NCBI RefSeq assembly: GCF_030013905.1
Contig: NZ_CP124862.1
Coordinates: 1,241,051 to 1,305,050, forward strand
Direction: 5' to 3'
Length of the DNA: 64,000 nucleotides
Source: Petroclostridium sp. X23
GTDB lineage: Bacteria; Bacillota; Clostridia; SK-Y3
Part shown: positions 1 to 64,000 of the stretch, one piece after another
Layout of the letters: each line of letters begins with the position of its first letter
Numbering within the stretch: the first letter of the stretch is position 1
The notes under the pieces: generated by a model
Databases searched by the model: none
Told to the model about the DNA's origin: nothing
Seen by the model: only the letters and a program-made list of their open reading frames with translations
Made by a program: the position numbers and the translations under genes

Positions 1-866
1 AAATTATTGAAAAACTCCATTTCTTCCGGCGCATTTTCCATTACATACTGAATGATATACTTCATCATTTCTTCTGCCAGCTTCATATCATCTTTTAATT
101 CGGCAAACGCAATCTCAGGTTCAATCATCCAGAATTCAGCCGCGTGTCTTGCTGTGTTGGAATTTTCCGCTCTAAAAGTCGGACCAAATGTATATATATT
201 TCCAAAAGCCATGCAATACGTCTCGCCCTCTAACTGCCCGCTAACCGTTAAATTGGTTTGTTTTCCAAAGAAATCCTGAGAGTAATCAATATTTTCTTCC
301 TCATCTCTTGGGGTATCATTAAAATCCAAAGTAGATACCCTAAACATGGAACCGGCTCCCTCCGCATCACTCCCTGTAATTATAGGTGTATGGACATATA
401 CAAAGCCTCGCTCCTGAAAAAACTTATGTATTGCATATGCTAAGATAGACCTGACTCGAAAAACAGCTGAAAAAGTGTTTGTACGGGGTCTTAAATGAGC
501 AATGGTTCTCATATACTCAAAAGAATGCCTTTTTTTCTGCAGCGGATATTCGGGTAAAGAGGTGCCTTCAATTTCGATTCTTACCGCTTTCACCTCAAAT
601 GGCTGCTTTGCTTGTGGGGTCTCTACCAACTCACCTATTACTGTTATGGAAGCCCCAACATTTTGTTTTGATATTTCTTTGAAATTATCAATCTGATCTT
701 TTTCAAATACAATTTGAAGGTTTTTAAAAAAAGATCCATCATTGATCTCAATAAATCCAAAGGCTTTGGATACTCGAATGGTTCTTACCCATCCGGAAAC
801 CTCTACGGACCTATTAAAAAAGTCTTTCGTATTTTTATACAAATCTTTGATTGTTTGTCTCTCCAC
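1..866 (-). CDS. asnS: Asparagine--tRNA ligase, partial: N-terminal ~288 aa, C-terminus beyond window start
   Basis: Minus-strand translation from GTG at 866 gives [32 protein letters not shown]...[25 protein letters not shown], which is the class II aaRS motif 2 typical of AsnRS. RBS AAGGAGG at 879-873. Not in the ORF track because it is partial. Confidence 0.85.
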
Positions 867-1000
867 AGCAATTCCTCCTTCATGAATATATATGCGGTCT
901 ATGATGCTAATTGTGATGTTAAATATATGTTTGCTTTATTTTTGCCGTTAAAACTAAAAATACGCTTTTCCCAGAACATATTATATCATTTTTGAGTGGG

Positions 1001-1059
1001 GAGTGAATAGTGGGGAGTGGGGAGTTTTTTTTATATTCTCCTCACCCCCCACTATTCAC
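1001..1059 (-). terminator. Long GC-rich hairpin between the GH18 gene stop and the asnS promoter. Likely the GH18 gene terminator, overlapping the asnS -35.
   Basis: Arms agtgaatagtggggagtggggag / ctcctcaccccccactattcact, about 23 bp, around a T-rich loop. The minus strand further toward asnS carries TTCACT-16-TGATATAAT (extended -10). Confidence 0.45.
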
Positions 1060-1066
1060 TATTAAA

Positions 1067-2386
1067 TTATAATACCTTTGCAACATCATACAATGAATTC
1101 AGTACCAACCAATTCTGCGGGAAATATCGTCCTATTGTCCAATAACTTACTCCCCCAAGGTTATATTCATTCACCAGCCTCAACTTGGCTTCTATACTTC
1201 TTGCATCTTCAAACCACACGACATGCTGCTTTCCAGCAGCATCATAATAATTATAGAATGGCGCCTGAGCAACCGGATCATATTGGATTGCGGCGCTTAC
1301 TCTTGCTGCCTGATCCACCGCTCCCGTATTGGACAGGGTTCTTGCCTGCGTGCCCCGTACAAATGGAAGCGTCCAATCATAACCGTAATTGGGTATTCCC
1401 ATCAGGATCTTTTCAGAAGGTATAGCGGTTACCGCATAGTTTAATACTTTACGCACCTCATTAATAGGTGCTACTGCCAGCGGCGGACCGGCGGTATATC
1501 CCCATTCATAAGTCATGAGTATGACATGATCTACCAGAGCACCATGTACAGGATAATCATGCGCCTCATATAGCAGACCGGTTTGGCCGGCGGAAATCTT
1601 TGGTGCCAGCGCCGTACTGATTGTGTACCCTAATGGCCGGAGCCTCTGTACAACTTTTCTTAAAAAATTATTGTAATCTTCCCTATTCTCCGGATAGATA
1701 TACTCAAAATCGATATCCAATCCAAAATAGTTCTTTGTTCTTAAAATTTCGATGACATTATTTATCAATGTCTCTTGTGCTTCATTATTAGTCAGGATTG
1801 CTTGAGCAATATCGCTGTTAAAACCTCCGCCCTCTTCAAGGTTTGTTATTACCATCAACGGCGCAACATTCGCAGCTCTGGCTGCTTGAATAAGCGGCGT
1901 GTCGTCAATGGTGTTTAAGCTTCCGTCAGGCTTCACCTCATAACTGAATATGCTTAAATAGGTAAGATTCGGCAGTGTTTTCCTTAATACTTCCCTATCA
2001 ATATTGGGAAATGCATACCCATTTACCTCTATGGTACCCAATTTTTGAGTCCGTGGGGGTATGGTAATCACCTGTCCCGGATAGATCTGTGCCGGACTGG
2101 TAATCTGCGGGTTAGCCGCCAATAACGCTTGTACCGTTACACCATAATCTCTTGCAATCGCATAGAGTGATTGACCTGGAGCCACCCTATGCTGTCGGGT
2201 GCCTTCAAGAATTACCAATGTCTGCCCTACCACAAGTTGATTTGGATTGGCAAGTTCGTTATCAGCGATAATCTTTGAAGGTTGTACTCTATACAATCTT
2301 GCAATATTATACACACTTTCGCCCGGTCTTACAACATGAATAATCAACAACCTCACACCTTTCAAAAATATACTCTTATATTCCAA
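1067..2386 (-). CDS. LysM-LysM-GH18 protein, a YaaH/SleL-like spore peptidoglycan hydrolase (chitinase-like)
   Basis: Two N-terminal LysM motifs (VVRPGESVYNIARLY; HRVAPGQSLYAIARDYGV) followed by a family-18 glycosyl hydrolase core (GLDIDFEY catalytic motif). The listed start is TTG; an alternative TTG a few codons downstream sits behind GAGG. Confidence 0.75.
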   Translation of the reverse strand: MEYKSIFLKGVRLLIIHVVRPGESVYNIARLYRVQPSKIIADNELANPNQLVVGQTLVILEGTRQHRVAPGQSLYAIARDYGVTVQALLAANPQITSPAQIYPGQVITIPPRTQKLGTIEVNGYAFPNIDREVLRKTLPNLTYLSIFSYEVKPDGSLNTIDDTPLIQAARAANVAPLMVITNLEEGGGFNSDIAQAILTNNEAQETLINNVIEILRTKNYFGLDIDFEYIYPENREDYNNFLRKVVQRLRPLGYTISTALAPKISAGQTGLLYEAHDYPVHGALVDHVILMTYEWGYTAGPPLAVAPINEVRKVLNYAVTAIPSEKILMGIPNYGYDWTLPFVRGTQARTLSNTGAVDQAARVSAAIQYDPVAQAPFYNYYDAAGKQHVVWFEDARSIEAKLRLVNEYNLGGVSYWTIGRYFPQNWLVLNSLYDVAKVL

Positions 2387-2596
2387 TATATGCGAGTATA
2401 CAAAAAAGGTGTCGGTGTTAACTTTGCCGCTTTTCTACCTTTTGTGAATGTTTAATTTAAACTTCTTATTGTTACTTTTTATTATTATCATTTTGATAGA
2501 TATCTATTACATGAGCATTTAAACTACGGGTATGTTTCCTAAAATTTTTTGGCATACTAAAGATGTTCGAAATTCAAGTTTAAAGGAGGATTTTAT

Positions 2597-4729
2597 ATGT
2601 CAGATCAAGATATCAAGAATTCCTATAACAGAAGTGCTGAGAGAATGCGGGGAGACAATAAGACTTTCGCATCTGCCCTTACCAGAGATGATACAAATGA
2701 TCCGACACTTCATGAAGATCTTCATGAAACCGTTCATGTGAATTATGATGATATCGAAAAATCTCCTTCCATGGAGCAGGTTCATCAGTGGCAGAGAGAA
2801 CATATGCAAAAAGACGATCAGTCCAAGGAAGGATACCCTCTTAATGTTATCATCGACCCGGCAATGCGGGAAATGTACCAGGTTGTACATAATGCAGGCA
2901 TGACCAATGTTTTTGACCGTTTCAGCCAACAACAGCCTATTCAGTGCAAATTCTGTATTGAAGGGTTGTCCTGCCAGCTTTGCGCAAATGGTCCATGCCG
3001 TATAAGCTCCAAGGTTCCCAGAGGGACCTGTGGTGTAGACGCACATACCATGGTTGCCAGAAATTTTGTATATCGGCATGTTACCATCGGTACTTCTGCG
3101 AATATATTCCATTGCCATCAGGCTGCAAGAACATTAAAAGCAGCGGGTGAGCATCCGGAAAGCGGATTAAAAATAAGAGATCCGGAAAAATTGAAAAAAT
3201 ACGCAGATATGGCAGGGCTGGATGCGAATAAACCAATTAATCAACTGGCTGTAGAATTTGCCGACTGGGTAATGTCTGATATTCACAGTCCCTTCCATAT
3301 TCCATCAAAAACAGTGGAAGCTTTTGCTCCGGCAAAACGTAAGGAATTGTGGAGAAATTTAGGGCTATTTCCCGGCGGCGGCTACAGCGAGGTCGCTTAT
3401 GCACAAACCATGTGCATGACCAACTTTACTTCCGACCCTGTAGCATTTTTACTAACCAGTGTACGTCTTGGTATTGCTAACGAATATCAAGGATTATTCT
3501 TATTGGATATTATCCAGGAAATACTAATGGGTACGCAGGAAATCGCTATGAAAAAGCAAAATATGGGACTGTTGAAAGAAAATATGATCAATATTGTCAC
3601 CAACGGTCATATGCCTCTTCTTGCCCATGTTGCCATCGATTTGGCTTCTACCGATGAATGGCAGCAAAAAGCCAAAGCAGCAGGAGCCGAGGGCATTCAA
3701 ATATTGGGACACGTATGTGAAGGACAGCAATTGATCAACTATGAGGGAATGCATAATCAAAAGGGATATGGCGGCCAGGAAGGCGAATGGCTGTCGCAGG
3801 AATATCTGCTGGCAACCGGCGTCGTAGACCTGTTTATGTTTGATTATAACTGTACTGTTCCAACCATGCCGCTTTTCGCAAAACGTTTTGGCACAAAACT
3901 ATTGAGTACGCATCCTGTAATAAAACTTCAAGGTACTGAAACTTTGGACTTTGTTCCTGAAAAAATGAAAGAACAGGCCGTGAAGGCACTTGATAAAGCG
4001 ATTGAATCTTTTAATAAAAGAAAAGGTACTAGTGAGAAAAAATATATTCCGCCGCATACATCAGATTGTATGGTAGGTTTTAGTACCGAATCGGTTAAAA
4101 AGGCATTAGGTGGAAGCTTCAAGCCCCTCATTGAACAAATCGCAAACGGAAACATCAGAGGCATCGCTACCATTGTTGGCTGTACTACTGCCCGTTATGG
4201 TCAAGGCGGCAGCAATATCTTCCGCATTACTCAGGGACTAATCAAAAATAATATATTGGTGCTATCGGGCGGATGTACCTCTGCTGTTATGGAATACACG
4301 GGACTTACAAACCCTAAAGCTGCAGATGAAGCAGGCGAAGGATTAAAAGCGGTATGCAAGCAATTGGGCATTCCTCCTGTATTGACCTATGGCGCATGCG
4401 TAGATATAGGAAAAATGACGCATACGGCAAAAGAAATTGCCGATGAGCTAGATGTGGATACCAATATGCTTCCTCTTGTCATCGGAGCACCTGAATATCT
4501 GGAGCAGAAAGCAGTCGCTGACGCATGTACCGCTGTTGCTCTTGGATGGCTGGTGCATGTCGCACCCGTACCTTCCATTACCGGCAGTGATGTTGTGGTA
4601 AAAACACTTACCGAAACAACTGAAACACTTGGACTAGGAAAAGTAGTTGTAGAAATGGATGCTGAAAAAACCATTCAAATTTATGTGGACCATATTGAAA
4701 AGAAACGTAAGGAGTTAGGATTGAACTAG
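2597..4729 (+). CDS. cooS: Anaerobic Ni-dependent carbon-monoxide dehydrogenase catalytic subunit (CooS family), with ~100-aa acidic His-containing N-terminal extension
   Basis: CKFCIEGLSCQLCANGPCRI...GTCGVDAHTMVARNF matches the CooS N-terminal B/D-cluster Cys motif and the following GxCG motif. Length 710 aa. RBS AAAGGAGGA at 2581-2589. No cooC, cooF or acs genes are adjacent. Confidence 0.8.
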   Translation: MSDQDIKNSYNRSAERMRGDNKTFASALTRDDTNDPTLHEDLHETVHVNYDDIEKSPSMEQVHQWQREHMQKDDQSKEGYPLNVIIDPAMREMYQVVHNAGMTNVFDRFSQQQPIQCKFCIEGLSCQLCANGPCRISSKVPRGTCGVDAHTMVARNFVYRHVTIGTSANIFHCHQAARTLKAAGEHPESGLKIRDPEKLKKYADMAGLDANKPINQLAVEFADWVMSDIHSPFHIPSKTVEAFAPAKRKELWRNLGLFPGGGYSEVAYAQTMCMTNFTSDPVAFLLTSVRLGIANEYQGLFLLDIIQEILMGTQEIAMKKQNMGLLKENMINIVTNGHMPLLAHVAIDLASTDEWQQKAKAAGAEGIQILGHVCEGQQLINYEGMHNQKGYGGQEGEWLSQEYLLATGVVDLFMFDYNCTVPTMPLFAKRFGTKLLSTHPVIKLQGTETLDFVPEKMKEQAVKALDKAIESFNKRKGTSEKKYIPPHTSDCMVGFSTESVKKALGGSFKPLIEQIANGNIRGIATIVGCTTARYGQGGSNIFRITQGLIKNNILVLSGGCTSAVMEYTGLTNPKAADEAGEGLKAVCKQLGIPPVLTYGACVDIGKMTHTAKEIADELDVDTNMLPLVIGAPEYLEQKAVADACTAVALGWLVHVAPVPSITGSDVVVKTLTETTETLGLGKVVVEMDAEKTIQIYVDHIEKKRKELGLN

Positions 4730-4834
4730 ATAAATGATAATAGAGTAATGGAAAGTGGGGAGTTTTCTGTCTCCTCACTTATAGATGATCAAATTGAAAA
4801 TTATAAACTTACAACTTATATCTTGCGAGTTCTT

Positions 4835-4864
4835 GTAGGGGCGGACAGGGTCGTCCGCCCCTAC
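4835..4864. terminator. Perfect 12-bp-stem hairpin between the convergent cooS and cheR-like genes; likely a bidirectional terminator
   Basis: gtaggggcggac-agggtc-gtccgcccctac, followed by an A/T-rich tract. A second weaker hairpin (agtggggag...ctcctcact) lies at 4754-4778. Confidence 0.5.
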
Positions 4865-4922
4865 AAATATCCTTTTAATAGATCATGGCATTCAAATCCC
4901 AAGTTTTTATATAGCCAGTTGA

Positions 4923-6071
4923 TCATGGCTTTCTTTTAAATATTTTATCAATGTCTTTATATTTATCAAAATACATGTACCCGTTGTTATGGGTTATTCC
5001 TTCACTCTTACCTAATACTAAAAAACCATTTCGTTCCAAAGAATTCCAAAAAACTTCCAGCACCTTTTGCTGCAGACTATTATTGAAATAAATCAATACA
5101 TTTCTACATAGTATTAGATGAAATTCATTCAATATACCTTGCTGGCATAGACTGTGTTCAAAGAACAATATATTCTTTTTCAAGTCTTCCCTAATCATCA
5201 GATATTTTCCTGTCATTGTAAAATAGTTCATAAAACTTTTCATTCCTCCGGCTTTTCGATAATTGATAATGCAATTATCCACATCATCCATCGGATACAA
5301 CCCATTTTTCGCTTCCTTGATTACCAAAGGATTGATGTCAGTGGCATAAATTTGTGTTTTCCCCAACATTCCGAGCTCGTCCAGCATCATTGCCATTGAA
5401 TATGGCTCCTGCCCGCTAGAACATCCTGCACACCATATCTTTATATGCGTAAAAGAATTTAAATACGGAAGTACCTTTTCACTAATTCTTCTATAGCTTT
5501 CAGGGTCTCTAAAAAATTCTGTAGTATTGATTGAAAAGTCCAATAATAGCTGTCCAAATTGTTCCTCATTTTCCAGTATCAATCTACGAAAATCGACAAA
5601 TCTTCCAATGCTCTTATTTAACATAGACAGCTTGATTCTCCTGATGATACTTTCCATTTGGTATTGAGTATAGTCATACCCATATTTAAGGAATAGTTCA
5701 TTCAAAAAATCTTTGACATCTTCTTCTTTTATTTTTTCTTTGTACGCTGGTTTATAATCGGATGTCACCCCTGTATACACAGTCTTTTCTCTAATATATT
5801 GACATTGGATATCCAGCTTGCTTAGATATGAAAATAGAAACCTTTTAACTACAAATATCTTGATTTTCTTATATTTCTGCATTGACATTAATATATTGAC
5901 TATATTTTTACTCAGTATACCGGCATCTGAAAAAGTCACATGCAGTTCCATATCATCTTTTTGTTTAAGCACAAAAATGAAATACTGTTCATCTTCGATG
6001 TTATATAAATCTCCAGAAACAAAAACATGCTTTATTCTATTATTCTCACGATGAACATTAATATTTCCCAT
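4923..6071 (-). CDS. CheR-type protein-glutamate O-methyltransferase with an extra ~110-aa N-terminal domain of unknown function
   Basis: CheR_N-like helix region (EDVKDFLNELFLKYGYDYTQY). SAM-dependent methyltransferase core (TEFFRDPESY, IWCAGCSSGQEPYSMAM, YATDIN, LCRNVLIYF). Last gene of the histidine-kinase operon. Confidence 0.75.
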   Translation of the reverse strand: MGNINVHRENNRIKHVFVSGDLYNIEDEQYFIFVLKQKDDMELHVTFSDAGILSKNIVNILMSMQKYKKIKIFVVKRFLFSYLSKLDIQCQYIREKTVYTGVTSDYKPAYKEKIKEEDVKDFLNELFLKYGYDYTQYQMESIIRRIKLSMLNKSIGRFVDFRRLILENEEQFGQLLLDFSINTTEFFRDPESYRRISEKVLPYLNSFTHIKIWCAGCSSGQEPYSMAMMLDELGMLGKTQIYATDINPLVIKEAKNGLYPMDDVDNCIINYRKAGGMKSFMNYFTMTGKYLMIREDLKKNILFFEHSLCQQGILNEFHLILCRNVLIYFNNSLQQKVLEVFWNSLERNGFLVLGKSEGITHNNGYMYFDKYKDIDKIFKRKP

Positions 6072-6125
6072 AACCTATCTCATAAAACTCCATTTCTCAA
6101 ATCAATCTCAAGTCAAAAATCCGGT

Positions 6126-9100
6126 CTATTTATCTATCCAAGCCTTCACCAGACGAATTAACACATTATAATCTATGGGTTTGGAAATATAATCACTTGC
6201 TCCTACCGCAATGCATTTTTCCTTATCTCCTTTCAAGGTTTTTGCTGTTACTGCTATAATAGGAATATTCTTTAGTTTTTCATTATCCCGGATTGACTTT
6301 ATCATCTCATAACCGTCCATCACCGGCATCATAATATCCGTTAAAATCAAATCGATTTTATTTTCTTCAAGCTTTTTCAATGCAACTTTACCGTTTTCCG
6401 CCTCAATGATTTCAGCTCCATAATTCTCAAGTGTAGATGCCAACACAAATATATTTCTTGCATCATCATCAGCAATTAAAATCTTCTTTCCTTGTAAGTT
6501 TAAAGTATTTTTCTCATTTGCTGAAGAATGCACATACTGTCTATTCTTTTTTCTTACTTTATGCAAGAAAAGGGTTACTTCATCCAACAGCCGTTCATCC
6601 GAATTAGCTGTTTTAATAATAATGCTATCAGTATATTTGTTTAGTTGCTTTTCCATATCACCGGTTAATTCACTCGCGGTATAAATGATAATAGGAATTT
6701 TTATATTCTGCTCATCAATGAACTTACATATATCCATTCCATCTTCATCCCTTAACTGTAAATCCAATATTACGGCATCATATATTCTTTTAGAAAGTTC
6801 TGTTTTGGACTTCTCAACGCTATCCACACAAACGATTTGTATGTCTCCATTCCCAATTAATTCTTTCATCGCATTACGCTGAATCTCATCATCTTCAATA
6901 ATCAGTAAGTTTTTAGGACTCTTTTCCGAGAAAGCGATCATCTCAGAAATGATTCTGGCAACATCATTTGCATCAATAGGCTTCTGATAAAACCCTATGG
7001 CTCCCAATTTTTGCGCTTTGATATCTTTATTTTTCGCGGAAATGATATGTACAGGTATTCTTCTTAACTCTACATTATTTTTTATCTCTCTTAGCACTTC
7101 CATGCCGCTTATATCCGGAAGCATCAGATCAAGTAAAATTCCATCTATTTTATAATTCCGCACAAACTCTAATCCTATTTTTCCGGTAGGTGCAAGGAAT
7201 GTATTTAATCCCATGCCATCATTTATTTTTTTTATATATTTTGCAAAATCCGTATCGTCTTCAATAATGAGAATGTTCTTCTTTGATTGCCCTATACGCT
7301 CAATACCTTGTTCATCATCATTTAAACCTTCATGCGCTGCCGCAGTTTCTTCATATAGTATTTCCATCATATCATTAATGGCAATATTGCTTAAATGCAG
7401 TGAGAAAATGCTGCCTTTTCCCTCTTTAGTAACTACAGTAATTTTACCATCCATTATTGCTGCCAATTTGTTAGATATTGAAAGCCCTAAACCTGTTCCA
7501 CCATACTTTCTTGATATAGAACCATCCCCCTGCTTAAACTCTTTAAAGATGGTAAACAATTTTTCTTCCGGTATCCCTATACCTGTATCTGCAACTGAAA
7601 AAATGATCCCATTTTCTTTTTTCAGGTCCCGTGTCACTTGAAGTGTAACCGAACCTTCCTCAGTAAACTTGATTGCATTCGAAAGGAAATTACGTAAAAT
7701 CTGAGAAATTTTCTCTCGATCTCCTACTAATGCAGCATTTATCGAATCCTCCACCTCAAAATTTATGCCTTTTTCTTCTGCTGCCAAATGGAATAACTGC
7801 TGCATCTCTAATACCAATTCATTGGAATGGAACCTGGATATATTCAAATCCATTTTACCGGCTTCAATCTTTGAAAGGTCAAGAATGTCATTAATCAGAC
7901 GAAGAAGTTCCTGTCCGGCGTTGTATATTACATTGATTTTTTCCAATTCTTTTTCGCCTAATGCTTTATGCTCATTTCTAAACATTAGTTTAGATAGTAG
8001 TATGATAGAATTCAGTGGTGTACGCAGCTCATGAGACATATTGGCCAGAAATTCCGATTTGTATTTATTGGCTCGCTCTAATTCTATGGTACGATGATGC
8101 AGTTCCTCTTTAGACTGCTCCAATTCTTGATTCTTTTTACTAAGCATTCTGGACTGTTCTGCAAGCATTTGCTGTTGTTCTTCTAAATACGTGTTGGTTT
8201 GCTGCATTTCTTCACTCTGCTGTTGGAGCTGCTGCTGCTGTTCTTCTAACTCCGCATTTGTCTGTTGAAGCTCTAATGTTTGCTGATGAAGGAGTTTCTG
8301 TTGTTCTTCAAGCACTTCATTTGCTTTCTGCAGCTCTTGTGCACTCTCTTGTGCTTCTCTATGTGCTTGCTCGGTAATTTCAAACAGTTCTTTAATCTGC
8401 TGATTTTGAAGGGCAGAATATAGGTTGATTGATATTACTCTGCTTGCCTCTGCCATATATTCTTGTTTTAATTGGTCAAACACTTCAAAAGAAGACAGCT
8501 CAATCACACCATATAGTTCATCCTCATATACTAATGGAAATGCATAGATATTTAGGGGTGCTTCCTTGGAAGTTCCTGTTACAATCGTTGATTGGGACTT
8601 TTTAATATTTTTAAGATGGATAGGCCTTTTATCCACTGCAACTTGTCCGATAATTCCCTCCCCAAGCTTACAGCAGTTTAAAAGTTGATTTGCTTCATTA
8701 GAAGCAAATGTCGCTTGCAACTTTAAAACTTTCTCTTCAGGGTCATAAATATAAAAGACTCCATTCCCTGCCTCCATAATTCTTGAAAGAAGATTAATGG
8801 TTTTTTGGGCAAGGTCTTTTAAATCGAGGTCTCCCCAAAGCTCTTCATTAAGAAGATTTTGATTGTCCTTTATCCAGAACTGCTGTTTCAATTTTTTAAT
8901 TAATGTATTGTAATGTCCTGCCATATTAGTGATTTCATTTTCGCCCTCCAAGTCGGCTTCAGCTAATATGCCTGTATTGACACTGCTATACATTATTTTT
9001 CTCAGAAAACTAATTGGACTTATGATGCTGCGTATGATAAATACAAATATCCCCAAAGATATGAGGCAAAAAAAGATCATCCAAAAAATCTGCGTATTTT

Positions 9101-9668
9101 TTTGAAATTTCTGTACCTCGTTAGTTTGGTCTATAATTTCGCTGGTACGCTTAATAATTGTATCATCAATTTGCTCTAGTTTATTCTCAAGCTGCTGGAC
9201 AAACAATGTGTTTTTTACTTCAAAAGCCTCTTGCGCTTGTTGATGGTTTCCTTGTATAGCCAACATTATAATATCTTGTTGATTCTCTCTCCATTGTACG
9301 AGTATCTTGTCAATTTCTTTTCCTAATTGAGTTATTTCTTTCTCTTTGGTATTCCTTCGTACAATATCAAGTCGTCCATCCAATATCTGGTTTTGATAAG
9401 TCACTTCTTCTACCAGTCTCTGTACTTCGGACAGGTTCTCGGTTAATATGATTTCTCTCATTTTTGCTTCAGTTTTAAAAATCTGTACTCTCGCTTCAAT
9501 TGCAGCGTTGGATACCTTTAAATAATTATCGTGCATATTTTGCGCTAAACGCACCATTTGCTGCATTTGTAATATCTCAAATGCAGCAAACGCTATGAAC
9601 ATCATCATAAATATTGAAAATATGCCCAGTAATCTATTTTTAATACTTATATTATTTAAAAACCGCAT
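6126..9668 (-). CDS. Hybrid sensor histidine kinase: two TM helices with a periplasmic sensor, HAMP-like region, GAF domain, Gln/Glu-rich coiled coil, HisKA, HATPase_c and three receiver domains
   Basis: TM helices near residues 15-35 and 195-217. GAF-like segment (GEGIIGQVAVDKRPIHLKN). H-box ANMSHELRTPLNSI. G-boxes (DTGIGIPEE; GGTGLGLSI). Three REC domains (IIEDD...DLMLPD...K; IIEDD...DLQLRDEDG; IADDD...DIMMPVMDG...K). Confidence 0.85.
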   Translation of the reverse strand: MRFLNNISIKNRLLGIFSIFMMMFIAFAAFEILQMQQMVRLAQNMHDNYLKVSNAAIEARVQIFKTEAKMREIILTENLSEVQRLVEEVTYQNQILDGRLDIVRRNTKEKEITQLGKEIDKILVQWRENQQDIIMLAIQGNHQQAQEAFEVKNTLFVQQLENKLEQIDDTIIKRTSEIIDQTNEVQKFQKNTQIFWMIFFCLISLGIFVFIIRSIISPISFLRKIMYSSVNTGILAEADLEGENEITNMAGHYNTLIKKLKQQFWIKDNQNLLNEELWGDLDLKDLAQKTINLLSRIMEAGNGVFYIYDPEEKVLKLQATFASNEANQLLNCCKLGEGIIGQVAVDKRPIHLKNIKKSQSTIVTGTSKEAPLNIYAFPLVYEDELYGVIELSSFEVFDQLKQEYMAEASRVISINLYSALQNQQIKELFEITEQAHREAQESAQELQKANEVLEEQQKLLHQQTLELQQTNAELEEQQQQLQQQSEEMQQTNTYLEEQQQMLAEQSRMLSKKNQELEQSKEELHHRTIELERANKYKSEFLANMSHELRTPLNSIILLSKLMFRNEHKALGEKELEKINVIYNAGQELLRLINDILDLSKIEAGKMDLNISRFHSNELVLEMQQLFHLAAEEKGINFEVEDSINAALVGDREKISQILRNFLSNAIKFTEEGSVTLQVTRDLKKENGIIFSVADTGIGIPEEKLFTIFKEFKQGDGSISRKYGGTGLGLSISNKLAAIMDGKITVVTKEGKGSIFSLHLSNIAINDMMEILYEETAAAHEGLNDDEQGIERIGQSKKNILIIEDDTDFAKYIKKINDGMGLNTFLAPTGKIGLEFVRNYKIDGILLDLMLPDISGMEVLREIKNNVELRRIPVHIISAKNKDIKAQKLGAIGFYQKPIDANDVARIISEMIAFSEKSPKNLLIIEDDEIQRNAMKELIGNGDIQIVCVDSVEKSKTELSKRIYDAVILDLQLRDEDGMDICKFIDEQNIKIPIIIYTASELTGDMEKQLNKYTDSIIIKTANSDERLLDEVTLFLHKVRKKNRQYVHSSANEKNTLNLQGKKILIADDDARNIFVLASTLENYGAEIIEAENGKVALKKLEENKIDLILTDIMMPVMDGYEMIKSIRDNEKLKNIPIIAVTAKTLKGDKEKCIAVGASDYISKPIDYNVLIRLVKAWIDK
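8160..8345 (-). repeat. Coding heptad repeat in the hybrid histidine-kinase coiled coil: three L-E-E-Q-Q-x-x-L units (a Glu-Gln pair motif like MCP methylation sites)
   Basis: The DNA units ctgttgttcttc / ctgctgctgttcttc recur. Translation: EVLEEQQKLLHQQT ... AELEEQQQQLQQQS ... TYLEEQQQMLAEQS. Confidence 0.6.
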
Positions 9669-9712
9669 TTCTTTCCCCTCTAATCATGGTAAATTCCATC
9701 CCTGCTATTCAT

Positions 9713-11002
9713 CTACAAACAAATATCAGATAACTCCACCTGTACTTTTTTAAGGATATCCGGTTCTGCATTGTATACTAAATAACTATCCACATTCTTT
9801 TGATGTGTTTGCAAGTTATCCGGCAGCTCAACTATAAATTCCGTACCTTTTTTTTCGCTTGTCTTCACAAAAACCTGTCCATCATGCATCTCTACAAGAG
9901 ATTTGACCAGCCATAACCCTATTCCCGCTCCTTCATAATTTCTGGTAAATAAATGGTCTGTCTGTTTGAATTTTTCAAAAATAGCGCTTAGATTATCTTC
10001 TCTTATACAGGGCCCGTCATTCTTTACCGATATATGAACTGCTCCATCCAGCTCTTGTATATTAACTTCTATCGTTCCGCCATCTAAAGTAACTTTTATC
10101 GCATTAGATAATAAATTTAAAATAATCCGTTCAATGGCACTGATATCACAATTAACCATTTTTTGCGGTACATCTGAACGAAAAAAAACCATAATACCTT
10201 TTTTCTCTATAAATTCTTTTACGGATAATGTAAGTGTCTCAATCACCTGTACGATGTTGCACACAGTCCTGTTCAAAGTATAATGGCCGACATCGATATG
10301 AGTAATATCAAGCAAATTATTAATAAGACGCTGAAGCCTATAGCAGTTCTGCATCTGTACTTTTATTCTTTTTAAATATTTTTCTTTATGAGGAGTATCA
10401 TCGTTTTGGATATATATATTCATTAACTGAGTAGTACTTAACAATACATTTAGAGGTGTTCTAAGCTCATGCGATAAATTAGCTAGAAACATACTTTTTG
10501 CCTCATTCGCCGCTTCAGCTTCTTCTTTGGCTTTTCGTAACTCTTCGGTTTGCTGACGTACTTTCTTTTCCAGAAGAAGATTCATATTCCGTTCTTTTTC
10601 GATAAGTTTAAGATATACATTTATTCTATTGATTAATTGGTATTCATCTATGGGTTTAGTAAGGTAATCTACTGCACCAATTTCAAATCCTCTTCTTTTA
10701 AATTCTTCACTTATGTAAGATGCAGTTAAAAAAACAATAGGGATATCTCTTGTCTTCTTTCTTCTTTTTAAGATTGCCGCCAGTTCAAATCCATCCATTT
10801 CATCCATATGTACATCCAATATAATTAAATCTACAGAGTGTTTAAGAAGTACCTTTAGTGCCTTATCTCCACTATTTGCTTCAATAACATCCGCATTAAT
10901 ATATTGTTCGATTAATATCCGTAACGAGAATAAATTATTGTTATTATCATCAACAATTAATATGGTATAAGATGAAGTCTTCTCCATGATCCACTCCTCC
11001 AT
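9713..11002 (-). CDS. Response-regulator-histidine-kinase fusion: N-terminal REC, coiled coil, HisKA, HATPase_c; soluble
   Basis: REC (ILIVDDN...DLIILDVHMDEMDG...K). H-box LANLSHELRTPLN. ATPase G-boxes (NDGPCI; GAGIGLWLV). The likely true start is the second ATG at 10987, which sits behind GGAGGAG. Confidence 0.8.
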   Translation of the reverse strand: MEEWIMEKTSSYTILIVDDNNNNLFSLRILIEQYINADVIEANSGDKALKVLLKHSVDLIILDVHMDEMDGFELAAILKRRKKTRDIPIVFLTASYISEEFKRRGFEIGAVDYLTKPIDEYQLINRINVYLKLIEKERNMNLLLEKKVRQQTEELRKAKEEAEAANEAKSMFLANLSHELRTPLNVLLSTTQLMNIYIQNDDTPHKEKYLKRIKVQMQNCYRLQRLINNLLDITHIDVGHYTLNRTVCNIVQVIETLTLSVKEFIEKKGIMVFFRSDVPQKMVNCDISAIERIILNLLSNAIKVTLDGGTIEVNIQELDGAVHISVKNDGPCIREDNLSAIFEKFKQTDHLFTRNYEGAGIGLWLVKSLVEMHDGQVFVKTSEKKGTEFIVELPDNLQTHQKNVDSYLVYNAEPDILKKVQVELSDICL

Positions 11003-11185
11003 TACAATTATATGTTTTCGACAAATTTCAGCTATTAATCGATGTTATTTTCAAAAATTTATCTTATATACTATTTTATCCTAAAATCCCCAATTGTCAA
11101 ACAATTATCGCTCTTTTTTTTATTAATTTCTACTAAATTGTGTATAATTATTACATAATATGAAAGTCTCATATTGCTCTATTGA

Positions 11186-11389
11186 TCAAAACTTACTTTG
11201 ATGATCCCGTTTTTTTGATCTACACTTGCCATAGTAAATACCGGGGTTGTCTTTTGCCATCCGATTAATGACAGCATCCACATTATAAGTTTTTATATCA
11301 TAATTTACACCCTTTACTGTCAAGGCGAAATCTTTACTATTTAATGCGTTTTTTACCGCATTATAAAAATCACTATAGTTTTTTACCAT
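11186..11389 (-). CDS. Hypothetical small protein. Translationally coupled to the upstream ORF, or its frameshifted C-terminus.
   Basis: ATGA start/stop overlap at 11389-11391. No recognisable motif. Confidence 0.25.
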   Translation of the reverse strand: MVKNYSDFYNAVKNALNSKDFALTVKGVNYDIKTYNVDAVINRMAKDNPGIYYGKCRSKKRDHQSKF

Positions 11390-11676
11390 CAGATTGTTTT
11401 GGATAGTATTTTATTCATATCAGCGTCAGTTAATGCCACTACCTCATTTTTCTTGCCAAACATTTTAACTAAAAGGGTAATACCTGTTTCTCTATTGACA
11501 GCAGTTCCCAAATCCGACTCAAACGATTGTACAGATATTCCATCATAGAGTCCAAGCTGATTTAATAATCTTGCTTCATGCATGTACACAAAACCTTCAG
11601 CAGCCATCGCATTTCCCGTAATCACTAATGTAATTGCTGCTATAAAAATAATAGTTGCATTCCTTAATATCTTCAT
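11389..11676 (-). CDS. Hypothetical secreted protein with a signal peptide and an SLH/Cu-amine-oxidase-N-like segment
   Basis: N-terminal signal peptide (IIFIAAITLVITGNAMA). The stop overlaps the next ORF's start in ATGA. Confidence 0.35.
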   Translation of the reverse strand: MKILRNATIIFIAAITLVITGNAMAAEGFVYMHEARLLNQLGLYDGISVQSFESDLGTAVNRETGITLLVKMFGKKNEVVALTDADMNKILSKTI

Positions 11677-12064
11677 TATTAAACGTACTCCTCAATTTTA
11701 ATAGTAATTACTGAATATTATATAACAGATTTCAAATAAATGCATGGATAAATCCTATGTTCTTAGAAAAACACAGCAAAGACGGTGACTTGCCTTCATA
11801 TTTTATTGCTGCATACAGATATAAAATGAACTTAATGCGCTTATCACCTGAACAACTCAGAAACACAAGACACATCCTCTCACAATCTAAAAAAAGTGGA
11901 AAAGCGATGATTTTGGATGAGGTGACATAATATTTAAGTACTAAGCCTTTAATAAGTCCTGAGAACTACTCAATATGACCCTAAACGTAAGCAATACAAG
12001 ACCTTTTATTCATATCAAAAACTCCATCCTATTGATAGAATGAATATATAGGAAGGAGATTGGT

Positions 12065-13684
12065 ATGCAGCAGAAGAAGGATTTCATCATACAAAATACT
12101 GTACTTATACTATATATACTGTTGGTTTCAACCGTTTCCATTTTTCATGAACCATGGTTTGATGAAGCACAAGCATGGCTGATCGCACGTGATAATACTA
12201 TTTGGGATATCTTATGGCATGTACTGCGTTATGAAGGGCACACGCCTTTATGGCATTTGTCTCTTTATTTGCCCGCGCATATAGGCGTGCCTTACGAGTG
12301 GGGATTAAAACTTATTAATCTCACTTTTGCTTCTTTAGCCGCCGCAATGATTATAAAAAAATCTCCTTTTCCGCTTTTGATGAGACTTCTACTGCCTTTC
12401 ACCTATTTTCCTTTTTATCAATATGGTGTTATCAGCAGGAGCTATTCTCTTCTTTCTTTTATACTCTGGCTTGTGGCAGCTTCTTTTTCATCGCGCAATA
12501 AAAGTCCGATAAAGTTTTCTCTCCTGCTGGCTTTATTGGGCGGAGTCACTTTACATGGAGTACTGATTGCTTTTGGTGTAGCAGTTGCCTGGTTCTTAGA
12601 AATCATCCTTGACCATCATAAAGCCTCACGAAACATGAACAACACAGCCTGCAAGGTCATAGTTGATATCCGATTTTATTCCTTATTACTACTTGGATTG
12701 ATTAATGCCAGCTATCTTGCAATGCTTTGGCCCATGCCTGACAGGTTTACACCGCTCCAGAATCAAGGACTAAATCTTGGGGACTTTATGTTTACTCTTT
12801 TTATTGCACCTCTCAATAGCATTGCAACAGATGTTTGGCCGGGTATTTCAAGCAATTCTATTGAACTGCTGCTATTATTATTTCTAATCGGCACTATTCT
12901 AACTGCCGTTTTTTTGATATATGCCCGGTATAACGGAGTACTGCCGTATGTAGCACTGCCCTATATTTTCACGTCAGCTTTTATGTCGTTTATCTATTTT
13001 TCACTTCACCACTCAGGAATCTATATGCTTATAATATTATTTGGAATATGGCTGATGTTGAGTAACGAGCAACCTTTTAAAACATTAAGGGACAAGCACA
13101 CACGGTGGCATTCTTTTAATACTAAAATAAAAGTTTCTATTATAAGGAAACGTTGTCTTGCAGTATGCATTATGTGTGTATTTTTTGTTCAAATCTATTG
13201 GTCTGCCGCTGCATCAATCAATGATATCAAGCTGCCCTATGTATCGGCAAGAGATGTTGCGTCGTTTATTAAGCAAAACGGAATAGCAGGAAGAAAAATT
13301 TTTAATAGTTACAGCGTCTGGAACGACAAAGTATCCTTCTCTACCCAGAACATTGCATTACTGCCCTACTTTTCAAATAATATTTTTTATAATCACAATC
13401 AAGGGAAAGTAAATATGAGCTTCATCACACATCGTATATGGAGTGATGCTGATGCAATGAATTATTTAAAAAATGCGGATGAACCTGAATTTGTGATTGA
13501 ATATAAATATCCGTTATCCTTTTACTCCGATGTATTAACACCGGATGACTATATCCCAGTCGCATCTTTTGACAGTCATTATATATGGAAGAATCAAATC
13601 AACCATGATACATGTAATATCTATATCCGCAAAGATTTACAAACTCAGTTTCCCCATCTTAACGCTATGATAGGAGGTAATTAG
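12065..13684 (+). CDS. GT-C fold polyprenyl-phosphate-sugar-dependent glycosyltransferase (PMT/ArnT-like integral membrane protein)
   Basis: About 11 TM helices and a C-terminal soluble domain. First extracytoplasmic loop carries the DE motif (HEPWFDEAQAW) typical of GT-C enzymes. RBS GGAAGGAG. Confidence 0.6.
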   Translation: MQQKKDFIIQNTVLILYILLVSTVSIFHEPWFDEAQAWLIARDNTIWDILWHVLRYEGHTPLWHLSLYLPAHIGVPYEWGLKLINLTFASLAAAMIIKKSPFPLLMRLLLPFTYFPFYQYGVISRSYSLLSFILWLVAASFSSRNKSPIKFSLLLALLGGVTLHGVLIAFGVAVAWFLEIILDHHKASRNMNNTACKVIVDIRFYSLLLLGLINASYLAMLWPMPDRFTPLQNQGLNLGDFMFTLFIAPLNSIATDVWPGISSNSIELLLLLFLIGTILTAVFLIYARYNGVLPYVALPYIFTSAFMSFIYFSLHHSGIYMLIILFGIWLMLSNEQPFKTLRDKHTRWHSFNTKIKVSIIRKRCLAVCIMCVFFVQIYWSAAASINDIKLPYVSARDVASFIKQNGIAGRKIFNSYSVWNDKVSFSTQNIALLPYFSNNIFYNHNQGKVNMSFITHRIWSDADAMNYLKNADEPEFVIEYKYPLSFYSDVLTPDDYIPVASFDSHYIWKNQINHDTCNIYIRKDLQTQFPHLNAMIGGN

Positions 13685-13686
13685 AC

Positions 13687-14133
13687 ATGAAAATTGTAAA
13701 TCAATTAAAAAACCTTCATACACTATTTTTCGAATTCATGCGGTATTGTGCAGTAGGAGGTATTGCTTTTATTTGTGACTACTCTATTTTATATGTTTTG
13801 ACAGAGTTTATAGGTGTTTATTATCTTATTTCTACATTTGCAGGTTTTACAGTAGGGATTCTAATCAACTATATACTCTCTCAGAAATGGGTATTTAAAA
13901 ATGTGAAAATCCACGGTTTCCGTCCTTTCTTTACATTCTTAATAATCGGTATTGTTGGCCTCGGAATTACTGAGATATGCATGTGGCTCGGAGTAGAGGC
14001 TGCCAATATGAACTACATGGTAATAAAGGTATTGACAACGGCGATTGTACTACTGTGGAACTATACCGCTAGAAAGACACTTATATTTAGCACTCTTCTT
14101 ATTAACAAACAGATAGAACATAGCTTAGATTAG
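13687..14133 (+). CDS. GtrA-family membrane protein (polyprenyl-phosphate sugar flippase-like)
   Basis: 148 aa with 4 TM helices. N-terminal [16 protein letters not shown] is the GtrA signature. Starts 3 nt after the GT-C gene. Confidence 0.7.
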
Positions 14134-14150
14134 AATTAGGGGGATTTTAT

Positions 14151-15728
14151 ATGTCAAATATCAAAGATATTATCATCATTGGCGCCGGTCCCGCAGGACT
14201 GACTGCGGCTTATGAGCTATTGAAAAATTCTAAAGAATACCGTGTCACCATTCTTGAAGATACCGATGAAATCGGCGGAATATCACGTACGGTGAATTAT
14301 AAAGGGAATCGTATGGATATAGGCGGACATCGATTTTTTTCAAAAAGCGAGAAAATAATGAATTGGTGGACAAGTCTTCTTCCTATACAAGGAGCTGCTT
14401 CCAAAGATGATTTCATGTTAAACCGTGGGAAAAACTTAAGTGTAGGCGGTCCTGACCCGGAAGTACAGGATAGAGTCATGCTGCTCAGGGATAGAGTATC
14501 ACGCATATATTATTTACGTAAATTTTATGAGTATCCCATCAGCCTAAAACTACAGACTTTTTTTAATATGGGCATCATTAAAACTGCCAGAGCTGGCTGC
14601 AGTTACATGTATTCCTCTGTATTCAAACGCAAGGAGCAATCTCTTGAAGACTTTATGGTAAATCGTTTTGGTTCGGCACTCTACCGTATGTTCTTTGAGA
14701 ATTATACGCAAAAAGTTTGGGGAATCCATCCCTCAAAAATTTCTGCCGAATGGGGAGCCCAGAGAATAAAAGGCTTATCACTGTGCAAAATTCTTATTGA
14801 TTTATTTAAAAAGCCATTTCGCATAAAAAGCGATGTAAAACAAAAAGAGGTAGAAACATCTCTCATAGAACAATTTATTTATCCAAAATACGGCCCAGGC
14901 CAATTGTGGGAAACTGTAGCCGATGAAATCAAACGTATGGGCGGAGAAATTCTTACTGATTGCAGAGTCATTGATATTAATATGAATGATACTATAGTTA
15001 CTTCTGTAAGCTATATACACAATAACCGCAAATATTCCATGGATTGCGATACCCTGCTCTCCTCTATGCCTATCCGTGATTTAATAGGAGGAATGTCCGG
15101 CGCTCAAATTCCTGAAAACGTGACTAAGATAGCCGCAGGTCTTCCTTATAGGGATTTTATAACTGTAGGTTTGCTTGTGAATAGATTGAACTTAAAAAAT
15201 GAAACCAAGATTAAAACCATCGGTAATATCGTCCCTGACTGCTGGATCTATATACAAGAGCCGGATGTCAAAGTAGGCCGGCTGCAAATATTCAATAACT
15301 GGTCACCGTACATGGTTAACGACTTTGAAAATAAAGTTTGGATCGGCTTGGAATACTTCTGCAACGAAGGCGATGAACTTTGGAACACTGATGACACCGA
15401 CTTTATATCCTTTGCTGCTGAAGAGCTCCAAAAAATCGGAATGATCAATAAGTCGGATATTATTGATGCGGTACGTGTCAAAGTCAAAAAAGCATATCCT
15501 GCTTATTTCGGCACCTATGAAGACTTCGACAAAGTGCGGGAGTTTCTGGATGGTTTCGATAATCTCTACTGCATAGGCCGCAACGGGCAGCATAGATACA
15601 ACAATATGGACCATTCCATGCTTACTGCCATGGAAGCTGTAGACAATATCCTTAACCATAGAAAAGATAAAACAAATATTTGGTCGGTCAATACAGAAGA
15701 ACAATACCATGAGAAAAAAACGGTATAA
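14151..15728 (+). CDS. FAD/NAD(P)-binding oxidoreductase (amine-oxidase/protoporphyrinogen-oxidase-like fold)
   Basis: N-terminal Rossmann dinucleotide motif [16 protein letters not shown]...ILE...IGGISRT. 525 aa. Confidence 0.65.
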
Positions 15729-15750
15729 TACTAAAAATGGAGTGGGCAGG

Positions 15751-15885
15751 TACGAGGCTACTGAAAAAGTGCTTAATTGTTCAGAAATCACACAAGGGGA
15801 CAGGGCCGCAGTCCGGCCAAAAAACAGGCCTGACAGCAGACCAGTCCCCTAGTCTGATTTCTTCTGTTCAAAAAATTGCGACTTT
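15751..15885 (+). repeat. Degenerate copy A of a MITE-like intergenic repeat family
   Basis: tacgaggctactGAAAAAGTGCTTAATTG..., then an internal GGGGAC...GTCCCC stem-loop. Homologous to copies at 17264-17414, 23413-23556 (inverted) and 57934-57993. Confidence 0.5.
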
Positions 15886-15940
15886 ATCAGTGGCCTCGGA
15901 CGGTACTCCCATTCCATCTTTTGTCTACATCATTATTCTA

Positions 15941-17068
15941 TCATTTTGTGGGTTTTTCCTGTTTGGTCCTGTATTCAGCAATCAACAAGTCAACAACTCT
16001 TCCGTAACTCATCTCACCGTCTTTTTGATTGTTAGCTTTTAAATACAAATCATTGGCTTTACTGAAATTTTGTTCAACAGGCCCCTCATATAATGCATTA
16101 TATTCAGAAATTGCCCTAAGATCTCTTTTGATGCCTTCACCATAGTCCACCCTTAAAGTATTGTAAGCTTCTCTATCGTTTTCATACAAAGCATTCATTG
16201 AATGAATAAGTGCCAGAAACACACCCGAATACCGAAAATCATCATCCGGGTGCATACTGCATGTAAAATACGCTATATAATTTGCTTCATCTTCTCTTGC
16301 AAATCCACGCTGATGTGCCATTTCATGACATACCGTAGTCGGAAGCAATGATGCCGGTGTGGTGGTGTTGACATTCGCCTCTGATGTATAAAAGCTATAT
16401 ACTCCCGCTATTCCGGTATAAGCCATAAGCTGTGACAGGAATATTCCCTTCGGAACACCATACTGTCCACCCAGTTCTGCATGTACTTGACTTGCGCGGT
16501 CATATCCCTTATGGGCCCTGTTTAAAACATCTCTAAGTCCTTTTGGAGAACCCATTACACCCTTTGTATCCTCATGTACCCTGCTGCGCAGGTCATTCGC
16601 CCGTGTGATGAGGTCTTCACATAATGCTGCCAATTCCTTAACGGATGCAGGTCTAACGTCCAATTCAAATATCTGAGACACCATCATACGGTTATAGTTT
16701 AATCCCCACATGATAATAAATGAAAAATAAATTACACCGGCTAACGCCAGGCCATTTATGATCCCTTTTTTAAATATCTCCCACCGATTTTCTGTCCCTT
16801 TTACAAATCTTACGCATAAAACAACCAATCTCCATATAATAAAAAGAACGAATGCTATTAGCATCAACTCCGCTACCGAAAACGGAAAAACTCCGGTTAC
16901 TGTGCTGATAGTTTGGGAAAACCATTTATAACTTATATTAGAATATATTCGCTCAGTAATAGTGCTATTTAAAGATGAAGTATAATTTAATAACATTCCT
17001 ATGGGTAAAAGCAAAATCAATAAGCACTTCATCAGCAAGCTGGTTTTTTTCATTCTCCCACTCCTCAT
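15941..17068 (-). CDS. DUF3810-family membrane protein with an HExxH motif (putative zinc metallopeptidase)
   Basis: N-terminal TM helices and the HEMAHQRGF motif. Confidence 0.6.
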   Translation of the reverse strand: MRSGRMKKTSLLMKCLLILLLPIGMLLNYTSSLNSTITERIYSNISYKWFSQTISTVTGVFPFSVAELMLIAFVLFIIWRLVVLCVRFVKGTENRWEIFKKGIINGLALAGVIYFSFIIMWGLNYNRMMVSQIFELDVRPASVKELAALCEDLITRANDLRSRVHEDTKGVMGSPKGLRDVLNRAHKGYDRASQVHAELGGQYGVPKGIFLSQLMAYTGIAGVYSFYTSEANVNTTTPASLLPTTVCHEMAHQRGFAREDEANYIAYFTCSMHPDDDFRYSGVFLALIHSMNALYENDREAYNTLRVDYGEGIKRDLRAISEYNALYEGPVEQNFSKANDLYLKANNQKDGEMSYGRVVDLLIAEYRTKQEKPTK

Positions 17069-17263
17069 ATGATTCTATTATATTTAGAACAGTTTCGTCA
17101 ATCTTTTTCCATTCATTGATTACATTAAAATCATTCTCCCTATAGGGTGGTTTTTGCTTTACAGTCTTTATGGTAACCTTTCTTCACAAAAAAGGACTAT
17201 GCTCCTACCTTAATTCCTTTACTGTCTGAGCATAATCCTTCAGCATACCATATTACATAAGGC

Positions 17264-17414
17264 TATAGGAGGTTGTGAAAAAGTGCTTGATTGATCAGTC
17301 GCAAAGCATGGGGACGGACCTGCAGCTTCCCTAAAGAGCAAGCGCAGCAGTAGGTCCGTCCCCATGCTTCACTCCTTCTGCGTGCTAAATTTGATTTTTT
17401 CACAACCTCCTATA
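17264..17414 (+). repeat. Copy B (most complete) of the MITE-like repeat. 19-bp terminal inverted repeats flank a 22-bp GC-rich stem-loop.
   Basis: Left end TATAGGAGGTTGTGAAAAAGtgcttgattg. Right end aaatttgaTTTTTTCACAACCTCCTATA. Internal ggggacggacc...ggtccgtcccc. Confidence 0.65.
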
Positions 17415-18945
17415 TTTCTTTATTAATTTCTATATCATTATTGTCTACATTAACATCTTCTGTCATTCTGCTTTCCACATTATTATTGTCCGAATTGATC
17501 TCTTCTATGATTTTACTTTTTGCAATTGCCCTGGTATTGCTATTTGGGGTTTCATTTGTATTCTTTTTGTTGGACAGCAAATCTACTAGATTAACTCCGG
17601 TCAGCGCCTCCATTGTTTCAGGCAGCTGTGAAATAATATCAGTAATATACCCTGTGACTTTTGAAGCACCTTTTCCCTTCCCTTGACCATTTCCATTATC
17701 AACAATAACAATCTTTTCAGTTTTAGATAGTGGTTCGGATATGGCTCTCGAAATTTCAGGAAGCTTTTCTACAATCATTTGTGCCATCGCCGCTTCACCA
17801 TATTGCTTGAATGCTTCTGCTTTTAATTTCATAGCCTCCGCCTCTGCCTTACCTTTTTCTCTGATGATATCTACTTCAGCCATTCCTTCCGCCTTTTTAG
17901 CTTCGGCTTTTGCTCTACCTTCCAGTTTAATTGCTTCCGCTCTCGCTTCAGCATCCTGAATTTCTTTATACTTGATAGCTTCCGCCTGCTTTTCAGTCAT
18001 ATATTTATCTGCATCAGCCTGCTTTTTAATAGTCGCTTCAAGTTCTTTTTCTTTTCTAACCGCTTCTCTTTCAGCAATATCGATTTCCCTGTTTCTTCTT
18101 AAAAGTTCAACCTCCAGCTCGGTTTCGGTTACTTCTTTTGTAACCTTGTTTTCTTCGATCTTATATGCCAAATCAGCTTGTGCTTTAGCTGTTTGCTGTT
18201 CTTTTTGATACCCTTGGACTTTTAATTCCTTTTCTTTTGTAGCTTCGGCTATTTGCGTCTCCGCGCGCAGTTTTGCCTCTGCGCCCAATCTGTCGGCTTC
18301 TGCCGTTTTTATCGTTGTCTCCTTCCTTGCTTCAGCTTCAGCGATTAGAGCATCTCTCTTTACTTCTGCAATTCTTTTCTTCCCAAGGGCTTCCAAATAT
18401 CCGTTTATATCGCTTATGTCCCTGATAGTAAGCGCTTTTATTTCCAGACCCATTTCCGCAAGATCAACAGCTGCAACTTCCTGAACTGCTGATGCAAATT
18501 TTTCTCTATCCTTATAAATATCTTCCACCGTCATTTTGGAAACGATTTCTCTCAGTTTACCTTCCAAAACATCTTTTGACGTATCTTTGATAACCTCAAT
18601 GGTCCCTTGTTCATGTCCCGTATTAAATTGTTCTACAGCCGCAAGGATACTTTCAGTATCCGACTTGACCTTAATAACTGCTACACCATCAGCAATAATG
18701 GCAACCCCTTGCTCCGTCAGCGCACCATCAATACGTACTTCGATTTTCATATTTTCTAAGGAAATAATGTCCGTTTTTTCCAACAACGGTATCACAAATC
18801 CGCCACCGCCGGAAATAACTCTCTTTTTAAGGCCGGTAACAACTAAAGCCTTATCTTGTGAGACTTTTCTCCACATAGACAGAATCCCTAATAACAAAAG
18901 AACGATTACACCGATGATGCTGATAGGAATAATAAATAATTCCAC
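17410..18945 (-). CDS. floT: Flotillin-family SPFH protein
   Basis: N-terminal TM helix, SPFH domain, long Ala/Glu/Lys-rich coiled coil (EA repeats). 511 aa. Partnered with the upstream NfeD gene, as in the B. subtilis yuaF-floT pair. Confidence 0.75.
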   Translation of the reverse strand: MELFIIPISIIGVIVLLLLGILSMWRKVSQDKALVVTGLKKRVISGGGGFVIPLLEKTDIISLENMKIEVRIDGALTEQGVAIIADGVAVIKVKSDTESILAAVEQFNTGHEQGTIEVIKDTSKDVLEGKLREIVSKMTVEDIYKDREKFASAVQEVAAVDLAEMGLEIKALTIRDISDINGYLEALGKKRIAEVKRDALIAEAEARKETTIKTAEADRLGAEAKLRAETQIAEATKEKELKVQGYQKEQQTAKAQADLAYKIEENKVTKEVTETELEVELLRRNREIDIAEREAVRKEKELEATIKKQADADKYMTEKQAEAIKYKEIQDAEARAEAIKLEGRAKAEAKKAEGMAEVDIIREKGKAEAEAMKLKAEAFKQYGEAAMAQMIVEKLPEISRAISEPLSKTEKIVIVDNGNGQGKGKGASKVTGYITDIISQLPETMEALTGVNLVDLLSNKKNTNETPNSNTRAIAKSKIIEEINSDNNNVESRMTEDVNVDNNDIEINKEI

Positions 18946-19505
18946 TATACCCTCTCCTTTACTTTAATGTCATTTAACTGCGCTACATAAAAGGTATTCT
19001 TCTCTATTTTATGAATGATCACTTCCTTTCCTGCCCCTATATACCTATTATCAATATCTCTACAGGGAGCAGTATACTTGTTGCCATTAAACATATATGA
19101 AATAGTACCAAAGCCTTTCTCCATAATAGGAGATATGACTTTCGCCGGTGTACCGATCAGATACCGGTGTGAAGCTATCTTTTGATTATCCTGTATTTTA
19201 TATAAAGGTACGAGAACCAACCTGAAAAGTATGAACGCAATGATGAAACCCGAAAAAACCGCAGCAATAAATATGACATATGAACTCCATCCCCGGTAAC
19301 TTCCAAGCCATCCCACGCCGCCAAATACGGTAATAAAAGACATAATTACAATAGGCTTTAGTGGCGAAATATTTAACCATGGCACATCTACGCCCGGGTC
19401 AATGTCACCGCCCAAATCAAAAGAATCCAGAAAACTGCCCAGTATGGAAGATAATAGAGTATACGATACTCCTATTATAAAAAGAATTTGATAAGCCCGG
19501 AGCAT
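18945..19505 (-). CDS. NfeD-family membrane protein (YuaF-like flotillin partner)
   Basis: Three TM helices plus a C-terminal OB-fold-like soluble domain. Overlaps the flotillin start by 1 nt. Confidence 0.65.
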   Translation of the reverse strand: MLRAYQILFIIGVSYTLLSSILGSFLDSFDLGGDIDPGVDVPWLNISPLKPIVIMSFITVFGGVGWLGSYRGWSSYVIFIAAVFSGFIIAFILFRLVLVPLYKIQDNQKIASHRYLIGTPAKVISPIMEKGFGTISYMFNGNKYTAPCRDIDNRYIGAGKEVIIHKIEKNTFYVAQLNDIKVKERV

Positions 19506-19680
19506 TTGACCCCTCCTTCGTATTCCGGTTTTTGACCGTCATTGCCATTAATAGAGACTAATTTAGTACTGCATTATTAAGACTGAAAAAACAAAAAAAG
19601 GTTCCATCTTTGTGATAAAAAATTTGAGAAAAATATCCGGATGTTTCGCGCTTATTCTTATTCCGGCAGATAAGTAGGTA

Positions 19681-19711
19681 TAAAAAACGAATGGGAGTGA
19701 TATCCCATTCG
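19681..19711 (-). terminator. Intrinsic terminator after the paaK-like gene
   Basis: Minus strand: aacgaatggga-tatcac-tcccattcgtt followed by TTTTTAT. Confidence 0.6.
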
Positions 19712-19712
19712 T

Positions 19713-20951
19713 TCATCCTACATCACGATAATCTAAAATTCTTTTTGTTTTCTTTTCACTTCTGGGCAGCCCACCAACTTCTAACGCTTCCACATGGATA
19801 CTGAGTCCGATTAGCTTTTTAAAGTGTTCTGCAACCATTGTCTCAATATCAATCTTGTTACACAAATGACTCATTTCAACTCTTAGTGTCATCACATCTT
19901 TTCCGTCAATATGTGAGACAACAACCTGGTATTCGCTGCTGACGCCTTCGATGCTTCTCAACAATCCATCAATTTGTCCCGGATAAATATTTACACCTTT
20001 TACCTTCACCATGTCATCGGTTCTGCCTATAATCCTATCCAACCGCGGATACGGCCTGCCGCATGCGCATTGGCCCGGAATAAGTCTCGTCAAATCTCTG
20101 GTTCTGTAACGCAGCAGGGGTGCTCCTTCTTTGGTGAGGGTAGTGATTACCAGTTCTCCATATTCCCCTTCGGGAAGTACGTTACCGGTAGCCGGGTCAA
20201 TGATTTCAAAATATAAATGATCATCCCAATAATGCATTCCCGAATGTTCATCACAGTCAATTGCAATCCCCGGCCCATAAATCTCGGTCAAACCATAGAT
20301 ATCATAGGTTTGTATTCCCAACTCATCTTCAATCCTTTTACGCATTTTTTCTCCCCAGCGTTCCGAACCGAATATGCCTTTTTTTAGACGAATATGCTGT
20401 TTGATTTCCCGTTTGCACACTTCTTCAGCGATGAGCAATCCGTAAGAGGAAGTGCCTATCAATACCGTGCTTTTTAAATCTACCATCATCTGAAGCTGCT
20501 TTTCGGTATTGCCGGGCCCCATAGGTACCGCCATTGCGCCAAGTTTTTCTACACCGGCCTGAAATCCTATACCTGCCGTCCACAGACCGTATCCGGGCGT
20601 AATCTGCACTCGGTCTGTTTTGGTGACCCCTGCGGTTTCCATACATCGCCCCATAAGCTCAGCCCATACATCTACATCCGACTTTGTATATGGGATAATA
20701 ACAGGCTTGCCTGTCGTTCCTGAAGATGAGTGTATTCTTACCACATCCTCATCAGGTACCGCTTGCAGACCTAACGGATATGCATCTCTAAGTTCTTCTT
20801 TGGTCGTAAAGGGTAAATACTGGATATCCTCCATGGACTGAACTTTATTGATATCGATGCCGTACTCTTCAAATTTTCTGCGGTAAAACGGACTGTTTTC
20901 CGATAATCTTTTTAATAATGTTTTGAACTGATTAAACTGTTCTCGTCTCAT
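19713..20951 (-). CDS. paaK: Phenylacetate-CoA ligase family (aryl-acetate:CoA ligase, PaaK-like)
   Basis: AMP-binding core (SSGTTGKP; YGLTE). 412 aa. Immediately downstream of iorAB. Confidence 0.75.
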   Translation of the reverse strand: MRREQFNQFKTLLKRLSENSPFYRRKFEEYGIDINKVQSMEDIQYLPFTTKEELRDAYPLGLQAVPDEDVVRIHSSSGTTGKPVIIPYTKSDVDVWAELMGRCMETAGVTKTDRVQITPGYGLWTAGIGFQAGVEKLGAMAVPMGPGNTEKQLQMMVDLKSTVLIGTSSYGLLIAEEVCKREIKQHIRLKKGIFGSERWGEKMRKRIEDELGIQTYDIYGLTEIYGPGIAIDCDEHSGMHYWDDHLYFEIIDPATGNVLPEGEYGELVITTLTKEGAPLLRYRTRDLTRLIPGQCACGRPYPRLDRIIGRTDDMVKVKGVNIYPGQIDGLLRSIEGVSSEYQVVVSHIDGKDVMTLRVEMSHLCNKIDIETMVAEHFKKLIGLSIHVEALEVGGLPRSEKKTKRILDYRDVG

Positions 20952-20965
20952 CTATATCACCTTTC

Positions 20966-21565
20966 CTATCTTGTCTGTATAGCATTCAAGCCTAATCTGA
21001 AAGCTTTTATATTCAAGTCAATATATTTTTCTTTTACATGCTGCCCAATGATCTCTTCCATCAAATCCTGAGTGACAGGCAACATCTCCAATCCAAATGC
21101 CGCTCCCAGCATCACTACATTTACCGCTTTTGACGTTCCTGCTTCAATCGCCAATGAATGTGCATCTACATAATGCACGTTTGGAATATGCTCGCTTATA
21201 AATTTTTCAATATCTTTATAATGATACGCCGCCAGTCCTAGAGAAACCGGAACGGAATTAATCCAATACTTATTGACAATACATTTTCCTGTTGGTGAAA
21301 GGCGGTTAAAGTTCCTTACCACTTCGCCCATTTCAAATCCCAGCAATAAATCGGCATTTTTCAAAGGAATGACCGAACCTGCATCCTGACTGCTGATCCT
21401 GACATGACTGGTAACACATCCGCCTCTCTGTGCCATGCCGATGGTTTCAGCCGTTCTTACAAAATATCCTGCTTCTATAGCCGCAGCCCCTAACAACCGT
21501 GATGCCAAAACAGTCCCCTGTCCTCCGACACCTCCAATAATCACATCAAACTCCATTGTTTCCAC
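20966..21565 (-). CDS. iorB: Indolepyruvate/aromatic 2-oxoacid:ferredoxin oxidoreductase subunit beta
   Basis: About 200-aa POR gamma-like domain (GGVGGQG). Overlaps iorA. Confidence 0.7.
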   Translation of the reverse strand: METMEFDVIIGGVGGQGTVLASRLLGAAAIEAGYFVRTAETIGMAQRGGCVTSHVRISSQDAGSVIPLKNADLLLGFEMGEVVRNFNRLSPTGKCIVNKYWINSVPVSLGLAAYHYKDIEKFISEHIPNVHYVDAHSLAIEAGTSKAVNVVMLGAAFGLEMLPVTQDLMEEIIGQHVKEKYIDLNIKAFRLGLNAIQTR

Positions 21566-23348
21566 CTCCTAAGGGTTGAAATGCACCCACCGGACAGACC
21601 TGGCTGCATAGACCGCATCCATTACAGAGGGACGGCTCCACTGCGGGTTTGCCTTCTTTCATATACATTGCCGGACAACCTAAATCTCTGATACATTTAT
21701 TACAACCGATACATTTCTCAGATACCGCCAAAGGGGTATCTCCCTTTATGTTTACCACACAGGGGCTCTCTAAAATCACTACCGAAGGGCCTTTAAAATC
21801 AATCGCTGCCTGCGCGGCAGCCACTGCTTCTTTTTGTACCAGCGGATTGGCCTTTTTTATGCATTTTACACCACAGGCTTTTACAATTTCATATATATCC
21901 AGCTTGGGTGCTTCTTTACCCATCACGGTCATACCGGTACCCGGATGAGGCTGATTTCCCGTCATGGCTGTCGTTCTATTATCAAGTACCGCCACCGTAA
22001 TATCGGTGTTATTATAAACGGCATTGATAATCCCCGGAATTCCCGTATGGAAAAAGGTCGAATCACCTATAAACGCTATATTCGCCGTATCGTTCTCTAC
22101 ACGGTGCAATCCCTGTGCGATCGTAATGCCTGCCCCCATGCAAAGGCAGGTATCTACAGCTTCCAATGGCTTTGCATTGCCCAGTGTATAACATCCGATA
22201 TCCCCGGAAAAAACAGCTTTTTTCCCTTTGGTGGCAACTTTAAATGCATAGAAAGATGCTCTATGCGGACATCCCGGACATAGTACCGGAGGCCTTGGAG
22301 GAAGTTCGGGAATCTGCGAAACTTGCTGAGCCGGATTAGGGATTTGAAGAAATTCGCAGACAGCATTCCTAATAAGCTCTACACTATACTCTCCCGCCAC
22401 AGGCATATGTCCTGTCTTCTTACCGGAAATGCCCGGAATCTTCTCACATTGCAAGCTGAGCTCTTTAAGCTGCTCTTCAACCACCGGATACAACTCTTCC
22501 AGCACCAGTACGTCCTCTACACTATTTAAAAACTTTAGTGCCAATTCATCAGGAAACGGGTGCGGTGTCCCGATCTTCAATACAGGCAGGCTTAGTCCCA
22601 ATTCATCGATGACTTCTTTTAAGTACGTATAAGCGACTCCTGAAACAGCGATACCTTTCTTACCTGTTCCGGTAAAACTGTTAAACCGAGAACTTGAAAA
22701 AATATGACTGAGTTCCTTTTTCTTTTCTTCCAGCTTGATATGATTCTTATAAGCCAAACTTGGAAAAATAACCCAACGAGCATCCTTTGTAAAACCTTCT
22801 ATACAAGATTGGTCTATTTCGCCTGTGAGTTCTACAGTACTGCAGGAATGGCAGATCCTTGTGGTTGTTCTCAATATCACAGGCAGCTCAAATTGATGTG
22901 ATATATCAAAGCATTCTTTAACCATCTCTTTTGCTTCTTCCGGAGTAGAAGGATCAAAAACAGGCAAATTGGCAAATTTACCGAATGCCCTGGTATCTTG
23001 CTCCGTCTGAGAAGAAAATGGCCCCGGATCATCGGCTACATATACAATCATCGCCCCTTTAATACCTACATAGCTCAAGCTCATCAGAGGGTCAGAAGCA
23101 ACATTTAATCCCACCTGTTTCATAGCAACCATCGACTTCGCACCGGTATAAGCGGCACCTGCTGCAATTTCCAATGCAACCTTCTCGTTGACCGACCATT
23201 CCACATATATTTTTTCATCTATATTATTTTCTGCAATCGTTTCAAGCATTTCAGTGGAGGGTGTCCCCGGATAACCGGTTACCACGTTCACACCCGCTTC
23301 GATTGCGCCGAAAGCGATTGCCTCGTTTCCTATTAAGAGTTTTTTCAT
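21546..23348 (-). CDS. iorA: Indolepyruvate:ferredoxin oxidoreductase subunit alpha (TPP-dependent, C-terminal 2x[4Fe-4S])
   Basis: TPP-binding region (GDSTFFHTG...N). C-terminal CIGCNKCIRDLGCP...CNGCGLCSQVCP ferredoxin motifs. 600 aa. Confidence 0.75.
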   Translation of the reverse strand: MKKLLIGNEAIAFGAIEAGVNVVTGYPGTPSTEMLETIAENNIDEKIYVEWSVNEKVALEIAAGAAYTGAKSMVAMKQVGLNVASDPLMSLSYVGIKGAMIVYVADDPGPFSSQTEQDTRAFGKFANLPVFDPSTPEEAKEMVKECFDISHQFELPVILRTTTRICHSCSTVELTGEIDQSCIEGFTKDARWVIFPSLAYKNHIKLEEKKKELSHIFSSSRFNSFTGTGKKGIAVSGVAYTYLKEVIDELGLSLPVLKIGTPHPFPDELALKFLNSVEDVLVLEELYPVVEEQLKELSLQCEKIPGISGKKTGHMPVAGEYSVELIRNAVCEFLQIPNPAQQVSQIPELPPRPPVLCPGCPHRASFYAFKVATKGKKAVFSGDIGCYTLGNAKPLEAVDTCLCMGAGITIAQGLHRVENDTANIAFIGDSTFFHTGIPGIINAVYNNTDITVAVLDNRTTAMTGNQPHPGTGMTVMGKEAPKLDIYEIVKACGVKCIKKANPLVQKEAVAAAQAAIDFKGPSVVILESPCVVNIKGDTPLAVSEKCIGCNKCIRDLGCPAMYMKEGKPAVEPSLCNGCGLCSQVCPVGAFQPLGGGNNGV

Positions 23349-23412
23349 CTTTTATCCCCTTTACATCTATTTATTGGTTCACGGTTTACAGTTCACAGAA
23401 TATTTCCACGCT

Positions 23413-23556
23413 CAAATCACATTGGTATCCATAGAAGAATACAACAAAGTCGAATTTAGCACGCAGAGGAAATCGAACTTGGGGACTGTCCCTGCTGTTT
23501 GCCCGGTTCTGGCATAACAGAGGGACTGTCCACATGTTTGATTTTCGAACGACTAA
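23413..23556 (-). repeat. Copy C of the MITE-like repeat, inverted relative to copies A, B and D
   Basis: Reverse complement reads gtgGAAAAGTGCTTAGTCG ... gggactgtccc ... gggactgtcc ... AAATTCGACTTTGTTGTATTCTTCTATGG. Aligns to copy B termini and stem-loop. Confidence 0.5.
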
Positions 23557-23560
23557 GCAC

Positions 23561-23645
23561 TTTTCCACATCTTGTTTAGTGTAGTGGCAGGCCTTGTGTC
23601 TGCCCGAATACCCCTAAGCATTTTTATGGGGGTAGACACAAGGCC
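23561..23645. repeat. About 85-nt imperfect hairpin (13-bp perfect core stem) in the iorA upstream region
   Basis: aggccttgtgtct ... agacacaaggcct with a nested acccc/ggggt stem. Flanked by gtagtggc / gcctacccctaccac. Confidence 0.4.
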
Positions 23646-23759
23646 TACCCCTACCACCAATCATCTGATTTATTATGTTAAAAGAAAGATATATATTACC
23701 CTAAGCATGTGCAACTTATTATTTTATGCTCTAAAATATATTTTATACCAAAATAACAC

Positions 23760-24542
23760 TTATATCAATATTGATATAAACGTTATTGCAATAAGACATA
23801 TAATAACCGCATAATCCTTTGTTTTCATATCCACCTGGTTGTAGTGAGAACGCGGGCCTGCACCAAAACCTCTCACTTCCATGGATATCGCCATTTTTTC
23901 TGCTTTTTTTACCGATGATATCAATAGAGGGATGGCAAGCGGTATAATAATAAATAATTTTTTGAATGGGTTTCTTGTGTCCGAATCATACCCTCTGGAT
24001 TTTTGTGCCTGTAGGATTTGATCCATCTCTTCCATAAAAGTCGGTATAAATCTCAAAGAAGTAACAAACATAAATGCATATTTAAAAGGAACCTTACATT
24101 TTTCAGTCAGTACTACAACGATATCTTTCATCTGCGTCGTGGTCATCAGAATGGGTATAGTAGAAGTTGTCGCCAACATCCTAAGCGCCAGGACAGCACT
24201 GTATTCCAAACCTACATCGGTGATTCTTCCGATGTTTACAAAAGGGATGATATAAAAAAGTGTATTTCCTTCTGTCACGAAAAATATTTGAAAAAGTATT
24301 AATAATAAAGAAAATATAAACAATCCTATAATTGCGGGCAATACTTGCTTTAAAACTTTGGATAATGCTGCTACGGCTAAATTGCTGATCAACACTAATA
24401 ATATGGCAGCGGGCTGATTAAACATAAAACATATGGTTAATACAGCAATGGTCCATAATATTTTGGTAATGGGATTCAATTTATGCATCACCGTATTTGC
24501 GGGAATATATTCAACCAATGCCGGCATTTTTTTCACCTTCAA
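23760..24542 (-). CDS. ecfT: ECF transporter transmembrane (T) component
   Basis: CbiQ-family polytopic membrane protein, 260 aa. Overlaps ecfA. Confidence 0.7.
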   Translation of the reverse strand: MKVKKMPALVEYIPANTVMHKLNPITKILWTIAVLTICFMFNQPAAILLVLISNLAVAALSKVLKQVLPAIIGLFIFSLLLILFQIFFVTEGNTLFYIIPFVNIGRITDVGLEYSAVLALRMLATTSTIPILMTTTQMKDIVVVLTEKCKVPFKYAFMFVTSLRFIPTFMEEMDQILQAQKSRGYDSDTRNPFKKLFIIIPLAIPLLISSVKKAEKMAISMEVRGFGAGPRSHYNQVDMKTKDYAVIICLIAITFISILI

Positions 24543-25347
24543 TCAAATAAATAACTTGTTCATACATTTGTTCGGCGGTCATCATATCTTTGAAATAGCC
24601 TTTTTTGTGAAATTTTTGTGCCAAACTTAGAATTTGCGGACAACTAAGCTTTGCTTGTTTCACACTCTCATGCTTGACAAATACTTCTTCAGGTCTGCCA
24701 TCCTCTAAAACAACACCGCCGCTTAAAATGACGGCCCTTGATGCATACTTCGCTACCAATTCCATATCATGGGTAACCATAATGATGGTCTTTCCCATCG
24801 TATTCAATTCTTGAATCATCTCCATGATTTCAATACTTTCCTGATAGTCCTGCCCTGTAGTCGGTTCATCCAATACGATAATATCTACATCCAAAGCAAG
24901 AATAGATGCAAGCGCCACTCTTTGTCTCTGTCCTTTGCTCAAAGAAAAGGGATTCACATCAAGGAATTCTTCAAGGCCTACTCTTTTCGCAGCTTTTTTT
25001 ATTCTTGTCTCCATATCCGACTTGGATAGTTTTAAAACCTTCAAACCAAAGGCGATCTCTTCATAGACCGTATTACAAAAAATTTGGTGATCGGGATTTT
25101 GAAATAAAAAACCGATATGCTGGGCTAATCTGCTGGTTTTATGTCTTCTGGTATCCAGTTCCTTCACCATCACCTTGCCGCCCGTTGGCTTGAGCAATCC
25201 GTTGAAGTGTTTTAACAACGTGGTTTTCCCTGCACCGTTCTGCCCCACAAAAGCAACAAATTCACCTTTGCGGATGTGTAGAGAGATATCTTTTAAAATG
25301 TCTTTTCCGTCTATATAACCAAATGTAAGATTCTCAATCTTAATCAC
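24511..25347 (-). CDS. ecfA: ECF transporter ATPase component
   Basis: Walker A GQNGAGKTT, ABC signature LSKGQRQRV, Walker B ILDEPT. Confidence 0.75.
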   Translation of the reverse strand: MIKIENLTFGYIDGKDILKDISLHIRKGEFVAFVGQNGAGKTTLLKHFNGLLKPTGGKVMVKELDTRRHKTSRLAQHIGFLFQNPDHQIFCNTVYEEIAFGLKVLKLSKSDMETRIKKAAKRVGLEEFLDVNPFSLSKGQRQRVALASILALDVDIIVLDEPTTGQDYQESIEIMEMIQELNTMGKTIIMVTHDMELVAKYASRAVILSGGVVLEDGRPEEVFVKHESVKQAKLSCPQILSLAQKFHKKGYFKDMMTAEQMYEQVIYLIEGEKNAGIG

Positions 25348-26213
25348 TGAAATCTCCCCTTATCCTGCAATACTTTACTTACAACCAAATAGGCTTCGTC
25401 CACATTGATCGGAAATTCACCATGATATAAGCCTTTTTGTTTCAGCATATACGCCAGCTGTGTCACCGGCGGACAGTTTACTCCAAGCCCTTGGAGGGTA
25501 TCCTGCCGGGAGAGCACTTCCCGGCAGGGACCTTCTATCGCTATCTTTCCTTTGTCCAGTACAACCAAGCGGCTGCAATATTCAGCAAGGTACTGAATTT
25601 TTTGTTCTATGATAATGACAGTAATGCCATATAGTTCATTAAGGTTCTTCAGAGTCTCATAAATTGCAAGCGTTCCTTGCGGATCCAATTCAGATGTGGG
25701 CTCATCCAATACCAGAATTTTAGGACGAAGCGCAATGGCCGCTGCTATGGCTACCCTCTGTTTTTGTCCACCGGACAATCTCGCAGTAGAATAATTCCTC
25801 AATTGGGAGATCCCCGTCATCTCTAATGCTGTTGTAATTCTTTCTTCCATTTCATATCTCGGAAGATTCAGATTTTCCAATCCAAAAGCAACTTCATCCT
25901 CTACAACCGTCGCTACAATCTGCGCTTCAGGATCTTGAAAAACACTTCCGATAGAACCGGCTAGGGCTACACAGTCATTGTCAACCGTATCTTTCTGATC
26001 AACCATGACACTCCCATAAAAATCACCTTGATAAAAGTGAGGAATAACACCGTTCATACATAAAGCCAATGTTGATTTTCCTGCTCCTGTAGGCCCTGTA
26101 ATTCCTATAAACTCACCTTCATGAATATCCATATTGATCTGTTGGAGCGAAGCTTTTTTGGAATTTTGATATATAAACGTTAAATCAGAAATTTTTAAAA
26201 TACTACTCATCAT
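25344..26213 (-). CDS. ecfA: ECF transporter ATPase component, second paralog
   Basis: Walker A GPTGAGKST, signature LSGGQKQRV, Walker B LVLDEPT. Confidence 0.75.
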   Translation of the reverse strand: MMSSILKISDLTFIYQNSKKASLQQINMDIHEGEFIGITGPTGAGKSTLALCMNGVIPHFYQGDFYGSVMVDQKDTVDNDCVALAGSIGSVFQDPEAQIVATVVEDEVAFGLENLNLPRYEMEERITTALEMTGISQLRNYSTARLSGGQKQRVAIAAAIALRPKILVLDEPTSELDPQGTLAIYETLKNLNELYGITVIIIEQKIQYLAEYCSRLVVLDKGKIAIEGPCREVLSRQDTLQGLGVNCPPVTQLAYMLKQKGLYHGEFPINVDEAYLVVSKVLQDKGRFQ

Positions 26214-26769
26214 TCTTCCCCAATGCCATTTTAATAGGATAATATAATACTTGTGCCAAAACTGAATTCACTACCGCAGTCACCACTACTACAGTTAACA
26301 AATACGTAAACGCCGGGTTCTTAGGTGTTTCGATAAACAGAATCAAGAATTTAAGAATGGTAATATAGGTTAATCCACTGGCAGCGGTACCTAAAAATGT
26401 TACAACAAATGGCTTTAATGAGTACTTGCCTCCTAATGAAAGCTTAAACGGCGCCATTACCAATAATCCGGCTACAATCGCACCAATAGGTTCACTGGCA
26501 AAATTAATATAAGGAATGAGCGATTTCGTAGTAAAATGACATACCGCCGCTGCAACAATCCCTATGCCGATCACTTCTTTAAAAGAAGGCCTGATTAAAA
26601 GAATTGCCAAACAATACATTCCGATAACAAGATTGGGAGTAATCCCGAAAAATGGCGGTGTATACAATCTAAGTACCGCTCCGGCAGCAATCAATATACC
26701 CGCCAGCACTACATCTACCGCTTTTAGTTCTCTCTTTTTCACTTCTCTTTTTACTGCTGTTTCCATCAT
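26203..26769 (-). CDS. ECF transporter substrate-specific (S) component; likely tryptophan-specific (TrpP-like), judged from its leader
   Basis: 188 aa with about 6 TM helices, immediately upstream of ecfA'-ecfA-ecfT. The leader carries GAG repeats. Confidence 0.55.
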   Translation of the reverse strand: MMETAVKREVKKRELKAVDVVLAGILIAAGAVLRLYTPPFFGITPNLVIGMYCLAILLIRPSFKEVIGIGIVAAAVCHFTTKSLIPYINFASEPIGAIVAGLLVMAPFKLSLGGKYSLKPFVVTFLGTAASGLTYITILKFLILFIETPKNPAFTYLLTVVVVTAVVNSVLAQVLYYPIKMALGKNDE

Positions 26770-26840
26770 TCATCAACCTCCAAAATATTTTTTGTTAGTC
26801 AGTCTAAGATAAGGTATTTGGGGCTGAGTGATGTTTATAA

Positions 26841-26880
26841 CCAATAAAATAGCAGTAGGATGAAAAATCCTACTGCTGAT
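26841..26880 (-). terminator. Leader intrinsic terminator (attenuator) upstream of the S-component gene
   Basis: Minus strand: cagcagtaggat-ttttc-atcctactgct followed by ATTTTATTGG. It lies downstream of the gene's own TTGACA-17-TATACT promoter and about 80 nt before the start codon. Confidence 0.55.
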
Positions 26881-26909
26881 ATTCTCTAAAATATTTCAGC
26901 TAATGCAGA

Positions 26910-26961
26910 CTCATCTCTTCTCATCTCAACTCAGCTATATAATTTTCTCTCATCTCATCTC
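26910..26961 (-). promoter_or_regulatory. Cluster of (G/U)AG triplet repeats with 2-nt spacers: candidate TRAP (MtrB) binding site
   Basis: Minus strand: GAG-at-GAG-at-GAG ... 14 nt ... GAG-tt-GAG-at-GAG-aa-GAG-at-GAG, then further UAG triplets, all upstream of the leader terminator. Confidence 0.5.
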
Positions 26962-26981
26962 GAACCTAACTAGTTATTTAT

Positions 26982-27010
26982 AGTATAAATAAAAGCCTCA
27001 ATATTGTCAA
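26982..27010 (-). promoter_or_regulatory. Sigma-A type promoter for the ECF S-component operon
   Basis: Minus strand: TTGACA-17 nt-TATACT. Confidence 0.5.
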
Positions 27011-27052
27011 TCATTTTTAAATATTATTCTGATCTATCAACATGATGAAAGC

Positions 27053-27892
27053 TTATTTATGATTCTCTACAAACCAATCTATCAAACTCCTCGAAATACT
27101 GATATGATTAGGAATCTCCGGAAGATTTTCCGCACCAAACCAGCCTGCATCATCATTCTCAGTTCCGTCAACAGTGATTTCTCCACCTGCGTATTCCGCC
27201 GTAAAAGCAATCATCATTGAGTTGGGAAACGGCCATGATTGACTTCCGAAGTACTTGATATTTTTTACCTCAATGCCCATTTCCTCCATTACTTCTCTTT
27301 TTACACAATCCTCCAGCGCTTCACCCGGTTCTACAAAACCGGCGATGACACTGTACATCTTATGGGTAAACCTTTTAGCGTGGGCAAGTAAAATCTTTGA
27401 ATCTTTTACAACCGCAACGATAATGGCCGGTGAAATATTTGGGTAACTGAGCAGTCCGCACGCCGGACAGATCTTTGCCCTTTCATCTTGTTTAAAATTT
27501 GTTTCTTTTCCGCATCTGCCGCAATAGCGATGAGTCTGATCCCACAATAAAATCTGATATGCCCGTCCCGCAAGCAAAAACAGATGATCATCCACAGTAC
27601 CGAATAGTGATCTTAAGTCTTTCCAGCAAAGTTTTGAGGAATTTTCTTTGCTATCACTGATTTGCGCAAGGTAGCAATGCTTACCCTCGTACAACCCCAG
27701 GTATTGTTTGCGCTGTAACGAAATGTTATTCTCTATTAAAAAATCATTGGATGGAATGGTCACTTTTCCATCGTCTGCCGGTACTACCATGATTTTATTG
27801 TTGTCAAAAACCAACCACAGCGTGTCTTTATTAGGCTCATCTTCACAGAGATAGGCAGGAACATACTTTTCATAGATACTTGATGTTATCAT
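27053..27892 (-). CDS. nudC: NAD+ diphosphatase (NADH pyrophosphatase, Nudix family)
   Basis: Zinc ribbon CGRCG...CPACG. Nudix box GFVEPGEALEDCVKREVMEEMG. Confidence 0.75.
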   Translation of the reverse strand: MITSSIYEKYVPAYLCEDEPNKDTLWLVFDNNKIMVVPADDGKVTIPSNDFLIENNISLQRKQYLGLYEGKHCYLAQISDSKENSSKLCWKDLRSLFGTVDDHLFLLAGRAYQILLWDQTHRYCGRCGKETNFKQDERAKICPACGLLSYPNISPAIIVAVVKDSKILLAHAKRFTHKMYSVIAGFVEPGEALEDCVKREVMEEMGIEVKNIKYFGSQSWPFPNSMMIAFTAEYAGGEITVDGTENDDAGWFGAENLPEIPNHISISRSLIDWFVENHK

Positions 27893-28033
27893 AGACTTTT
27901 ATACCTTTCTTCCATAAAATATATTAATTATAACAAATATATATCAAGCAGTGCGCAAAGTCAATAAACATAAGATAAGCTGGTGAATGAAATTAAAAAG
28001 CTAGTCTTCTTAAGCCTTCTGTAGACTTTATGC

Positions 28034-28723
28034 TTAATACTTCTTACTTAGCGCATCTTTTATTATTTCTCTATATGTTGATCCTTTACTTATCAGATCA
28101 TCTATTCTTTCCTTAGATATGCCTAAGTTTTCTAGGTTAGCAATTAGTTCTGTATTAGGAAAAATAAAGTCTAATTCCTCTTGTGATATCTGAGTCATAT
28201 CCTCATATGTATAGCTTAGATTATATAATATGATACTCTTTTCTGAGTCAATCCCTTGTTCCAGTAATCTGTTTTGTTCTTCTTCTGAGCATGCAAAAAA
28301 ATCAAATCCTCCGCCATCTAAATGTGTTCCCGGAGCAAATATTATGTCAATTTGCTCTTGCGCTAAGGATAACATTTCTTCTTTATCAAATCCTAAATTT
28401 TCTAATGTATTTCTCATTTTTTCTGTAATTCCTTTTTGTTCCAATCTCTTCAATAATTCACTCTTTGAATTTTTTTCTTGCTCTAACTTTCTTAATTTAT
28501 TATCTTCAATTCTATTATCTATTGTATTTTCTTTGTTGCTCTCTTGCCCTAATGTGTCTTCAGCAGCTCTATTTTCAGAAGTGCTATTTACTTGAGCTTC
28601 TTTATCGAGATCTTTATTCATATACACAGAAGATGAATTAATATTTTTGTCTGCTTTCTGACATGACGATACCATGATTACTAAAAATATTATTCCAAAT
28701 AAAATCTTAATAACTTTTCCCAT
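28034..28723 (-). CDS. Hypothetical lipoprotein
   Basis: Signal peptide with lipobox (LVIMVSSCQ). Acidic low-complexity body. Confidence 0.4.
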   Translation of the reverse strand: MGKVIKILFGIIFLVIMVSSCQKADKNINSSSVYMNKDLDKEAQVNSTSENRAAEDTLGQESNKENTIDNRIEDNKLRKLEQEKNSKSELLKRLEQKGITEKMRNTLENLGFDKEEMLSLAQEQIDIIFAPGTHLDGGGFDFFACSEEEQNRLLEQGIDSEKSIILYNLSYTYEDMTQISQEELDFIFPNTELIANLENLGISKERIDDLISKGSTYREIIKDALSKKY

Positions 28724-28982
28724 AGAAGCCTCCTCACCACTTTTAGAATTTATTTAATATTTTTATGCTACAAGTTCGTTGTTTTCTATTCCATAATAGT
28801 AAAAAGGAATGTGTATACCAAAATTATCTTTATTTTCTTTCTCTGTCCGCATGAATATGATATCTCTGTACCTAAGTATCTCTTCAACTCTTTTCCTCCA
28901 TACACTATAAATCTATTGCCTTCATATTGACCTTCTGATTTTGCCTTATATTTTCATAATAATGCTTATAATATAATAATTC

Positions 28983-29804
28983 TTATATACCATGATCTAC
29001 GATCCACACCGTATCTTCATCATCATATATCTCATACCTAAATGTTTCCCAATACCATTGAGAATGACGTATATTCTGTTGATTATAGCCATCTACTAAC
29101 TGAACTGTCATTTCTTTAGTAATATTAGTTACATTACTATGTCCATGAGCCGTATACTCTTCATCAAATTCAAAATAATCTGCACCGAAGTAAGTCTTCC
29201 ATGCCTCAGGTAAATGCATTCTTATCCTAAATTCATTTTCATTCTTACTATAGTTTATTAATTCTAAGCTCACTTTTATTGTTACTTCTTCTTTATCTGA
29301 ATGTGCTAGGCTAACTTTCGCATCTACTAAATCAATAGTCTCTAAATTATCTTTTAAAAGCCAATAATAGGTTGATCTAACAGTATTCAATGAGTTCCTC
29401 ATTATAGGCAATACTATTGTGATTAGTATTAAAAATATCAGGATTTTATTTTTGCTGGCAAATCTCTCTAACTTAAATAAACCCCGTATCCCAATAATAA
29501 ACAAAATGAGTGGTATTAATCCCGAAAGATAGATTACACCATTGCCTAGCCTTATTGGCCTTATTATATATTGTATAATTGAATAAGAATCGTGCGGAAG
29601 TCTTTGGGTTAGTAAAACCCCGAAAAATATACTTCCCAAATACTTAAGTAATCCTTTATTGTCCTTACTCACTTCCATCCCCCTATTTGATTGATTACGG
29701 TTTCTATCTTTTTCAATATAATAACTATCCTTTAAAAAGCCGGACAGCGGCAATAATTTGTATTGCAGCCATAGAACCCATGAAAAGACTTGAAATAAGC
29801 TCAC
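28983..29804 (-). CDS. Hypothetical membrane protein
   Basis: Two or three TM helices. A more likely start is the internal MEVSKDNKG behind GGGGATGGAAG. Confidence 0.35.
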   Translation of the reverse strand: MSLFQVFSWVLWLQYKLLPLSGFLKDSYYIEKDRNRNQSNRGMEVSKDNKGLLKYLGSIFFGVLLTQRLPHDSYSIIQYIIRPIRLGNGVIYLSGLIPLILFIIGIRGLFKLERFASKNKILIFLILITIVLPIMRNSLNTVRSTYYWLLKDNLETIDLVDAKVSLAHSDKEEVTIKVSLELINYSKNENEFRIRMHLPEAWKTYFGADYFEFDEEYTAHGHSNVTNITKEMTVQLVDGYNQQNIRHSQWYWETFRYEIYDDEDTVWIVDHGI

Positions 29805-30181
29805 TTACAGAAAAATTCCGTATAAGTCCTAGTACAAGTACAATGGTAGTCTATACGCCTCCAATCAGAAAAATCCAACCTAAGCGTCCAACACTTTCAC
29901 TAAATAATTTATAGCCGTATATAGTGAGAAATGCTATTATTTCATTCTTTATAAAAGCAAGTTGTTACAACACAGCCTAACCTGCATTACCTCCAGAAAG
30001 ACCGTTTCACCCGTAACTTTATCTATTCCCTTTTAATATATTATTATATAGATGTTTTTGCCAGTAAAAAAGTTCCGTAATCATTAATAGATATACTCTT
30101 ATACTCTCCTCACTATCCACTCCCCACTAAAGCAAAATATTTCAAACAAAACGTTTAATGTATTTGATATAGTTTATTCTC

Positions 30182-31372
30182 TTACTCCGAAGCCTTAAAG
30201 TTATATACCGGCTTAATAATATCCAGTATTTCAACAGTATCGTTAATATTATTTATAATTTCCTCCATTGGTTTGTATGCCATAGGGGCCTCATCTACAG
30301 TGGAACGGTCCACACACGTTGTGTAAATCCCTTCCATAGATTTTTTGTATTCTTCCATGGAGATTCTTTCTTTTGCAGCGCCACGGCTCATCAGCCTTCC
30401 GGCTCCATGGGGAGCCGAATAGTTCCAGTCGGCGTTTCCTTTTCCTATGCAGATCAGCGCACCATCCCTCATGTTCATGGGAATAAGTACTTTTTGCCCC
30501 TCATAAACAGCAATGGCTCCTTTGCGAAGGATTTTCGCCTGAACTTCGATATAGTTATGGATAGTGGTAAAACGTTCCGTCTCATCTACCTTCATATGAC
30601 CCAAAATCTCATCTACAATGGCCAGTCTGTTGAGAACGGCATACTGTTGCACGATCTCCATATCATGAAGATAATCATCGAATAGATCACCCTCCACATA
30701 AGCCAATTGTTTGGGTACCTTCATATAATTAAGTTTCTTTAGTTCATCTTGTATTTCATTTTTTCTTCCTTGTTCCTTCAAATCCTCAATAAGTTTCTGC
30801 TTCTCTTTTGATTTTTTGTTCAAGCTGTTGAAAGCAGTCTTCTGATAATATTCCGCCACTTGCTTTCCCAGATTTCTGCTCCCTGAGTGAACAACCAGCC
30901 AGTACTTGCCCTCTTGGTCTACATCCACTTCTATAAAGTGATTCCCTCCGCCCAAGGTTCCTACACTTAGCTGTGCTCTCCTGAAATTAACATGCTTTAA
31001 ACATCTTAGGTCCTCAAGTCCGGCTTTTTTCTCATACTTATGAATCTTAGACCGTATATCGAAACCTGATGGTACATTTTTTCTAATCACACTATCCAGC
31101 GCTCCCAAATCCAGTTTGCGGACTTTTAATCTTACTGCTTCCATTCCACACCCAATATCCACCCCCACCAGATTGGGCACAATCTTGTCTGAAATGGTCA
31201 TTGTCGTTCCAATCGTGCATCCTGCTCCGGCATGCGTATCGGGCATGATTCTTATCGTACTGTCTTTCACAAATTCTTGATTGCATAGCTCTATGATTTG
31301 TGAGACAGTCTGTTCTTCTACATGATCTATGTATACTTTTGCAGTATTATATTTCCCTTTTACTTCTATCAT
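30182..31372 (-). CDS. rtcB: RNA-splicing ligase RtcB (3'-phosphate/5'-OH RNA ligase)
   Basis: PDTHAGAGCTIG, GNHFIE, PHGAGR metal/GTP-binding motifs. 396 aa. Confidence 0.8.
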   Translation of the reverse strand: MIEVKGKYNTAKVYIDHVEEQTVSQIIELCNQEFVKDSTIRIMPDTHAGAGCTIGTTMTISDKIVPNLVGVDIGCGMEAVRLKVRKLDLGALDSVIRKNVPSGFDIRSKIHKYEKKAGLEDLRCLKHVNFRRAQLSVGTLGGGNHFIEVDVDQEGKYWLVVHSGSRNLGKQVAEYYQKTAFNSLNKKSKEKQKLIEDLKEQGRKNEIQDELKKLNYMKVPKQLAYVEGDLFDDYLHDMEIVQQYAVLNRLAIVDEILGHMKVDETERFTTIHNYIEVQAKILRKGAIAVYEGQKVLIPMNMRDGALICIGKGNADWNYSAPHGAGRLMSRGAAKERISMEEYKKSMEGIYTTCVDRSTVDEAPMAYKPMEEIINNINDTVEILDIIKPVYNFKASE

Positions 31373-31438
31373 CTGTTTTTCAACTCAATTCGTAATAATT
31401 TCAGGCGGACAAATCAGCCCGCCTTTATAAGCCAGCGC

Positions 31439-32572
31439 TTACTTGCTCACTTTGCATTCATTAGCCTTATTTGACAGCAGTGCATTAAGCTGTTCAATCA
31501 ATGTGCCGCCACCTGTTAGAGAGATATTCCCTATTTTATCACAGATTTTTTCCAAAAACTCCAGTTCTTTTAATCTGAACAATGTCTGGTTTTCTTCCAT
31601 CAGCTTTGCAGTGTTTAAAAGGCTTCTTGTCGAAGCAACTTCTTCCCTCCTGGTAATAACATTCGCCTGTGCCTTCTTTTCGGCAATGAGCACGGTATTT
31701 AATATTTCTTTTATGTCTCCGGGCAATATAATATCCTTGACACCTGCAAATAAAAATTCCACACCGTAGCTACTGCTTTTCTCCTTTAACTTCTCAAGAA
31801 CATAGCTTCCTATCTCCTGTTTCTTCAAAAGAAGATCATCTAGTTTTAAAGCTCCTACATATTCCCTCAAAATCAACTGCAAAACTATGTAAAGTTGTTC
31901 CTCGAAGGACTTTATCTCAACAATTTTTAACGGATCTGTGACCCTGTAATGGCATACAAAATTTAATCTCAATGTAATCTTATCTTCCGTCATAATCTCC
32001 TGACCGGCCATATCCAACTGCTGCTGTCTTAAATCCACATTCTTTACGACAACATGTACAGGACTTTTCCAGAAGAAATACCTACCCGGCTCTAAAGTTT
32101 TTTGTGTTGCATTGTTATAATAGAGAATGCCTTTTTCATGATTTCCTACTTCATAATAACCCACATGCGCTGCAAGTTTAGGGCTATTGTAAATAGAGGC
32201 ATCAATATCCGGTTTTACTTCAGGGTTTCTAATGTCTACAACAATAAAGTCATGGTTTTTAAGTATGTTCCAGAACGCATACTTTCCGGACTTAAGTACC
32301 TCTACAAGTTTACCGTCTTCAAAATGAATGACAATTTCATAATCCTGGACATCTATCACTGTAAGCTCCTTCAAAAGCTCCGTATCCTCAAGAAACAGGT
32401 TTATATTTTTACCTGCCGAATCAAAGGCTTTATTTACATCAGACACAGCAACTCTATATTTAATAAATGGATTAAGATAATGTTTGCCCGGCATTAGGCA
32501 CTTAATATAGTTGCCATCCCTAAACAATAAACCTCTTTCATCATTCTTGATAATTACCTTCATTTTGACCAC
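31439..32572 (-). CDS. Cytoplasmic SPFH/band-7 domain protein with a duplicated N-terminal SPFH beta-region
   Basis: No TM helix. Two PGxHF/YF segments (LMPGKHYLNPF; LEPGRYFFWKSP). C-terminal SPFH helical region (AEKKAQANVITRREEVAS). 66 nt upstream of rtcB on the same strand. Confidence 0.55.
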   Translation of the reverse strand: MVKMKVIIKNDERGLLFRDGNYIKCLMPGKHYLNPFIKYRVAVSDVNKAFDSAGKNINLFLEDTELLKELTVIDVQDYEIVIHFEDGKLVEVLKSGKYAFWNILKNHDFIVVDIRNPEVKPDIDASIYNSPKLAAHVGYYEVGNHEKGILYYNNATQKTLEPGRYFFWKSPVHVVVKNVDLRQQQLDMAGQEIMTEDKITLRLNFVCHYRVTDPLKIVEIKSFEEQLYIVLQLILREYVGALKLDDLLLKKQEIGSYVLEKLKEKSSSYGVEFLFAGVKDIILPGDIKEILNTVLIAEKKAQANVITRREEVASTRSLLNTAKLMEENQTLFRLKELEFLEKICDKIGNISLTGGGTLIEQLNALLSNKANECKVSK

Positions 32573-32884
32573 CCTTTCATAAAAAGTATCAGTTGTTTTT
32601 GTAAACCTTTTTCAAGAATCCTCCCGTAACGTCGGCGGAGTGCTGCTTAAGGATATTGCTTACAAATCGTTGCACATGACTTCATGCATATTTTAGGTAC
32701 TGCTTGATTCATTTGCAATGAAGATTCACCTACAAGGATAGGTTTGCCATACCCGGTATCCGCACACTTCAAGGCTTAAGTTCCGGTGTTTTCACAAAAA
32801 AATCTGCAAAAACCTGAGGACTCTTTTCAAAGGTACCTGTGAAATACCTCGAGTGACCGTCGAGCGCTAAACCATAGCAATCAG

Positions 32885-33015
32885 ATCCTTCATCTGATGG
32901 GGATTCGAACCCCTTTTCCTTGCCTTATGCTCTACCGCTGAGCTAATTACTTTACAGTAATGGAGGAATCGAACCTCCGACACTAAGGTTCTTGAGTTCC
33001 ACCTTTTCCCGGCAT
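32885..33015 (-). pseudogene. tRNA-derived fragments: two canonical T-arms and one canonical D-arm, but no intact anticodon arm
   Basis: Minus strand: GGAGGTTCGATTCCTCC-ATTACTG ... AAGTAAT-TA-GCTCAGCGGTAGAGC-A ... GGGGTTCGAATCCCC. Upstream lies a GCCGGGA...GGTGGAACT...CTTAGTGTC type-II-tRNA-like 5' piece. The acceptor strands do not pair to give any complete tRNA. Confidence 0.45.
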
Positions 33016-33155
33016 ACCTCTTATGACTATGGTAAAAGGCACCGCAAGACCTTTCAGAAATCTTTGCATTGGGAATGGGAACAATTTTAGTATACGAGAA
33101 TAAATTACCAATTAACAGACAAAAAGTTTGCAACCTTTATCTCGTTGCAAACTTT

Positions 33156-35463
<2,308 letters not shown>

Positions 35464-35842
35464 TCATGCCCTAATTCTACCATAAAAAGTAAGCCACTTG
35501 CAAACACAGGCACCTGTACCACTTCTAGTTTTAGGATTTTTAGCTTTATAGCTGTCTTTTACCTTATTTTTGTTATTCTTTCATTTGAATCAATGATCGT
35601 TAGCCTTGTTGTATATTTCAAAAGCATGTTTATCAAAACATACCATAAATACTTTCTCAATCCCCGTATCTGTTTCAAGAAATTTCTTTATCTATAACTT
35701 CAAACCTATCTATCATCCTCTTCCCTTGTTAAAATAACTTTCCGCCTTATATCTCATATGATATAATAGAAAAGAATAATAATGGAATGATTCTCCATAC
35801 ATATTCGCCAAATACTTTTTTATCATAACGGGAGGGTTATCT

Positions 35843-36223
35843 ATGAAGTTGAAAGAAATGCTTAAGGAGAACGGTGTTTTGGAAACATTGGATAAAATAG
35901 GCTTTGACTCCGAAACAGTCATCTCTGGCCTTACTGAGGAAACAGATGCACACTATATGAAGTACAGATGGTTCAACACGGGTTCCAGCGCGCACGCAAT
36001 CCCCACAGAAGAAATGCTTGAAGCAGGATATCCCTGGGAAGAATGGTATAAGGATCGTATGGGAGTGCTTCAACATCACATCCTTTACCTTGAAAAGACA
36101 GATCTTTGCGATATGACATTTGATTGTCCCATAACAGACACAACACATCCCGAGCCTACAAGAAATCACTTCTGGTATCTCTATAATGATGAAGATAGCA
36201 GGCTGCTTTATACCAGAAAATAA
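35843..36223 (+). CDS. Hypothetical small acidic protein
   Basis: 126 aa. RBS GGGAGGG. Followed by a terminator-like hairpin agtagacaaagatcgtctact-TTTTT at about 36255-36282. Confidence 0.4.
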   Translation: MKLKEMLKENGVLETLDKIGFDSETVISGLTEETDAHYMKYRWFNTGSSAHAIPTEEMLEAGYPWEEWYKDRMGVLQHHILYLEKTDLCDMTFDCPITDTTHPEPTRNHFWYLYNDEDSRLLYTRK

Positions 36224-36512
36224 CTTAAGTCATCAGAAATAATTAGTAATAGAAAAGTAGACAAAGATCGTCTACTTTTTTAATTGCAGCAAGTATAAAT
36301 GTCAAAGAAAAGGTGTCTTGTATCCGGTTCTAGTAAGCTTTTTTAGTTAATTGCAATAATCTTATCTTCTTAATTCGAAAATCAAGTTGCTGAAATACTA
36401 TTAAATAGTGACAGATACTCCCTCTCTACCCCTGATGCCCTCTATATGCGTCATTAGATTTCTACAATACCCTCCAGTTCTTTATTCTTCAAAAGATTGC
36501 TCGGACTCTTCT

Positions 36513-36899
36513 TCATAAAAATCCAAAAATGAATACTTCTTTCCGCCTTTTTTCCCATCCTAAAACTGAATTCAAGTTCACATTTTGAGCTGATTGGAAT
36601 ATACACTTATCCACAACATCAAAGTTCTTTTTCAGCGCTTTTATCAATTGCTTTACCTCTCGGCGCTTGCTGGATGTCTTTTGTGCTGCCACAACACATC
36701 CGCAATTCATTGCCATACTGCCGTTACTACTGGTAAAACGCTTAATATCGTCCTCTTTGACATAATACATGGGACGTATCAATTCAATCCCTTTAAAGTT
36801 TTTTGATTTTAATTTATGCCATACTTTACCTTTCTGTCTTGGATCAAATATTATCATAAAATGTTTAAAAAAGCTTCCTTTATATTTTTTATTGACCAT
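36513..36899 (-). pseudogene. Truncated duplicate of the 3' ~360 bp of the ttcA-like gene (47581..48468); a gene fragment
   Basis: 36470-36830 aligns to 47566-47925 at about 93% identity. The translation shares KSKNFKG(I/V)ELIRPMYYVKEDDIKRFTSSNG(S/I)MAMNCGCVVAAQKTSSKRREVKQLIKALKKNF, then diverges at a 1-nt indel near the 3' end. No PP-loop N-terminal part is present. Confidence 0.6.
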
Positions 36900-37067
36900 T
36901 GATATCCCCTTCTAATTTATATCTTTAGTCAATATCTTACTATAAAAGGATTTGCTCTTTTACAGGTAAATTTATTCATTGCAAATAAATGGGATAGGAC
37001 AGGGACAGAGTGACAGGTTGAAACCACTGAAAAATCCATTTTAGAACGCAGAAGGTCAAGACCCTTA

Positions 37068-37940
37068 TTATTTCCAATCCAGCATATATCTTTGAAAAAC
37101 TAATGCATCACACGCATCCTTGTCTAATTTTTCTTCATCTGCACCGTTACTGATATCACGCCATACCCTTATATCTTGTCCTACTTGACCACCCATTCTC
37201 ACAAATGGCTCCATAACAACCGTCCCATCATATTCTATCTCTCTTAGCGCATCACCAATTTCTCGCCACGGTATGCGTCCTTTTCCCGGAACCATTCTGT
37301 TACATTCACCCGTATGAAAGTGTCCTAAATATTTTCCTGCTGTTCTAATAGCGTCTCCAATACTTTGCTCTTCAATGTTCATATGAAATGTATCAAGCAT
37401 TACCTTTACATTATCAGCCTCTGTTTCTTCAACAAATTCAACTGTTTCTGCTGCCGTATTTAAAACATGGTTTTCGAAACGATTTAAGGATTCGAGACCT
37501 AATGTTATACCACATTCCTTTGCAATTCTTCCCATCTCTCTTACACCCTCTACTCCACGTTGCCAATCTCCTGATTTATCAATTGGTTTGGAGTAATCAA
37601 CCGGCCAATAAGAATACAATGCACCTCCAATTAAAGTTGAATTGAGCTTTTCCATCATTTTAAAAATATTTGTAAAAAAAGCTAGTCCATTTTTTCTTAT
37701 ATCAGGATCTGATGATGCAATATTTTGCTCTGCTGTTGGTCCGTGCCCAACAGTCAGTCTAATATTATGATGTTCTGCACATGTCCTTAATTCTTTTATG
37801 TCTTTTTCAGAATAATAGGCTATTGGAGTGGCAGCTATCTCTAAAATATCGAAACCTAACTTTGAGACTTTTTCAATATAATATTTATAGTCTCCACTCC
37901 ATTCCTTCTCCCAATATGCGTAATATATTCCATGTTGCAT
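37068..37940 (-). CDS. Ketose 3-epimerase family TIM-barrel enzyme (D-psicose/D-tagatose 3-epimerase-like)
   Basis: Xylose-isomerase-like TIM barrel with the conserved E...D...H...E metal ligands (GLESLNRFE; DTFHMNIEE; GHFHTGE). Confidence 0.6.
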   Translation of the reverse strand: MQHGIYYAYWEKEWSGDYKYYIEKVSKLGFDILEIAATPIAYYSEKDIKELRTCAEHHNIRLTVGHGPTAEQNIASSDPDIRKNGLAFFTNIFKMMEKLNSTLIGGALYSYWPVDYSKPIDKSGDWQRGVEGVREMGRIAKECGITLGLESLNRFENHVLNTAAETVEFVEETEADNVKVMLDTFHMNIEEQSIGDAIRTAGKYLGHFHTGECNRMVPGKGRIPWREIGDALREIEYDGTVVMEPFVRMGGQVGQDIRVWRDISNGADEEKLDKDACDALVFQRYMLDWK

Positions 37941-38007
37941 CTTACTATCTCCTTATATTTATTCTACCCACAATTGATTTTTATAAATTTTTTCTCATCT
38001 GCATCAA

Positions 38008-38979
38008 TCAATGAATACTTTGTTCAGAATTTTCAATATATTCATATACTTCATCCACATACGGCATTGCACGAATTGCTCCTTTTCTTGTTGTAACAAT
38101 AGATGCCGCTCCATTTGCAAAAACAAGCATTTCTTCTAGCTGTATTTTCGAAAGTTCTTCTATTCCATGTACCAGTACATAAGCTAAGCAACATCCGCAG
38201 AAAGTATCGCCCGCTCCTGTAGTATCTACTGTGTCCCTATTCAAAAATGCCGGTTTCTTTACTGATATGTTATTGTAATATGCCGCACTGCCTTTTTCTC
38301 CTGAAGTAACTATGATCAGCTTAATTTTAAATTTCTCATTTAGTATTGCAATGCCTTCGTCAACAGTTTTGCAATCCAACATGAATTTCAATTCTTCCTC
38401 TTCAATTTTCAAAATATCACACTGTGAACATCCAAAGAGCATTTGCTCCCTAGCATCCTCCATTTGCTTCCATAATGGCGGTCTAAGATTCGGATCAAAC
38501 GAAATTAATGCATTATGCTCTTTCGCAATCGCCAACGCCTTCTTTGTTGCTTTTCTTACACCGTCATGTGTCATTGATAATGTTCCAAAATGAAATATTT
38601 TTGTATTTTTTAGTAATTCATCTTTTACTTCATTTTCTTCTAATCTCATATCGGCACCAGGATTTCGATAGAAGGCAAAATCTCTATCACCGTTTTCATT
38701 AATTCGCACGAATGCTAACGTCGTATTTACTTCACTCGATTTCACTAATCCGGAACTGTCTATTCCCACTTCAATTAATGTCTTTTCAAGTTGCTCACCA
38801 AAAATATCCATCCCTATTTTCCCAATAAATGCCGTACTAAATCCTGCCTTTGCAAGCATTGATAATACATTACACGGCGCTCCTCCCGGATTACACTCAA
38901 ATAATTTATTATTTTGCTGCGATAATCCATAGGGTGTAAAATCAATTAATAATTCTCCCAAAGCTACAACATCAAACAT
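38008..38979 (-). CDS. PfkB-family sugar kinase (fructokinase-like)
   Basis: N-terminal GG motif (NPGGAP). C-terminal DTTGAGD anion hole motif. Confidence 0.7.
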   Translation of the reverse strand: MFDVVALGELLIDFTPYGLSQQNNKLFECNPGGAPCNVLSMLAKAGFSTAFIGKIGMDIFGEQLEKTLIEVGIDSSGLVKSSEVNTTLAFVRINENGDRDFAFYRNPGADMRLEENEVKDELLKNTKIFHFGTLSMTHDGVRKATKKALAIAKEHNALISFDPNLRPPLWKQMEDAREQMLFGCSQCDILKIEEEELKFMLDCKTVDEGIAILNEKFKIKLIIVTSGEKGSAAYYNNISVKKPAFLNRDTVDTTGAGDTFCGCCLAYVLVHGIEELSKIQLEEMLVFANGAASIVTTRKGAIRAMPYVDEVYEYIENSEQSIH

Positions 38980-39084
38980 TTTATTCTCCTCTATTATTAA
39001 TACTATTTAGAATTTTTAATTAAATTCTCCACCCGTTCCATTCTAGTGGAGAATGTCACGACATAAAACACCTAATCATTTCCA

Positions 39085-40095
39085 TTAACTTTTACTCATT
39101 TTTAATGTCTTACGCTTATTAATAACGGTGTTTATAATTAATACAGCTATTAATGCTACTCCCCAAATTAAATCTCGATAATAGTTTGAGATATTCGGAA
39201 ACATATTTAAGTAAGATGACAAAATTTGTAGTACTACAACTGCAATAGCAATACCTGGTATGGAACCAAACCCACCATTAGGGTTTACACCTCCCAACAC
39301 AACAATTAAGATACATTGCATTGTATAACTGCTGCCGAAATCAGCCTTTGCGGAATTAATTCTTGCCAAACTAATGAGGCCCGCTATAGCTGAGATTAAT
39401 CCTGAAAGCATATATGTTTGAACAATTATTTTCTTCGTCTTAATTCCTGCAAAGAGTGCAGTTTTCTCATTTGTACCTACCAGATATACTCTGCTTCCAA
39501 ACTTCGTCTTACTCATAATAAAAGCTATCGCTATTACAGTGCACAAGAAAATGATAAATGCCAATGGTATTCCCGCTACCAGGGTTGTTCCCAGCCTTGT
39601 GTATGCTTTAGGCAATCCACTTACAGTACTTCCCCGTGAAATAACAATTGCAATTCCCATAAATAGCTGATATGACCCAAGTGTTGCTAACATGGCCGGA
39701 ATACGAAGATAGGAGATAAGCAAACCATTAAAAGCTCCACATATTGCTCCAACAAGCAACGCTGTTGCCACTGAAATAACAATTCCACTCATCCCATTCG
39801 TTCCATGCGGCACTAATTGCTTCATCATAAGGCCTGCAATAATCCCTGTAAGATTTGCTATATATACTGTTGATAGATCGATACCTCCTGAAATCATACA
39901 AATTCCCACTCCAAGGGCCATTAGACCATATTCCGTCAATTGTTTTCCCTGTGATTGCATATTTCCGACATTTAAAAAACTGATTCCTTTTGTAACAGTT
40001 GCAAGTATAAAGAATGCTATTAATGTAATAAGAAGACGAGCAATGTTATCATCAATTTTTCCAACTGGCAATTCCCTAATTTTTATATTGTTCAT
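39085..40095 (-). CDS. Sugar ABC transporter permease (RbsC/AraH family)
   Basis: Polytopic membrane protein, 336 aa. Adjacent to a second permease and an RbsA-like ATPase. Confidence 0.7.
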   Translation of the reverse strand: MNNIKIRELPVGKIDDNIARLLITLIAFFILATVTKGISFLNVGNMQSQGKQLTEYGLMALGVGICMISGGIDLSTVYIANLTGIIAGLMMKQLVPHGTNGMSGIVISVATALLVGAICGAFNGLLISYLRIPAMLATLGSYQLFMGIAIVISRGSTVSGLPKAYTRLGTTLVAGIPLAFIIFLCTVIAIAFIMSKTKFGSRVYLVGTNEKTALFAGIKTKKIIVQTYMLSGLISAIAGLISLARINSAKADFGSSYTMQCILIVVLGGVNPNGGFGSIPGIAIAVVVLQILSSYLNMFPNISNYYRDLIWGVALIAVLIINTVINKRKTLKMSKS

Positions 40096-40097
40096 GA

Positions 40098-41126
40098 TTA
40101 AGCTGCCTCCTTCTTCATTTTGGTCTTTATCTTTGAAGCGTTATTACTCTGCATAGCAGAAATAGCCGTCCCTATAATAATAATGGCTCCAATAAATATT
40201 TTTTGCCAATATACTGAAATACCAACTAAAATTAAACTATTTGACACCATGGTCAACAGCAATGTTCCAAGGAGACATCCTTTAAGCGTTCCCACGCCTC
40301 CAGCCATTCGAGTTCCTCCCAGAATAACTGCTGCGATAATAATCATTTCGCCTCCGGCAAATTCAGTCGGAAGATATCTCATAGACATAACGGTGTAACA
40401 TACACCTGCAATTGCTGCGATGATCCCATTTACTACAAAGATTCCAAACCTTATTGCTTTCACATTAAATCCTGCACGCTCAGCTGAAATCTCATCTCCG
40501 CCTATAGCATAGACCCCACGTCCTACCATCGTATAATTTAACACTAAGTATGTAATAATATATAAACCTGCCAAAATCAAGAATGTCATTGGTAATGTAG
40601 AACCTAGTCCGGTTTCTGCGTTTTTCACTGTTAATAAGGATGCTTTTCCATAATTGGCCATTGTCTCCGGCAAATCCATTCTTTCTGCTTCAAAAGCCCC
40701 TAATAGAATCCCGCTAAAAATGGAAGATGTTCCAAGTGTCACAATCAAGCTCGGAAATTTATATTTTACAATAATAAATCCGTTTATAGCTCCCATTAAC
40801 ATTCCAAAAAACATTGCAATTAAAAAGACTACAAATACCGGTCCGTTATAACCTGTTTTTATTGTAATAATCGTTGCCAAATAGCTGCTCAAAGCCGCTA
40901 TAAGCGGAAATGAAACATCAGGCCCTGTACTGACAAAAGCAAGTAATGCGCAAATCGCATAGATAGATGGAACAATCATTGAACGAATAATATCTACGAT
41001 GTTATTATTTGCAAAGAAAAGTCCGGACCTCGCTTGAATAATTAAGGACAACGCTACAATAATAAGAAATACATAAAATTCTGACTGCTGAGTTACTCTC
41101 TTTAATTTTTTATTCATTCTCCGCAC
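40098..41126 (-). CDS. Sugar ABC transporter permease (RbsC/AraH family), second copy
   Basis: 342 aa, polytopic. Tandem with the previous permease. Confidence 0.7.
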   Translation of the reverse strand: MRRMNKKLKRVTQQSEFYVFLIIVALSLIIQARSGLFFANNNIVDIIRSMIVPSIYAICALLAFVSTGPDVSFPLIAALSSYLATIITIKTGYNGPVFVVFLIAMFFGMLMGAINGFIIVKYKFPSLIVTLGTSSIFSGILLGAFEAERMDLPETMANYGKASLLTVKNAETGLGSTLPMTFLILAGLYIITYLVLNYTMVGRGVYAIGGDEISAERAGFNVKAIRFGIFVVNGIIAAIAGVCYTVMSMRYLPTEFAGGEMIIIAAVILGGTRMAGGVGTLKGCLLGTLLLTMVSNSLILVGISVYWQKIFIGAIIIIGTAISAMQSNNASKIKTKMKKEAA

Positions 41127-41135
41127 TCTCCTCTC

Positions 41136-42617
41136 CTATATAGCCGCATTAGAAAGTGTTGTTATATTCAAATCTTCTCCATCAAGTTGGCCTGTAACCC
41201 TTCCCTTTAGCATTACTATAACTCTATCGCAAGTTGCTATAACTTCTGCCGCATCATCAGATACAACAATAATCGCCATACCACTATTTGCTAGTTCTCG
41301 TAATAATTTGTGAATATCATATTTTGCTCCAATATCTACCCCCACCGTAGGTCCATTAAGAATAAGCACCTTGGGCTTATTTGCCAACCACCGTGCAAGT
41401 ACTACCTTTTGTTGATTTCCTCCCGATAAGGTCTGTACCGGCAGATTATGATCTTTTGTAGCCACTCCTATTTCGTCAACCCACTTCTGGGATTCTTCTG
41501 TAATTTTTTTACTGCTTAATAAACCGAACTTATTTGCTACGTCATCCATTCTTGTGACCGTAATATTTTTCTTAATAGACTGCGGTAAAAACAGCCCCTC
41601 TGTCAACCTGTCCTCAGGAACTAATGCAATACCCAATTTTTGTGCTGCAGATACACTGGAAAGTTTTACTTCTTTTCCCTCAACAATAATCTGTCCGCTA
41701 GTGGGCTTTAATAATCCGAAAAGCGCTAGTGACAATTCAGTTCTACCAGACCCCAGCTGACCGGTAACTCCTAGGACTTCACCTTCTCTTAGTTGAAAAC
41801 TGACATCTTCAAACCCTGGTGCACATAACCCTTTAGCTTCAAGTACTACTTCTCCAAGTTCACATTTATTTATAGCCTCTTGCGTGTCAAAATTTCGCCC
41901 CGTCATGTAGTAAGCAAATTTTTCCTCTGTCATTTCTTTGGCCGGACATGAAACCACATTTTCACCATTTCTTAAAATAGTAATGCTATCCGATATTTCG
42001 AAAACCTCGTCTAGCTTATGAGATACAAATAATATGGTTACACCGTTTGCTTTTAGATTTTCAATAATCTCAAATAGCCGATTGACTTCTTTTTTAGTAA
42101 GTGCTGTTGTAGGTTCATCCATAATAATCAATTTCGCATTATCAAGTAATGCTCTTGAAATAGCAATTAATTGCTTATCTGCAACCGGTAATGTCTCAAC
42201 AATTGCATCTAAGTCCACATCAAAATTAATCTTCTTTATTGCTTCTTGTGCTATTCTTCTAAACGCTCTTTTATTCGCTATTTTCTTTTTTTCTGATAGC
42301 ACTTGATTAAACGCCAAATTTTCCATAACCGTCAAATTGGGGAAAATAGAGAAATCTTGATATATAACTTGGATGCCCGCTTTTATGGCATCCGCCGGTG
42401 TAATATTTTGCATTTTTTGTCCATCAATCTCAATTTCGCCGGCATCAGCTTTATAAAAGCCGGATATGACCTTTATGATGGTAGATTTCCCACATCCGTT
42501 TTCTCCCGCTAGACAGTGCGTTTCACCTTTTTTAATGGTCAAATCTACCCCTTTCAGTGCATGAACTCCACCAAAAGATTTTTTTATCCCCTTTACTGAA
42601 AGAATGTTATCTACCAT
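41136..42617 (-). CDS. Sugar ABC transporter ATP-binding protein with duplicated ABC domains (RbsA-like)
   Basis: Two Walker A sites (GENGCGKST; GQLGSGRTE) and two signatures (LSGGNQQKV). Confidence 0.75.
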   Translation of the reverse strand: MVDNILSVKGIKKSFGGVHALKGVDLTIKKGETHCLAGENGCGKSTIIKVISGFYKADAGEIEIDGQKMQNITPADAIKAGIQVIYQDFSIFPNLTVMENLAFNQVLSEKKKIANKRAFRRIAQEAIKKINFDVDLDAIVETLPVADKQLIAISRALLDNAKLIIMDEPTTALTKKEVNRLFEIIENLKANGVTILFVSHKLDEVFEISDSITILRNGENVVSCPAKEMTEEKFAYYMTGRNFDTQEAINKCELGEVVLEAKGLCAPGFEDVSFQLREGEVLGVTGQLGSGRTELSLALFGLLKPTSGQIIVEGKEVKLSSVSAAQKLGIALVPEDRLTEGLFLPQSIKKNITVTRMDDVANKFGLLSSKKITEESQKWVDEIGVATKDHNLPVQTLSGGNQQKVVLARWLANKPKVLILNGPTVGVDIGAKYDIHKLLRELANSGMAIIVVSDDAAEVIATCDRVIVMLKGRVTGQLDGEDLNITTLSNAAI

Positions 42618-42709
42618 ACTCCTCTCCCTCTCTTACTTTTAATTGATGCCGGCACGAATGCCGGCATCAATATGTATATCTATTTATTTATCAAAGTCAA
42701 TGCTCAAAA

Positions 42710-43810
42710 CTAGAAATCATAATTATCAATGTTATCAGCTGTGATTTCAATATCTGCTTGACCAATAAGACATTTGTTTGCACCTTTTGATAATTTAACG
42801 CTTTCATAACCTTTAACATCTAAGTTCGAACCATCGCCTACTTCTTCACCTGCGAGAATCTTAGCTGCAATTGAACACATAGCATAACCGGCATCCTTTG
42901 GATCCCACAATTTAATTTTCGAAATAGTTCCGGACTTTACATAAGCCTTAAATTCGTTAGGTGTGCCTACCCCGACAATCTTAACTTTTCCCGCTAATCC
43001 TAACTCCTCAACAGCTTTTGCAATACCTGGGCAGTCGGTAGATGCCACACCGGTAAATCCTTTCAAATCCGGATTAGCTTTTAAAACTTCTTTTGCTCTC
43101 TCGTAGGATGTATCAATACTTTCTTCAGATTCACATGTTGGAACAGCACCATTATTAACTAATTCCATGTTTGGATATGCTTTTAACTGTCTTTCATGTT
43201 GAGCAGTTGCATATTCCATGTGAGTTGTGGAAGTTGTATAAGCAACCATTAATGCGTATTTTCCTTTTTGATCCATTTCTGTAGCAAGTGCATCCATTAG
43301 CGCCGCACCAAAATCATTTGCAGTAAATGCTTCTACGTCGAATAACGTATTTACCTGGTTAGAAGCCTCATGAGTAACTACAACAATACCTTTCGACATT
43401 GCATTTTCAAGAGATGCTTCGATTGCACCCGGATCAATAGGAACTACACAAAGTGCATCTACACCTTGATTAATTAAGTCATCAATAACTTGGACTTGTG
43501 AAGCTGCATCCGCATTTGCAGGACCTTTTTGAATTACATTGATGGACTGTTTTTCACCAAATTCATTTACACCGATTTCCATTCTTTTGAACCATGCAGC
43601 TGTATTATCTTTAGTAACAACTGCAATTGTCCATTCTGATTTGTCTTTATCAGATTTATACCGAGAAATATCAAATAAGTCTGTAGCAACCTTTTCTGTT
43701 GTGTTTTTGTCTGTTGTCGTTGTTTTTTCTCCCTCTTGACTACATCCTGTAAATGAAAATGTTATAACCAACCCTAACAATAAAGCTATTATCTTTTTCA
43801 TATTTTTCAC
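42710..43810 (-). CDS. Sugar ABC transporter periplasmic-type substrate-binding lipoprotein (RbsB/LsrB-like)
   Basis: Lipobox LVITFSFTGCSQ. Periplasmic-binding-protein type I fold pattern. Confidence 0.65.
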   Translation of the reverse strand: MKNMKKIIALLLGLVITFSFTGCSQEGEKTTTTDKNTTEKVATDLFDISRYKSDKDKSEWTIAVVTKDNTAAWFKRMEIGVNEFGEKQSINVIQKGPANADAASQVQVIDDLINQGVDALCVVPIDPGAIEASLENAMSKGIVVVTHEASNQVNTLFDVEAFTANDFGAALMDALATEMDQKGKYALMVAYTTSTTHMEYATAQHERQLKAYPNMELVNNGAVPTCESEESIDTSYERAKEVLKANPDLKGFTGVASTDCPGIAKAVEELGLAGKVKIVGVGTPNEFKAYVKSGTISKIKLWDPKDAGYAMCSIAAKILAGEEVGDGSNLDVKGYESVKLSKGANKCLIGQADIEITADNIDNYDF

Positions 43811-43884
43811 CCTTACTCCCTTTCATTTTGATTTTATCCTCAGCCATTTGTTATCTGCTTTTAGGAACCAAATACCTTTTTCTG

Positions 43885-44472
43885 CTACTCAACATTACGA
43901 TGTCTACTAACCATTTCTGATGCTGTAATATTCATTTCTTCTCGTAATTGCATGACTAAGACATCAAACAATATTAATAATGTCTGTTCGAATAGATTTC
44001 CCATAAGCTGTTCTGATGGGACGAAATTACCTACTGCACGATATGCAGCTGCAGGAACCATTACAATCTTATCCGCTATTTTCGCGATAAACCCACCGCT
44101 AGATGCCGTAATCAGCGCTAACGTAGCGCCGTTATTTTTTGCTTGTTCGCAGATATAATTTTCATGTCCCACATCTGCTGACCCGCATGCACAGATAAAC
44201 AAGTCTCCTTCTCCTATAGATGGAGTTGTATCATCCCATATCCAATAGCTTTTCTTACCTAAGTGCATTAATCTCATTGCAAAACTTCTGGTAGAAAGAC
44301 CTTCACGTCCAGCTCCTAACAAAAAAATCCGTGGGGCTTTTTTAATCATTTCCAACAATTCTCTAACTGTCGTATCGTTCATCCTATCAAATACGGCATT
44401 CAGTTCACTCAAAGCCATTTGGGACAATTCCTTAAAGCGATCTGCCATTCTTTCACCTCCCCTCTTTATCAA
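43885..44472 (-). CDS. 6-phospho-3-hexuloisomerase family SIS-domain protein (HxlB-like)
   Basis: IFLLGAGREGLSTRSFAMRLMHLG ... MGNLFEQTLLILFDVLVMQL closely follows the PHI/HxlB pattern. The likely start is the internal MADRFKEL. Confidence 0.65.
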   Translation of the reverse strand: MIKRGGERMADRFKELSQMALSELNAVFDRMNDTTVRELLEMIKKAPRIFLLGAGREGLSTRSFAMRLMHLGKKSYWIWDDTTPSIGEGDLFICACGSADVGHENYICEQAKNNGATLALITASSGGFIAKIADKIVMVPAAAYRAVGNFVPSEQLMGNLFEQTLLILFDVLVMQLREEMNITASEMVSRHRNVE

Positions 44473-44950
44473 GTTGTTCCAGATCTTTCATGCCTGCTTC
44501 ATGATTACCAGCATATTTAGCAAAAAGCCATGCTTCAATCATCCTAATAGCCTTTGGTACATCCATCATCCATGCACCTGTACACAAGATGTTTCCATTG
44601 TTATGTTCTTTACTTAATACCGCCGGCAAAACATCATAGCAAAGAACTGCTCTAATGCCAGACACTTTATTAGCTGCCATCGCCATTCCTTGTCCTGTAC
44701 CACATATCAAAATTCCATAATCATAATTTCCAATTGCCACTTCATCTGCCACCTTCTTAGCAGCCACGGTATACAATCCTTCCTTTGATGAATTACAACC
44801 CACATCGTCGATTTTGTATCCATTAGCTCTCATAACCCTTAATACTTCGCACTTAAAGTCATATGCTGCCAAGTCACATCCAATAATTAATTTTAACTGT
44901 TGTTCCATTCTTCTTTTCCCTCCTTTTTCTTTTTCTTCGTTCTGTTTCAA
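44453..44950 (-). CDS. RpiB/LacA/LacB-family sugar-phosphate isomerase (ribose-5-P / allose-6-P isomerase B-like)
   Basis: KLIIGCDLAAYDFKCEV ... GILICGTGQGMAMAANKVSGIRAVLCYD. The likely start is MEQQLKL at about 44908. Confidence 0.7.
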   Translation of the reverse strand: MKQNEEKEKGGKRRMEQQLKLIIGCDLAAYDFKCEVLRVMRANGYKIDDVGCNSSKEGLYTVAAKKVADEVAIGNYDYGILICGTGQGMAMAANKVSGIRAVLCYDVLPAVLSKEHNNGNILCTGAWMMDVPKAIRMIEAWLFAKYAGNHEAGMKDLEQLDKEGR

Positions 44951-44964
44951 ACCGCATTAATGTA
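44951..44964. promoter_or_regulatory. LacI-family operator-like palindrome upstream of the sugar operon
   Basis: TGTAACCGGTTCCA, near-palindromic with a CG centre. A second copy lies at 46029-46042, just upstream of the regulator gene. Confidence 0.45.
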
Positions 44965-44997
44965 ACCGGTTCCATTTTTGAGTAAAAATTTATGCGT

Positions 44998-46011
44998 CTA
45001 AAATGTCTGACGCATAAATGGAGCTTCAAGAATTATTTTCTGCAATGGCATTTCTGGAAATGCTATTCTTTGTATCAATAATTCCATTGCTTTCTTTCCC
45101 AATTGATAGGCATTTCTCTCAATATAATCATAAGGAATCCCTAAGATATTTAACATTCCGACTTTATCCAAAGCAATATTTGTATAATCTTTGGGTACTT
45201 TTTTCCCTACCTCATAAATAGCCTTTAAGAACCCTTTACTTGTTTGATTATTACAAGTCACTACTGCTGTTGGTTGTTCATTTAGTTTTAACAATTCTTT
45301 CGTTAAGTTATATGCTGAATCCATAGAATAGTCACCAAAAAATATATAATCTTCACATAGTGTCACACCAGCATCTTTCATTGCATCCATGAAACCCTGC
45401 TGTCTTTCTCTTGCTAATACTCTTTCCTGGGTTCCATTTATTATAGCTATCTTTCTATGTCCATTTTCAATCAGAGCCGTTACCGACTCATAAACGGCCT
45501 TGTAATCATTGAAAAAAATCCCATCATGATTAAGTCCTATATTCCTATCTACAACGACTACCGGGGCACCGAGTTCTTTTAATTTTTGAGTTACTTTTTT
45601 CTTTTCTTTATCTGTTGAATAGTCAATTGCCGGATCGTAAATCAAGCCTCTTATCCTATGAGATTTCAACATATCAAGAGCTTTTAAATCTTTATCTGCA
45701 CTGTCATCAGTATTACAGCAAATTAGAGTCAGATCATTCTTATCTGTAATGTCGATAACACCTCTAATCATCTCCCCAAAAAAATTATTATCGACTTCTG
45801 GCACAATTACACCAATTGTTGAAGAAACTTGCTTAGATAAACTCCTTGCTGTTGCAGATGGACTATAACGATTCTTCTTCATCACATCCAAAACATGCTT
45901 TCTAGTTTTTTCATCAACTGCTGCAGAATTATTTAAAACCCTTGACACTGTTGCTTTTGATACTCCTGCCTCCTTAGCTATATCTGTTATTGTAATGTTA
46001 TTCTTACCCAT
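44998..46011 (-). CDS. LacI-family transcriptional regulator
   Basis: N-terminal HTH (ITITDIAKEAGVSKATVSRVLNN) plus a periplasmic-binding-protein-like effector domain. Confidence 0.8.
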   Translation of the reverse strand: MGKNNITITDIAKEAGVSKATVSRVLNNSAAVDEKTRKHVLDVMKKNRYSPSATARSLSKQVSSTIGVIVPEVDNNFFGEMIRGVIDITDKNDLTLICCNTDDSADKDLKALDMLKSHRIRGLIYDPAIDYSTDKEKKKVTQKLKELGAPVVVVDRNIGLNHDGIFFNDYKAVYESVTALIENGHRKIAIINGTQERVLARERQQGFMDAMKDAGVTLCEDYIFFGDYSMDSAYNLTKELLKLNEQPTAVVTCNNQTSKGFLKAIYEVGKKVPKDYTNIALDKVGMLNILGIPYDYIERNAYQLGKKAMELLIQRIAFPEMPLQKIILEAPFMRQTF

Positions 46012-46256
46012 TATCCGCTTCTCCCTTTGTAACCGGTTCCACGTATTTAATTTTAGAATAATTACAACAAAATGTCAACTAATATAATATTTTTTTACTA
46101 ATTTTATTAAATTGCATAATTGCAGAAGTATATTTTTATGCATATTTTCTACTTTTAAAAGAAAAGAAGTGTGTTACCTTCGGACTAAATTCCACATAAA
46201 GCTCTTTGGCATTTAGCTTTTCAAGATCATTTTTAGTGAAACAGTGTGGCAGCCGT

Positions 46257-46556
46257 GTATATGACTAACCCCACCATTAATATTCTCTTGCGTCCATATT
46301 TATCGCTTAACGGTCCCCAGAAAAGCGTTCCAACTGCATAAAAAACAAAGAAGAGAATGATAGTGAGGTCTATAAGACCTGAAGACGAATCTAAACTTTC
46401 TGCCATACTGGCAATGCCGGAAGATAAAGATCGGTAGATAAACGAATAAAAGCACTTAAAAATGCGATTAGTACCGCTAAACCTTTATCGCCAAGATATC
46501 TTTGTGTGTTTGGATTGTTATTAACTTGATCATTTATATTATTCATGTCTAGCTCC
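46257..46556 (-). pseudogene. Degraded MFS transporter gene fragment (Bcr/CflA-like N-terminus), frameshifted and truncated
   Basis: Minus-strand translation: MNNINDQVNNNPNTQRYLGDKGLAVLIAFLSAFIRLSTDLYLPALP, then a stop. A second frame continues ...GTLFWGPLSDKYGRKRILMVGLVIYTAATLFH, then a stop. Confidence 0.5.
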
Positions 46557-46642
46557 TCAAAGCATTATTATTTTTAATTGTAATGAAAGCTATATTAGAA
46601 ATATTAAAACCGTTTTACAGATTAATGAGAATTCCTTTAAAA

Positions 46643-47374
46643 TTATGGCTCCATAAGTATCTTCAACATTTTCTCCGTATTATTCAAAAAAGTTCTCATA
46701 GTCTGATAATGTTCTGTTTGTTCATATTTCACTTCATTAAAATTTTCTTCCACCTGCAATATCCTTGAATTAGGATATGCCATAATGATGGGGGAATGTG
46801 TTGCAATGATAAACTGAGATTCTTGCTCCACCAGTTCATGGATTCTTGCAAGCATAGCCATCTGTCTAGAAGGTGATAGTGCCGCTTCCGGTTCATCTAA
46901 TATATATAATCCCTGCCCTGAAAATCTATTCATAAACACCGCGAAGAATGACTCACCATGTGATTGCTGATGCAGTGAAACGCCACCATACGATTCAATA
47001 ACCTCAAGTTCATCAATATTTGTAGCGAGATTATAGAAACTCTCAGCCCGGAGAAAAAAGCCGTCTCTGGGTCTTTTTATTCCTTTGACTAATTTGATAT
47101 GTTTATATAAATCAGAATGGGTATTATTAGATGAAAAACTAAAATTCTTAGTTCCACCTTCAGGGTTAAAACCATATGCTACCGCGATTGACTCTAAAAT
47201 CGTTGATTTCCCGGTTCCATTCTCACCTACAATAAATGTGACATTGGGATGAAATTCTAACTCATGTAAATTCCGAACAGCGGTCAAGCAAAAAGGATAC
47301 TCGGAATTAGTATGCAATTTTTCTCTATATAATTTCATACTACGCAAATATTGGGTTTCACTCAATAATCTCAA
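46643..47374 (-). CDS. Stand-alone ABC/SMC-like AAA ATPase (AAA_21-type), function unknown
   Basis: Walker A GENGTGKST, Walker B LYILDEPEAALSP, H-loop ATHSP. 243 aa with no partner gene. Confidence 0.6.
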   Translation of the reverse strand: MRLLSETQYLRSMKLYREKLHTNSEYPFCLTAVRNLHELEFHPNVTFIVGENGTGKSTILESIAVAYGFNPEGGTKNFSFSSNNTHSDLYKHIKLVKGIKRPRDGFFLRAESFYNLATNIDELEVIESYGGVSLHQQSHGESFFAVFMNRFSGQGLYILDEPEAALSPSRQMAMLARIHELVEQESQFIIATHSPIIMAYPNSRILQVEENFNEVKYEQTEHYQTMRTFLNNTEKMLKILMEP

Positions 47375-47580
47375 TATTCTCCTCCACTATTTTATATCAA
47401 AATTTTATCATAATATCGATATCAAATTAAACGATTTATAATATGTTAAAAAAATTTATTTTTCTTTATAAGTGTACTACAGCTTAAGGTAAAATCATCT
47501 ATTGTATTATCCATGCTATCCTAATTTATTCTGATATATCGTTGGATAGCTCCTAGAGCAATACAATATCCTCTAGTTCT

Positions 47581-48468
47581 TTATTCTTCAAATGATTGCT
47601 CGGACTCTTCTTCATAAAAATCCAAAAACGAATACTTCTTTCCGCCTTTTTCCCATCCTAAAACGGAATTCAAGTTTACATTTTGGGCTGATTGGAATAT
47701 ACACTTATCCACATCATTAAAGTTTTTTTTCAGCGCTTTTATCAATTGCTTTACCTCCCGGCGCTTGCTGGATGTCTTTTGTGCTGCCACAACACACCCG
47801 CAATTCATTGCCATAATGCCGTTACTACTGGTAAAACGTTTTATATCATCTTCTTTGACATAATACATGGGACGTATCAATTCAACCCCTTTAAAATTTT
47901 TTGATTTTAATTTCGGCCGCATGGTTTTAAAACTACCGGCATACAACATATTTAGCATGGTGGTTTCTATCACATCATCAAAATGATGCCCCAAAGCCAG
48001 CTTATTGCATTCTAACTCCTGCGCTTTGGCATAAAGATGGCCTCGCCGCATTCTTGCACACAGATAACACGGATAATCGCTTGCAATATCATCAATCACC
48101 TCAAAAATATCCGTCTCGAAAATCTGCACCGGAATATCCAGATGCTTGCAGTTATTCATTAACATCGTCCTATTGCTGTCATAGTATCCGGGGTCCATCG
48201 CGATGAATTCCAGTTCAAATTGGATCTTTCCATGGCGCTTTAATTCCTGAAATAATTTTGCCATCAGTAAGCTGTCTTTCCCACCGGAAAGGGCCACCGC
48301 AATTTTATCACCGTCCTGAACCAGTTTAAAATCGTTAATTGCTTTATTAAACCTCGTCCATATATGCTTTTTATATGTTTTCGTGATGCTCCGTTCAATT
48401 TCTTTAAGCGTTTTCCTTTCACCTAAAGGAATGACTACTTCACAACCGCTTCCTGCTATACCACTCAT
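47581..48468 (-). CDS. ttcA: TtcA-like tRNA 2-thiocytidine synthetase / PP-loop ATP pyrophosphatase
   Basis: PP-loop SGGKDS. CxxC motifs (CYLC; MAMNCGC). 295 aa. Confidence 0.65.
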   Translation of the reverse strand: MSGIAGSGCEVVIPLGERKTLKEIERSITKTYKKHIWTRFNKAINDFKLVQDGDKIAVALSGGKDSLLMAKLFQELKRHGKIQFELEFIAMDPGYYDSNRTMLMNNCKHLDIPVQIFETDIFEVIDDIASDYPCYLCARMRRGHLYAKAQELECNKLALGHHFDDVIETTMLNMLYAGSFKTMRPKLKSKNFKGVELIRPMYYVKEDDIKRFTSSNGIMAMNCGCVVAAQKTSSKRREVKQLIKALKKNFNDVDKCIFQSAQNVNLNSVLGWEKGGKKYSFLDFYEEESEQSFEE

Positions 48469-48696
48469 CCTATCACCTCATCAACACACAAATCTTCCGA
48501 ATATTATTCCCTAGTATTCATATATATATTAACGTATAGCAGTTTTCTTAGCAATACAATTTTATTTATATATACACTCATCAATACATGTCCCTGATAA
48601 AACAAATATCCTTAGCCTAATACTTGGACTAAGGATATATTATCTTGTGATATCTTTTCGTGCACGCCGATCATGATATACATAGAAAACACAAAT

Positions 48697-49359
48697 TTAA
48701 TTTTTATTGCTTAATAATGTTTCTTTTAACTGCTCAACACACATTTTCGGACTGGAAAGCACGGTGCATCCACATATCTTTTGGATCGCTTCTTCCAAAT
48801 GAGCCATGGACGCTTGAGCTAGTATGATAACATCCTGCTGCTTGATCTCCAGCGATTTTCTCTTAAGGATTTCATCATGATATTCCTGGTCACCGGCTTT
48901 AATTGCCACATAGGCATCCGGACAAACCATCAAGCTGATTTCCAGTTCCTTATTTAGTTTTTCCGCTTCATAAATCAGTTTGCTCTTGGTGGGCTCCAAT
49001 GTACTGTCTGCTGTAGCAAGAATAGTGATCTTCGAACCCATCTGTGCCGCCTTTCTGATCATCGCTTCATCAACGGTGATCAATGGCGTTTGTATAAACG
49101 GACGGATTTTCTCTACTGTCGGCGACAGTGTGGAACATGTTACCACGATAGCGTCCGGTTCTGTCATCTCAGCACATTTTATAAAGGATAGAAGCCTATT
49201 CATATTATTTACGGTGAACTCACCTTTTTCCGCGGGATCACTAGCAAGATATTCATCCACCGTATTGACGATTTTCACATCGTCTATTACTTCTTTAATT
49301 CTACCTGCGAAAGTAGCATAAACGCTAGGTACTGTGTGGATTAAAGATACTTTATACAC
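48697..49359 (-). CDS. Asp/Glu/hydantoin racemase-family protein (arylmalonate decarboxylase/maleate isomerase-like)
   Basis: 220 aa with paired Cys-containing half-sites (VVTCSTLS; ...AQASMA). Family-level call only. Confidence 0.45.
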   Translation of the reverse strand: MYKVSLIHTVPSVYATFAGRIKEVIDDVKIVNTVDEYLASDPAEKGEFTVNNMNRLLSFIKCAEMTEPDAIVVTCSTLSPTVEKIRPFIQTPLITVDEAMIRKAAQMGSKITILATADSTLEPTKSKLIYEAEKLNKELEISLMVCPDAYVAIKAGDQEYHDEILKRKSLEIKQQDVIILAQASMAHLEEAIQKICGCTVLSSPKMCVEQLKETLLSNKN

Positions 49360-49385
49360 TCTTCTCCCCCCTTGCGATTTTATCG

Positions 49386-50213
49386 TTATTTATAAATTTT
49401 ATTTAAAATCGGTCTCAGATGTTCCATAGCACCTCTTGCCGCCGTCTCTTGATCCGGTATCTGGAATATCTCCGTACAGAAAGCACCGTCATATCCCGTT
49501 TGCTTAAACGCATTGATAATCTTTTCAAAGTCCAGTCCGCAATGTCCGGGATATCTTCTGTTATTATCCGCCAAATGTACATGTATATTATATTCCGCAT
49601 ACTTTTCAATCATTTCGAACATGTTCTTTTCTTCGATATTCATATGGAAAACATCCATCATGATTTTAAAGTATTCGTTATCAACATCTTTTACCACTTT
49701 GACAGCTTCTTCGATGGTATTGATAAAATTAGTCTGCATCAAAGTAACGTTTTCCAACGCGATTTTTACATTTTTCTTCCCGCCGTAGTCACTGATTTCT
49801 TTAAAGGCTTCAATGGCATATCCGTAAGAGACTTCCCGGGGCAGTTCATTACAAAATTGCCCTCTTACTCTTCCGATATTGATGATAGCGCCAAGATGTG
49901 CGGCAAAGTCAATGATTTCCTTTACTCTTTTTCTGGCCTCTGCTCTTTTCTCTGCATCTTTATCCATAAAAGATAGATTTAGCTGGCCGAATATCTCACC
50001 GGTACAAACAAGAGCAATATCCAGCTTATTCTTTTCCGCTTCTTTTTTCACTTGGTCCCAATCCAACTGCAGCGGATTCAATGTCATAAGCTCTACTCCA
50101 TCGTATCCAAGCTCACCTAAACTGCCGAAGGTATATTCCAAATCTCCTTGAAAAGCAGTGACGGCAGGAGAGATGGCAACATCCGGCGTTGCTACCTGAT
50201 AGCATAATTTCAT
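49386..50213 (-). CDS. Sugar phosphate isomerase/epimerase (xylose-isomerase-like TIM barrel)
   Basis: ALENVT..., DVFHMNIEE, HVHLADNNR metal-ligand pattern. Confidence 0.55.
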   Translation of the reverse strand: MKLCYQVATPDVAISPAVTAFQGDLEYTFGSLGELGYDGVELMTLNPLQLDWDQVKKEAEKNKLDIALVCTGEIFGQLNLSFMDKDAEKRAEARKRVKEIIDFAAHLGAIINIGRVRGQFCNELPREVSYGYAIEAFKEISDYGGKKNVKIALENVTLMQTNFINTIEEAVKVVKDVDNEYFKIMMDVFHMNIEEKNMFEMIEKYAEYNIHVHLADNNRRYPGHCGLDFEKIINAFKQTGYDGAFCTEIFQIPDQETAARGAMEHLRPILNKIYK

Positions 50214-50238
50214 AGTCTTAACCTCCTATAGATGATAA

Positions 50239-51249
50239 TTAAAAAACTTTAGACCATGCTTTCCTTAAAACACGTTTTGCCCCAGCTATGATCACTTCAG
50301 AGTCCTCATAAGGTCTGGGTTTTATTTCAAAACTTAGAATAGGGCGATTCTCCTTGTTCAGATACCCTATTTCCAATAGCACTTTTAAGAACTCCGTTAC
50401 TTCCTTTACATTATTTTCACTATTCGGGAACCCAAATCTTGGATGCTCATCTCCATAAGCTTCCATAGACGGATCCTTTATAACCGTATTACCGATATGA
50501 ACATGCTTCACATGCTTAGCAATTGGTAAAATCGCTTGTCTCGGAGTTTCCCCTAACATCGGAAGATGGCTTAAATCTACCATAATCCCGAAATTATCGT
50601 ATTCTTTAGATACTTCGGCTACATATCTTTCCACTAAAGCCACAGGGCCAAGTAAACTTTTCTTATCAATATTATAATCAAATACCTCCAGCAGTACCGG
50701 CATGCCGCCTTTCTGCTGCGCATAGCTGCAAAGCTCTTTTGTAGATTGGATAAGCGCTTGCAGCGCTTCTTCTTTGCAGTCTTCATCATACCTTCCGCTT
50801 AAAAACGCAAAACTTTCCGCGTTCATATCGTAGGCTTCATCGATACCTTCTTCCAAAGCTGCGAGCGCATTCTTTCTGCCTTCTTCATTTAAATCATTAA
50901 TATTCAGTCCATTAGAAAGTAACCTGGAGTGCCCTGCATAGGATACATCCAATTTACTTACCTCTATTACTTTCTTAATTTCATCCCTAATACTATTATC
51001 TTTGATATGCCCAATCTCAACTACATCAAAGTAATCATCTGCAGCAACCTTCTTGAATGATTCCAGAAGGCTTTGACCATCTTTAAACGAAGAAGGAAAT
51101 GCCATACTTTGAATAATTCCTATTCTCATATAATCCTTGATATTTTCCATGCACTTCCTCCTTGATTCACACAACATTATTGAACTGTTTCTTGTTTCTT
51201 TTTGATAGCCTTCATAATGACCGGAGCAAAACAGAAACCTATAACACAA
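50239..51249 (-). CDS. Xylose-isomerase-like TIM-barrel protein, second copy
   Basis: LLEVFDYN, MVDLSHL, HVHIGN pattern. The likely true start is MENIKDYMRIGII at about 51153, behind GGAGGAAG. Confidence 0.5.
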   Translation of the reverse strand: MCYRFLFCSGHYEGYQKETRNSSIMLCESRRKCMENIKDYMRIGIIQSMAFPSSFKDGQSLLESFKKVAADDYFDVVEIGHIKDNSIRDEIKKVIEVSKLDVSYAGHSRLLSNGLNINDLNEEGRKNALAALEEGIDEAYDMNAESFAFLSGRYDEDCKEEALQALIQSTKELCSYAQQKGGMPVLLEVFDYNIDKKSLLGPVALVERYVAEVSKEYDNFGIMVDLSHLPMLGETPRQAILPIAKHVKHVHIGNTVIKDPSMEAYGDEHPRFGFPNSENNVKEVTEFLKVLLEIGYLNKENRPILSFEIKPRPYEDSEVIIAGAKRVLRKAWSKVF

Positions 51250-52682
51250 ACCATCAATATAATGGATATTGTACTTCCAACAAAAATACTCAAGCTTCCT
51301 GCAGACATATCAAACGACTGTCTCACATACATTTCAAGCATTGGTGTAAGCACAAATGCCAGCAACAGCGGTGCTTCAGGGATTTTAGCGATTTTCATGA
51401 AATATGCAATAACACCGGCGCCTACCATAAAACCTACATCAAACATGCTGTTATTAACAGAATATGTTCCCACAATACATACAGCCGAGATGATGGGTAT
51501 CATAATTGAATTCGGAACACTTACTACTCTCATAAGGATGGGAATACATGCAATGGCAATAATCAAGCATATGATATTTCCGATATACATCGACCCCATC
51601 AGTCCCCATACAAAATCAGGCCTGTCTTTAAAAAGCATCGGTCCCGGATTGAGTCCCCACATCATCAGACCTCCAAGAAGTACCGCACCGGTCCCAGAAC
51701 CTGGAATTCCCAGTGAAAGAAGCGGTGCAAACGCACCCATAGCGGCCCCATTATTCGCTGCTTCTGCAGCTGTTACACCTTCTATCGCACCATTTCCCAT
51801 CTCATCTTTATTTTTCCCCATTCTTTTTTCCATGATATACGAAAGGAATGCGGCCATGGTAGCGCCCGCTCCGGGCAGTACCCCTACAAAGCAACCGAGA
51901 ATCCCGGACCTTGCTGCAACCGGTGCTACTTTTTTAAATTCACTCTTATCTAATATACTTTCTTTAATGGTTAGTCTTTTTATTTCTTCATTTTTATAGT
52001 TTCCTCTATTGACCACCATATCGATAACCTGTCCAAATCCAAACATACCAATGACCAATGGAATAAAAGAAATACCGCTGAAAAGATAAACACTGTTAAA
52101 ACTGAATCTTGGAATTCCCAGCGCTTTATCAACGCCGACCGTTGCAAGCAAAATCCCTATTGCAGTCGCTAAAAGTCCTCCGCTCGGATCATCTCCCAGC
52201 AGCCATCCTATAGACGTGAGCGCTAGAATAATCAGCCACGTAAGCTCAGGTGATCCAAAAGACAAACCGGCTTTGGCGAGTCCCGGCCCTAAAAATGTAA
52301 GAATAATGATACCAATCGTACCTCCGATAAAAGAAGAGACACTGGCAGTAAAAAGTGCCTTTCCCGCTTTCCCCTGACGGCTCATGGGATATCCGTCCAA
52401 TGAAGTCATAACGGCCGGCGAATCCCCGGGAATGTTTAATAAAATAGCACTGAAAGAACCACCATACATATTTGAATAGTATAAAGCTGCCAGCATTATA
52501 ATTGCGGTGGTTGGATCCATTTTAAAGGTAAGGGGAAGCAGCAGGGCTACTCCTGCCAATGAACCAATCCCTGGCATCGCCCCAACAATAAGCCCCAGAA
52601 AAGCTCCAACAATAGCAGCTAAAAGATTCTGGAAGCCCAATGCTGTAATCAATCCATCCATTAAAAATTCGAGATTACCCAT
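51177..52682 (-). CDS. tctA: Tripartite tricarboxylate transporter large permease TctA
   Basis: 501 aa, polytopic, with the duplicated GxxxG-rich TctA pattern (GAMPGIGSLAGVALLLP). Confidence 0.75.
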   Translation of the reverse strand: MGNLEFLMDGLITALGFQNLLAAIVGAFLGLIVGAMPGIGSLAGVALLLPLTFKMDPTTAIIMLAALYYSNMYGGSFSAILLNIPGDSPAVMTSLDGYPMSRQGKAGKALFTASVSSFIGGTIGIIILTFLGPGLAKAGLSFGSPELTWLIILALTSIGWLLGDDPSGGLLATAIGILLATVGVDKALGIPRFSFNSVYLFSGISFIPLVIGMFGFGQVIDMVVNRGNYKNEEIKRLTIKESILDKSEFKKVAPVAARSGILGCFVGVLPGAGATMAAFLSYIMEKRMGKNKDEMGNGAIEGVTAAEAANNGAAMGAFAPLLSLGIPGSGTGAVLLGGLMMWGLNPGPMLFKDRPDFVWGLMGSMYIGNIICLIIAIACIPILMRVVSVPNSIMIPIISAVCIVGTYSVNNSMFDVGFMVGAGVIAYFMKIAKIPEAPLLLAFVLTPMLEMYVRQSFDMSAGSLSIFVGSTISIILMVCVIGFCFAPVIMKAIKKKQETVQ

Positions 52683-52736
52683 ATTCTTTTTAGCCTACTT
52701 TCTATAAAAATTTATATTCAATCATATTTTAAATCT

Positions 52737-53165
52737 CTATAACAATTCAAATATTCCTGAAGGAAGAGGAACTTTCAACCATGCGACAAAAATACCGTAT
52801 AATATCGCCGCACATGTAACTCCTGTCACTACCGACTTAGCTACATTGTACTTTTCCATGAATTTGAGCCATAAAAAAATGTAAATTGCAATAGAAATAA
52901 TCAGTCCAAATACATAAGAACCCAATATCAATCCGATCAGTGCTGCTACCGGAATAAAAGCTTTCCAGGAAAACCCGCTGGGTGATTTGTCTTTTGAATT
53001 CGCTATAAAAGCCATAATCCCGAAAATAATTGCCAATCCCCCACCCAGCACGGGCATAAAACCTCCTCCAGGACCTCTTCTAACCCATAATTCATAAACA
53101 AACAAACCTGAGTAAACACAATATATTCCTATAATTACTGAAAGCGCAGGGAAAAACTTTTTCAA
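52737..53165 (-). CDS. tctB: Tripartite tricarboxylate transporter small subunit TctB
   Basis: 142 aa with 4 TM helices, between tctC and tctA. Confidence 0.6.
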   Translation of the reverse strand: MKKFFPALSVIIGIYCVYSGLFVYELWVRRGPGGGFMPVLGGGLAIIFGIMAFIANSKDKSPSGFSWKAFIPVAALIGLILGSYVFGLIISIAIYIFLWLKFMEKYNVAKSVVTGVTCAAILYGIFVAWLKVPLPSGIFELL

Positions 53166-53317
53166 CTCAGACCCTCCTTCCTATAAAGTATTCATATCAA
53201 TATACAATTATATCATCAAATGAGAAGCGCTGCTATTATCTTTAGTAATTGCGGCACTTCTCATTCGATTCTTAAATACCTTTACTATTTTGAGATGCTA
53301 AAAATGTTCATCAATGT

Positions 53318-54358
53318 TTATTTTGAAAGGTCAACTTCCGAGAACATCTCTTCATATAGCTTGCTTTGTGCAGTAAAGAATTTCTTTGTTTCTTCAGCTG
53401 TTAAATATTTGTTGGTCATAAAGCCTTTTTCAATATAATTTTGCTTCCATTCATCGGTTTCTGTGACTTTCTTCAATAAATCTTCATAAAACTTAAGCGC
53501 TTCTGCAGACATATTCGGCGGGCCGGCAATTGCTCTTACTTCGCTTAGCTCAAGTTTATCATATCCAAGTTCTTTAAAGGTAGGCGTATCTTTGAATACA
53601 CCGCTAAGTCTTTCGCTGGAAAATGATGCAACCGGAATAAGCTCTCCTGCTTGAATCTGTGAATTACTCTCTGCAGGATTGAAGATTCCTACATCAATAT
53701 GTCCACCTAATAAAGAAGACATTACTTCTCCAGAACTGTTAAACTGTACATAAGCAGCTTTTGATCCGGTTTCTTTGTTAAACATTAAAAATGAAAGATG
53801 ATCACCGTTACCACGCTGAGAACCACCAATCTTTACGGTATCCGGGTTTTCTTTTGCTGCTTTGATAATGCTTTCAATATCTTTGTATTTGCTATCTTTC
53901 TTAACTGCAAAAACCAACTCATCAACAGCCACTGTACCGACATAAGTCAACATATCTGCCTTAACCGGAGATTTGTTAACAATTGCACTCATAACCTGTC
54001 CTGAGTGAAGTATCATTAATGTATTCGGATCACCCTTTTTACCATAGACATATGAGAATGATACCGCACCTGAACCGCCAGGCTTGTTAACAACCATAAA
54101 GCTCTTCGGTGTAAAATTATTCTTTTGTGCTAAATCCGCTATTGTTCTTGCATTCAAATCACTACCGCCACCAGCACTGGATGGTACCACAAATTCTATC
54201 TCTTTCTCTGGCACCCACGCTTTTGCAGGTTCTTCTGTCTTTGCGGGTTGTTCTGTTTTTGCAGGCTCTTCGGTCTTAACATCCGGTTTTTGAGCGCACC
54301 CTGCAAACAAACTTAAGGTTAACATCCCCACTGCTACTAAGCTTACAATCTTTCTCAT
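53318..54358 (-). CDS. tctC: TctC/Bug-family substrate-binding lipoprotein with a PAKTEEPAKTEQPAKTEEPAK linker
   Basis: Lipobox LSLFAGCAQ. Tandem 18-nt coding repeats at about 54230-54290. Confidence 0.7.
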   Translation of the reverse strand: MRKIVSLVAVGMLTLSLFAGCAQKPDVKTEEPAKTEQPAKTEEPAKAWVPEKEIEFVVPSSAGGGSDLNARTIADLAQKNNFTPKSFMVVNKPGGSGAVSFSYVYGKKGDPNTLMILHSGQVMSAIVNKSPVKADMLTYVGTVAVDELVFAVKKDSKYKDIESIIKAAKENPDTVKIGGSQRGNGDHLSFLMFNKETGSKAAYVQFNSSGEVMSSLLGGHIDVGIFNPAESNSQIQAGELIPVASFSSERLSGVFKDTPTFKELGYDKLELSEVRAIAGPPNMSAEALKFYEDLLKKVTETDEWKQNYIEKGFMTNKYLTAEETKKFFTAQSKLYEEMFSEVDLSK

Positions 54359-54481
54359 CTTACGTCCTCCTCAATAAATTTATTTTTAAATATTATGTTA
54401 AATTGCTTGTTTAAATCATTTCTAAACAAGTACAAAATTTAACATAATGATTTAACAATAGTATTCATAAATATTCAGCCG

Positions 54482-55513
54482 TTATTTAGCTTCCATTGCC
54501 ACTCTATCATATTCAGCTATCTTAGCCGCCATTTTTACTGCATTTTCCAATGCACCTGTCTTAGCAATACCTTTTCCTGCAATATCATAGGCTGTCCCAT
54601 GGGCCGCAGTCACAATAGGTGCCGGCAATCCTGCCGCAACGGTAATTCCGAATTCAAAACCTTTCAGCTTCATTGCAATCTGACCTTGGTCATGATACAT
54701 GGTAACTGCCGCATCAAACTCACCGTTAAAGGCTTTGATAAACAGAATATCTGCCGGATAAGGACCTATCACATTAATCCCTTCCTGTTGCGCTTGCTTC
54801 ATCGCCGGTCCGATCACATCGATTTCTTCTGTTCCGCATAGGCCGTTTTCTCCACCATGCGGATTGAGAGCTGCTATTCCTAATCGTGCATTTTCAATAC
54901 CCGCACGCTTTAATGTTTTATCTGCTAATCTTATTGCCCTCATAATATTCTCAGCAGTCAATTTATCACTTACTTCTTTTATAGGAATATGGCTGGTTAC
55001 ACGGGATGTCCATAAGTTATCAAGCACATTGACTTCTCCAAAAGGTTCTGTCCAGTTAAAATGATGCGCAAAAAGTGTATGCTCACTTTCAAAATCATGT
55101 CCTCCCAACTTAAGCGCTGCTTTATTTAATGGAGCAAAGCAGAAACCATGGATTTTCCCTTGTTTGTAAAGATCGATGGCAGTGATTAACATATCCCCTG
55201 CTACCTTACCGCAGATAGGATTCACCTCGCCGATTTTTATTTCTTCCGGGTTTAAGTTCTTTTGATCCAACACTTGAATCCCTTGACTCCAGTCTGCATC
55301 CTCGACACTGTCAATAACCCTACAAGGGAACTCTACCCCCGATACTTTCATCCCCATTTGAAGCACTCTCAAATCCCCTATAATTACAGGATTACAGTAG
55401 TTTTGCAATGTCCCGTTCGCGGCAATTTTTGCTACAATTTCAGGCCCTACGCCCGCCGCATCACCAAGGAGTATAGCAAGGATAGGTTTATTGCCCACAT
55501 TTGTATTATTCAT
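54482..55513 (-). CDS. PdxA-family NAD-dependent 4-phospho-hydroxyacid dehydrogenase (PdxA2-like)
   Basis: ILLGDAAGVGPEIV ... GIAALNPHGGENG ... VTMYHDQG motifs. Confidence 0.7.
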   Translation of the reverse strand: MNNTNVGNKPILAILLGDAAGVGPEIVAKIAANGTLQNYCNPVIIGDLRVLQMGMKVSGVEFPCRVIDSVEDADWSQGIQVLDQKNLNPEEIKIGEVNPICGKVAGDMLITAIDLYKQGKIHGFCFAPLNKAALKLGGHDFESEHTLFAHHFNWTEPFGEVNVLDNLWTSRVTSHIPIKEVSDKLTAENIMRAIRLADKTLKRAGIENARLGIAALNPHGGENGLCGTEEIDVIGPAMKQAQQEGINVIGPYPADILFIKAFNGEFDAAVTMYHDQGQIAMKLKGFEFGITVAAGLPAPIVTAAHGTAYDIAGKGIAKTGALENAVKMAAKIAEYDRVAMEAK

Positions 55514-55576
55514 TATTCAATTTTCTCCTTCCCTTATCTAATGACTAGACCGTTTTCTCTTACACACTATTATATA

Positions 55577-55592
55577 AGCAATAACTATGCCA
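55577..55592 (-). promoter_or_regulatory. Sigma-54 (-24/-12) promoter for the pdxA-tctCBA-isomerase operon
   Basis: Minus strand: TTGGCAT-agtta-TTGCT. GG and GC are 10 nt apart. About 65 nt upstream of the pdxA-like start. Confidence 0.6.
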
Positions 55593-55750
55593 ATTTTATT
55601 AAACGATCACAAAACAATCGATTTTTATTGTCTTTTATCACTAAACACATAAGAATTCTTGCATTAATAAGGTAGTTACTTTTATTTTTTTAATAATATT
55701 TTATAGACTTTTAGGGAAGAATAAATAGAATATATTAATAACCATTACTA

Positions 55751-55814
55751 TGAAACAAAAAAATGAAACAAATTTTAAACATTATCCGTTTCATTTTTGT
55801 TTCATTTTTGTTTT
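55751..55814. promoter_or_regulatory. AT-rich inverted repeat built from TGAAACAAA units; candidate enhancer (UAS) for the sigma-54 activator, or activator-gene terminator
   Basis: TGAAACAAAAAAATGAAACAAA ... 16 nt ... TTTCATTTTTGTTTCATTTTTGTTTT. Lies 160-230 bp upstream of the sigma-54 promoter. Confidence 0.4.
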
Positions 55815-55958
55815 ACTTTTTACTATTTACTTTTTTCCAAAAGGATCACTTATAGTGTAATGCCCCATTTTTTGCTTCTATTTTCTCTCACATCTATAAT
55901 CTCCCTAAATATTGCAAACCAATTCTGCACAATATCAATTTTAAAATAACAAGGATTT

Positions 55959-57875
55959 CTAAGATTTTTCTTTTAATCTTCTCCACAAAGTAGTCCTGCT
56001 AATGCCTAATGCTTTTGCTATATCTTCTTTACTTCTTTTTTTCACTTTTTTTAATCTTAGCAGTTCTTTCACCTCATCATCAATAAGTTGATCCGAATCT
56101 TCCAATATATTATCTGTAATAGCCTGTTTTATTTGTACTTGTGCATCGTCAACATCCAATAACTCCGCTACATCTTCCCGCGCAATACAGTTCGTATCTG
56201 TTAGGACCATAAGTCTCTCACAAATATTTCTAAGCTCTCGAATATTCCCCGGCCAGCTATATGCTTTTAATACATCTGTCGCTTCTTTCGTCATCACAGG
56301 TAATATTTTATGTGTTTCCTTGCAATATTTTTCGATATAGTATCTCGCAATATCAATAATATCTTCTTCCCTATCCCGCAGAGGAGGTATTTTGAAGTTC
56401 AATACATCCAACCTGTATAATAAATCCTGTCTAAAATCTCCATTCTTAACTTTTTCTTTTAAACTAATATTACTTGCGGATATAACACGCACATCAATAG
56501 GTATTACTTTATCATCACCGATCCTTCTTATCTCTCTCTCTTGCAATACTCTAAGCAGTTTGGCTTGAAGATTAAGAGGCAGTTCACTAATCTCATCTAA
56601 AAAAATAGTCCCCCTATGCGCAAGTTCAAACAAACCTACCTTTCCGCCTTTGGCAGCACCGGAAAAGGCACCTTCCGCATATCCGAAAAGCTCACTTTCA
56701 AGCAGATTTTCCGGTACCGCAGCACAGTTAATCGCAACAAAAGGTTGCAACGTCCTTTTACTTGCATTATGAATACTCTGCGCGAACAATTCTTTTCCTG
56801 TACCGGTTTCTCCCACCAATAAAATATTAGAGTCTACCTGGCTGTATTTATACGCAATTTGTTTTGCTTTATTGAGCGCATTACTATTTCCGATAATATT
56901 TCCAAAGGTATATTTTGCTACCAGTCCTTTATTATTTAATTCTTTTCTTATTTTGCTTTCAATATCCTGTATCTTATCAACATTTTGAAAAGTGCATACA
57001 AATCCTACATTTTGAGATTCTACTTTTATAGGAACCCAGTTACATACTACCATCGTCCCGTTAATGGGCCTTATAATACCTACTTCTTCCTGCTTCGTCT
57101 TCATGACATCCAACAAATCCGAATCGCGGATAATCTCTTTAATCGCTTGTCCTTTGACCTTTCTATTTAAAGGAATGTTCAATGTCCTATATGCTGCTCT
57201 ATTAAAATTGTTTATAATCCCATCTTGGTCGAAAGCAACAATCGCTTCCTTCGCGTTATCGAGTACAATATTTACAAGTTCAGCCTTTCCTCTTTCCAAC
57301 CGGGTAGCGTAAGCAGCATTTAAAGCTTCTTTAATAGACCTTCTTATTGCTTCTTCTCCTGTTTTAATCCGTATGCAATTCCATCCCATTTCCTCAGCCA
57401 TATTACACGTGGTCAAACCTCCCACAATCGCATCAGCACGGAGTGTTTGCGCAGTTTTCAAAGCACCTTCAATGTCTTCTTCATCTTTTATCTTAAAAAC
57501 TTCTATATCAATCCCCATAATCTCTTTCAGACTGTCTACTTCATATATGATGGATTCGGAAGCAATAATCGCGACCTTTTTGGTGTTATACTTCTTTTTA
57601 CACTCATTGACTGCAGTAATAATGTCATAACCCGTCACAGCTATTTCAATAACAGAAACATTTTTTAAATTTTTCTTAAAAGCCAGATAAGTAATACCCC
57701 TAGCCACAACAATATCCGAACTGCATTGTTTTAAAAAGGTTTCTTGCGTTCCCAAGATATGCGCGGTCTCAAAAATAATTTTTTCATCTTCCACTTCTTT
57801 TAAATAGCTTTTAACCTTTGCTTCAATCTCTTTATATGGGATTATGAACGTTACTTTAATCATAATTGTACTCAT
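55959..57875 (-). CDS. Sigma-54-dependent transcriptional activator: PrpR-type N-terminal sensory domain, PAS, AAA+ sigma-54 interaction domain, C-terminal HTH
   Basis: Walker A GETGTGKE. GAFTGA-equivalent GYAEGAFSGA. Arginine-finger region. C-terminal Fis-type HTH (IAKALGISRTTLWRRLK). Confidence 0.8.
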   Translation of the reverse strand: MSTIMIKVTFIIPYKEIEAKVKSYLKEVEDEKIIFETAHILGTQETFLKQCSSDIVVARGITYLAFKKNLKNVSVIEIAVTGYDIITAVNECKKKYNTKKVAIIASESIIYEVDSLKEIMGIDIEVFKIKDEEDIEGALKTAQTLRADAIVGGLTTCNMAEEMGWNCIRIKTGEEAIRRSIKEALNAAYATRLERGKAELVNIVLDNAKEAIVAFDQDGIINNFNRAAYRTLNIPLNRKVKGQAIKEIIRDSDLLDVMKTKQEEVGIIRPINGTMVVCNWVPIKVESQNVGFVCTFQNVDKIQDIESKIRKELNNKGLVAKYTFGNIIGNSNALNKAKQIAYKYSQVDSNILLVGETGTGKELFAQSIHNASKRTLQPFVAINCAAVPENLLESELFGYAEGAFSGAAKGGKVGLFELAHRGTIFLDEISELPLNLQAKLLRVLQEREIRRIGDDKVIPIDVRVISASNISLKEKVKNGDFRQDLLYRLDVLNFKIPPLRDREEDIIDIARYYIEKYCKETHKILPVMTKEATDVLKAYSWPGNIRELRNICERLMVLTDTNCIAREDVAELLDVDDAQVQIKQAITDNILEDSDQLIDDEVKELLRLKKVKKRSKEDIAKALGISRTTLWRRLKEKS

Positions 57876-57933
57876 CCTTCTATATATGATACAACTAGCG
57901 GGAGTTTTATAGACATCTTATGTCATATCATCT

Positions 57934-57993
57934 TATAGGATGCGAAAAAGTGCTTGATCGTTCGGAAATTGGACTTTTTCACAACCTCCTATA
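57934..57993 (+). repeat. Copy D (short form) of the MITE-like repeat: termini only, no internal stem-loop
   Basis: TATAGGATGCGAAAAAGTGCTTGATCGttcggAAATTGGACTTTTTCACAACCTCCTATA. Confidence 0.55.
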
Positions 57994-58237
57994 GGCATGC
58001 AAATTGTTCCAGTACTCCCCCCAGTAGTTTATATACATATTACCGTATAACAAATTTCTTATCAATACTATTTTATTCCCATACAAGTGCATATTGACTA
58101 CTTCAAAAGTCTTTGCAAAAAATCACAGCATTACCCATTTGTCCCTAGGAGAGAAGCAAACTAATAATGCTGTGCTTTTGAATAAAAACGCAGTACATAT
58201 TAATAAATAACACATCATTAACATCAGATAAACCATT

Positions 58238-59461
58238 TTACCGCTTATAAATATGGCCATTTTTCATAACAAAGCTCACATTCGCAAGCACAGATACATC
58301 TTCAAGAGGATCTCCTTTCACAGCGATAATATCCGCATCTAGACCTTCGGATATACTTCCAGTTCTATCAGAGATACCGCACATTTCTGCCGCATTAACA
58401 GTCACGCCCTTTAAGGATGTCAACTTATCCGCCCCCAGACTTACAGCGTATTCCACTTCTCTATAAAGAAAAGTATGATACGCATCAGTACCAAGAGTAA
58501 ATCTCACATTACTTTTCACAACCTTTTCCAGGCACCGTATCGTACTTTCTCTTAACTTCCGAATGGTTAGAACGCTTTGTTTCGAACAAAAAGCTTCTCG
58601 GCTTGGATCCATAAAGATTCCTGACGTTAGATTGACCCACCTGTTATTTTTTTCAATCAATTCGATGTCATCTTCGGTGGCAGCATATGCATGTTCTATC
58701 ACATCTACGCCCGCTTCTATGCAGTCTTTTAAACCCTGCCCGCCGATACAATGCGCTGCAGTTTTTAAATCCATGCTTTTTCCCTCTTCAACAACAGTCT
58801 TGATTTCATCAACAGTAAGAAAATGAGGTATAAAACTACTATTTACAGAAGGCATTCCCGGGGTTACAAATACTTTCAGCAAATCTACTCCCTTTGCCAT
58901 ATTTTCTCTCGCGGTCCTTCTAAACTCCTCTACACCGGCATGGCCCATTCCAACATAACCATGTCCGTGTACACTTCTCATACCAATCCCCGACACCAGA
59001 AGGTTAGGCCCTATAACATCACCTTTTTGGATTTGATGCTTGAAAACAACATCGATATAATGCCGGTCACCCATGCAGCGTGCAGTGGTAACCCCGGACA
59101 TTAAATCGTCTTTTAAAGTCTTCATAGATCTGATGGTCAATTCACATTCACTGTCATTCATCATTTCTAAATGATCCGGAACCCTCGCGTCCAGAGCAAC
59201 ATGGTTATGACATTCAATCATCCCCGGCATAAGGGTTACATTGCCTAGTTCAATGATTTCACATGATTTAACATCTTCCTTTAAAAACGCCTCTTCGGCC
59301 AGTACCTTCAATATTTTTCCGTCTTTTATCAAAATACAGCCATTCTGGATTGCTTTTAAATGTCCACCAACCAGTACGGTATCTGCACATAAACCAATAT
59401 ATCCCATCATCCTATTCTCCTCTATGAATAATTTACTGCACTTTTTCCCTTTTTTTCTCAT
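58238..59461 (-). CDS. Amidohydrolase-superfamily metal-dependent hydrolase
   Basis: IECHNHVALD (HxH), VHGHGY and HAY... motifs. The likely start is the internal MMGYIGL. Confidence 0.6.
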   Translation of the reverse strand: MRKKGKKCSKLFIEENRMMGYIGLCADTVLVGGHLKAIQNGCILIKDGKILKVLAEEAFLKEDVKSCEIIELGNVTLMPGMIECHNHVALDARVPDHLEMMNDSECELTIRSMKTLKDDLMSGVTTARCMGDRHYIDVVFKHQIQKGDVIGPNLLVSGIGMRSVHGHGYVGMGHAGVEEFRRTARENMAKGVDLLKVFVTPGMPSVNSSFIPHFLTVDEIKTVVEEGKSMDLKTAAHCIGGQGLKDCIEAGVDVIEHAYAATEDDIELIEKNNRWVNLTSGIFMDPSREAFCSKQSVLTIRKLRESTIRCLEKVVKSNVRFTLGTDAYHTFLYREVEYAVSLGADKLTSLKGVTVNAAEMCGISDRTGSISEGLDADIIAVKGDPLEDVSVLANVSFVMKNGHIYKR

Positions 59462-60923
59462 CCATCATATTCTTAATAAAAGGAAATACAAAAGAAAATA
59501 ATGTAAATGCGAAAAATATACTTGTTAATGGTCTGAAAAACATCCTCATATAATTACCCGAATACATCGTACTTACCAAAGTAAGAGATTCTTCTAACAT
59601 AGGTCCTAGCAATAACGCCAATGTTACAGGGGATACAGGGTAGTCATTTTTTACCATGATATAACCGATAACACCTGACAAAAACATCACAAGGACATCA
59701 AACATGTTTTGATTAATAGAAAATGAGCCTACGGTCGCCAAAACCACAATGACCGTTGCTAACACAGACTTAGGTATTAGCAAGATTTTACCTGCCCACT
59801 TACAATAAAGGAATCCTACAAAAAACATCAGTACATTAATAACTGCAAAGCCTATCAACAAAGTATAGACTACTGCCGCATTTTCGGTAAACAGCATCGG
59901 TCCCGGTCTCAAACCATGTATGATCATAGCGCCAAGAAAAATCGCCGCAGGAGCACTTCCGGGAATACCCAAAGTCAAAAGAGGAATCAAAGATCCACCC
60001 GTCACACCGTTATTTGCCGTTTCTGCTGCAATAATACCTTCAATAGACCCACGTCCAAACTCCTCGGGTTTTTTAGAAGCCTTTTTCGCTTCATTATACG
60101 ATAGAAAGGATGCAATATCCGGACCTGCCGCAGGAATAATCCCGATGCCTATACCAATCAAAGTAGACCGAATGAAATTTATGATATTCCCGGAAATATC
60201 GGAAATTTTCAACGTCATTTTGCTCACCTTGCTAGCCTCTACCAGTTTGCCCGCAGGCTCTTCCAGCATTTTCAGCACCTCCGGAAGTGAAAAAATACCG
60301 ATCAATACTGGAACTACCGCCAAACCACCTGTAAGCTGATATATGCCTGCTGTAAACCGAGGAAAACCCAAAACTGGGTCTTGGCCTATTGTCGCAATTA
60401 ACAGACTAAGAAATCCAACCAAAACACCCCTCAGCATATTTCCGAAGGATAGCATACATACAACGCTCAAGCCGAAAATTGCAATCATAACCTGCTCGGG
60501 TGGGCCAACCATGATCGCAATTTTAGCAAGTAATGGCGAAAACAAAAGAAGAGCAATTGCGCTTAAAAAGCCGCCAATGGTTGAGCCAAAAGTTGATAAC
60601 ACCAACGAACGCCCCGACTCTCCCTTTAATGTAAGTGCGTGTCCGTCAAACGAAGTAGGCGCCGACGCAGGCGTCCCCGGGATACCTAGAAGTATCGCAG
60701 GAATGGATCCTCCATAAACGCCGCCGCAATATATGCTGCTTAAGAGCAACAAAGCCGCTTCAGGCTCCATTACATAAGAAAACGGAACAAATACCGCTAC
60801 GCCCATCGTTGCAGAAAATCCCGGCAATGCACCAAACAACACACCAATAAATAAACCTGCCGTACAAATTAACAAGTTATATGGCTGAAACACATGCGTT
60901 AATCCCAAAAGAATATTTTCCAT
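59433..60923 (-). CDS. tctA: TctA-family permease, second locus
   Basis: Paralog of 51177..52682 (GALPGFSATMGVAVFVP). Confidence 0.75.
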   Translation of the reverse strand: MENILLGLTHVFQPYNLLICTAGLFIGVLFGALPGFSATMGVAVFVPFSYVMEPEAALLLLSSIYCGGVYGGSIPAILLGIPGTPASAPTSFDGHALTLKGESGRSLVLSTFGSTIGGFLSAIALLLFSPLLAKIAIMVGPPEQVMIAIFGLSVVCMLSFGNMLRGVLVGFLSLLIATIGQDPVLGFPRFTAGIYQLTGGLAVVPVLIGIFSLPEVLKMLEEPAGKLVEASKVSKMTLKISDISGNIINFIRSTLIGIGIGIIPAAGPDIASFLSYNEAKKASKKPEEFGRGSIEGIIAAETANNGVTGGSLIPLLTLGIPGSAPAAIFLGAMIIHGLRPGPMLFTENAAVVYTLLIGFAVINVLMFFVGFLYCKWAGKILLIPKSVLATVIVVLATVGSFSINQNMFDVLVMFLSGVIGYIMVKNDYPVSPVTLALLLGPMLEESLTLVSTMYSGNYMRMFFRPLTSIFFAFTLFSFVFPFIKNMMDEKKREKVQ

Positions 60924-60944
60924 CTTTCACATTTCCCACCTTTC

Positions 60945-61445
60945 TTATAAGTTAATATAGAACCATGTTCCTATCGGAAGAGAAACCATCAATAATCTGG
61001 TAAATATAAAATATACTAAGAACGTCATACATATAGGCAATGAGATTAGCATGGTCCGCGATTTAACCTTCAAAAATTTGAGAGAAGCAAAAATGAAAAA
61101 CATCGTAGATGCTATATAGCTGATTTTTTCAATTAAAAAAATATAAATTCCCATCATTGCAATAAAGATCATAATCGTCATTATCATTTTTTTTAAATCT
61201 TGATTTATATCTGTTGATTCCTCTTTCTTTACCATGTAAACGCCTCTAATAAAAAGCATGGTATTTATTACTGCACTGGCAACAAGCATGAACTTTGGAT
61301 ATCCCAGGGCTTCAGCCGGCACGTCTGACATTTGGAAATAGAACGCTGCAAGCACAACATAAACACCTATTGTAATACTTAACTCCGTATATGATTTCTT
61401 CATATAGCCCATCCCCCCTACTTCAATGAAGAGTGCAGGCATCAA
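60945..61445 (-). CDS. tctB: TctB-family small subunit, second locus
   Basis: 166 aa with 4 TM helices. Confidence 0.55.
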   Translation of the reverse strand: MMPALFIEVGGMGYMKKSYTELSITIGVYVVLAAFYFQMSDVPAEALGYPKFMLVASAVINTMLFIRGVYMVKKEESTDINQDLKKMIMTIMIFIAMMGIYIFLIEKISYIASTMFFIFASLKFLKVKSRTMLISLPICMTFLVYFIFTRLLMVSLPIGTWFYINL

Positions 61446-61485
61446 GCCTGCACTTTTAACTTTCTTGTAAAATCAGTACAATCCT

Positions 61486-62580
61486 TTATTTGGATAGATC
61501 CGTTTTTTCTATCATCGCTTTATATTTTTCGTGATTATCCAGATAGAATTCTTTAAAATCATCTCCACCTTTAAATTGACAGAACATCCCTGCTTTTAGA
61601 GCCTCTTTTTGATATTCCGGATCATCATAGGCTGCTTTGAAAGCATCCGCAAGGACACTTGCAACTTCTTCTGACACACCTGCAGGGGCTGCAATTCCTC
61701 TCCACATCGTATGTTCAAAATCCAATCCCGATTCCTTAACAGTGGGGATATCCTTAGCTAGTTCAAATCTTTCAGAGCTAGTGATAGCTATTGGAATTAC
61801 ATTGCTCGCTTGAATTTGAGGGAGAGCTTCCGATACGAATGGTACTGCAACATCACAGTCACCGCTTGCTATCGCATTGATTGCTGCCGCCCCACCTTGG
61901 AATACCATTCTTTTCATTTTAATTCCTGTTTGTTCTTCCAGCTTAATTTTTAAGAAATCCCAACTCGTCCACGCGCCACCGATACCAAATGTCATCTCAC
62001 CCGGTTTCTCTTTTGCTTTCGCAATAAGTTGTTCGATATTTGTTATACCGGATTTTTTACTTGCAACGATAATGTGCGGATCAGCAGCAATTTCTACAAT
62101 AGGAGTAAAAGAATCCGCATTATAAGAAATGCCTTCAAATAGCAAATTGTCGTTCGAGTTGGTAGATGCAAAATATCCTAAGGTATAGCCGTCATTTTTT
62201 GAATCAGCTAATTGTGTCAAACCAACAGTACCACTTCCACCCGTTACATTGTTAACTACTATTTTTTGGCCCAAATGCTTTTCAGCATATTTAGAGATCA
62301 TACGTATGGAAATATCTGCACCTCCGCCTGCACCGAAAGGAACAATCATTTTAATAGTAGTTTCAGGATACTTACTTTCACTTTTAGCTGCTACATTTGT
62401 TGTATTCCCTTGATTCGCAGAAGTATCTTGCGCAGGAGCACCTTGCTTGCTGCCTGCACCAATCCCGCATGCCGTAAAAAACATCACCATTGTTGCCGCC
62501 AGAATAACTGCCATCATTCTTTTCATCATCTTTCTCCTCCTATAATAATAAATAATTTGTATGAATCTATTTGAATTCAA
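61486..62580 (-). CDS. tctC: TctC/Bug-family substrate-binding lipoprotein, second locus
   Basis: Lipobox MVMFFTACG. The likely true start is ATGATG at 62529 behind AGGAGGAG; the listed start at 62580 lies inside a leader palindrome. Confidence 0.7.
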   Translation of the reverse strand: MNSNRFIQIIYYYRRRKMMKRMMAVILAATMVMFFTACGIGAGSKQGAPAQDTSANQGNTTNVAAKSESKYPETTIKMIVPFGAGGGADISIRMISKYAEKHLGQKIVVNNVTGGSGTVGLTQLADSKNDGYTLGYFASTNSNDNLLFEGISYNADSFTPIVEIAADPHIIVASKKSGITNIEQLIAKAKEKPGEMTFGIGGAWTSWDFLKIKLEEQTGIKMKRMVFQGGAAAINAIASGDCDVAVPFVSEALPQIQASNVIPIAITSSERFELAKDIPTVKESGLDFEHTMWRGIAAPAGVSEEVASVLADAFKAAYDDPEYQKEALKAGMFCQFKGGDDFKEFYLDNHEKYKAMIEKTDLSK

Positions 62581-62630
62581 ATAGATTTATTGATTGAATG
62601 ATCCGGTGTGTAACCACCATTCAATCAAGG
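62564..62630 (-). promoter_or_regulatory. Two consecutive palindromes in the tctC-2 leader
   Basis: 24-bp perfect palindrome AATCTATTTGAATTCAAATAGATT (62564-62587). 11-bp stem ttgattgaatg...cattcaatcaa (62590-62630). Both lie between the sigma-54 promoter and the start codon. Confidence 0.4.
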
Positions 62631-62682
62631 ATATTTTATGCCTCACACTTCGAGGCCTACCCTCTGCTTCACACTACTATAT

Positions 62683-62698
62683 TGCAAATATTATGCCA
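62683..62698 (-). promoter_or_regulatory. Sigma-54 (-24/-12) promoter for the second TTT/amidohydrolase operon
   Basis: Minus strand: TGGCAT-aatat-TTGCA. Three ATTGCATA direct repeats at 62828, 62851 and 62873 lie 130-190 bp upstream (candidate UAS). Confidence 0.6.
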
Positions 62699-62924
62699 TT
62701 TAAATTGGGTTTTTCTTTTTAAATGTTTTTATGTATAAATATAACAAATTTTTATTTAAACTTATGTTCAACATATACAAATATAGTTCACGTATAAATT
62801 TTCATCCTACATACTTAACCAGATACGATTGCATATATACAATCATATTATTGCATAGTTACACGCTCCATATTGCATAAGTGCTTCAGTTTACCTTCAT
62901 TTAGTTTTGTGCATAATAAACAAA

Positions 62925-62960
62925 ACGTTATAACAGAAGACATTCCTTCTGTTATAACGC
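62925..62960 (-). terminator. Intrinsic terminator after the second sigma-54 activator gene
   Basis: gttataacagaag-acattc-cttctgttataac, then TTTTGTTTATT on the minus strand. Confidence 0.55.
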
Positions 62961-62982
62961 TTCAACCATTCCAGTAAAAACT

Positions 62983-64000
62983 TCATCCTATATTAATTTG
63001 ATATTTTTTTATTTTTCTCCATAGCGTACTTTTATCTATATTTAAAGACTCAGCCGTTTGTTTTCTATTGTAGTTGTGAGACTTTAGTGCCGCCAAAATG
63101 ATTTCTTTTTCTGTTTCCTGCAAAATATCGGAAACACTGTCAACAGGCTTCGGATCACTAGCTTTTATTTTAATCATCTCTGTATCACCATCATGATATA
63201 TTCCTAACGCATTGGTTACATCCCAGGCGCTCGCGTATTCATTTTCACACAATACACAAATCCGCTCACAGAAATTCCTGAGTTCTCTCACATTGCCCAT
63301 CCAGTTATGCGAAACAGCCATCGCCTGCGCCTCTTTATCCAACCCCTTCAAGATACATCCGGTTTTTTCCCGCTCAGCGGTGATATAATAATTTATCAAA
63401 TGTACAATATCTTCTTTGCGTTCTCTTATAGGAAAAACCGAAAGCTTAAGCACATCCAAACGATAAAGAAGGTCTTGGCGAAAATTACCTTTTTTTACCT
63501 CTTCGTGAAGATTTTTATTAGTAGCAGAAATTACTCTTACATCTATGGGGATGATCCGGTCATGCCCTAACCGGATAATTTCCCGTTCTTGTAAAACTCT
63601 TAGCAACCTTCCTTGTAGCTTAGGCGAAATATCGCCGATTTCATCCAGGAATATAGTCCCTTTATGAGCAATCTCAAACAAACCTACCTTCCCTCCTCTT
63701 GCCGCACCGGTAAAGGCTCCCTCCACATAACCGAACAACTCGCTTTCCAATAATTCATCAGGCAAAGCTGCGCAATTAATAGCGACAAAAGGACCATTCC
63801 TTCTTCTGCTATCATTATGTATGCTTTGTGCAAACAATTCTTTTCCTGTACCGGTTTCACCGAATATTAAAAGATTGGAATCAGAATCGCTGAATCTTTT
63901 TGCTATACGAATCGTTTCTTGCATCATCTTATCTTTGTATATGATATTGCCGAAACTATACTTTGCTACAAATCCTTTTTTATATATATTCTTACGTATT
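62983..64000 (-). CDS. Sigma-54-dependent transcriptional activator, partial (N-terminus beyond window end)
   Basis: AAA+ sigma-54 domain (GETGTGKE; GYVEGAFTGA). C-terminal HTH (TAESLNIDKSTLWRKIK). The reading frame stays open upstream of the listed Met and past the window end at 64000. Confidence 0.75.
   Translation of the reverse strand, partial: IRKNIYKKGFVAKYSFGNIIYKDKMMQETIRIAKRFSDSDSNLLIFGETGTGKELFAQSIHNDSRRRNGPFVAINCAALPDELLESELFGYVEGAFTGAARGGKVGLFEIAHKGTIFLDEIGDISPKLQGRLLRVLQEREIIRLGHDRIIPIDVRVISATNKNLHEEVKKGNFRQDLLYRLDVLKLSVFPIRERKEDIVHLINYYITAEREKTGCILKGLDKEAQAMAVSHNWMGNVRELRNFCERICVLCENEYASAWDVTNALGIYHDGDTEMIKIKASDPKPVDSVSDILQETEKEIILAALKSHNYNRKQTAESLNIDKSTLWRKIKKYQINIG

Follow-up and report, generated by a model that had tools for sequence, protein, structure and literature searches.

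Three co-directional genes lie on the minus strand between positions 11002 and 4923 of the window, by which we mean the whole 64-kb stretch of Petroclostridium sp. X23 DNA that was analysed. The open reading frames confirmed the order of closely spaced genes given in the original prediction, with intergenic gaps of 44 and 54 nt, and Pfam annotation agreed with the domain content that it had assigned to both kinases. The first gene (9713-11002, 429 aa) encodes a REC-HisKA-HATPase_c kinase, the second (6126-9668, 1180 aa) a membrane hybrid histidine kinase, and the third (4923-6071, 382 aa) a STAS-CheR_N-CheR protein of the protein-glutamate O-methyltransferase family. Simple consensus scans found a promoter-like site, TTGACA-16 nt-TAAAAT (11073-11100, minus strand, 11 of 12 matches), about 70 nt 5' of the first gene, and a 14-bp GC-rich hairpin (4833-4866) between the convergent CheR and prismane/CODH-family genes. 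The hairpin is likely a bidirectional terminator, still putative, and the two elements mark plausible boundaries of the operon. No riboswitch or other RNA element of the operon region matched Rfam at E up to 0.1.

In the first gene, Pfam identified Response_reg (aa 14-128), HisKA (aa 168-237) and HATPase_c (aa 286-395) domains, and the receiver has the canonical DD, D, T and K residues. The hybrid kinase begins with a CHASE3-like extracytoplasmic four-helix-bundle sensor (4HB_MCP_1, 9126-9653, aa 6-181, E 3.3e-10) flanked by two transmembrane segments (hydrophobic stretches at about aa 13-33 and aa 194-216), followed by a GAF domain (GAF_2, 8427-8828, aa 281-414, E 3.5e-10). A Glu/Gln-rich coiled coil (8049-8342, aa 443-540) is continuous with the HisKA helix of the kinase core (7392-8060, aa 537-759; HisKA aa 537-604, HATPase_c aa 649-759), in which His546 of the H-box SHELRTP is the phospho-acceptor. 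Three receivers, recognized as three Response_reg stretches, occupy the C-terminal part (6147-7280, about aa 797-1174), and each of them has the acidic pocket, Asp, Thr/Ser and Lys. Their conservation scores were 0.44 for REC1, 0.42 for REC2 and 0.80 for REC3, so the third receiver is far ahead of the other two. Pfam detected no Hpt domain in this protein.

The original prediction had also noted the lack of MCP, CheA and CheW, and within the window both searches agreed with it. Searched in all six frames with a signalling-hairpin peptide, which did detect MCP-like ORFs in other loci, the 64 kb gave no MCP, and MCPsignal, CheW, CheA/Hpt, CheB and CheD were absent from the 49 window ORFs scanned against Pfam, a scan that left out a few ORFs below about 170 aa and could miss a small CheW-sized gene. 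The scanned window ORFs contained no GGDEF regulator comparable to CfcR. A nearby che cluster was considered as the explanation for the CheR gene and rejected, as these searches found none in the window and the flanks vary among 27 loci compared below.

The STAS-CheR protein

The CheR domain of the third gene was recognized by Pfam at aa 182-366 (E 3e-45), and a weak CheR_N match at aa 118-168 scored below the Pfam threshold; both the CheR_N helical domain and a methyltransferase domain with its β-subdomain are present. The original prediction depended on a CheR with SAM-binding residues, and these are intact. The catalytic and SAM-binding motifs align to those of B. subtilis CheR, and FFR, WCAGCSxGxEPYS, ATDIN and CRNVxIY are invariant across 76 homologues whose overall identity is only about 50%. 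Two arginines of the CheR N-domain helix, R144 and R145, are invariant in the same comparison, and in Salmonella CheR the corresponding helix contacts acidic receptor helices. Relative to B. subtilis CheR, this clade has its own conserved insertion in the β-subdomain, xYxxAGGxxxFxxY[FY], which points to a different docking partner.

The N-terminal domain of about 110 aa had been left unassigned. It indeed has no Pfam match (no family for aa 1-112 at E up to 0.1, STAS families included), but it can be identified as a STAS fold with the order β-β-α-β-α-β-α (5787-6071, aa 1-95); aa 96-109 form a disordered linker. The fold is that of the STAS partner-switching proteins SpoIIAA, RsbV and HsbA, but here it is fused to an enzyme and carries no Pfam STAS sequence match. 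In the loop D49-A50-G51, A50 is kept in at least 90% of homologues while D49 is variable; the loop was equated with SpoIIAA Ser58 by eye, and if this inferred, not aligned, equivalence is right, serine phosphorylation appears unlikely. The STAS domain accompanies the enzyme across several phyla.

The window protein lacks the CheB methylesterase domain of about 185 aa that elsewhere sits between STAS and CheR, as in forms of about 550 aa, where CheB_methylest separates the N-terminal domain from CheR. No CheB_methylest turned up in the window or in the Clostridia loci L001-L025 and L053 when a methylesterase seed was searched in six frames, and the domain is missing from all Clostridia loci but one, L033 (Clostridiaceae), whose second kinase lies downstream; most loci outside Clostridia have it. 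One could read the Clostridial STAS-CheR as a relic or non-catalytic scaffold left after CheB loss, in an otherwise ordinary multi-kinase phosphorelay, and both the deletion of CheB and the sub-threshold CheR_N score would fit. We consider this very improbable, because the invariance of the catalytic motifs among such divergent homologues and the retention of cheR in every locus point to purifying selection on a predicted active enzyme.

Linkage of CheR with the two kinases

The gene-neighbourhood survey suggested with the original prediction was carried out, and the pairing of CheR with the kinase recurred both in Clostridia and in other phyla. The module adjoins every full-length CheR relative in 27/27 Clostridia loci with unrelated flanks (one of these loci is a 2.5-kb contig with only part of the module), so the arrangement is not due to chance. 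Linkage of kinase, CheR and REC-kinase was also found in most of the other recovered loci, from Campylobacterota, Bacteroidota, Cyanobacteria, Pseudomonadota and others, where the kinase stands beside an N-domain-CheB-CheR fusion or beside separate CheR and CheB, together with a REC-kinase. The REC-kinase gene is upstream of the hybrid kinase in Clostridia loci and downstream of CheR in other phyla. Against a Pseudomonadales MAG locus (L076), which served as the Pseudomonas-type reference in place of P. putida CfcA itself, the hybrid kinase gave 32% identity along 961 aa (E 2e-163), and the CheR protein 36% (E 1e-69). This linkage across phyla with variable flanks supports the assignment of the CheR gene, from gene order, to the kinase pair instead of a chemotaxis cluster.

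In the L001 locus, CheR is followed immediately downstream by an MCP-like gene, which counts against the preferred explanation given below.

Another explanation makes CheR the output of the module: the kinases would control or localise STAS-CheR, for example through binding of STAS to the ATPase domain, and the enzyme would methylate chemoreceptors encoded elsewhere, coupling an environmental signal to chemotaxis adaptation. The enzyme has the N-terminal helical domain and β-subdomain of a bona fide CheR, motility and MCPs are common among Clostridia, and the neighbouring gene of L001 would fit as well. However, MCP linkage is rare, with 1/27 Clostridia loci (2 if the weak L053 match is counted), and the tight linkage of CheR with the kinase persists in Bacteroides and Cytophagaceae, which to our knowledge usually have no MCP/CheA systems. 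The clade-specific insertion in the β-subdomain also speaks for a different partner, and the P. putida counterpart is reported to play no part in chemotaxis (PMC4951495, citing Garcia-Fontana 2013). We therefore regard CheR as the output as unlikely.

The Glu/Gln-rich coiled coil of the hybrid kinase

The linker between GAF and the phospho-histidine is a coiled coil with a 21-residue period, in which Leu occupies heptad position 4 throughout and Asn recurs every 21 residues. The repeat exists at the protein level; a DNA-level tandem repeat was looked for with TRF, which gave only a short 12-nt array. Several orthologues differ in length by 14 or 21 residues, that is, in repeat number. Glu and Gln together make up 44% of the coiled coil and 13% of the rest of the hybrid kinase, and the linker of the module's hybrid kinases has 39% compared with 17% for the remaining kinases at these loci, which served as controls and are a biased sample. 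The core repeats (aa 450-505) are the top-conserved region of the kinase (0.82 vs 0.785 for HisKA), and column conservation shows the exposed Glu-Glu pairs unchanged in 24-27 of 27 orthologues. What is new here is this 21-residue-periodic Glu/Gln-rich linker, whose core repeats with near-invariant exposed Glu-Glu pairs lead the conservation of the kinase.

The candidate methyl-acceptor residues are E454/455, E466, E475/476, E486/487 and E496/497. The kinase itself had been named as the methylation target in the original prediction, and the conserved Glu/Gln-rich segment with its exposed pairs makes the coiled coil a likely candidate; the classical MCP methylation consensus, on the other hand, is absent. 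The pattern [ASTG][ASTG]xx[EQ][EQ]xx[ASTG][ASTG] had 0 full and 0 strict half-motif matches in the window's coiled coil, and the relaxed pattern EExx[AQSTG][ST] had 2. Proteobacterial orthologues carry EELRAS or EELRAT, that is EExxA[ST], which we take to be the classical CheR site motif. Alternatively, the conservation of the coiled coil could reflect a mechanical constraint on signal transmission.

CheR might also methylate another protein of the pathway, such as the REC-kinase, a receiver domain or an unlinked response regulator. The REC-kinase is linked to CheR as tightly as the hybrid kinase is, and it has a short acidic helix (EELRKAKEEAEAAN) preceding its H-box. But its linker is short and not rich in Glu/Gln (about 17-19% compared with 39% in the hybrid-kinase linker), REC1 and REC2 are poorly conserved, and no second repeated Glu-pair array was found elsewhere in the module, so we hold such a target to be quite improbable.

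Known systems and a possible mechanism

That CheR and CheB genes can occur away from chemotaxis clusters has long been noted. The architecture of the module is not new, being a trimmed version of a widespread cluster known from Pseudomonas, whose members are cfcABCDE of P. putida (CfcA is PP_3761), BmsA of P. alkylphenolica and 3082-3079 of P. brassicacearum (PMC4951495, PMC8175716, PMC6849547). In this cluster cfcA encodes the hybrid kinase and cfcB/cfcC encode CheR/CheB (PMC4951495), and BmsA is a CHASE3/GAF kinase with three receivers beside CheR, CheB and a hybrid kinase (PMC8175716); the cluster is tied to biofilm and c-di-GMP, not to chemotaxis (PMC4951495, PMC8175716). The window module and this cluster each combine one hybrid kinase, made of a CHASE3/4HB-type sensor, GAF, HisKA/HATPase and three receivers, with a neighbouring CheR-family gene and another kinase that contains a receiver, and neither has MCP, CheA or CheW. 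Unlike the Pseudomonas cluster, the window module has no CheB gene or domain, its CheR carries an N-terminal STAS domain, its REC-kinase is encoded upstream, not downstream, and has no C-terminal receiver, and its host is a Gram-positive anaerobe. The literature searched did not state the methylation target of the Pseudomonas cfc CheR/CheB, and it yielded Pseudomonas genetics only and no direct experimental evidence of kinase methylation by any CheR of a cfc-type cluster.

The STAS-CheB-CheR tri-domain proteins of Campylobacterota, Bacteroidota, Cyanobacteria and others, for which no description was found in the literature searched, have STAS, CheR_N and CheR homologous to the window protein, which differs in having no CheB domain. 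Their loci include a neighbouring GAF-coiled coil-kinase-REC×3 protein whose repeat linker is of the same Glu/Gln-rich type. With canonical chemotaxis adaptation (MCP, CheR and CheB, with CheA/CheW) the module shares the methyltransferase fold and motifs, and the proposed substrate resembles that of the MCP system, a long acidic coiled coil that precedes a histidine kinase and has Glu pairs recurring on one helical face. The module differs from it in having no MCPsignal domain, CheA, CheW or receiver-regulated CheB, in the covalent joining of a HisKA-type kinase to the coiled coil, and in the unmatched MCP methylation consensus. The Wsp system (WspA-F, WspR) also uses a CheR homologue in non-motility signalling, comparable to the biofilm and c-di-GMP role of the Pseudomonas relative, but it works with an MCP (WspA), CheW proteins and a CheA-type kinase.

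Our preferred explanation, to which we give about an even chance, is that the module is a self-contained two-kinase cassette independent of chemotaxis, a CheB-less Clostridial variant of the cfcABCDE/BmsA kind, in which CheR methylates the kinase coiled coil. A signal would pass from the extracytoplasmic four-helix bundle through GAF and a parallel coiled coil of about 15 heptads to His546, and the coiled-coil core would have Leu at one position and polar Asn, Gln, Ser or Thr at the other. The phosphoryl group would then be passed to REC3, the conserved receiver, and from there to the REC-kinase, with an unlinked output regulator. CheR would methylate the near-invariant, solvent-exposed Glu-Glu pairs, and the loss of charge on a marginally stable helix pair would reset the gain of the kinase, as it does in chemoreceptors. 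It is probably through its STAS domain that the enzyme docks on the kinase, by analogy with the STAS protein HsbA, which is recruited by the CfcA kinase in P. putida (bioRxiv 10.1101/2024.11.25.625174).

The loss of CheB with retention of CheR is awkward for a model of reversible adaptation, and there was no shift of Glu/Gln after CheB loss (E 0.19 and Q 0.19 without CheB vs E 0.21 and Q 0.17 with it). Because the CheB domain is gone, demethylation here would depend on a different esterase, on spontaneous hydrolysis or on turnover of the protein. We tentatively suggest, at somewhat short of an even chance, that CheR (together with CheB in other phyla) acts on the coiled coil of a HisKA kinase to which STAS tethers it, and that the CheB-less Clostridial form is a one-way, slowly resetting "memory"; the CheB-less lineage would then offer a natural case of methylation uncoupled from demethylation. 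If this is true, methylation-based sensory adaptation would extend to a widespread group of two-component systems without chemoreceptor, CheA or CheW, and chemoreceptor arrays would no longer be the only systems with covalent adaptation. If kinase methylation is false, the module would be another multi-kinase phosphorelay with an accessory enzyme. The question is testable, as candidate sites are now named, about five conserved Glu-Glu pairs in one defined segment of the kinase.

Fusions of CheR with the kinase were also looked for. A 1388-aa ORF in L063 that resembled such a "Rosetta-stone" fusion was an ORF-calling artefact in high-GC DNA, and a database search with the coiled-coil peptide gave 18 candidates, none of them useful. 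Repeats resembling those of the coiled coil, of the form [ST]NEEL, may also occur in fusions annotated as "histidine kinase with CheB and CheR activity".

The three-gene operon and its relatives

The operon consisted of three minus-strand genes, namely a 429-aa REC-kinase (gene 1, 11002-9713; Pfam Response_reg, HisKA and HATPase_c), a 1180-aa hybrid kinase (gene 2, 9668-6126) and a 382-aa CheR protein (gene 3, 6071-4923), with 44 nt between the first two ORFs and 54 nt between the last two. These ORFs, domains and gaps confirmed the originally predicted operon. Pfam placed 4HB_MCP_1 (aa 6-181), GAF (281-414), HisKA (537-604), HATPase_c (649-759) and three receivers in gene 2, and found no Hpt domain there. 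As read from their sequences, all four receivers of genes 1 and 2 had the canonical residues (acidic pocket, Asp, Thr/Ser and Lys). The gene 3 product was 100% identical to a Petroclostridium sp. X23 protein. The best promoter-like site of the region (TTGACA-16-TAAAAT) was located about 70 nt upstream of gene 1, and a GC-rich 14-bp hairpin (4833-4866) followed gene 3. The gap of 1 kb that precedes the operon contained a 95-aa ORF (11389-11676) with an N-terminal signal-peptide-like segment, which had no Pfam match and no conserved counterpart at the same position in related loci.

The prediction that MCP, CheA and CheW genes were absent nearby also held in the searches of the window. An MCP signalling-hairpin peptide was searched in six frames against all 64 kb and had no match in the window, and as a positive control the same search recovered MCP-like ORFs in other loci. 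The CheB methylesterase seed had no match in the window either, and the 49 ORFs scanned with Pfam (all but a few below about 170 aa) included no chemotaxis genes, only metabolic, transport and regulatory genes.

With aligned CheR homologues as query, 80 loci (handles L001 onwards) were recovered from species-representative genomes. The predicted pairing was upheld by gene neighbourhood: an orthologue of the hybrid kinase was directly 5' of CheR in 27 of the 27 Clostridia loci whose CheR had the N-terminal extension, and the flanks of the module varied between these loci. The REC-kinase was also found wherever Clostridia contigs were long enough, except in the Clostridiaceae locus L033, which had a CheR with a CheB domain and the second kinase downstream. 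The sensor hybrid kinase, the REC-kinase and an intact STAS-CheR constitute a conserved, self-contained cassette.

In many Clostridium species, a gene of about 320 aa for a Peripla_BP_4 (periplasmic sugar-binding-type) protein was found between both kinases (L003:5617-6573; equivalents in L007, L008, L009, L013-L016, L019 and L053), which suggests that the 4HB sensor of these loci reads a ligand-loaded binding protein; this gene was missing from the window operon. Clostridium polyendosporum carried the whole module in two tandem copies (L003:4252-11101 and L003:14364-20492), each with REC-kinase, binding protein, hybrid kinase and CheR, and the second CheR looked truncated because its 75-aa ORF (20265-20492) ended far short of the locus end (21098).

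Most of the other recovered loci (Campylobacterota, Bacteroidota, Cyanobacteria, Pseudomonadota, Desulfobacterota, Planctomycetota and others) had a GAF-coiled coil-HisKA-HATPase-REC×3 kinase, followed by CheR and then a REC-(PAS)-kinase(-REC), so they differed from the window operon, where the REC-kinase is upstream. CheR was arranged in two ways, either within a protein of about 550 aa (by Pfam, an N-domain, CheB_methylest, CheR_N and CheR) or as a CheR of about 280 aa plus a gene of about 190 aa, which Pfam assigned to stand-alone CheB methylesterase domains without receiver. One such domain, without N-terminal receiver, was confirmed by Pfam at L051:10909-11484, and genes of about 190-200 aa 3' of CheR matched the CheB seed in, for example, L057, L061, L065, L067, L068 and L070. 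Unlike chemotaxis CheB, these domains would not be controlled by phosphorylation. In a Sericytochromatia MAG (L034:7436-10801), the STAS-CheB-CheR gene was broken within the CheB domain, with STAS and the first ~45 CheB residues at 7436-7906, the remainder at 9593-10801 and a 352-aa reverse-strand ORF between them (8081-9139), which may reflect a mobile-element insertion.

The window kinase aligned with a Pseudomonadales kinase from the HAMP-like region through the last receiver (32% identity, 961 aa, E 2e-163), with large gaps confined to the coiled coil, and the two CheR proteins shared 36% identity (E 1e-69). P. alkylphenolica BmsA and P. brassicacearum 3082, which have three receivers and adjoin CheR, CheB and a hybrid kinase, are of the same type (PMC8175716), and the P. 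syringae 'che4/che5' clusters were described similarly (PMC5088630). The module is homologous to the cfc/Bms clusters and unlinked to chemotaxis genes, and we hold this identification of its type with high confidence. The architecture is therefore real but not new, since Pseudomonas counterparts had already been described; the literature searched contained no statement on the substrate of this CheR/CheB pair. In contrast to the Pseudomonas type, the Clostridial proteins had no CheB domain: CheB_methylest was absent from the window, L001-L025 and L053, and was retained in L033. The CheB-less, STAS-CheR form is a new variant of an already known cluster type.

The CheR enzyme and its N-terminal domain

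Pfam matched CheR at aa 182-366 of gene 3 (E 3e-45) and CheR_N below threshold. The motifs FFR, WCAGCSxGxEPYS, ATDIN and CRNVxIY were invariant in 76 homologues of only about 50% identity and lined up with B. subtilis CheR, which spoke against the original refuting condition of missing SAM-binding residues and contradicts a reading of the enzyme as a relic; judged by these motifs it looks active. Two Arg residues of the N-domain helix (R144 and R145) were also invariant, and the basic helix that corresponds to it in Salmonella CheR contacts the acidic methylation helices. Compared with B. subtilis CheR, the β-subdomain of this clade carried an insertion of 8 residues that had the conserved signature xYxxAGGxxxFxxY[FY] and was common to Clostridia through Pseudomonadales and Bacteroides. 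The β-subdomain of enteric CheR binds the C-terminal pentapeptide of the receptor, so docking may differ in this clade.

CheR could alternatively be the output of the module and act on MCPs encoded elsewhere. An MCP-like gene did adjoin STAS-CheR directly downstream in one Clostridia MAG (L001:11556-13337, hairpin E 2e-16), and no other Clostridia locus gave a clear case, but the CheR-kinase linkage was kept in lineages generally without MCPs and the Pseudomonas enzyme reportedly has no part in chemotaxis.

The first ~110 residues of gene 3, originally noted as an unassigned domain, had no Pfam match. By iterated HMM, this N-terminal STAS domain was common to gene 3 and the STAS-CheB-CheR fusions of other phyla, where it is also N-terminal. 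At the position inferred to be equivalent to the phospho-serine of the SpoIIAA loop it had D-A-G/N, with Ala kept in at least 90% of homologues and Asp variable, so phosphorylation control seems unlikely. For CfcA of P. putida, recruitment of the free STAS protein HsbA has been reported (bioRxiv 10.1101/2024.11.25.625174), which by analogy would be a precedent for STAS contact with this kinase family.

The kinase coiled coil as candidate substrate

GAF was joined to the phospho-acceptor His546 by a helix that spanned about 105 residues and kept its heptad register perfectly. Heptad position 4 was Leu (or Met) throughout, and position 1 was Asn every third heptad (a 21-residue period) and otherwise Gln, Ser or Thr, so one of the two core positions was polar throughout. 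Glu plus Gln made up 44% of the coiled coil versus 13% of the remaining hybrid kinase, and the 100 residues before the H-box averaged 39% in all CheR-adjacent kinases versus 17% in other kinases of the same loci. The repeat number varied by 14 or 21 residues (whole heptads) in several orthologues.

In the 27 Clostridia orthologues, which were about 50% identical overall, conservation of the kinase was highest in the core repeats (aa 450-505), with a mean majority-residue frequency of 0.82 (REC3 0.80, HisKA 0.785, HATPase 0.74, GAF 0.67, sensor 0.50). Conservation peaked at positions predicted to face solvent: E475/E476 and E496/E497 were fixed in 26-27 of 27 orthologues, E454/E455, E466 and E486/E487 in 21-25, and the Gln residues flanking the Glu pairs were equally fixed. 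Such residues would be expected of an enzyme-read surface, not of a passive linker. Proteobacterial orthologues contained EELRAS and EELRATNEELEE, which fit EExxA[ST], the classical CheR site motif. The kinase itself had been predicted as the methylation target; the exposed Glu pairs and the Glu/Gln-rich coiled coil spoke for this, but the fuller MCP methylation consensus and its strict half had no match in the window's coiled coil. The coiled coil is quite possibly the substrate of CheR, somewhat short of probable, and another protein of the module could take this role instead.

In the most likely mechanism, a signal sensed by the 4HB domain would reach His546 by way of GAF and then the coiled coil with its polar core, and the phosphorelay would run via the conserved receiver REC3 and the REC-kinase to a regulator elsewhere. 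CheR, tethered by STAS, would methylate the exposed Glu pairs, and the loss of charge on a marginally stable coiled coil would shift the set-point of the kinase, much as methylation does in chemoreceptors. Because CheB is lost, this step would have to be reversed by another esterase, by hydrolysis or by turnover. What makes the finding valuable is a concrete hypothesis, open to test, on a question of long standing; the system itself is not of a new kind.

Other features of the window

GC skew was negative in nearly all 2-kb bins of the window (1-64000) and almost all genes from 15.9 kb on were on the minus strand, which places the whole window on a single replichore whose leading strand is the minus strand. 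Two SPFH/Band_7 (flotillin-like) genes occurred within 15 kb of each other (17410-18945 and 31439-32572), and the second adjoined an RtcB RNA ligase gene (30182-31372) and was near a WCX-domain protein (34153-35457). A 243-aa ORF (46643-47374) matched just both ends of AAA_15/AAA_21/SMC_N-type ATPases and may encode an ATPase that has been truncated or is unusually short.

Follow-up and report, generated by a model that had tools for sequence, protein, structure and literature searches.

The window analysed here, a stretch of 64,000 nucleotides from Petroclostridium sp. X23, contains a hybrid histidine kinase gene whose product carries a long Gln/Glu-rich helix next to its H-box, and a gene for a CheR-like enzyme adjoins it. 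This arrangement raises the question of whether the signalling helix of the kinase is covalently methylated, as had been proposed in a preliminary description of the locus from three LEEQQ motifs in the helix.

Organization of the locus

The kinase matched a protein of Petroclostridium sp. X23 at 100% identity and comprises, in order, a 4HB_MCP_1 sensor (residues 6-181), a transmembrane/HAMP-like segment, a GAF domain (281-414), the Gln/Glu-rich helix, HisKA (537-604), HATPase_c (649-759), and three receiver (REC) domains (Table 1). HAMP (PF00672) is on record for several orthologues of the kinase, and the MCP signalling domain (PF00015) had no Pfam match in the whole kinase at E-values up to 0.01. 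The three LEEQQ-containing strings were found exactly as described in the 1180-aa translation (minus strand, 9668..6126), and they lie between GAF and the H-box as claimed, because the Pfam boundaries of GAF and HisKA and the H-box His at position 546 enclose them. The range first given for them, 8160-8345, covers residues 442-503 and ends 9 nt short of the last motif. Of the three receiver domains, REC3 was the most conserved (0.88 bits vs 1.53 and 1.56), and its residues D1111, T1141, and K1163 were invariant in alignment A3.

The adjoining CheR gene was likewise confirmed on the same strand (6071..4923; PF01739, E = 3e-45). It begins 54 bp downstream of the hybrid kinase gene, and a gap of 44 bp separates the latter from the upstream gene of a REC-kinase, for which Pfam gave Response_reg (2e-25), HisKA (8e-15), and HATPase_c (7e-25). 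The promoter-like site located about 70 bp 5' of this first gene was the top match in the scanned region, with agreement at 11 of 12 positions, and the hairpin beyond the CheR-like gene is probably a bidirectional terminator ending the three-gene operon.

Table 1. Coordinates of the features of the kinase-methyltransferase locus in the window
Feature	Position	Strand	Basis or remark
REC-HisKA-HATPase_c protein, 429 aa, first cassette gene, conserved partner kinase	9713..11002	-	Pfam
Promoter-like site TTGACA-16-TAAAAT	11073..11100	-	consensus match alone
Hybrid sensor kinase, 1180 aa	6126..9668	-	translation and Pfam
Gln/Glu-rich helix, residues about 440-535, GAF C-terminal helix to DHp helix 1	8064..8351	-	sequence
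EVLEEQQKLLHQQT, residues 451-464	8318-8277	-	translation of 9668..6126
AELEEQQQQLQQQS, residues 472-485	8255-8214	-	translation of 9668..6126
TYLEEQQQMLAEQS, residues 493-506	8192-8151	-	translation of 9668..6126
Three 21-residue repeats (453-473, 474-494, 495-515), each opened by LEEQQ	8124..8312	-	
Degenerate fourth repeat unit, residues 516-536	8061-8123	-	
E466, candidate methyl-acceptor, Glu before core Leu	8271-8273	-	
E473, candidate methyl-acceptor, Glu before core Leu	8250-8252	-	
E486-E487 in S-E-E-M-Q-Q-T-N, best-supported candidate methyl-acceptor pair	8208..8213	-	conservation and RsbK-type heptads
Phospho-acceptor His546, H-box SHELRTP	8031..8033	-	sequence; invariant in alignment A3
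Third receiver domain (REC3), residues 1063-1174	6147..6482	-	equivalent to the one REC of RsbK, which is inhibitory
CheR-like protein-glutamate methyltransferase (predicted), 382 aa	4923..6071	-	Pfam
N-terminal STAS-fold domain, about residues 1-100	5772-6071	-	
CheR_N and SAM-binding core, residues 118-366	4974-5720	-	
GC-rich hairpin, 14-bp stem, between convergent CheR-like and prismane-family genes	4833..4866	.	

The linkage of these genes extends far beyond the window. Of 80 related loci, which come from many phyla, 54 had a CheR-like ORF, nearly always downstream in the same orientation at a distance of at most about 30 bp, and a REC-HisKA-HATPase gene was found near the hybrid kinase in 49 of the 80. 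The identical three-gene cassette occurs between unrelated flanks in Acetivibrio thermocellum, Clostridium pasteurianum, and Geosporobacter; the REC-kinase gene lies directly upstream of the hybrid kinase gene in A. thermocellum and Geosporobacter, and one binding-protein gene intervenes in C. pasteurianum. The cassette of REC-kinase, hybrid kinase, and STAS-CheR is a self-contained unit. A CheB esterase domain, free or fused, accompanies 35 of the CheR-bearing related loci, and these CheB proteins have no receiver domain. No CheB was found in the 64-kb window, and its examined parts contained no chemoreceptor, CheA, or CheW. A tblastn search of the window with the RsbY of locus L084 returned matches to REC and no PP2C domain, and sigB, rsbV, and rsbW were absent from the scanned ORFs (about 1-34 kb of the window). 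The conserved REC-kinase partner, without an esterase in the window, appears to be new.

A 21-residue repeat in the Gln/Glu-rich helix

The helix has a Leu or Met at every seventh residue (453, 460, and so on to 530). If the core Leu is assigned to heptad position d, polar residues (Q/S/T/N) fill the a layer, with an Asn each 21 residues (471, 492, 513, and 534). The LEEQQ motifs start at residues 453, 474, and 495; they are in heptad register, as the preliminary description held, at a spacing of three heptads (21 residues) and not of 7 residues. The repeat unit in the window reads L-E-E-Q-Q-Q-x-L-Q-Q-Q-S-E-E-L-Q-Q-T-N-x-x, and the consensus of 120 homologues is LEEQQxLLQQQ(T/S)EELQQTNxx. Units are identical to one another at 10-13 of 21 amino acids, whereas the corresponding 63-nt units share just 32-39 of 63 nucleotides and Tandem Repeats Finder detected no 63-nt array; therefore, the repeat is not a recent duplication.

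The helix was more conserved than the GAF and ATPase domains across orthologues. In 30 orthologues (44-55% identity), the mean column entropy was 0.74 bits for residues 453-505 and 0.52 bits for residues 474-499, compared with 1.48 for GAF, 1.21 for HATPase_c, and 0.80 for HisKA; the conservation of 0.52-0.74 bits extends to exposed positions. The repeat was near-invariant in about 107 orthologues, from Clostridia to Bacteroidota. Pfam searches with the helix by itself returned no family, only generic coiled-coil noise, and the 21-residue Gln-rich repeat appears to be new. A full-length AlphaFold2 monomer model, with helices at 399-453 and 474-564, a break at 454-473, and a helix pLDDT of 36-60, was set aside as a guide to the heptad register; the low pLDDT and the break probably arise because a protein that is an obligate dimer was modelled as a monomer.

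Relationship to RsbK and candidate methyl-acceptor residues

In Bacillus cereus, the RsbK gene is followed directly by that of the CheR-like enzyme RsbM, which in vitro transfers methyl groups from 14C-SAM to the signalling helix of the kinase (PMC4574943). This methylation is required for sigma-B repression and strengthens the interaction between REC and the helix, a segment that Chen et al. (PLoS One, 2015) name an S-helix (PMC4574943). The window kinase aligned with the RsbK-type kinase P0121 at 33% identity over 742 aa (E = 9e-104), from residue 194/HAMP to REC, and REC3 was 50% identical to the REC of P0121 (E = 1e-36). The P0121 locus has the order kinase, CheR, REC-PP2C, which is the RsbK-RsbM-RsbY arrangement. 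As the RsbK helix is already known to be methylated by an adjacent CheR-like enzyme, the idea of a methylated kinase helix is sound, not new.

The proposed resemblance to MCP methylation sites was not supported by a scan for their consensus. The canonical EExxA(S/T) was absent from the window helix, occurred 0.00 times per sequence in 120 orthologues, and was essentially absent in 120 RsbK-type kinases; it was confined to 29% of E-rich relatives, in the form Q-E-E-L-Q-A-T-N. Because the consensus scan is negative also in RsbK-type kinases known to be methylated, it was dropped as a predictor of methylation here.

Residues E439 and E446 of B. cereus RsbK were reportedly implicated by Chen et al. 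(Environ Microbiol, 2012); these positions lie 66 and 59 residues before the phospho-His, residue 505. The sites were placed by this offset over about 160 RsbK-type sequences, in which a Glu stands at -66 and at -59, each followed by the core Leu of an E-E-L heptad. No B. cereus RsbK sequence was among the best 120 matches of an RsbK-type query or the 150 best representatives; P0452 (896 aa), considered as B. cereus RsbK, shares the REC numbering but has H513 and was rejected. The window helix has the same Leu register as the RsbK-type sequences, with E-E-M at 486-488, and its residues at the heptad position of the RsbK sites are E466, E473, Q480, and E487. This mapping depends on the reported numbers of the RsbK sites, and it shifts by one heptad with the alignment, from Q480/E487 (ungapped) to E473/Q480 (BLAST).

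The pair E486-E487 is the best-supported candidate, as it is the sole b/c Glu-Glu pair ahead of a core Leu/Met and matches the E-E-L heptads of RsbK-type kinases. Glu was retained at 487 in 101 of 107 orthologues and at 486 in 91 of 107, making both conserved outliers among the otherwise most variable b/c positions. Column 473 alternates between Gln (58) and Glu (39) in the 107 orthologues, and columns 473, 494, and 515 all alternate E/Q like chemoreceptor methylation sites. The Glu pairs of LEEQQ, which had been put forward as the sites, fit less well, since they follow the core Leu (positions e/f) whereas the RsbK positions correspond to a Glu before it.

The CheR-like enzyme and its STAS domain

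Besides PF01739, the CheR-like protein showed a weak match to PF03705 and aligned with 5FTW, 1AF7, and 1BC5. Its FFR, GCSxGxE, ATD, and CRNVxIY motifs were invariant in 34 homologues and lie in the CheR SAM-binding motifs, the invariant residues of which have a catalytic role. The core was 40% identical to the RsbM-type protein of L084 (E = 8e-59) and more distant from the chemotaxis CheR of B. subtilis (E = 2e-33). The N-terminal domain adopts the beta-beta-alpha-beta-alpha-beta-alpha STAS fold; where proteins of the SpoIIAA/RsbV type have a phosphorylatable Ser, at the start of helix 2, it has Ala. This domain, previously unannotated, may explain how the enzyme finds its substrate. Relatives in Bacteroidales and Campylobacterales are STAS-CheB-CheR fusions beside LEEQQ-type kinases, and the CheB part is absent from the Clostridial members. 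The idea that Gln-richness compensates for a missing esterase was rejected, because in Bacteroidales and Campylobacterota kinases with Gln-rich helices are accompanied by these fusions.

The distribution of the STAS domain bears on a second reading, in which the LEEQQ repeats, instead of accepting methyl groups, form a surface on which another domain docks, such as the methyltransferase's STAS domain or a receiver, and catalysis, if any, takes place at the interleaved S-E-E-L/M; a parallel is the C-terminal pentapeptide of chemoreceptors, which tethers CheR and CheB at a distance from the residues that they modify. Two or more [LMI]EE[QHN][QH] motifs were found only where the adjoining CheR has a STAS domain (the window, L001, L081-L083, L004, L005, and L006; L054 ends at a contig edge), and among the loci listed no kinase with a short CheR or without CheR reached two. 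The position of the LEEQQ pair after the core Leu, unlike that of the RsbK sites, and the lack of any LEEQQ in RsbK-type kinases, which are known to be methylated, point in the same direction. However, the co-occurrence of LEEQQ and STAS could reflect co-inheritance in one subfamily, and in Campylobacterota (L005, L006, and L020) the sole Glu pairs are M/L-E-E-Q/A despite the STAS-CheB-CheR fusion, so that there the pair may itself be the substrate. We regard the docking role as rather unlikely.

Association of the helix with CheR

The association was tested among 105 H-box kinases with downstream room, taken from phylogenetically related loci picked for their similarity to the query. In-register [EQ]E[LMI] heptads were associated with a downstream CheR at an odds ratio of 12.7 (Fisher p = 2e-7), and the five apparent exceptions were all explained. 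L044 was put aside as a counter-example with CheR and no motif, as it does have the helix, following GAF, with an inserted PAS domain between the helix and the H-box. The same helix was also found with no CheR within 7-10 kb (L085; L003, L008, L011, L013, L014, and L028); therefore, it has a role that is independent of a cis-encoded CheR.

These CheR-less kinases are what would be expected if the helix were purely structural, an S-helix-like signalling linker with a polar dynamic core, and CheR methylated some other protein such as the REC-kinase or chemoreceptors encoded elsewhere. Conservation along the heptad was highest at a, d, e, and g and lowest at b and c; a ranking of a, d, e, and g above b, c, and f is expected from coiled-coil packing with no need of an enzyme (PMC1592074), and the negative consensus scan is compatible with the same reading. 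On the other hand, experiments on the homologous RsbK/RsbM pair showed the kinase to be the substrate, the examined parts of the window offer no chemoreceptor, CheA, or CheW, and the tight kinase-CheR(-CheB) order over many phyla is hard to account for otherwise. Furthermore, L044 keeps the helix beside GAF, together with CheR and CheB, despite its PAS insertion. We consider a purely structural helix unlikely. Generic low-complexity sequence or a recent in-frame duplication without specific function, for which only the biased composition speaks (24% Gln, 21% Glu, and 15% Leu), is refuted by the conservation data and scarcely credible, as at least three LEEQQ motifs arose in 0 of 200,000 composition-preserving shuffles of residues 441-535 (two in 96), no repeat exists at the DNA level, and unrelated kinases in the same loci are without the repeat.

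Proposed mechanism and significance

By analogy with RsbK, the kinase helix is probably methylated by the CheR-like enzyme. The mechanism as a whole, in which this region of the window encodes an adaptation helix, belonging to a hybrid histidine kinase of the RsbK type, that is methylated by the adjacent enzyme, appears reasonably likely. The helix would form a parallel dimeric coiled coil that relays the signal from the 4HB, HAMP, and GAF domains to His546 of DHp. The CheR-like enzyme, probably tethered to the kinase by its STAS domain, would use S-adenosyl-methionine to methyl-esterify a few exposed Glu residues of the helix, the likeliest being those before the core Leu/Met, namely E487, then E473 and E466. 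The resulting charge neutralisation would alter helix packing and, as in RsbK, may favour docking of REC3 on the helix and DHp, restraining phosphotransfer to a partner that is probably the co-encoded REC-kinase. Since no esterase is encoded nearby, methylation would act as a set-point that is slow or constitutive, which is also the proposal for B. cereus, and not as a fast reversible adaptation.

A wider reading is possible, although we would hold it only tentatively. The cassette may belong to a class of two-component systems that is widespread yet has hardly been studied and that uses covalent adaptation in the style of chemotaxis; its full set in many phyla would be a hybrid kinase, CheR, a receiver-less CheB, and a REC-kinase. 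In the LEEQQ subfamily, the fused non-phosphorylatable STAS domain would recruit the methyltransferase through the Gln-rich repeat or the GHKL ATPase, as RsbV binds RsbW. The Gln-rich 21-residue repeat would be a largely 'pre-amidated', methyl-mimicking helix, and Clostridia without CheB would keep two or three adjustable Glu residues, turning reversible adaptation into a set-point device.

Covalent methylation as a memory or set-point is textbook knowledge for chemoreceptors, and a literature search for CheR-methylated histidine kinases found one case, RsbK/RsbM, and none beyond it. Here the same logic would be built into a three-gene cassette that is conserved in Clostridia, among them the cellulolytic A. 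thermocellum and the solvent producer C. pasteurianum, and related kinase-CheR-CheB-REC-kinase cassettes occur in many phyla. E487, E473, and E466, set against the LEEQQ pairs, are concrete residues for mutation. If the mechanism holds, adaptation by methylation would be a general option in two-component signalling, not a peculiarity of chemotaxis.

Comparison with known systems

The closest known system is RsbK-RsbM(-RsbY). Both systems have a hybrid kinase with a periplasmic helical sensor, HAMP, GAF, a long Glu/Gln helix with heptad-periodic E-E-L units, HisKA, HATPase, and a conserved C-terminal REC, followed directly by a CheR-type gene with no paired esterase. They differ in that RsbK has one REC and the window kinase three, and in the sensor, for which Pfam gives 4HB_MCP_1 only in the window kinase and both CHASE3 and 4HB_MCP_1 in P0121. 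The helix unit in the window is the 21-residue Gln-rich LEEQQQxLQQQSEELQQTNxx, compared with the 7-residue S-E-E-L-Q-x-Q of the RsbK type. The window methyltransferase has an N-terminal STAS domain, unlike RsbM, and the partner is a REC-kinase instead of the REC-PP2C protein RsbY, which leads to the RsbV/RsbW/sigma-B switch.

MCP helices with CheR/CheB share with the window helix the heptad-periodic Glu/Gln pairs on a long coiled coil, the E/Q alternation in some columns, and a CheR-family enzyme; many relatives of the window locus encode a CheB esterase too, and the window kinase has a chemoreceptor-like N-terminal part, with its 4HB sensor and HAMP-like segment. However, the window kinase has neither an MCPsignal domain nor EExxA(S/T), its helix is expected to pair into a parallel coiled coil of two strands running into DHp whereas MCPs form a four-helix hairpin bundle controlling CheA, and the CheB proteins of its relatives are without a receiver domain, unlike those of MCP systems.

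The S-helix described by Anantharaman, Balaji, and Aravind in 2006 is a coiled coil of about 40 residues (5 heptads) with an E-R-T signature in the central heptad (PMC1592074). Like the window helix, it is a parallel coiled-coil linker from sensor to DHp with polar interface residues and often acidic b/c positions, but the window helix is about 95-110 residues (13-15 heptads) long and has H525-R526-T527, [K/E]-R-[S/T] in the family, in place of E-R-T. Finally, CheB-CheR and CheR-TPR fusions likewise carry an extra domain on CheR, presumably for targeting; in the window enzyme, the addition has a STAS fold and carries Ala at the phospho-Ser position, and CheB is absent in the Clostridial members.

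The hybrid kinase and its gene cassette

The hybrid kinase, which matches a Petroclostridium sp. X23 database entry at 100% identity, is encoded between a REC-HisKA-HATPase gene and a CheR-like gene. A promoter-like site 5' of the former and a strong hairpin 3' of the latter bracket the cassette, suggesting that the three genes may be transcribed as one operon. The same cassette of REC-kinase, hybrid kinase and 380-aa CheR was found in the Clostridial orthologues of A. thermocellum, C. pasteurianum and Geosporobacter, in which the flanks were unrelated and no CheB was present beside the cassette; no CheB-like sequence was found across the 64-kb window.

Features of the hybrid kinase cassette and other genes in the window (entropy: mean column entropy over 30 orthologues)
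Feature	Position	Strand	Entropy (bits)	Remark
REC-HisKA-HATPase_c gene	11002..9713	-		44 bp upstream of hybrid kinase
Hybrid kinase ORF	9668..6126	-		1180 aa, translation
4HB_MCP_1	residues 6-181			Pfam
GAF	residues 281-414		1.48	Pfam
Repeat region	residues 453-505		0.74
Repeat core	residues 474-499		0.52
HisKA	residues 537-604		0.80	Pfam
HATPase_c	residues 649-759		1.21	Pfam
Three receiver domains				Pfam
12-nt tandem repeat	8334-8368			3 copies, within kinase gene
CheR-like gene	6071..4923	-		382 aa; 54 bp downstream of hybrid kinase; PF01739, E 3e-45
Prismane/CO-dehydrogenase-family protein	2597-4729	+		710 aa; convergent with CheR-like gene
539-aa ORF	12065-13684	+		divergent from kinase cassette
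RtcB-family RNA ligase-like ORF	30182-31372	-

When one genome per species was scanned, related kinases turned up at 80 loci spread over many phyla. A CheR-like ORF was present in 54 of these loci; it almost always shared the strand of the kinase and either overlapped it or lay at most ~30 bp from its stop codon. The REC-HisKA-HATPase_c 'response-regulator kinase' is a conserved cassette member (49/80), placed ahead of the hybrid kinase in Clostridia and after CheR/CheB in other groups. No Hpt domain was detected.

Among the other genes, the prismane-family protein has an N-terminal extension of ~125 residues beyond its Pfam match. The 539-aa ORF gave no Pfam match and lies directly upstream of genes for a GtrA-family membrane protein and an FAD-dependent amine-oxidase-like protein. 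The RtcB-like ORF matches in two or three separate stretches and falls well short of the curated cut-off for each RtcB model; it may represent an RtcB that has diverged or been rearranged.

The LEEQQ repeat

The three LEEQQxxL strings quoted in the preliminary description were indeed present in the kinase translation, at residues 451-464, 472-485 and 493-506. They had been called heptad-spaced; they are periodic, but LEEQQ starts at 453, 474 and 495, a spacing of exactly 21 residues, so that they form one 21-residue repeat and not single-heptad neighbours. The pattern is non-random: three LEEQQ copies occurred in 0/200,000 composition-preserving shuffles of the helix, the DNA units share only 32-39/63 nt, and no tandem DNA repeat was detected at these units. 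A separate 12-nt tandem repeat (consensus CTCTTGTGCTT) encodes AHREAQESAQE just N-terminal to the Gln-rich repeats.

The consensus of 120 homologues, from Clostridia with some Bacteroidota and others, was LEEQQxLLQQQ(T/S)EELQQTNxxLEEQQQLLQQQSEELQQTNxQLEEQQQxLEEQS. When the invariant Leu/Met (453, 460, ... 530) were taken as d, the a layer was made up of polar residues (Q, S/T, N), among which Asn recurred at 21-residue intervals. In this register the LEEQQ Glu pair occupied e and f, and the interleaved S-E-E-L/M pair occupied b and c.

Association of the helix motif with CheR

Among 105 H-box kinases in the related loci with room downstream, at least two in-register [EQ]E[LMI] heptads were associated with a downstream CheR (43/48 versus 23/57, odds ratio 12.7), the p value of 2e-7 being indicative only because the loci are mutually related and were picked by similarity. 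The five exceptions were all accounted for: in L048-L050 the hybrid kinase and CheR are separated by the REC-kinase, L020 has an M-E-E-Q-Q type kinase, and in L044 the helix directly follows GAF with a PAS domain inserted ahead of the H-box. In this alphaproteobacterial relative (L044:8789-13234), the inserted PAS implies that the helix tracks the GAF C-terminus, not DHp. Kinases with a CheR neighbour but missing the motif, the case named as refuting the proposal, were sought in the related loci and none was found. The converse was seen, several helix-bearing kinases lacking any CheR within 7-10 kb. In one sub-clade with a Gln-rich helix (P0112 and relatives, 1385-1460 aa; L085:7001-18164), neither CheR nor CheB lies within 7 kb of the kinase; next come two 4HB-HAMP-GAF proteins that lack a kinase domain, then a further GAF hybrid kinase.

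The STAS domain and CheB

The best 120 homologues of the CheR-like protein were all 361-392 aa, and its N-terminal domain of ~100 residues was kept in 34/34 aligned homologues. Pfam did not recognise this STAS domain, of which the AF2 model had a pLDDT of 90.2; by eye, a conserved Ala takes the place of the usual phospho-Ser in the alignment. Its HMM matched only CheR ORFs adjoining LEEQQ-type kinases, including STAS-CheB-CheR fusions of Bacteroidales and Campylobacterales, and at least two LEEQQ-type motifs occurred only in kinases beside a STAS-bearing CheR. This co-occurrence suggests that the STAS domain, a novel trait, may act as a tether for the methyltransferase; shared ancestry could explain the STAS-LEEQQ co-occurrence equally well.

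The fusions (~560 aa, 5/80 loci) join the STAS-like domain, CheB methylesterase and CheR (L004:12766-14496, L020:2212-3891; also L005, L006 and L052), directly 3' of LEEQQ-type kinases in Bacteroidales and Campylobacterota relatives. The Clostridial CheR-like proteins look like the same protein minus the CheB part. In 24/80 loci (31 by direct BLAST) a CheB esterase domain of ~200 aa stands alone, with no receiver attached; it comes after CheR in the kinase cassettes (e.g. L026:7142-7801; 23 other loci) and would be an esterase outside the usual phosphorylation control. CheB domains were confirmed by Pfam.

Comparison with RsbK/RsbM

Bacillus cereus RsbK is a hybrid kinase (CHASE3, HAMP, GAF, S-helix, HK, REC) with His505 as phospho-His, and its signalling helix is methylated by the CheR-like RsbM, encoded directly downstream and without a partner esterase; RsbK-like kinases next to rsbM, 127 in all, were reported from 10 phyla (PMC4574943). 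The mechanism proposed in the preliminary description is already in the literature and is not new in principle. The comparator was P0121, an RsbK-type kinase of Metabacillus whose locus (kinase / CheR / REC-PP2C) has the rsbK-rsbM-rsbY arrangement. Over 742 residues the hybrid kinase and P0121 aligned at 33% identity (E 9e-104), and the third REC of the hybrid kinase shared 50% identity with the only REC in P0121. The CheR core, 40% identical to the RsbM-type protein, matched it better (E 8e-59) than it matched the chemotaxis CheR of B. subtilis (E 2e-33).

The chemoreceptor consensus EExxA(S/T) had no match in the window helix and was essentially absent from 120 orthologues and 120 RsbK-type kinases; the claimed resemblance to MCP methylation sites is therefore confined to periodic Glu/Gln pairs. 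Chen's 2012 work reportedly gave Glu439 as the preferred RsbK site and Glu446 as the second. Given His505, we place these 66 and 59 residues N-terminal to the phospho-His; in ~160 RsbK-type sequences both positions held a Glu followed by Leu, this being the second Glu in an S-E-E-L-Q-x-Q heptad (position c). The hybrid kinase has the RsbK-type Leu register, and its LQQQSEEMQ (481-489) resembles LQTQSEELQ. The sites mapped to Q480 and E487 without gaps and to E473 and Q480 in the BLAST alignment, an ambiguity of one heptad caused by the repeats, and on these alignments it is only the heptad position that carries over. The predicted acceptor candidates are E487 (with E486), E473 and E466. Consistent with candidacy, E486 and E487 were conserved outliers among otherwise variable b/c positions, and column 473 alternates between Gln and Glu (Q58/E39). 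The LEEQQ Glu pairs (e/f) were likewise conserved, yet are not equivalent to the RsbK positions.

From homology and gene linkage, we infer that the CheR-like enzyme methylates the helix; the earlier interpretation is right in outline, with details that were wrong or conjectural. The output partner appears to be the REC-kinase, not RsbY and sigma-B, a novel trait. In summary, this system is a Clostridial variant of RsbK/RsbM, distinguished by its 21-residue Gln-rich repeat and STAS-fused methyltransferase.

Follow-up and report, generated by a model that had tools for sequence, protein, structure and literature searches.

Copies of the Repeat in the Analyzed Window

The window studied here, a stretch of 64 kb of DNA from Petroclostridium sp. 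X23, contains four related copies of a repeat (c1 to c4) and one fragment, as detected with blastn and nhmmer. Their positions and main properties are as follows:

c1, 15754..15897, + strand: 144 bp, subfamily B, core hairpin GGGGAC...GTCCCC, E = 8e-15 to c3
c2, 17264..17414, + strand: complete; TATA at 17264-17267, 143-bp element at 17268-17410, TATA at 17411-17414
c3, 23434..23574, - strand: 141 bp, inverted, with decayed terminal inverted repeats (TIRs), AAGATGTGGAAAAG / CTTTGTTGTATTCTTC
fragment, 37016..37062, - strand: only the right end is left, CCTTCTGCGTTCTAAAATGGATTTTTCAGTGGTTTC, its TIR (CAGTGG) being of the c1 type
c4, 57934..57993, + strand: short form; TATA, 52-bp element at 57938-57989, TATA

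The elements have sizes between 52 and 144 bp, and all five are found inside the non-coding fraction, which amounts to 13.4% of the window and around 6% of which is taken up by these MITE-like elements. A previous sequence-only reading had proposed a family of four copies, and this is confirmed by the data: the 20-mer TATAGGAGGTTGTGAAAAAG appears three times in the window at one mismatch or less, with 0 occurrences expected, and single-sequence blastn searches against the window related c1 to c3 (71% over 125 nt, E = 8e-15), c2 to c3 (67% over 144 nt, E = 4e-10) and c1 to c2 (63% over 139 nt, E = 6e-8). The short copy c4 aligned by blastn with the ends of c2 in two blocks, 28 nt at 93% and 22 nt at 100%, and the mutual identity of the documented copies is about 63-72%. 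The similarity of the fragment at 37 kb is weak when taken alone (nhmmer E = 0.39; blastn 88% over 26 nt, E = 0.003), and it was accepted as a copy because of its intergenic position and of the TIR variant of subfamily B that it shares.

The ends of the elements were described earlier as a 19-bp TIR, of which an inverted repeat of 15 bp, GGAGGTTGTGAAAAA, is retained here, the outer 4-bp TATA acting instead as a target-site duplication. In c2 the 15-bp repeat is perfect at both ends (17268-17282 and 17396-17410; 15/15), and the core hairpin spans 17304-17369. The copy c4, described formerly as a 60-bp short form with termini only, corresponds to an internal deletion of around 90 bp at an AAAT microhomology; its TIR is perfect on the right and damaged on the left by a 3-nt deletion and one substitution. 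The label of degenerate given to c1 does not simply apply, as this copy has its own symmetric TIR, CGAGGCYACTGAWAAAGT, the same variant being present in the 37-kb fragment; its ends, GAGGCTACTGAAAAAG / CTTTATCAGTGGCCTC, form a 16-bp repeat with 2 mismatches within this variant. The limits of two copies had to be corrected, in such a way that the right end of c1 lies 12 nt further out than the span of 15751-15885 formerly assigned to it, and the 23413-23556 span of c3 was shifted by about 20 nt. Likewise, the GGGGAC...GTCCCC core attributed to the family is that of c1, and c3 shows GTGGAC...GTCCCC. Both c2 and c4 have TATA at each flank, unlike c1, flanked by GTAC and GGAC, and c3, where the equivalents are TAAA and TATG. 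By these co-varied TIRs the window holds at least two subfamilies, A, comprising c2, c4 and c3 in its decayed state, and B, to which c1 and the 37-kb fragment belong. Of these, c2 looks intact and potentially mobilisable; the other three copies and the fragment seem to be immobile or old.

All the copies are intergenic, as had been claimed, although at the right of c2 the TATA runs into the end of a flotillin-like ORF (17410-18945, - strand), whose TAG stop codon (17410-17412) covers the right end of the element and part of the TATA. The location of some copies between convergent genes was also confirmed for c1, placed between an amine-oxidase-like ORF (end at 15728) and a DUF3810 ORF (end at 15941). 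The copy c2 is placed 196 nt upstream of the DUF3810 start; c1 and c2 flank one and the same gene. The start of an iorA-like gene (23348) lies about 85 nt from c3, which is upstream of it, and c3 is abutted by an unrelated hairpin (23581-23654). The copy c4 is 59 nt upstream of the start of a sigma-54 activator gene (57875), and the 37-kb fragment directly follows the stop of the ORF 37068-37940 (- strand). Relative to their neighboring genes, c3 and the fragment are in sense and c2 and c4 in antisense orientation. By Pfam, the genes next to the copies are of unrelated families: amine oxidase, DUF3810, Band_7/flotillin, IorA-type TPP enzyme, CbiQ, sigma-54 activator and amidohydrolase. A GGAGG-N6-GTG string within the TIR opens short ORFs that differ from copy to copy, and our reading of c1 to c4 found no ORF conserved between copies, on which ground small-peptide genes were discarded.

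A Sister Family Sharing the Ends of the Repeat

The same ends, TATA followed by GGAGGTTGTGAAAAA, were also found bounding a 108-bp element of unrelated interior, always within different flanks. This element, which is previously undescribed, is present at six loci of Clostridium guangxiense, at one of C. neuense, in three copies in Desnuesiella massiliensis and in one metagenome contig. Its left end is identical to that of c2, TATA included, and its right end shows one mismatch in the consensus. Like the window family it has a foldback architecture and tends to be located on stop codons or behind them; it differs in the interior, in length (108 versus 151 bp) and in the host family (Clostridiaceae versus Oscillospiraceae).

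Filled and empty orthologous sites of the sister family were found in close relatives. Two filled loci (L002 and L025) read GCACTAA-TATA-[element]-TATA-GATTATG, and the empty site (L023/L024), with a flanking protein 95% identical, reads GCATTAA-TATA-GATAGAC; the element is also absent from a further locus (L026), whose flanking protein is 86% identical. All the homologues of this protein end at the same residue, which means that the insertion left the gene untruncated. A filled/empty pair with a single TATA in the empty site shows the mobility of the sister family. A duplication of TA only, as in the IS630 or Correia type, was rejected for the sister family, as the empty site that it predicts, TAATAGAT, is not the one observed, TAATATAGAT.

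Foldback Structure of the Elements

Folding analysis showed that every copy forms a long hairpin on either strand, with z values from -3.2 to -9.8 (c1, MFE -64.8, z = -8.7; c2, MFE -78.8, z = -9.4; c3, z = -3.2). In the elements of 100-145 bp, one end is the complement of the other, and neither pairs locally. Within the foldback of the window family, 16 of 50 pairs were changed on both sides, a number reached in 0 of 500 shuffles, and compensatory changes affected 10 of the 31 pairs of the core helix; in the sister family, 7 of 37 pairs were changed on both sides. Both the paired and the G.U counts are inflated, because the structure was derived from the same sequences that were scored; 90.7% of the cells were paired in the window family (34-47% when the partners were slid) and 95.8% in the sister family, and the sense strand showed 25 G.U mismatches versus 12 A.C.

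Searches for a Parent Transposase and Further Copies

A transposase with these TIRs was not encountered among the 20 ORFs scanned, namely those next to the copies plus a sampling of further ORFs, nor in the loci that were fetched, and no DDE_Tnp_1 gene was linked to the elements. When plasmids were searched by BLAST with both types of element, only chance-level matches were obtained, and the scans of viral contigs yielded 0 matches, plus one attributable to chance. A scan with the 19-mer TIR of species-representative genomes and metagenomes gave no Petroclostridium among its matches, and, the sister family aside, the matches (L004, L009, L012 and L014-L019) were rejected as chance hits in coding regions or ribosome-binding sites. 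The closest DUF3810 relative found, with 62% protein identity, is not syntenic and carries no element. In a tblastn search with the IS5 transposase of E. coli, the matches listed were enterobacterial copies. No paper among those searched contained the TIR string, and those that mention Petroclostridium had no bearing on the elements.

Discussion

The family described here is probably a MITE family moved in trans by a DDE transposase encoded elsewhere. A non-autonomous transposable element was one of the three candidates offered by the sequence-only reading, and the one that best fits the size, the TIRs, the TATA, the dispersal and the deletion form. The elements have several features of MITEs, namely a length within the MITE range of around 50-800 bp, non-coding sequence, TIRs of at least 10-15 bp, decayed in c3, and, in c2 and c4, flanking direct repeats, together with dispersed intergenic copies in both orientations and a form, c4, with an internal deletion. 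According to this model, a transposase from elsewhere in the genome would bind both 15-bp TIRs and cut TATA with a 4-bp stagger, leaving the TATA duplication that is shown in the sister family and with which c2 and c4 are consistent. The TIR variant common to c1 and the 37-kb fragment is changed on both arms, as expected from co-evolution of TIR and transposase. Any transposition activity may be ancient, given that no more than 4-5 copies are documented, with a mutual identity of 63-72%. A transcribed copy would form a long hairpin, and by analogy effects on the neighboring genes are possible, through mRNA processing, termination or the creation of promoters. The compensatory changes in the internal stems are not required by a model of pure transposase binding.

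A different explanation is that the elements are a structured RNA family, either small RNA genes or cis elements of mRNAs, in which the hairpin is the functional unit, spread by duplication or secondarily transposon-like. The foldback has been kept despite a divergence of 28-37%, with pairing above that of slid partners and two-sided changes beyond those of shuffles, the sister family repeats the compensatory pattern, the sense strand has an excess of G.U over A.C, and the related repeat bcr1 is transcribed and shows compensatory changes (PMC3184786). Nevertheless, we consider this explanation improbable. The Rfam check suggested for it gave 0 matches in the window at the gathering threshold, and 0 in nine sister loci, the relaxed search producing only noise similar to miRNA precursors (20-30 bits versus gathering scores of 80-100). 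There is no orientation bias, as the copies in the window are mixed and those of the sister family are six in sense, three in antisense and two between divergent genes, and the promoter and terminator signals do not exceed chance. Moreover, the paired and G.U counts are inflated in the way indicated above, symmetric changes in the TIRs are equally expected from transposase binding, and the filled/empty site of the sister family with its TATA duplication shows transposition.

A further explanation is that of REP/BIME-like palindromes, spread by a RAYT or another HUH enzyme that inserts beside a fixed TATA without duplicating it. In its favor, the copies are intergenic and form hairpins, some of them directly after stop codons or between convergent genes, and with an invariant TATA at both ends the empty site would also fit an element that carries one TATA itself and always inserts beside another. 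REPs are imperfect palindromes, often clustered and associated with a RAYT, and the head of a REP carries a GTAG-type tetranucleotide. In size and architecture these elements do not fit, in such a way that this candidate of the earlier reading is a very unlikely one: the ends are complementary to each other over at least 15 bp rather than forming one hairpin per end, the ORFs checked include neither a RAYT nor a Y1 transposase, and REPs are palindromes of around 35 nt (PMC3184786), compared with 100-145 bp here. Palindrome elements derived from IS200/IS605 were rejected, as they have a separate subterminal hairpin at each end, no TIR and no duplication, and here the ends pair together, with TATA on both sides in c2 and c4. 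Finally, chance similarity, or terminators or leaders of paralogous genes, for which the handful of copies and the position of c1 and c2 around one gene could be invoked, is practically negligible given E values down to 8e-15, unrelated Pfam families in the flanks, the same ends in other genera and, except for one minor match inside c1, no T-tract terminator at the elements.

Other candidates were also rejected. Integron attC sites, or a cassette formed by c1, DUF3810 and c2, lack R'/R'' core sites, and DUF3810 is widely conserved; the motifs of CcpA, CodY, Spo0A and sigma-54 binding sites do not fit by eye; and an outward hybrid promoter in the TIR amounts to one 9/12 match (TTCACA-18-TAATAT) facing DUF3810, promoter-like sites being at chance level.

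Regarding the origin of the transposase expected for a MITE family, the parent would most likely be an insertion sequence of the DDE type, with the IS5 family as a possibility, to judge from the TIR resemblance and the 4-bp duplication. The IS5 ends GGAAGGTGCGAATAAG / GGAAGGTGCGAACAAG match the TIR of the elements in 12 of 16 positions at fixed register, with a chance of about 1e-4 for a single comparison, this being a post-hoc comparison among many IS families. The 12/16 is the match of the 16-bp inverted repeat, GGAAGGTGCGAA(T/C)AAG, with the GGAGGTTGTGAAAAAG of the elements, both starting with GG. IS5 has YTAR as its target preference. The target duplication is in both cases of 4 bp and made of A/T only, as in ISKpn26, an IS5-family member with a direct repeat of TTAA (PMC10569121), but the elements differ from this family in having no transposase gene and in their target, TATA instead of TTAA or YTAR.

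Among the repeats already described, the Correia elements (CREE, or nemis) of Neisseria are similar in being non-coding foldbacks that come in sizes near 150 and near 105 bp, besides shorter forms due to deletion, intergenic, often just 5' of genes, and, as in the sister family, with filled and empty sites in close relatives; neither they nor the Petroclostridium elements have a known transposase. The Correia TIR, TATAG[CT]GGATTAACAAAAATCAGGAC, is identical to TATAGGAGGTTGTGAAAAAG in 13 of 19 positions at fixed register, both with a TATAG start and an A-run (PMC2649163). Membership was rejected, as the 26-bp repeat TATAG[CT]GGATTAAC(A)5... allows up to 3 mismatches and here there are 6 in the first 19 positions (PMC2649163). 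The hosts are Pseudomonadota in one case and Bacillota in the other, the sequence similarity is limited to the termini, and CREE duplicates TA whereas in the sister family a full TATA remains at the empty site. An IHF site, promoters and RNase III cleavage have been shown for CREE.

The bcr1 repeat (Group A bcr repeat) of the Bacillus cereus group is also from Bacillota, of around 155 bp, non-coding and with short flanking direct repeats, and shows a patchy distribution between the genomes of relatives and compensatory changes that preserve its hairpin (PMC3184786). It differs in its 5-bp direct repeats and its cruciform of two independent stem-loops, in comparison with the 4-bp TATA and the single long foldback closed by TIRs found here, and no sequence match to Bacillus beyond chance was obtained in the plasmid BLAST. 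The RUP element of pneumococcus, one of the IS-derived bacterial MITEs, is linked to IS630-Spn1 and duplicates TA, in contrast to the TATA of our elements. RUP resembles them in its size of about 107 bp, its TIRs and its Gram-positive host (PMC3184786), and a resident insertion sequence is believed to move it in trans (PMC3184786; PMC10969869).

The elements are genuine bacterial repeats of an ordinary kind, new to this group of bacteria. They add to the Clostridia, of which a recent MITE review makes no mention (PMC10969869), a superfamily of MITEs that have their ends and a TATA duplication in common. Beyond this, the conservation of the ends in two families of Clostridia, the compensatory pairing and the G.U excess leave some room, which we regard as small, for a strand-specific function of the foldback, as RNA or ssDNA, selected by the host or by transposition, or for an undescribed TATA-specific IS group; in the latter case, it might hint at the mobiliser of the Correia elements, of similar ends and orphan of transposase. 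The practical value is in annotation, as elements placed 60-200 nt from start codons or on stop codons can confound the prediction of promoters, terminators and small RNAs, and they can also break short-read assemblies. The parent transposase, if identified, would yield a TATA-targeting element of possible use as a genetic tool in poorly tractable anaerobes, and the family could be used to test whether the preservation of hairpins in bacterial MITEs reflects selection.

The Repeat Family in the Window

The sequence-only reading proposed four copies of an intergenic MITE-like repeat. The four copies do exist, at the coordinates given for them to within 10–20 nt, and a fifth, partial one was detected:

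15754-15897 (+), copy c1
17264-17414 (+), copy c2, taken as reference
23434-23574 (-), copy c3
37016-37062 (-), 47-nt right-end remnant, immediately 3' of a stop codon
57934-57993 (+), copy c4, short form

The 20-mer TATAGGAGGTTGTGAAAAAG occurs three times in the window at up to one mismatch, for an expectation of 0. When each single copy was used as blastn query against the window, the pair c1/c3 gave 71% identity across 125 nt (E=8e-15), c2/c3 67% across 144 nt (E=4e-10) and c1/c2 63% across 139 nt (E=6e-8), the similarity of c4 to c2 being restricted to both ends of c2. A profile of c1-c3 found no further full copy in the window, and the remnant was detected by both profile and blastn. The window is around 87% coding, and all five pieces lie within its non-coding 13.4%, with a G+C content (40–50%) above the 37.7% of the window. 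The genes flanking the copies belong to Pfam families unrelated to one another, which rules out that the copies are terminators of paralogous genes.

The existence of the family, its ends, its foldback and the TATA on both sides of c2 and of c4 are directly shown. The reference copy is a 143-bp element between two TATA, in which the first 15 nt are perfectly complementary to the last 15 nt (GGAGGTTGTGAAAAA). Copy c4 also has TATA at both sides, with a damaged left terminal inverted repeat (TIR) and around 90 internal bp lost at an AAAT microhomology, and the ends of c3 are decayed. By contrast with its previous description as degenerate, c1 is not a decayed c2, as the same variant, CGAGGCYACTGAWAAAGT, is present on both arms. 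Since the remnant also has an end of the CAGTGG type found in c1, the window contains two subfamilies with co-varied TIRs. The sequences adjacent to the TIRs are non-palindromic, with GTGCTTRATYG at the left and CTGCGTGCTAAATTYGA at the right, in direct orientation.

Conservation of the Hairpin

Each copy is predicted to form a single long hairpin on either strand (z -3.2 to -9.8). In c1-c3 pairing is kept in 90.7% of 150 pair cells, versus 34–47% with the partners slid, and both sides have changed in 16 of 50 pairs, a number reached by none of 500 shuffles. On the sense strand G.U mismatches outnumber A.C ones (25 vs 12), a count that is biased because the structure was predicted on that same strand. 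Symmetric changes in the TIRs are a prediction of TIR-transposase co-evolution. This co-evolution does not demand the compensatory changes found at 10 of 31 pairs of the internal helix, which may reflect selection on an RNA or single-stranded DNA hairpin, or repeated arm-to-arm correction.

A separate strong hairpin adjoins c3 (23581-23654, between it and the stop of a cbiQ-like gene), with 30-nt arms that are 83% complementary (GGCAGGCCTTGTGTCTGCCC...GGGTAGACACAAGGCCTACC); it lacks a T-tract and occurs once in the window. Copy c3 may have inserted beside it, or this hairpin may be another type of repeat.

A Sister Family in Other Clostridia

An exact 19-mer scan of 185,579 species-representative genomes returned 11 loci, in nine of which (six in Clostridium guangxiense, one in C. 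neuense and two in Desnuesiella massiliensis) the 19-mer opens a 108-bp element. Its left end is TATA+GGAGGTTGTGAAAAA and its right end, which lay outside the search key, has the consensus TTTTTCACATCCTCC+TATA. A tenth copy was found elsewhere in one of the Desnuesiella loci and an eleventh in a metagenome contig. The flanks of these copies are all different, in their interior they bear no relation to the Petroclostridium type, and their stems are 95.8% paired, with compensatory changes between lineages in 7 of 37 pairs.

The other matches of the 19-mer in the genome and metagenome scans were due to chance, in coding sequence or ribosome-binding sites. In two metagenome contigs (L014:1305-1323 and L016:1336-1354) a small gene uses the 19-mer as its ribosome-binding site and start region, so that the TIR mimics a GGAGG-N6-GTG translation start pointing into the element.

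Probable Duplication of TATA upon Insertion

One of the C. guangxiense copies (locus L002) lies immediately 3' of an M50 site-2 protease gene, whose homologues all terminate at the same residue, and 5' of trmB. The filled site reads GCACTAA-TATA-[100 bp]-TATA-GATTATG, and the element is present at the equivalent place in Clostridium sp. DMHC 10 (L025), with a 100% identical protease. In two assemblies with a 95% identical protease (L023, L024) the site is empty and reads GCATTAA-TATA-GATAGAC; the element is also absent from a relative with an 86% identical protease (L026). The sister family, with the same ends, thus shows a transposition-type polymorphism between L002/L025 and L023/L024, with one TATA at the empty site.

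A duplication of TA only would predict TAATAGAT, which differs from the observed empty site, and a 5-bp TATAG repeat suits the L002 site, fails in 4 of 12 copies and would make the TIRs asymmetric. On these grounds, 15 bp of the 19-bp TIR described previously are read as the TIR proper and the other 4 bp as a duplication.

At L002:1760-1867, L013:5005-5112 (another locus carrying a copy) and the right end of c2 (17410-17414), the gene lying upstream ends in ATA-TAR, which TATA overlaps, and its stop codon is thereby preserved. These are three independent insertions with a regenerated stop codon, suggesting that the element often inserts exactly at gene ends.

The Putative Transposase

Mobilization would depend on a transposase encoded elsewhere, which would recognise the 15-bp ends and cut TATA with a 4-bp stagger. 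No transposase was detected among 20 window ORFs scanned or inside the 8-kb sister loci, nothing matched in plasmid and viral collections, and the output of a tblastn search was dominated by enterobacterial IS5. The family ends resemble those of IS5A, read directly from E. coli K-12 (GGAAGGTGCGAATAAG / GGAAGGTGCGAACAAG), and also those of ISKpn26, which produces a 4-bp TTAA repeat (PMC10569121). The ends of IS5/ISKpn26 and of the family are identical at 12 of 16 positions in a fixed register, with a chance of around 1e-4 for a single comparison, one picked post hoc among many IS families. Because of this choice, IS5 is put forward as a possible but rather doubtful parent.

Genomic Setting

Petroclostridium is placed in the Oscillospiraceae, class Clostridia. 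The DUF3810 ORF at 15941-17068 (-) matches a Petroclostridium sp. X23 protein with 100% identity, the next relative being just 62% identical. Other repeats were also observed. A 365-bp direct duplication (36463-36820 / 47562-47918, 94% identity, 11.1 kb spacing) involves the region of a PP-loop ATPase gene (PF01171; 47581-48468 (-)), of which 36513-36899 (-) looks like a truncated copy. A second small repeat, with core AGTGGGGAGTG, gives six matches in the window at up to one mismatch versus 0.49 expected (995-1060, 4754-4764, 30106-30140); at 995-1060, 3' of genes, it is a terminator-like hairpin whose loop region contains a T-run. Downstream of a sigma-54 activator gene, an intergenic imperfect palindrome of ATGAAAC(A)n units (55739-55829, 42-nt arms, 71% complementarity) may be a regulator binding array.

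Relation to Known Elements and Signals

The nearest behavioural analogues are the Correia elements of Neisseria, with TIRs that begin with TATAG, size classes of 153–157 and 104–108 bp, filled and empty sites, and a transposase that is not known (PMC2649163). Similarly close is bcr1 of the Bacillus cereus group, of around 155 bp, with short direct repeats and compensatory changes (PMC3184786). Membership in either fails by sequence and duplication length.

As for a structured RNA, no Rfam family reached threshold in the window or the sister loci, and a relaxed search gave generic hairpin noise alone. With respect to the neighbouring genes, c3 and the remnant are co-directional and c2 and c4 opposed, the genes on either side of c1 being convergent; in the sister family six copies are sense, three antisense and two between divergent genes. 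Promoter-like and terminator-like matches did not exceed chance level, and the copies have no conserved ORF in common. The architecture of REP/BIME and of IS200/IS605-type palindromic elements is different. Between c3 and the start codon of an iorA-like gene (23349-23433 (-)), a repeated GTGAAC motif (TGTGAACTGTAAACCGTGAACC) may be an operator.

The family fits the general definition of MITEs (PMC10969869; 10.1101/2024.01.18.576219) in size, TIRs and duplication. It is real, and had been correctly spotted and interpreted in outline by the sequence-only reading. It adds a member, so far undescribed, to a well-known class; only the conservation of its ends across families and its preserved hairpin might repay more work.

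Follow-up and report, generated by a model that had tools for sequence, protein, structure and literature searches.

The trpP-ecf Operon and Its Leader

The window, i.e., the whole stretch of 64,000 nucleotides of Petroclostridium sp. X23 that was analysed, carries on one strand a set of transporter genes and, past them, genes of aromatic acid metabolism:

26203..26769, minus strand: trpP, S component of an ECF transporter, 188 aa, Pfam PF17099 (37.8 bits, cut-off 27.2)
26213-25344, minus strand: ecfA, first gene of the dedicated ECF module (23760..26213)
25347-24511, minus strand: ecfA', same module
24542-23760, minus strand: ecfT, same module
19713..23348, minus strand: iorA, iorB, and the gene of a PaaK-type aryl-acetate-CoA ligase (paaK), 410 nt past ecfT

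The TrpP protein is 100% identical to the one that NCBI names "tryptophan transporter [Petroclostridium sp. X23]". The earlier note on this DNA had described it as an orphan S component, which the leader would assign as a tryptophan carrier. The first part was mistaken: trpP has its own ecfA, ecfA', and ecfT directly downstream, the successive stops and starts of trpP, the two ATPase genes, and the T-component gene overlap, and the whole is thus a dedicated ECF transporter. The second part had been overtaken, since the NCBI name and the Pfam TrpP match already give the assignment; the leader adds regulatory evidence for it, separate from protein homology. Relatives with contigs of sufficient length have the same trpP-ecfA-ecfA'-ecfT order. 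The adjacent indolepyruvate oxidoreductase genes are present as the note had said, iorA matching the NCBIfam equivalog TIGR03336 with 779 bits.

Upstream of trpP lies a leader whose features, by inspection of the sequence, all belong to the minus strand of the window:

27005..27010, minus strand: −35 hexamer TTGACA (promoter scan)
26982..26987, minus strand: −10 hexamer TATACT, separated from the −35 hexamer by a 17-nt spacer (promoter scan)
26949..26961, minus strand: triplet block 1, GAG-au-GAG-au-GAG, with a GAG overlapping at 26949
26910..26937, minus strand: triplet block 2, UAG-cu-GAG-uu-GAG-au-GAG-aa-GAG-au-GAG
26870..26902, minus strand: three widely spaced extra UAGs, starting at 26902, 26888, and 26872, a GAG at 26886 overlapping the second of them
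26843..26877, minus strand: intrinsic terminator AGCAGUAGGAU-UUUUC-AUCCUACUGCU (hairpin 26877-26851), then AUUUUAUU (folding and terminator scan)
26781-26777, minus strand: ribosome-binding site (RBS) GGAGG, about 60 nt beyond the terminator
26769, minus strand: trpP start codon, ATG

Most of this layout had been read correctly in the earlier note. The TTGACA-17-TATACT promoter that it reported is found at 27010-26982 and matches 11 of the 12 consensus positions; from the position of its hexamers, transcription would start at about 26975. In the direction of transcription, the order is promoter (27010-26982), tract (26961-26910), and ATG (26769), which places the tract inside the presumed transcribed leader. 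We also count the eight non-overlapping GAGs that had been announced, to which an in-register UAG has to be added, and we recover the UAGs that follow them. These extra UAGs fall within the predicted antiterminator and the 5' arm of the terminator, and could be auxiliary contacts of a binding protein. The terminator and the RBS behind it are likewise found, with one correction, to the stem, which forms 11 pairs on the transcribed strand where the note had counted 12. It is a perfect stem with a 5-nt loop and a predicted energy of −16.0 kcal/mol.

The tract itself thus comprises nine phased (G/U)AG triplets, arranged as three plus six, the two blocks being separated by an A/U-rich gap of 11 nt. 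Their starts are spaced by 5, 5, 14, 5, 5, 5, 5, and 5 nt. Hence, the nine triplets occupy nine of the 11 slots of a five-nucleotide register that extends over 52 nt, and the gap between the blocks corresponds to two skipped slots.

A Conserved, Non-Random Triplet Tract

The phased (G/U)AG tract is not a product of chance. Its five-GAG pattern, GAGNNGAGNNGAGNNGAGNNGAG, has a single match in the window and none in 100 shuffles that preserve dinucleotide composition. The pattern GAGNNGAGNNGAG has four matches in the 64 kb, for 0.21 expected, and all four lie within the trpP leader. Moreover, when both strands are scanned, the tract of this leader is the longest (G/T)AG chain of the window.

Scanning one genome per species yielded 11 trpP loci, with 62-90% identity at the protein level, among them those of Pseudobacteroides cellulosolvens, a Moorellaceae isolate, a Peptococcaceae metagenome-assembled genome (MAG), and several Clostridia MAGs. 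Ten of the 11 display the same succession of elements, i.e., a promoter, two to five (G/U)AG triplets, a gap of 6-17 nt, three to seven GAGs, 15-30 nt, and a hairpin followed by a U-run; the sole locus in which this layout is not clear is L009. A strict cluster scan flags nine of the 11, L007 and L009 staying below threshold, and the tract of L007 was identified by eye. At each flagged genome locus, there is a single intergenic (G/U)AG cluster, and it is the one that precedes trpP. A scan of metagenomes with the family alignment added 80 trpP loci, five of which have full tracts. Altogether, 15 loci share the layout of the window (L001-L008, L010, and L011 in genomes; L022, L024, L029, L032, and L057 in metagenomes). 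Among the GAG leaders, the spacers, the flanks, and the non-triplet bases differ widely, and the GC content of those from genomes ranges from 36 to 60%.

More distant orthologs use another device at the same place. In 11 metagenome loci, trpP is preceded by a T-box leader (E-values of 1e-10 to 1e-21), and in the three alignments that were inspected out of these 11, the specifier is UGG, the tryptophan codon. The GAG tract sits where these other members of the family have a tryptophan T-box, which speaks both for tryptophan as the substrate of the transporter and for a tract that responds to it.

Several loci show additional arrangements. In L022, L057, L009, L025, and L033, further GAG repeats run across the RBS or the beginning of the trpP reading frame, a placement known from the site of B. 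subtilis trpP; L022 and L057 combine this start-site cluster with the upstream attenuator, and L033 combines a cluster at the start codon with a T-box. In L024, a locus with a GAG leader, a 21-nt unit, ctcttcactacgcactacagg, is repeated in tandem about five times within positions 1-100, immediately ahead of the trpP promoter.

Predicted Alternative Hairpins in the Leader

The earlier note had proposed to fold the leader in search of competing structures, and both an antiterminator and a terminator hairpin are indeed predicted. Folding the full leader keeps the terminator intact, and the overall energy is no more stable than that of shuffled sequences (z = −0.99). Two further hairpins emerge from the predictions:

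26862..26915, minus strand: predicted antiterminator hairpin, about −11.9 kcal/mol (folds of nascent transcripts)
26764..26833, minus strand: predicted hairpin burying the RBS GGAGG and the start codon, −17.7 kcal/mol (folding)

The 5' strand of the antiterminator begins in the last GAG of the tract and takes in the UAG at 26902, and its 3' strand consists of the entire 5' arm of the terminator plus the loop. When the nascent transcript is folded up to the terminator loop, the bases of the arm are paired with a probability of 0.6-0.97 at 10 of the 11 positions and of 0.23 at the eleventh (leader position 106). Since the antiterminator (−11.9 kcal/mol) is the less stable of the two hairpins, the terminator reaching −16.0 kcal/mol, read-through would depend on the order of folding.

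This pairing is predicted for 14 leaders that represent six clades and differ in sequence, for instance:

Window: last-GAG segment GAGUCUGC, terminator-arm partner GCAGUAGGAU
L002: last-GAG segment GAUGAGCCC, terminator-arm partner GGGUUUAUC
L004 group: last-GAG segment GAGCCUG, terminator-arm partner CCAGGUU
L007: last-GAG segment GGCUGG, terminator-arm partner CAGCCU

Aligning the antiterminator segments with MAFFT and submitting them to RNAalifold gave zero predicted pairs, because the alignment ignores structure. As these segments cannot be aligned, we used an alignment-free swap test, in which the last GAG with 8 further nt was paired with the 5' arm and loop of the terminator, and the duplex energy was computed for the six clades. 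The native combinations sum to −58.8 kcal/mol, while 265 cross-clade derangements have a mean of −37.5 and a best value of −49.4 kcal/mol; none of the 265 reaches the native sum. These computed energies indicate a covariation that favors the antiterminator. In the window taken alone, the last-GAG segment forms a weak duplex with the arm of the terminator (−5.7 kcal/mol), and the antiterminator relies on a hairpin made of several segments.

The hairpin that buries the RBS offers a possible second, translational layer, like the one that controls trpE in B. subtilis. Its 5' strand (26834-26822) is also complementary to the GAG tract at 26936-26921, with a predicted energy of −14.2 kcal/mol. This value is matched or beaten in 31 of 500 shuffles, which makes the window a weak witness for pairing between the tract and this hairpin. 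Most clades have, past the terminator and ahead of the RBS, a segment complementary to the RBS region. In the Pseudobacteroides-type leaders L004, L005, and L008, the predicted accessibility of the RBS falls from 0.18-0.39 to about 0 once the tract is masked. The drop is far smaller in L003 and L006 (from 0.08 and 0.03, respectively, to about 0), and masking leaves accessibility unchanged in the window, L001, and L002 (0.20 in both states). On these models, the translational layer is only a lead, and a weak one in the window.

TRAP in Anaerobic Bacillota

[quoted passage not shown] A tblastn search of the window for TRAP returned nothing, and the same search in 105 fetched loci returned only the TRAP contigs that had been fetched deliberately, with none at any trpP locus. 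In the TRAP homolog searches, no Petroclostridium protein figures among the best 120 of 4559 matches, nor among the best 120 of 2790. With a Geobacillus TRAP as the query, only Bacillaceae appear among the matches listed (the best 120); with a TRAP fragment from a low-GC Clostridial source, the best 120 include Desulfotomaculia, Peptococcaceae, Thermincolia, and Clostridia MAGs. A search of representatives at 50% identity gave 127 proteins.

Judging from these sequences, TRAP is widespread in anaerobic Bacillota, as it is found in Desulfotomaculum, Pelotomaculum, Desulfallas, Calderihabitans, Thermincolia, Peptococcaceae, and MAGs named "Clostridia bacterium". The proteins of this group keep E36, K37, K56, and R58 (B. 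subtilis numbering), which we take to be the RNA-binding residues of TRAP, together with the GLTRGxDT loop. The longer contigs examined (L012, L013, L015, L018, L099, and L100) all have mtrB between dnaE and pfkA, in some cases with other genes interposed: pgpA, a small gene of DUF2007-like type, or accD plus accA. In Bacillus, mtrB belongs to the mtrAB (folE-mtrB) operon. One of the GAG leaders, that of L010, comes from a Peptococcaceae MAG; the leader and TRAP therefore co-occur, at family level only. Two TRAP contigs labeled "Clostridia bacterium" were not matched to the same MAG as any trpP locus.

Two other groups of proteins came up in these searches. Ten large ones (P0307, P0334, P0344-P0347, P0349, P0356, P0359, and P0362), of 440-2268 aa, contain two to seven TRAP-like stretches each, with 22-34% identity to the 75-aa TRAP; by sequence, they look like tandem TRAP-like domains within one polypeptide. 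Several of the 50%-identity "TRAP" representatives (L017/P0284, P0300, and similar ones) end in a LSLIHI-type sequence, presumably translated sequencing adapter. Their contigs are thus probably chimeric, and these representatives are unsuitable, taken whole, as queries.

A Probable Tryptophan Off-Switch and Its Alternatives

We consider it likely that the trpP leader is a TRAP-type, protein-mediated transcription attenuator that switches the operon off in the presence of tryptophan. The earlier note had proposed a TRAP-type tryptophan attenuator as well, and much of that proposal has gained ground: the tract is non-random and conserved, the antiterminator covaries, the gene is that of TrpP, and tryptophan T-boxes precede its orthologs elsewhere. 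For the remainder, we infer that TRAP is the binding protein, that mtrB is present in the genome, and that the switch is off at high tryptophan.

The mechanism would be the following. Transcription would begin near 26975. When tryptophan is plentiful, TRAP loaded with tryptophan, a ring of 11 or 12 subunits, would wrap the 52-nt tract of nine triplets, which should fit the ring by filling nine of 11 slots. Since the last GAG, probably with the next UAG, would provide the 5' strand of the antiterminator, the bound protein would block this hairpin; the 11-bp terminator would then fold and transcription would stop before trpP. When tryptophan is scarce, the tract would be free, the antiterminator would form first and sequester the 5' arm of the terminator, and the polymerase would read into the transporter genes.

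Could the tract be non-regulatory? It might be a purine-rich stretch of low complexity in front of a leaky or constitutive terminator, or else a misread riboswitch, T-box, or leader-peptide attenuator. The folding energy of the whole leader, no better than that of shuffles, would suit such a view. On the other hand, the register of the triplets is kept across distant Clostridia while the spacers vary, and shuffles never produce it. Among the specific forms of this explanation, the T-box and the riboswitch are ruled out by the Rfam search, in which no family matches the leader even at E = 10 (26700-27100) and the T-box family RF00230 has no match at the gathering score in the window; the GAG repeats do not lie inside a riboswitch of another class, which the earlier note would have taken as a refutation. 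Leader-peptide attenuation was rejected too: the leader has no tryptophan codons, and the only small frames in the tract, M-R-stop and MRENYIAELR-stop, have neither such a codon nor an RBS. We therefore regard a non-regulatory or misread tract as very improbable. We would give marginally less credit still to a HutP-like antiterminator protein, which would bind the UAG and GAG triplets, prevent termination, and let its ligand switch the operon on. HutP recognizes two sets of three UAG triplets with 4-nt spacers, its site overlaps the terminator, and its effect is activation. The UAGs at 26902, 26888, and 26872 do lie in the 5' arm of the terminator or just before it, but they are 7-11 nt apart, and the phased triplets are GAGs with 2-nt spacers placed upstream of the terminator, a poor fit for HutP.

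The alternative that deserves more attention, although we hold it to be unlikely, accepts the attenuator as real and has it read by a different, uncharacterised RNA-binding protein, in a genome devoid of mtrB and with an effector that is not necessarily tryptophan. The outcome of the TRAP searches, both in the window and among the best-ranked matches, speaks for it, and so does the conserved division of the tract into two blocks with a gap of 8-17 nt, unlike the continuous site of the Bacillus trp leader. Against it, no conserved candidate regulator gene accompanies the operon at any locus, the bacterial groups concerned commonly have TRAP, the regulated gene is that of a tryptophan transporter, and its orthologs use tryptophan T-boxes. 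Moreover, we know of no protein besides TRAP that reads (G/U)AG at 5-nt spacing. Control by tryptophan-loaded TRAP thus remains our preferred reading.

Comparison with Known Systems

In B. subtilis, the TRAP site of the trp leader comprises 11 repeats, from +36 to +91 (PMC3064811), and TRAP sites are defined by 9-11 NAG repeats (PMC4347634, PMC3064811). There, a tract that is kept single-stranded deprives the antiterminator of its 5' strand, and the terminator forms (PMC3064811, PMC4347634). The window leader resembles that of B. subtilis trpEDCFBA in its phased (G/U)AG triplets with 2-3-nt spacers, spread over about 50-56 nt of a 5' leader, and in a tract whose 3' end overlaps the 5' strand of an antiterminator in competition with a downstream terminator. 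It also recalls the translational control of trpE by its possible RBS-sequestering hairpin, whose 5' strand is able to pair with the tract.

The two leaders differ in several respects. The window tract has nine triplets split into three plus six by 11 nt, whereas that of B. subtilis has 11 continuous ones. The window terminator is strong and canonical, with 11 perfect pairs, while the B. subtilis trp attenuator is weak. The antiterminator of the window covers the whole 5' arm of the terminator, when that of B. subtilis trp shares only three residues with it (PMC3064811). Finally, the target in the window is a transporter operon, in an anaerobe of the Clostridium class, instead of a biosynthetic operon.

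The trpP gene of the window is homologous to that of B. subtilis, which is known to be under TRAP control, and its leader would work like the B. subtilis trp attenuator. The site of B. subtilis trpP (yhaG) is associated with the same PF17099 family, and presumably with an identical regulator and signal. In B. subtilis, the triplets overlap the RBS and the start codon of trpP, and the protein is a solitary S component that works on a shared ECF module. The control is translational there, whereas in the window the tract is linked to a terminator and ends about 130 nt short of the RBS, and the operon has its own ecf module. According to the titles cited in PMC4347634, TRAP regulates B. subtilis trpP and represses its translation.

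The tryptophan T-box leaders of the trpP orthologs are alike in position, in gene family, and in their terminator/antiterminator output, but their sensor is an uncharged tRNA-Trp read by the RNA itself; the window leader contains no T-box, and we propose a tryptophan-loaded protein in its stead. The hut system, for its part, also involves a ring-shaped protein that reads repeated NAG triplets in a leader beside a terminator, with a spacing and a position that the window does not match.

We found no earlier report of TRAP sites before ECF trpP genes in Clostridia, in a search that reached few of the pertinent subscription papers; such sites may already figure in comparative-genomics databases. 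Taken as a whole, our proposal is supported but not proven, and its more novel aspects are the transcriptional control of trpP, the possible translational layer, and the linkage to iorAB-paaK. TRAP has been studied almost solely in Bacillus and close relatives, and this leader with its 15 relatives suggests a wide use in Clostridia, under a different design, i.e., a split tract, a strong terminator, an antiterminator as wide as the arm, and a dedicated ECF importer of tryptophan. These leaders would be natural variants of TRAP sites, with which to test the number of triplets and the size of the gap that the ring tolerates.

Linkage to iorA-iorB-paaK

At every locus long enough to tell, the trpP-ecf genes adjoin iorA-iorB-paaK. 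The ior genes follow trpP-ecf in the window, L002, and L009, and precede it in L004, L005, L006, L008, and L011. In L002, ecfT and iorA are separated by only about 40 nt, which would put all seven genes behind the GAG leader. In the window, the 410 nt between ecfT and iorA (23348-23760) are devoid of predicted terminators, and the trpP-ecfA-ecfA'-ecfT operon possibly extends into iorA-iorB-paaK. No second GAG leader was found before iorA at the trpP-ior loci, including those where the ior genes are upstream.

A broader reading, which we offer as speculative and rather doubtful, is that of a Clostridial TRAP regulon centred on the acquisition of tryptophan and not on its synthesis. At high tryptophan, the attenuator, possibly helped by RBS sequestration, would shut down the ECF importer and, in some lineages (L002, perhaps the window), also the indolepyruvate oxidoreductase (IOR) and the aryl-acetate-CoA ligase; these enzymes would be anabolic, and the substrate of the S component would be tryptophan or an indolic acid. 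Repression of IOR and the ligase by tryptophan would imply the anabolic direction, in which tryptophan is made from indole-3-acetate by reductive carboxylation. If the switch is off at high tryptophan, a route from indoleacetate through indoleacetyl-CoA and indolepyruvate to tryptophan fits the arrangement of L002 and the window. That anaerobes make tryptophan from indoleacetate is an old idea of rumen microbiology, which the link between uptake and iorAB-paaK could make testable. For an anabolic role, Methanococcus maripaludis provides a precedent (work of Porat et al., cited in PMC4162585).

Two minor observations concern the flanks of the ior genes. The spacer between ecfT and iorA in the window, especially 23581-23654, contains a GC-rich inverted repeat of 30 nt (83% complementary) and two copies of the direct repeat GGGACTGTCC; it may hold an inserted element or a structure involved in processing or stability. 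Where the ior genes are located upstream of trpP, they share a conserved motif of their own in the promoter region, aagctttacttcc ... ttggcttataatttt.
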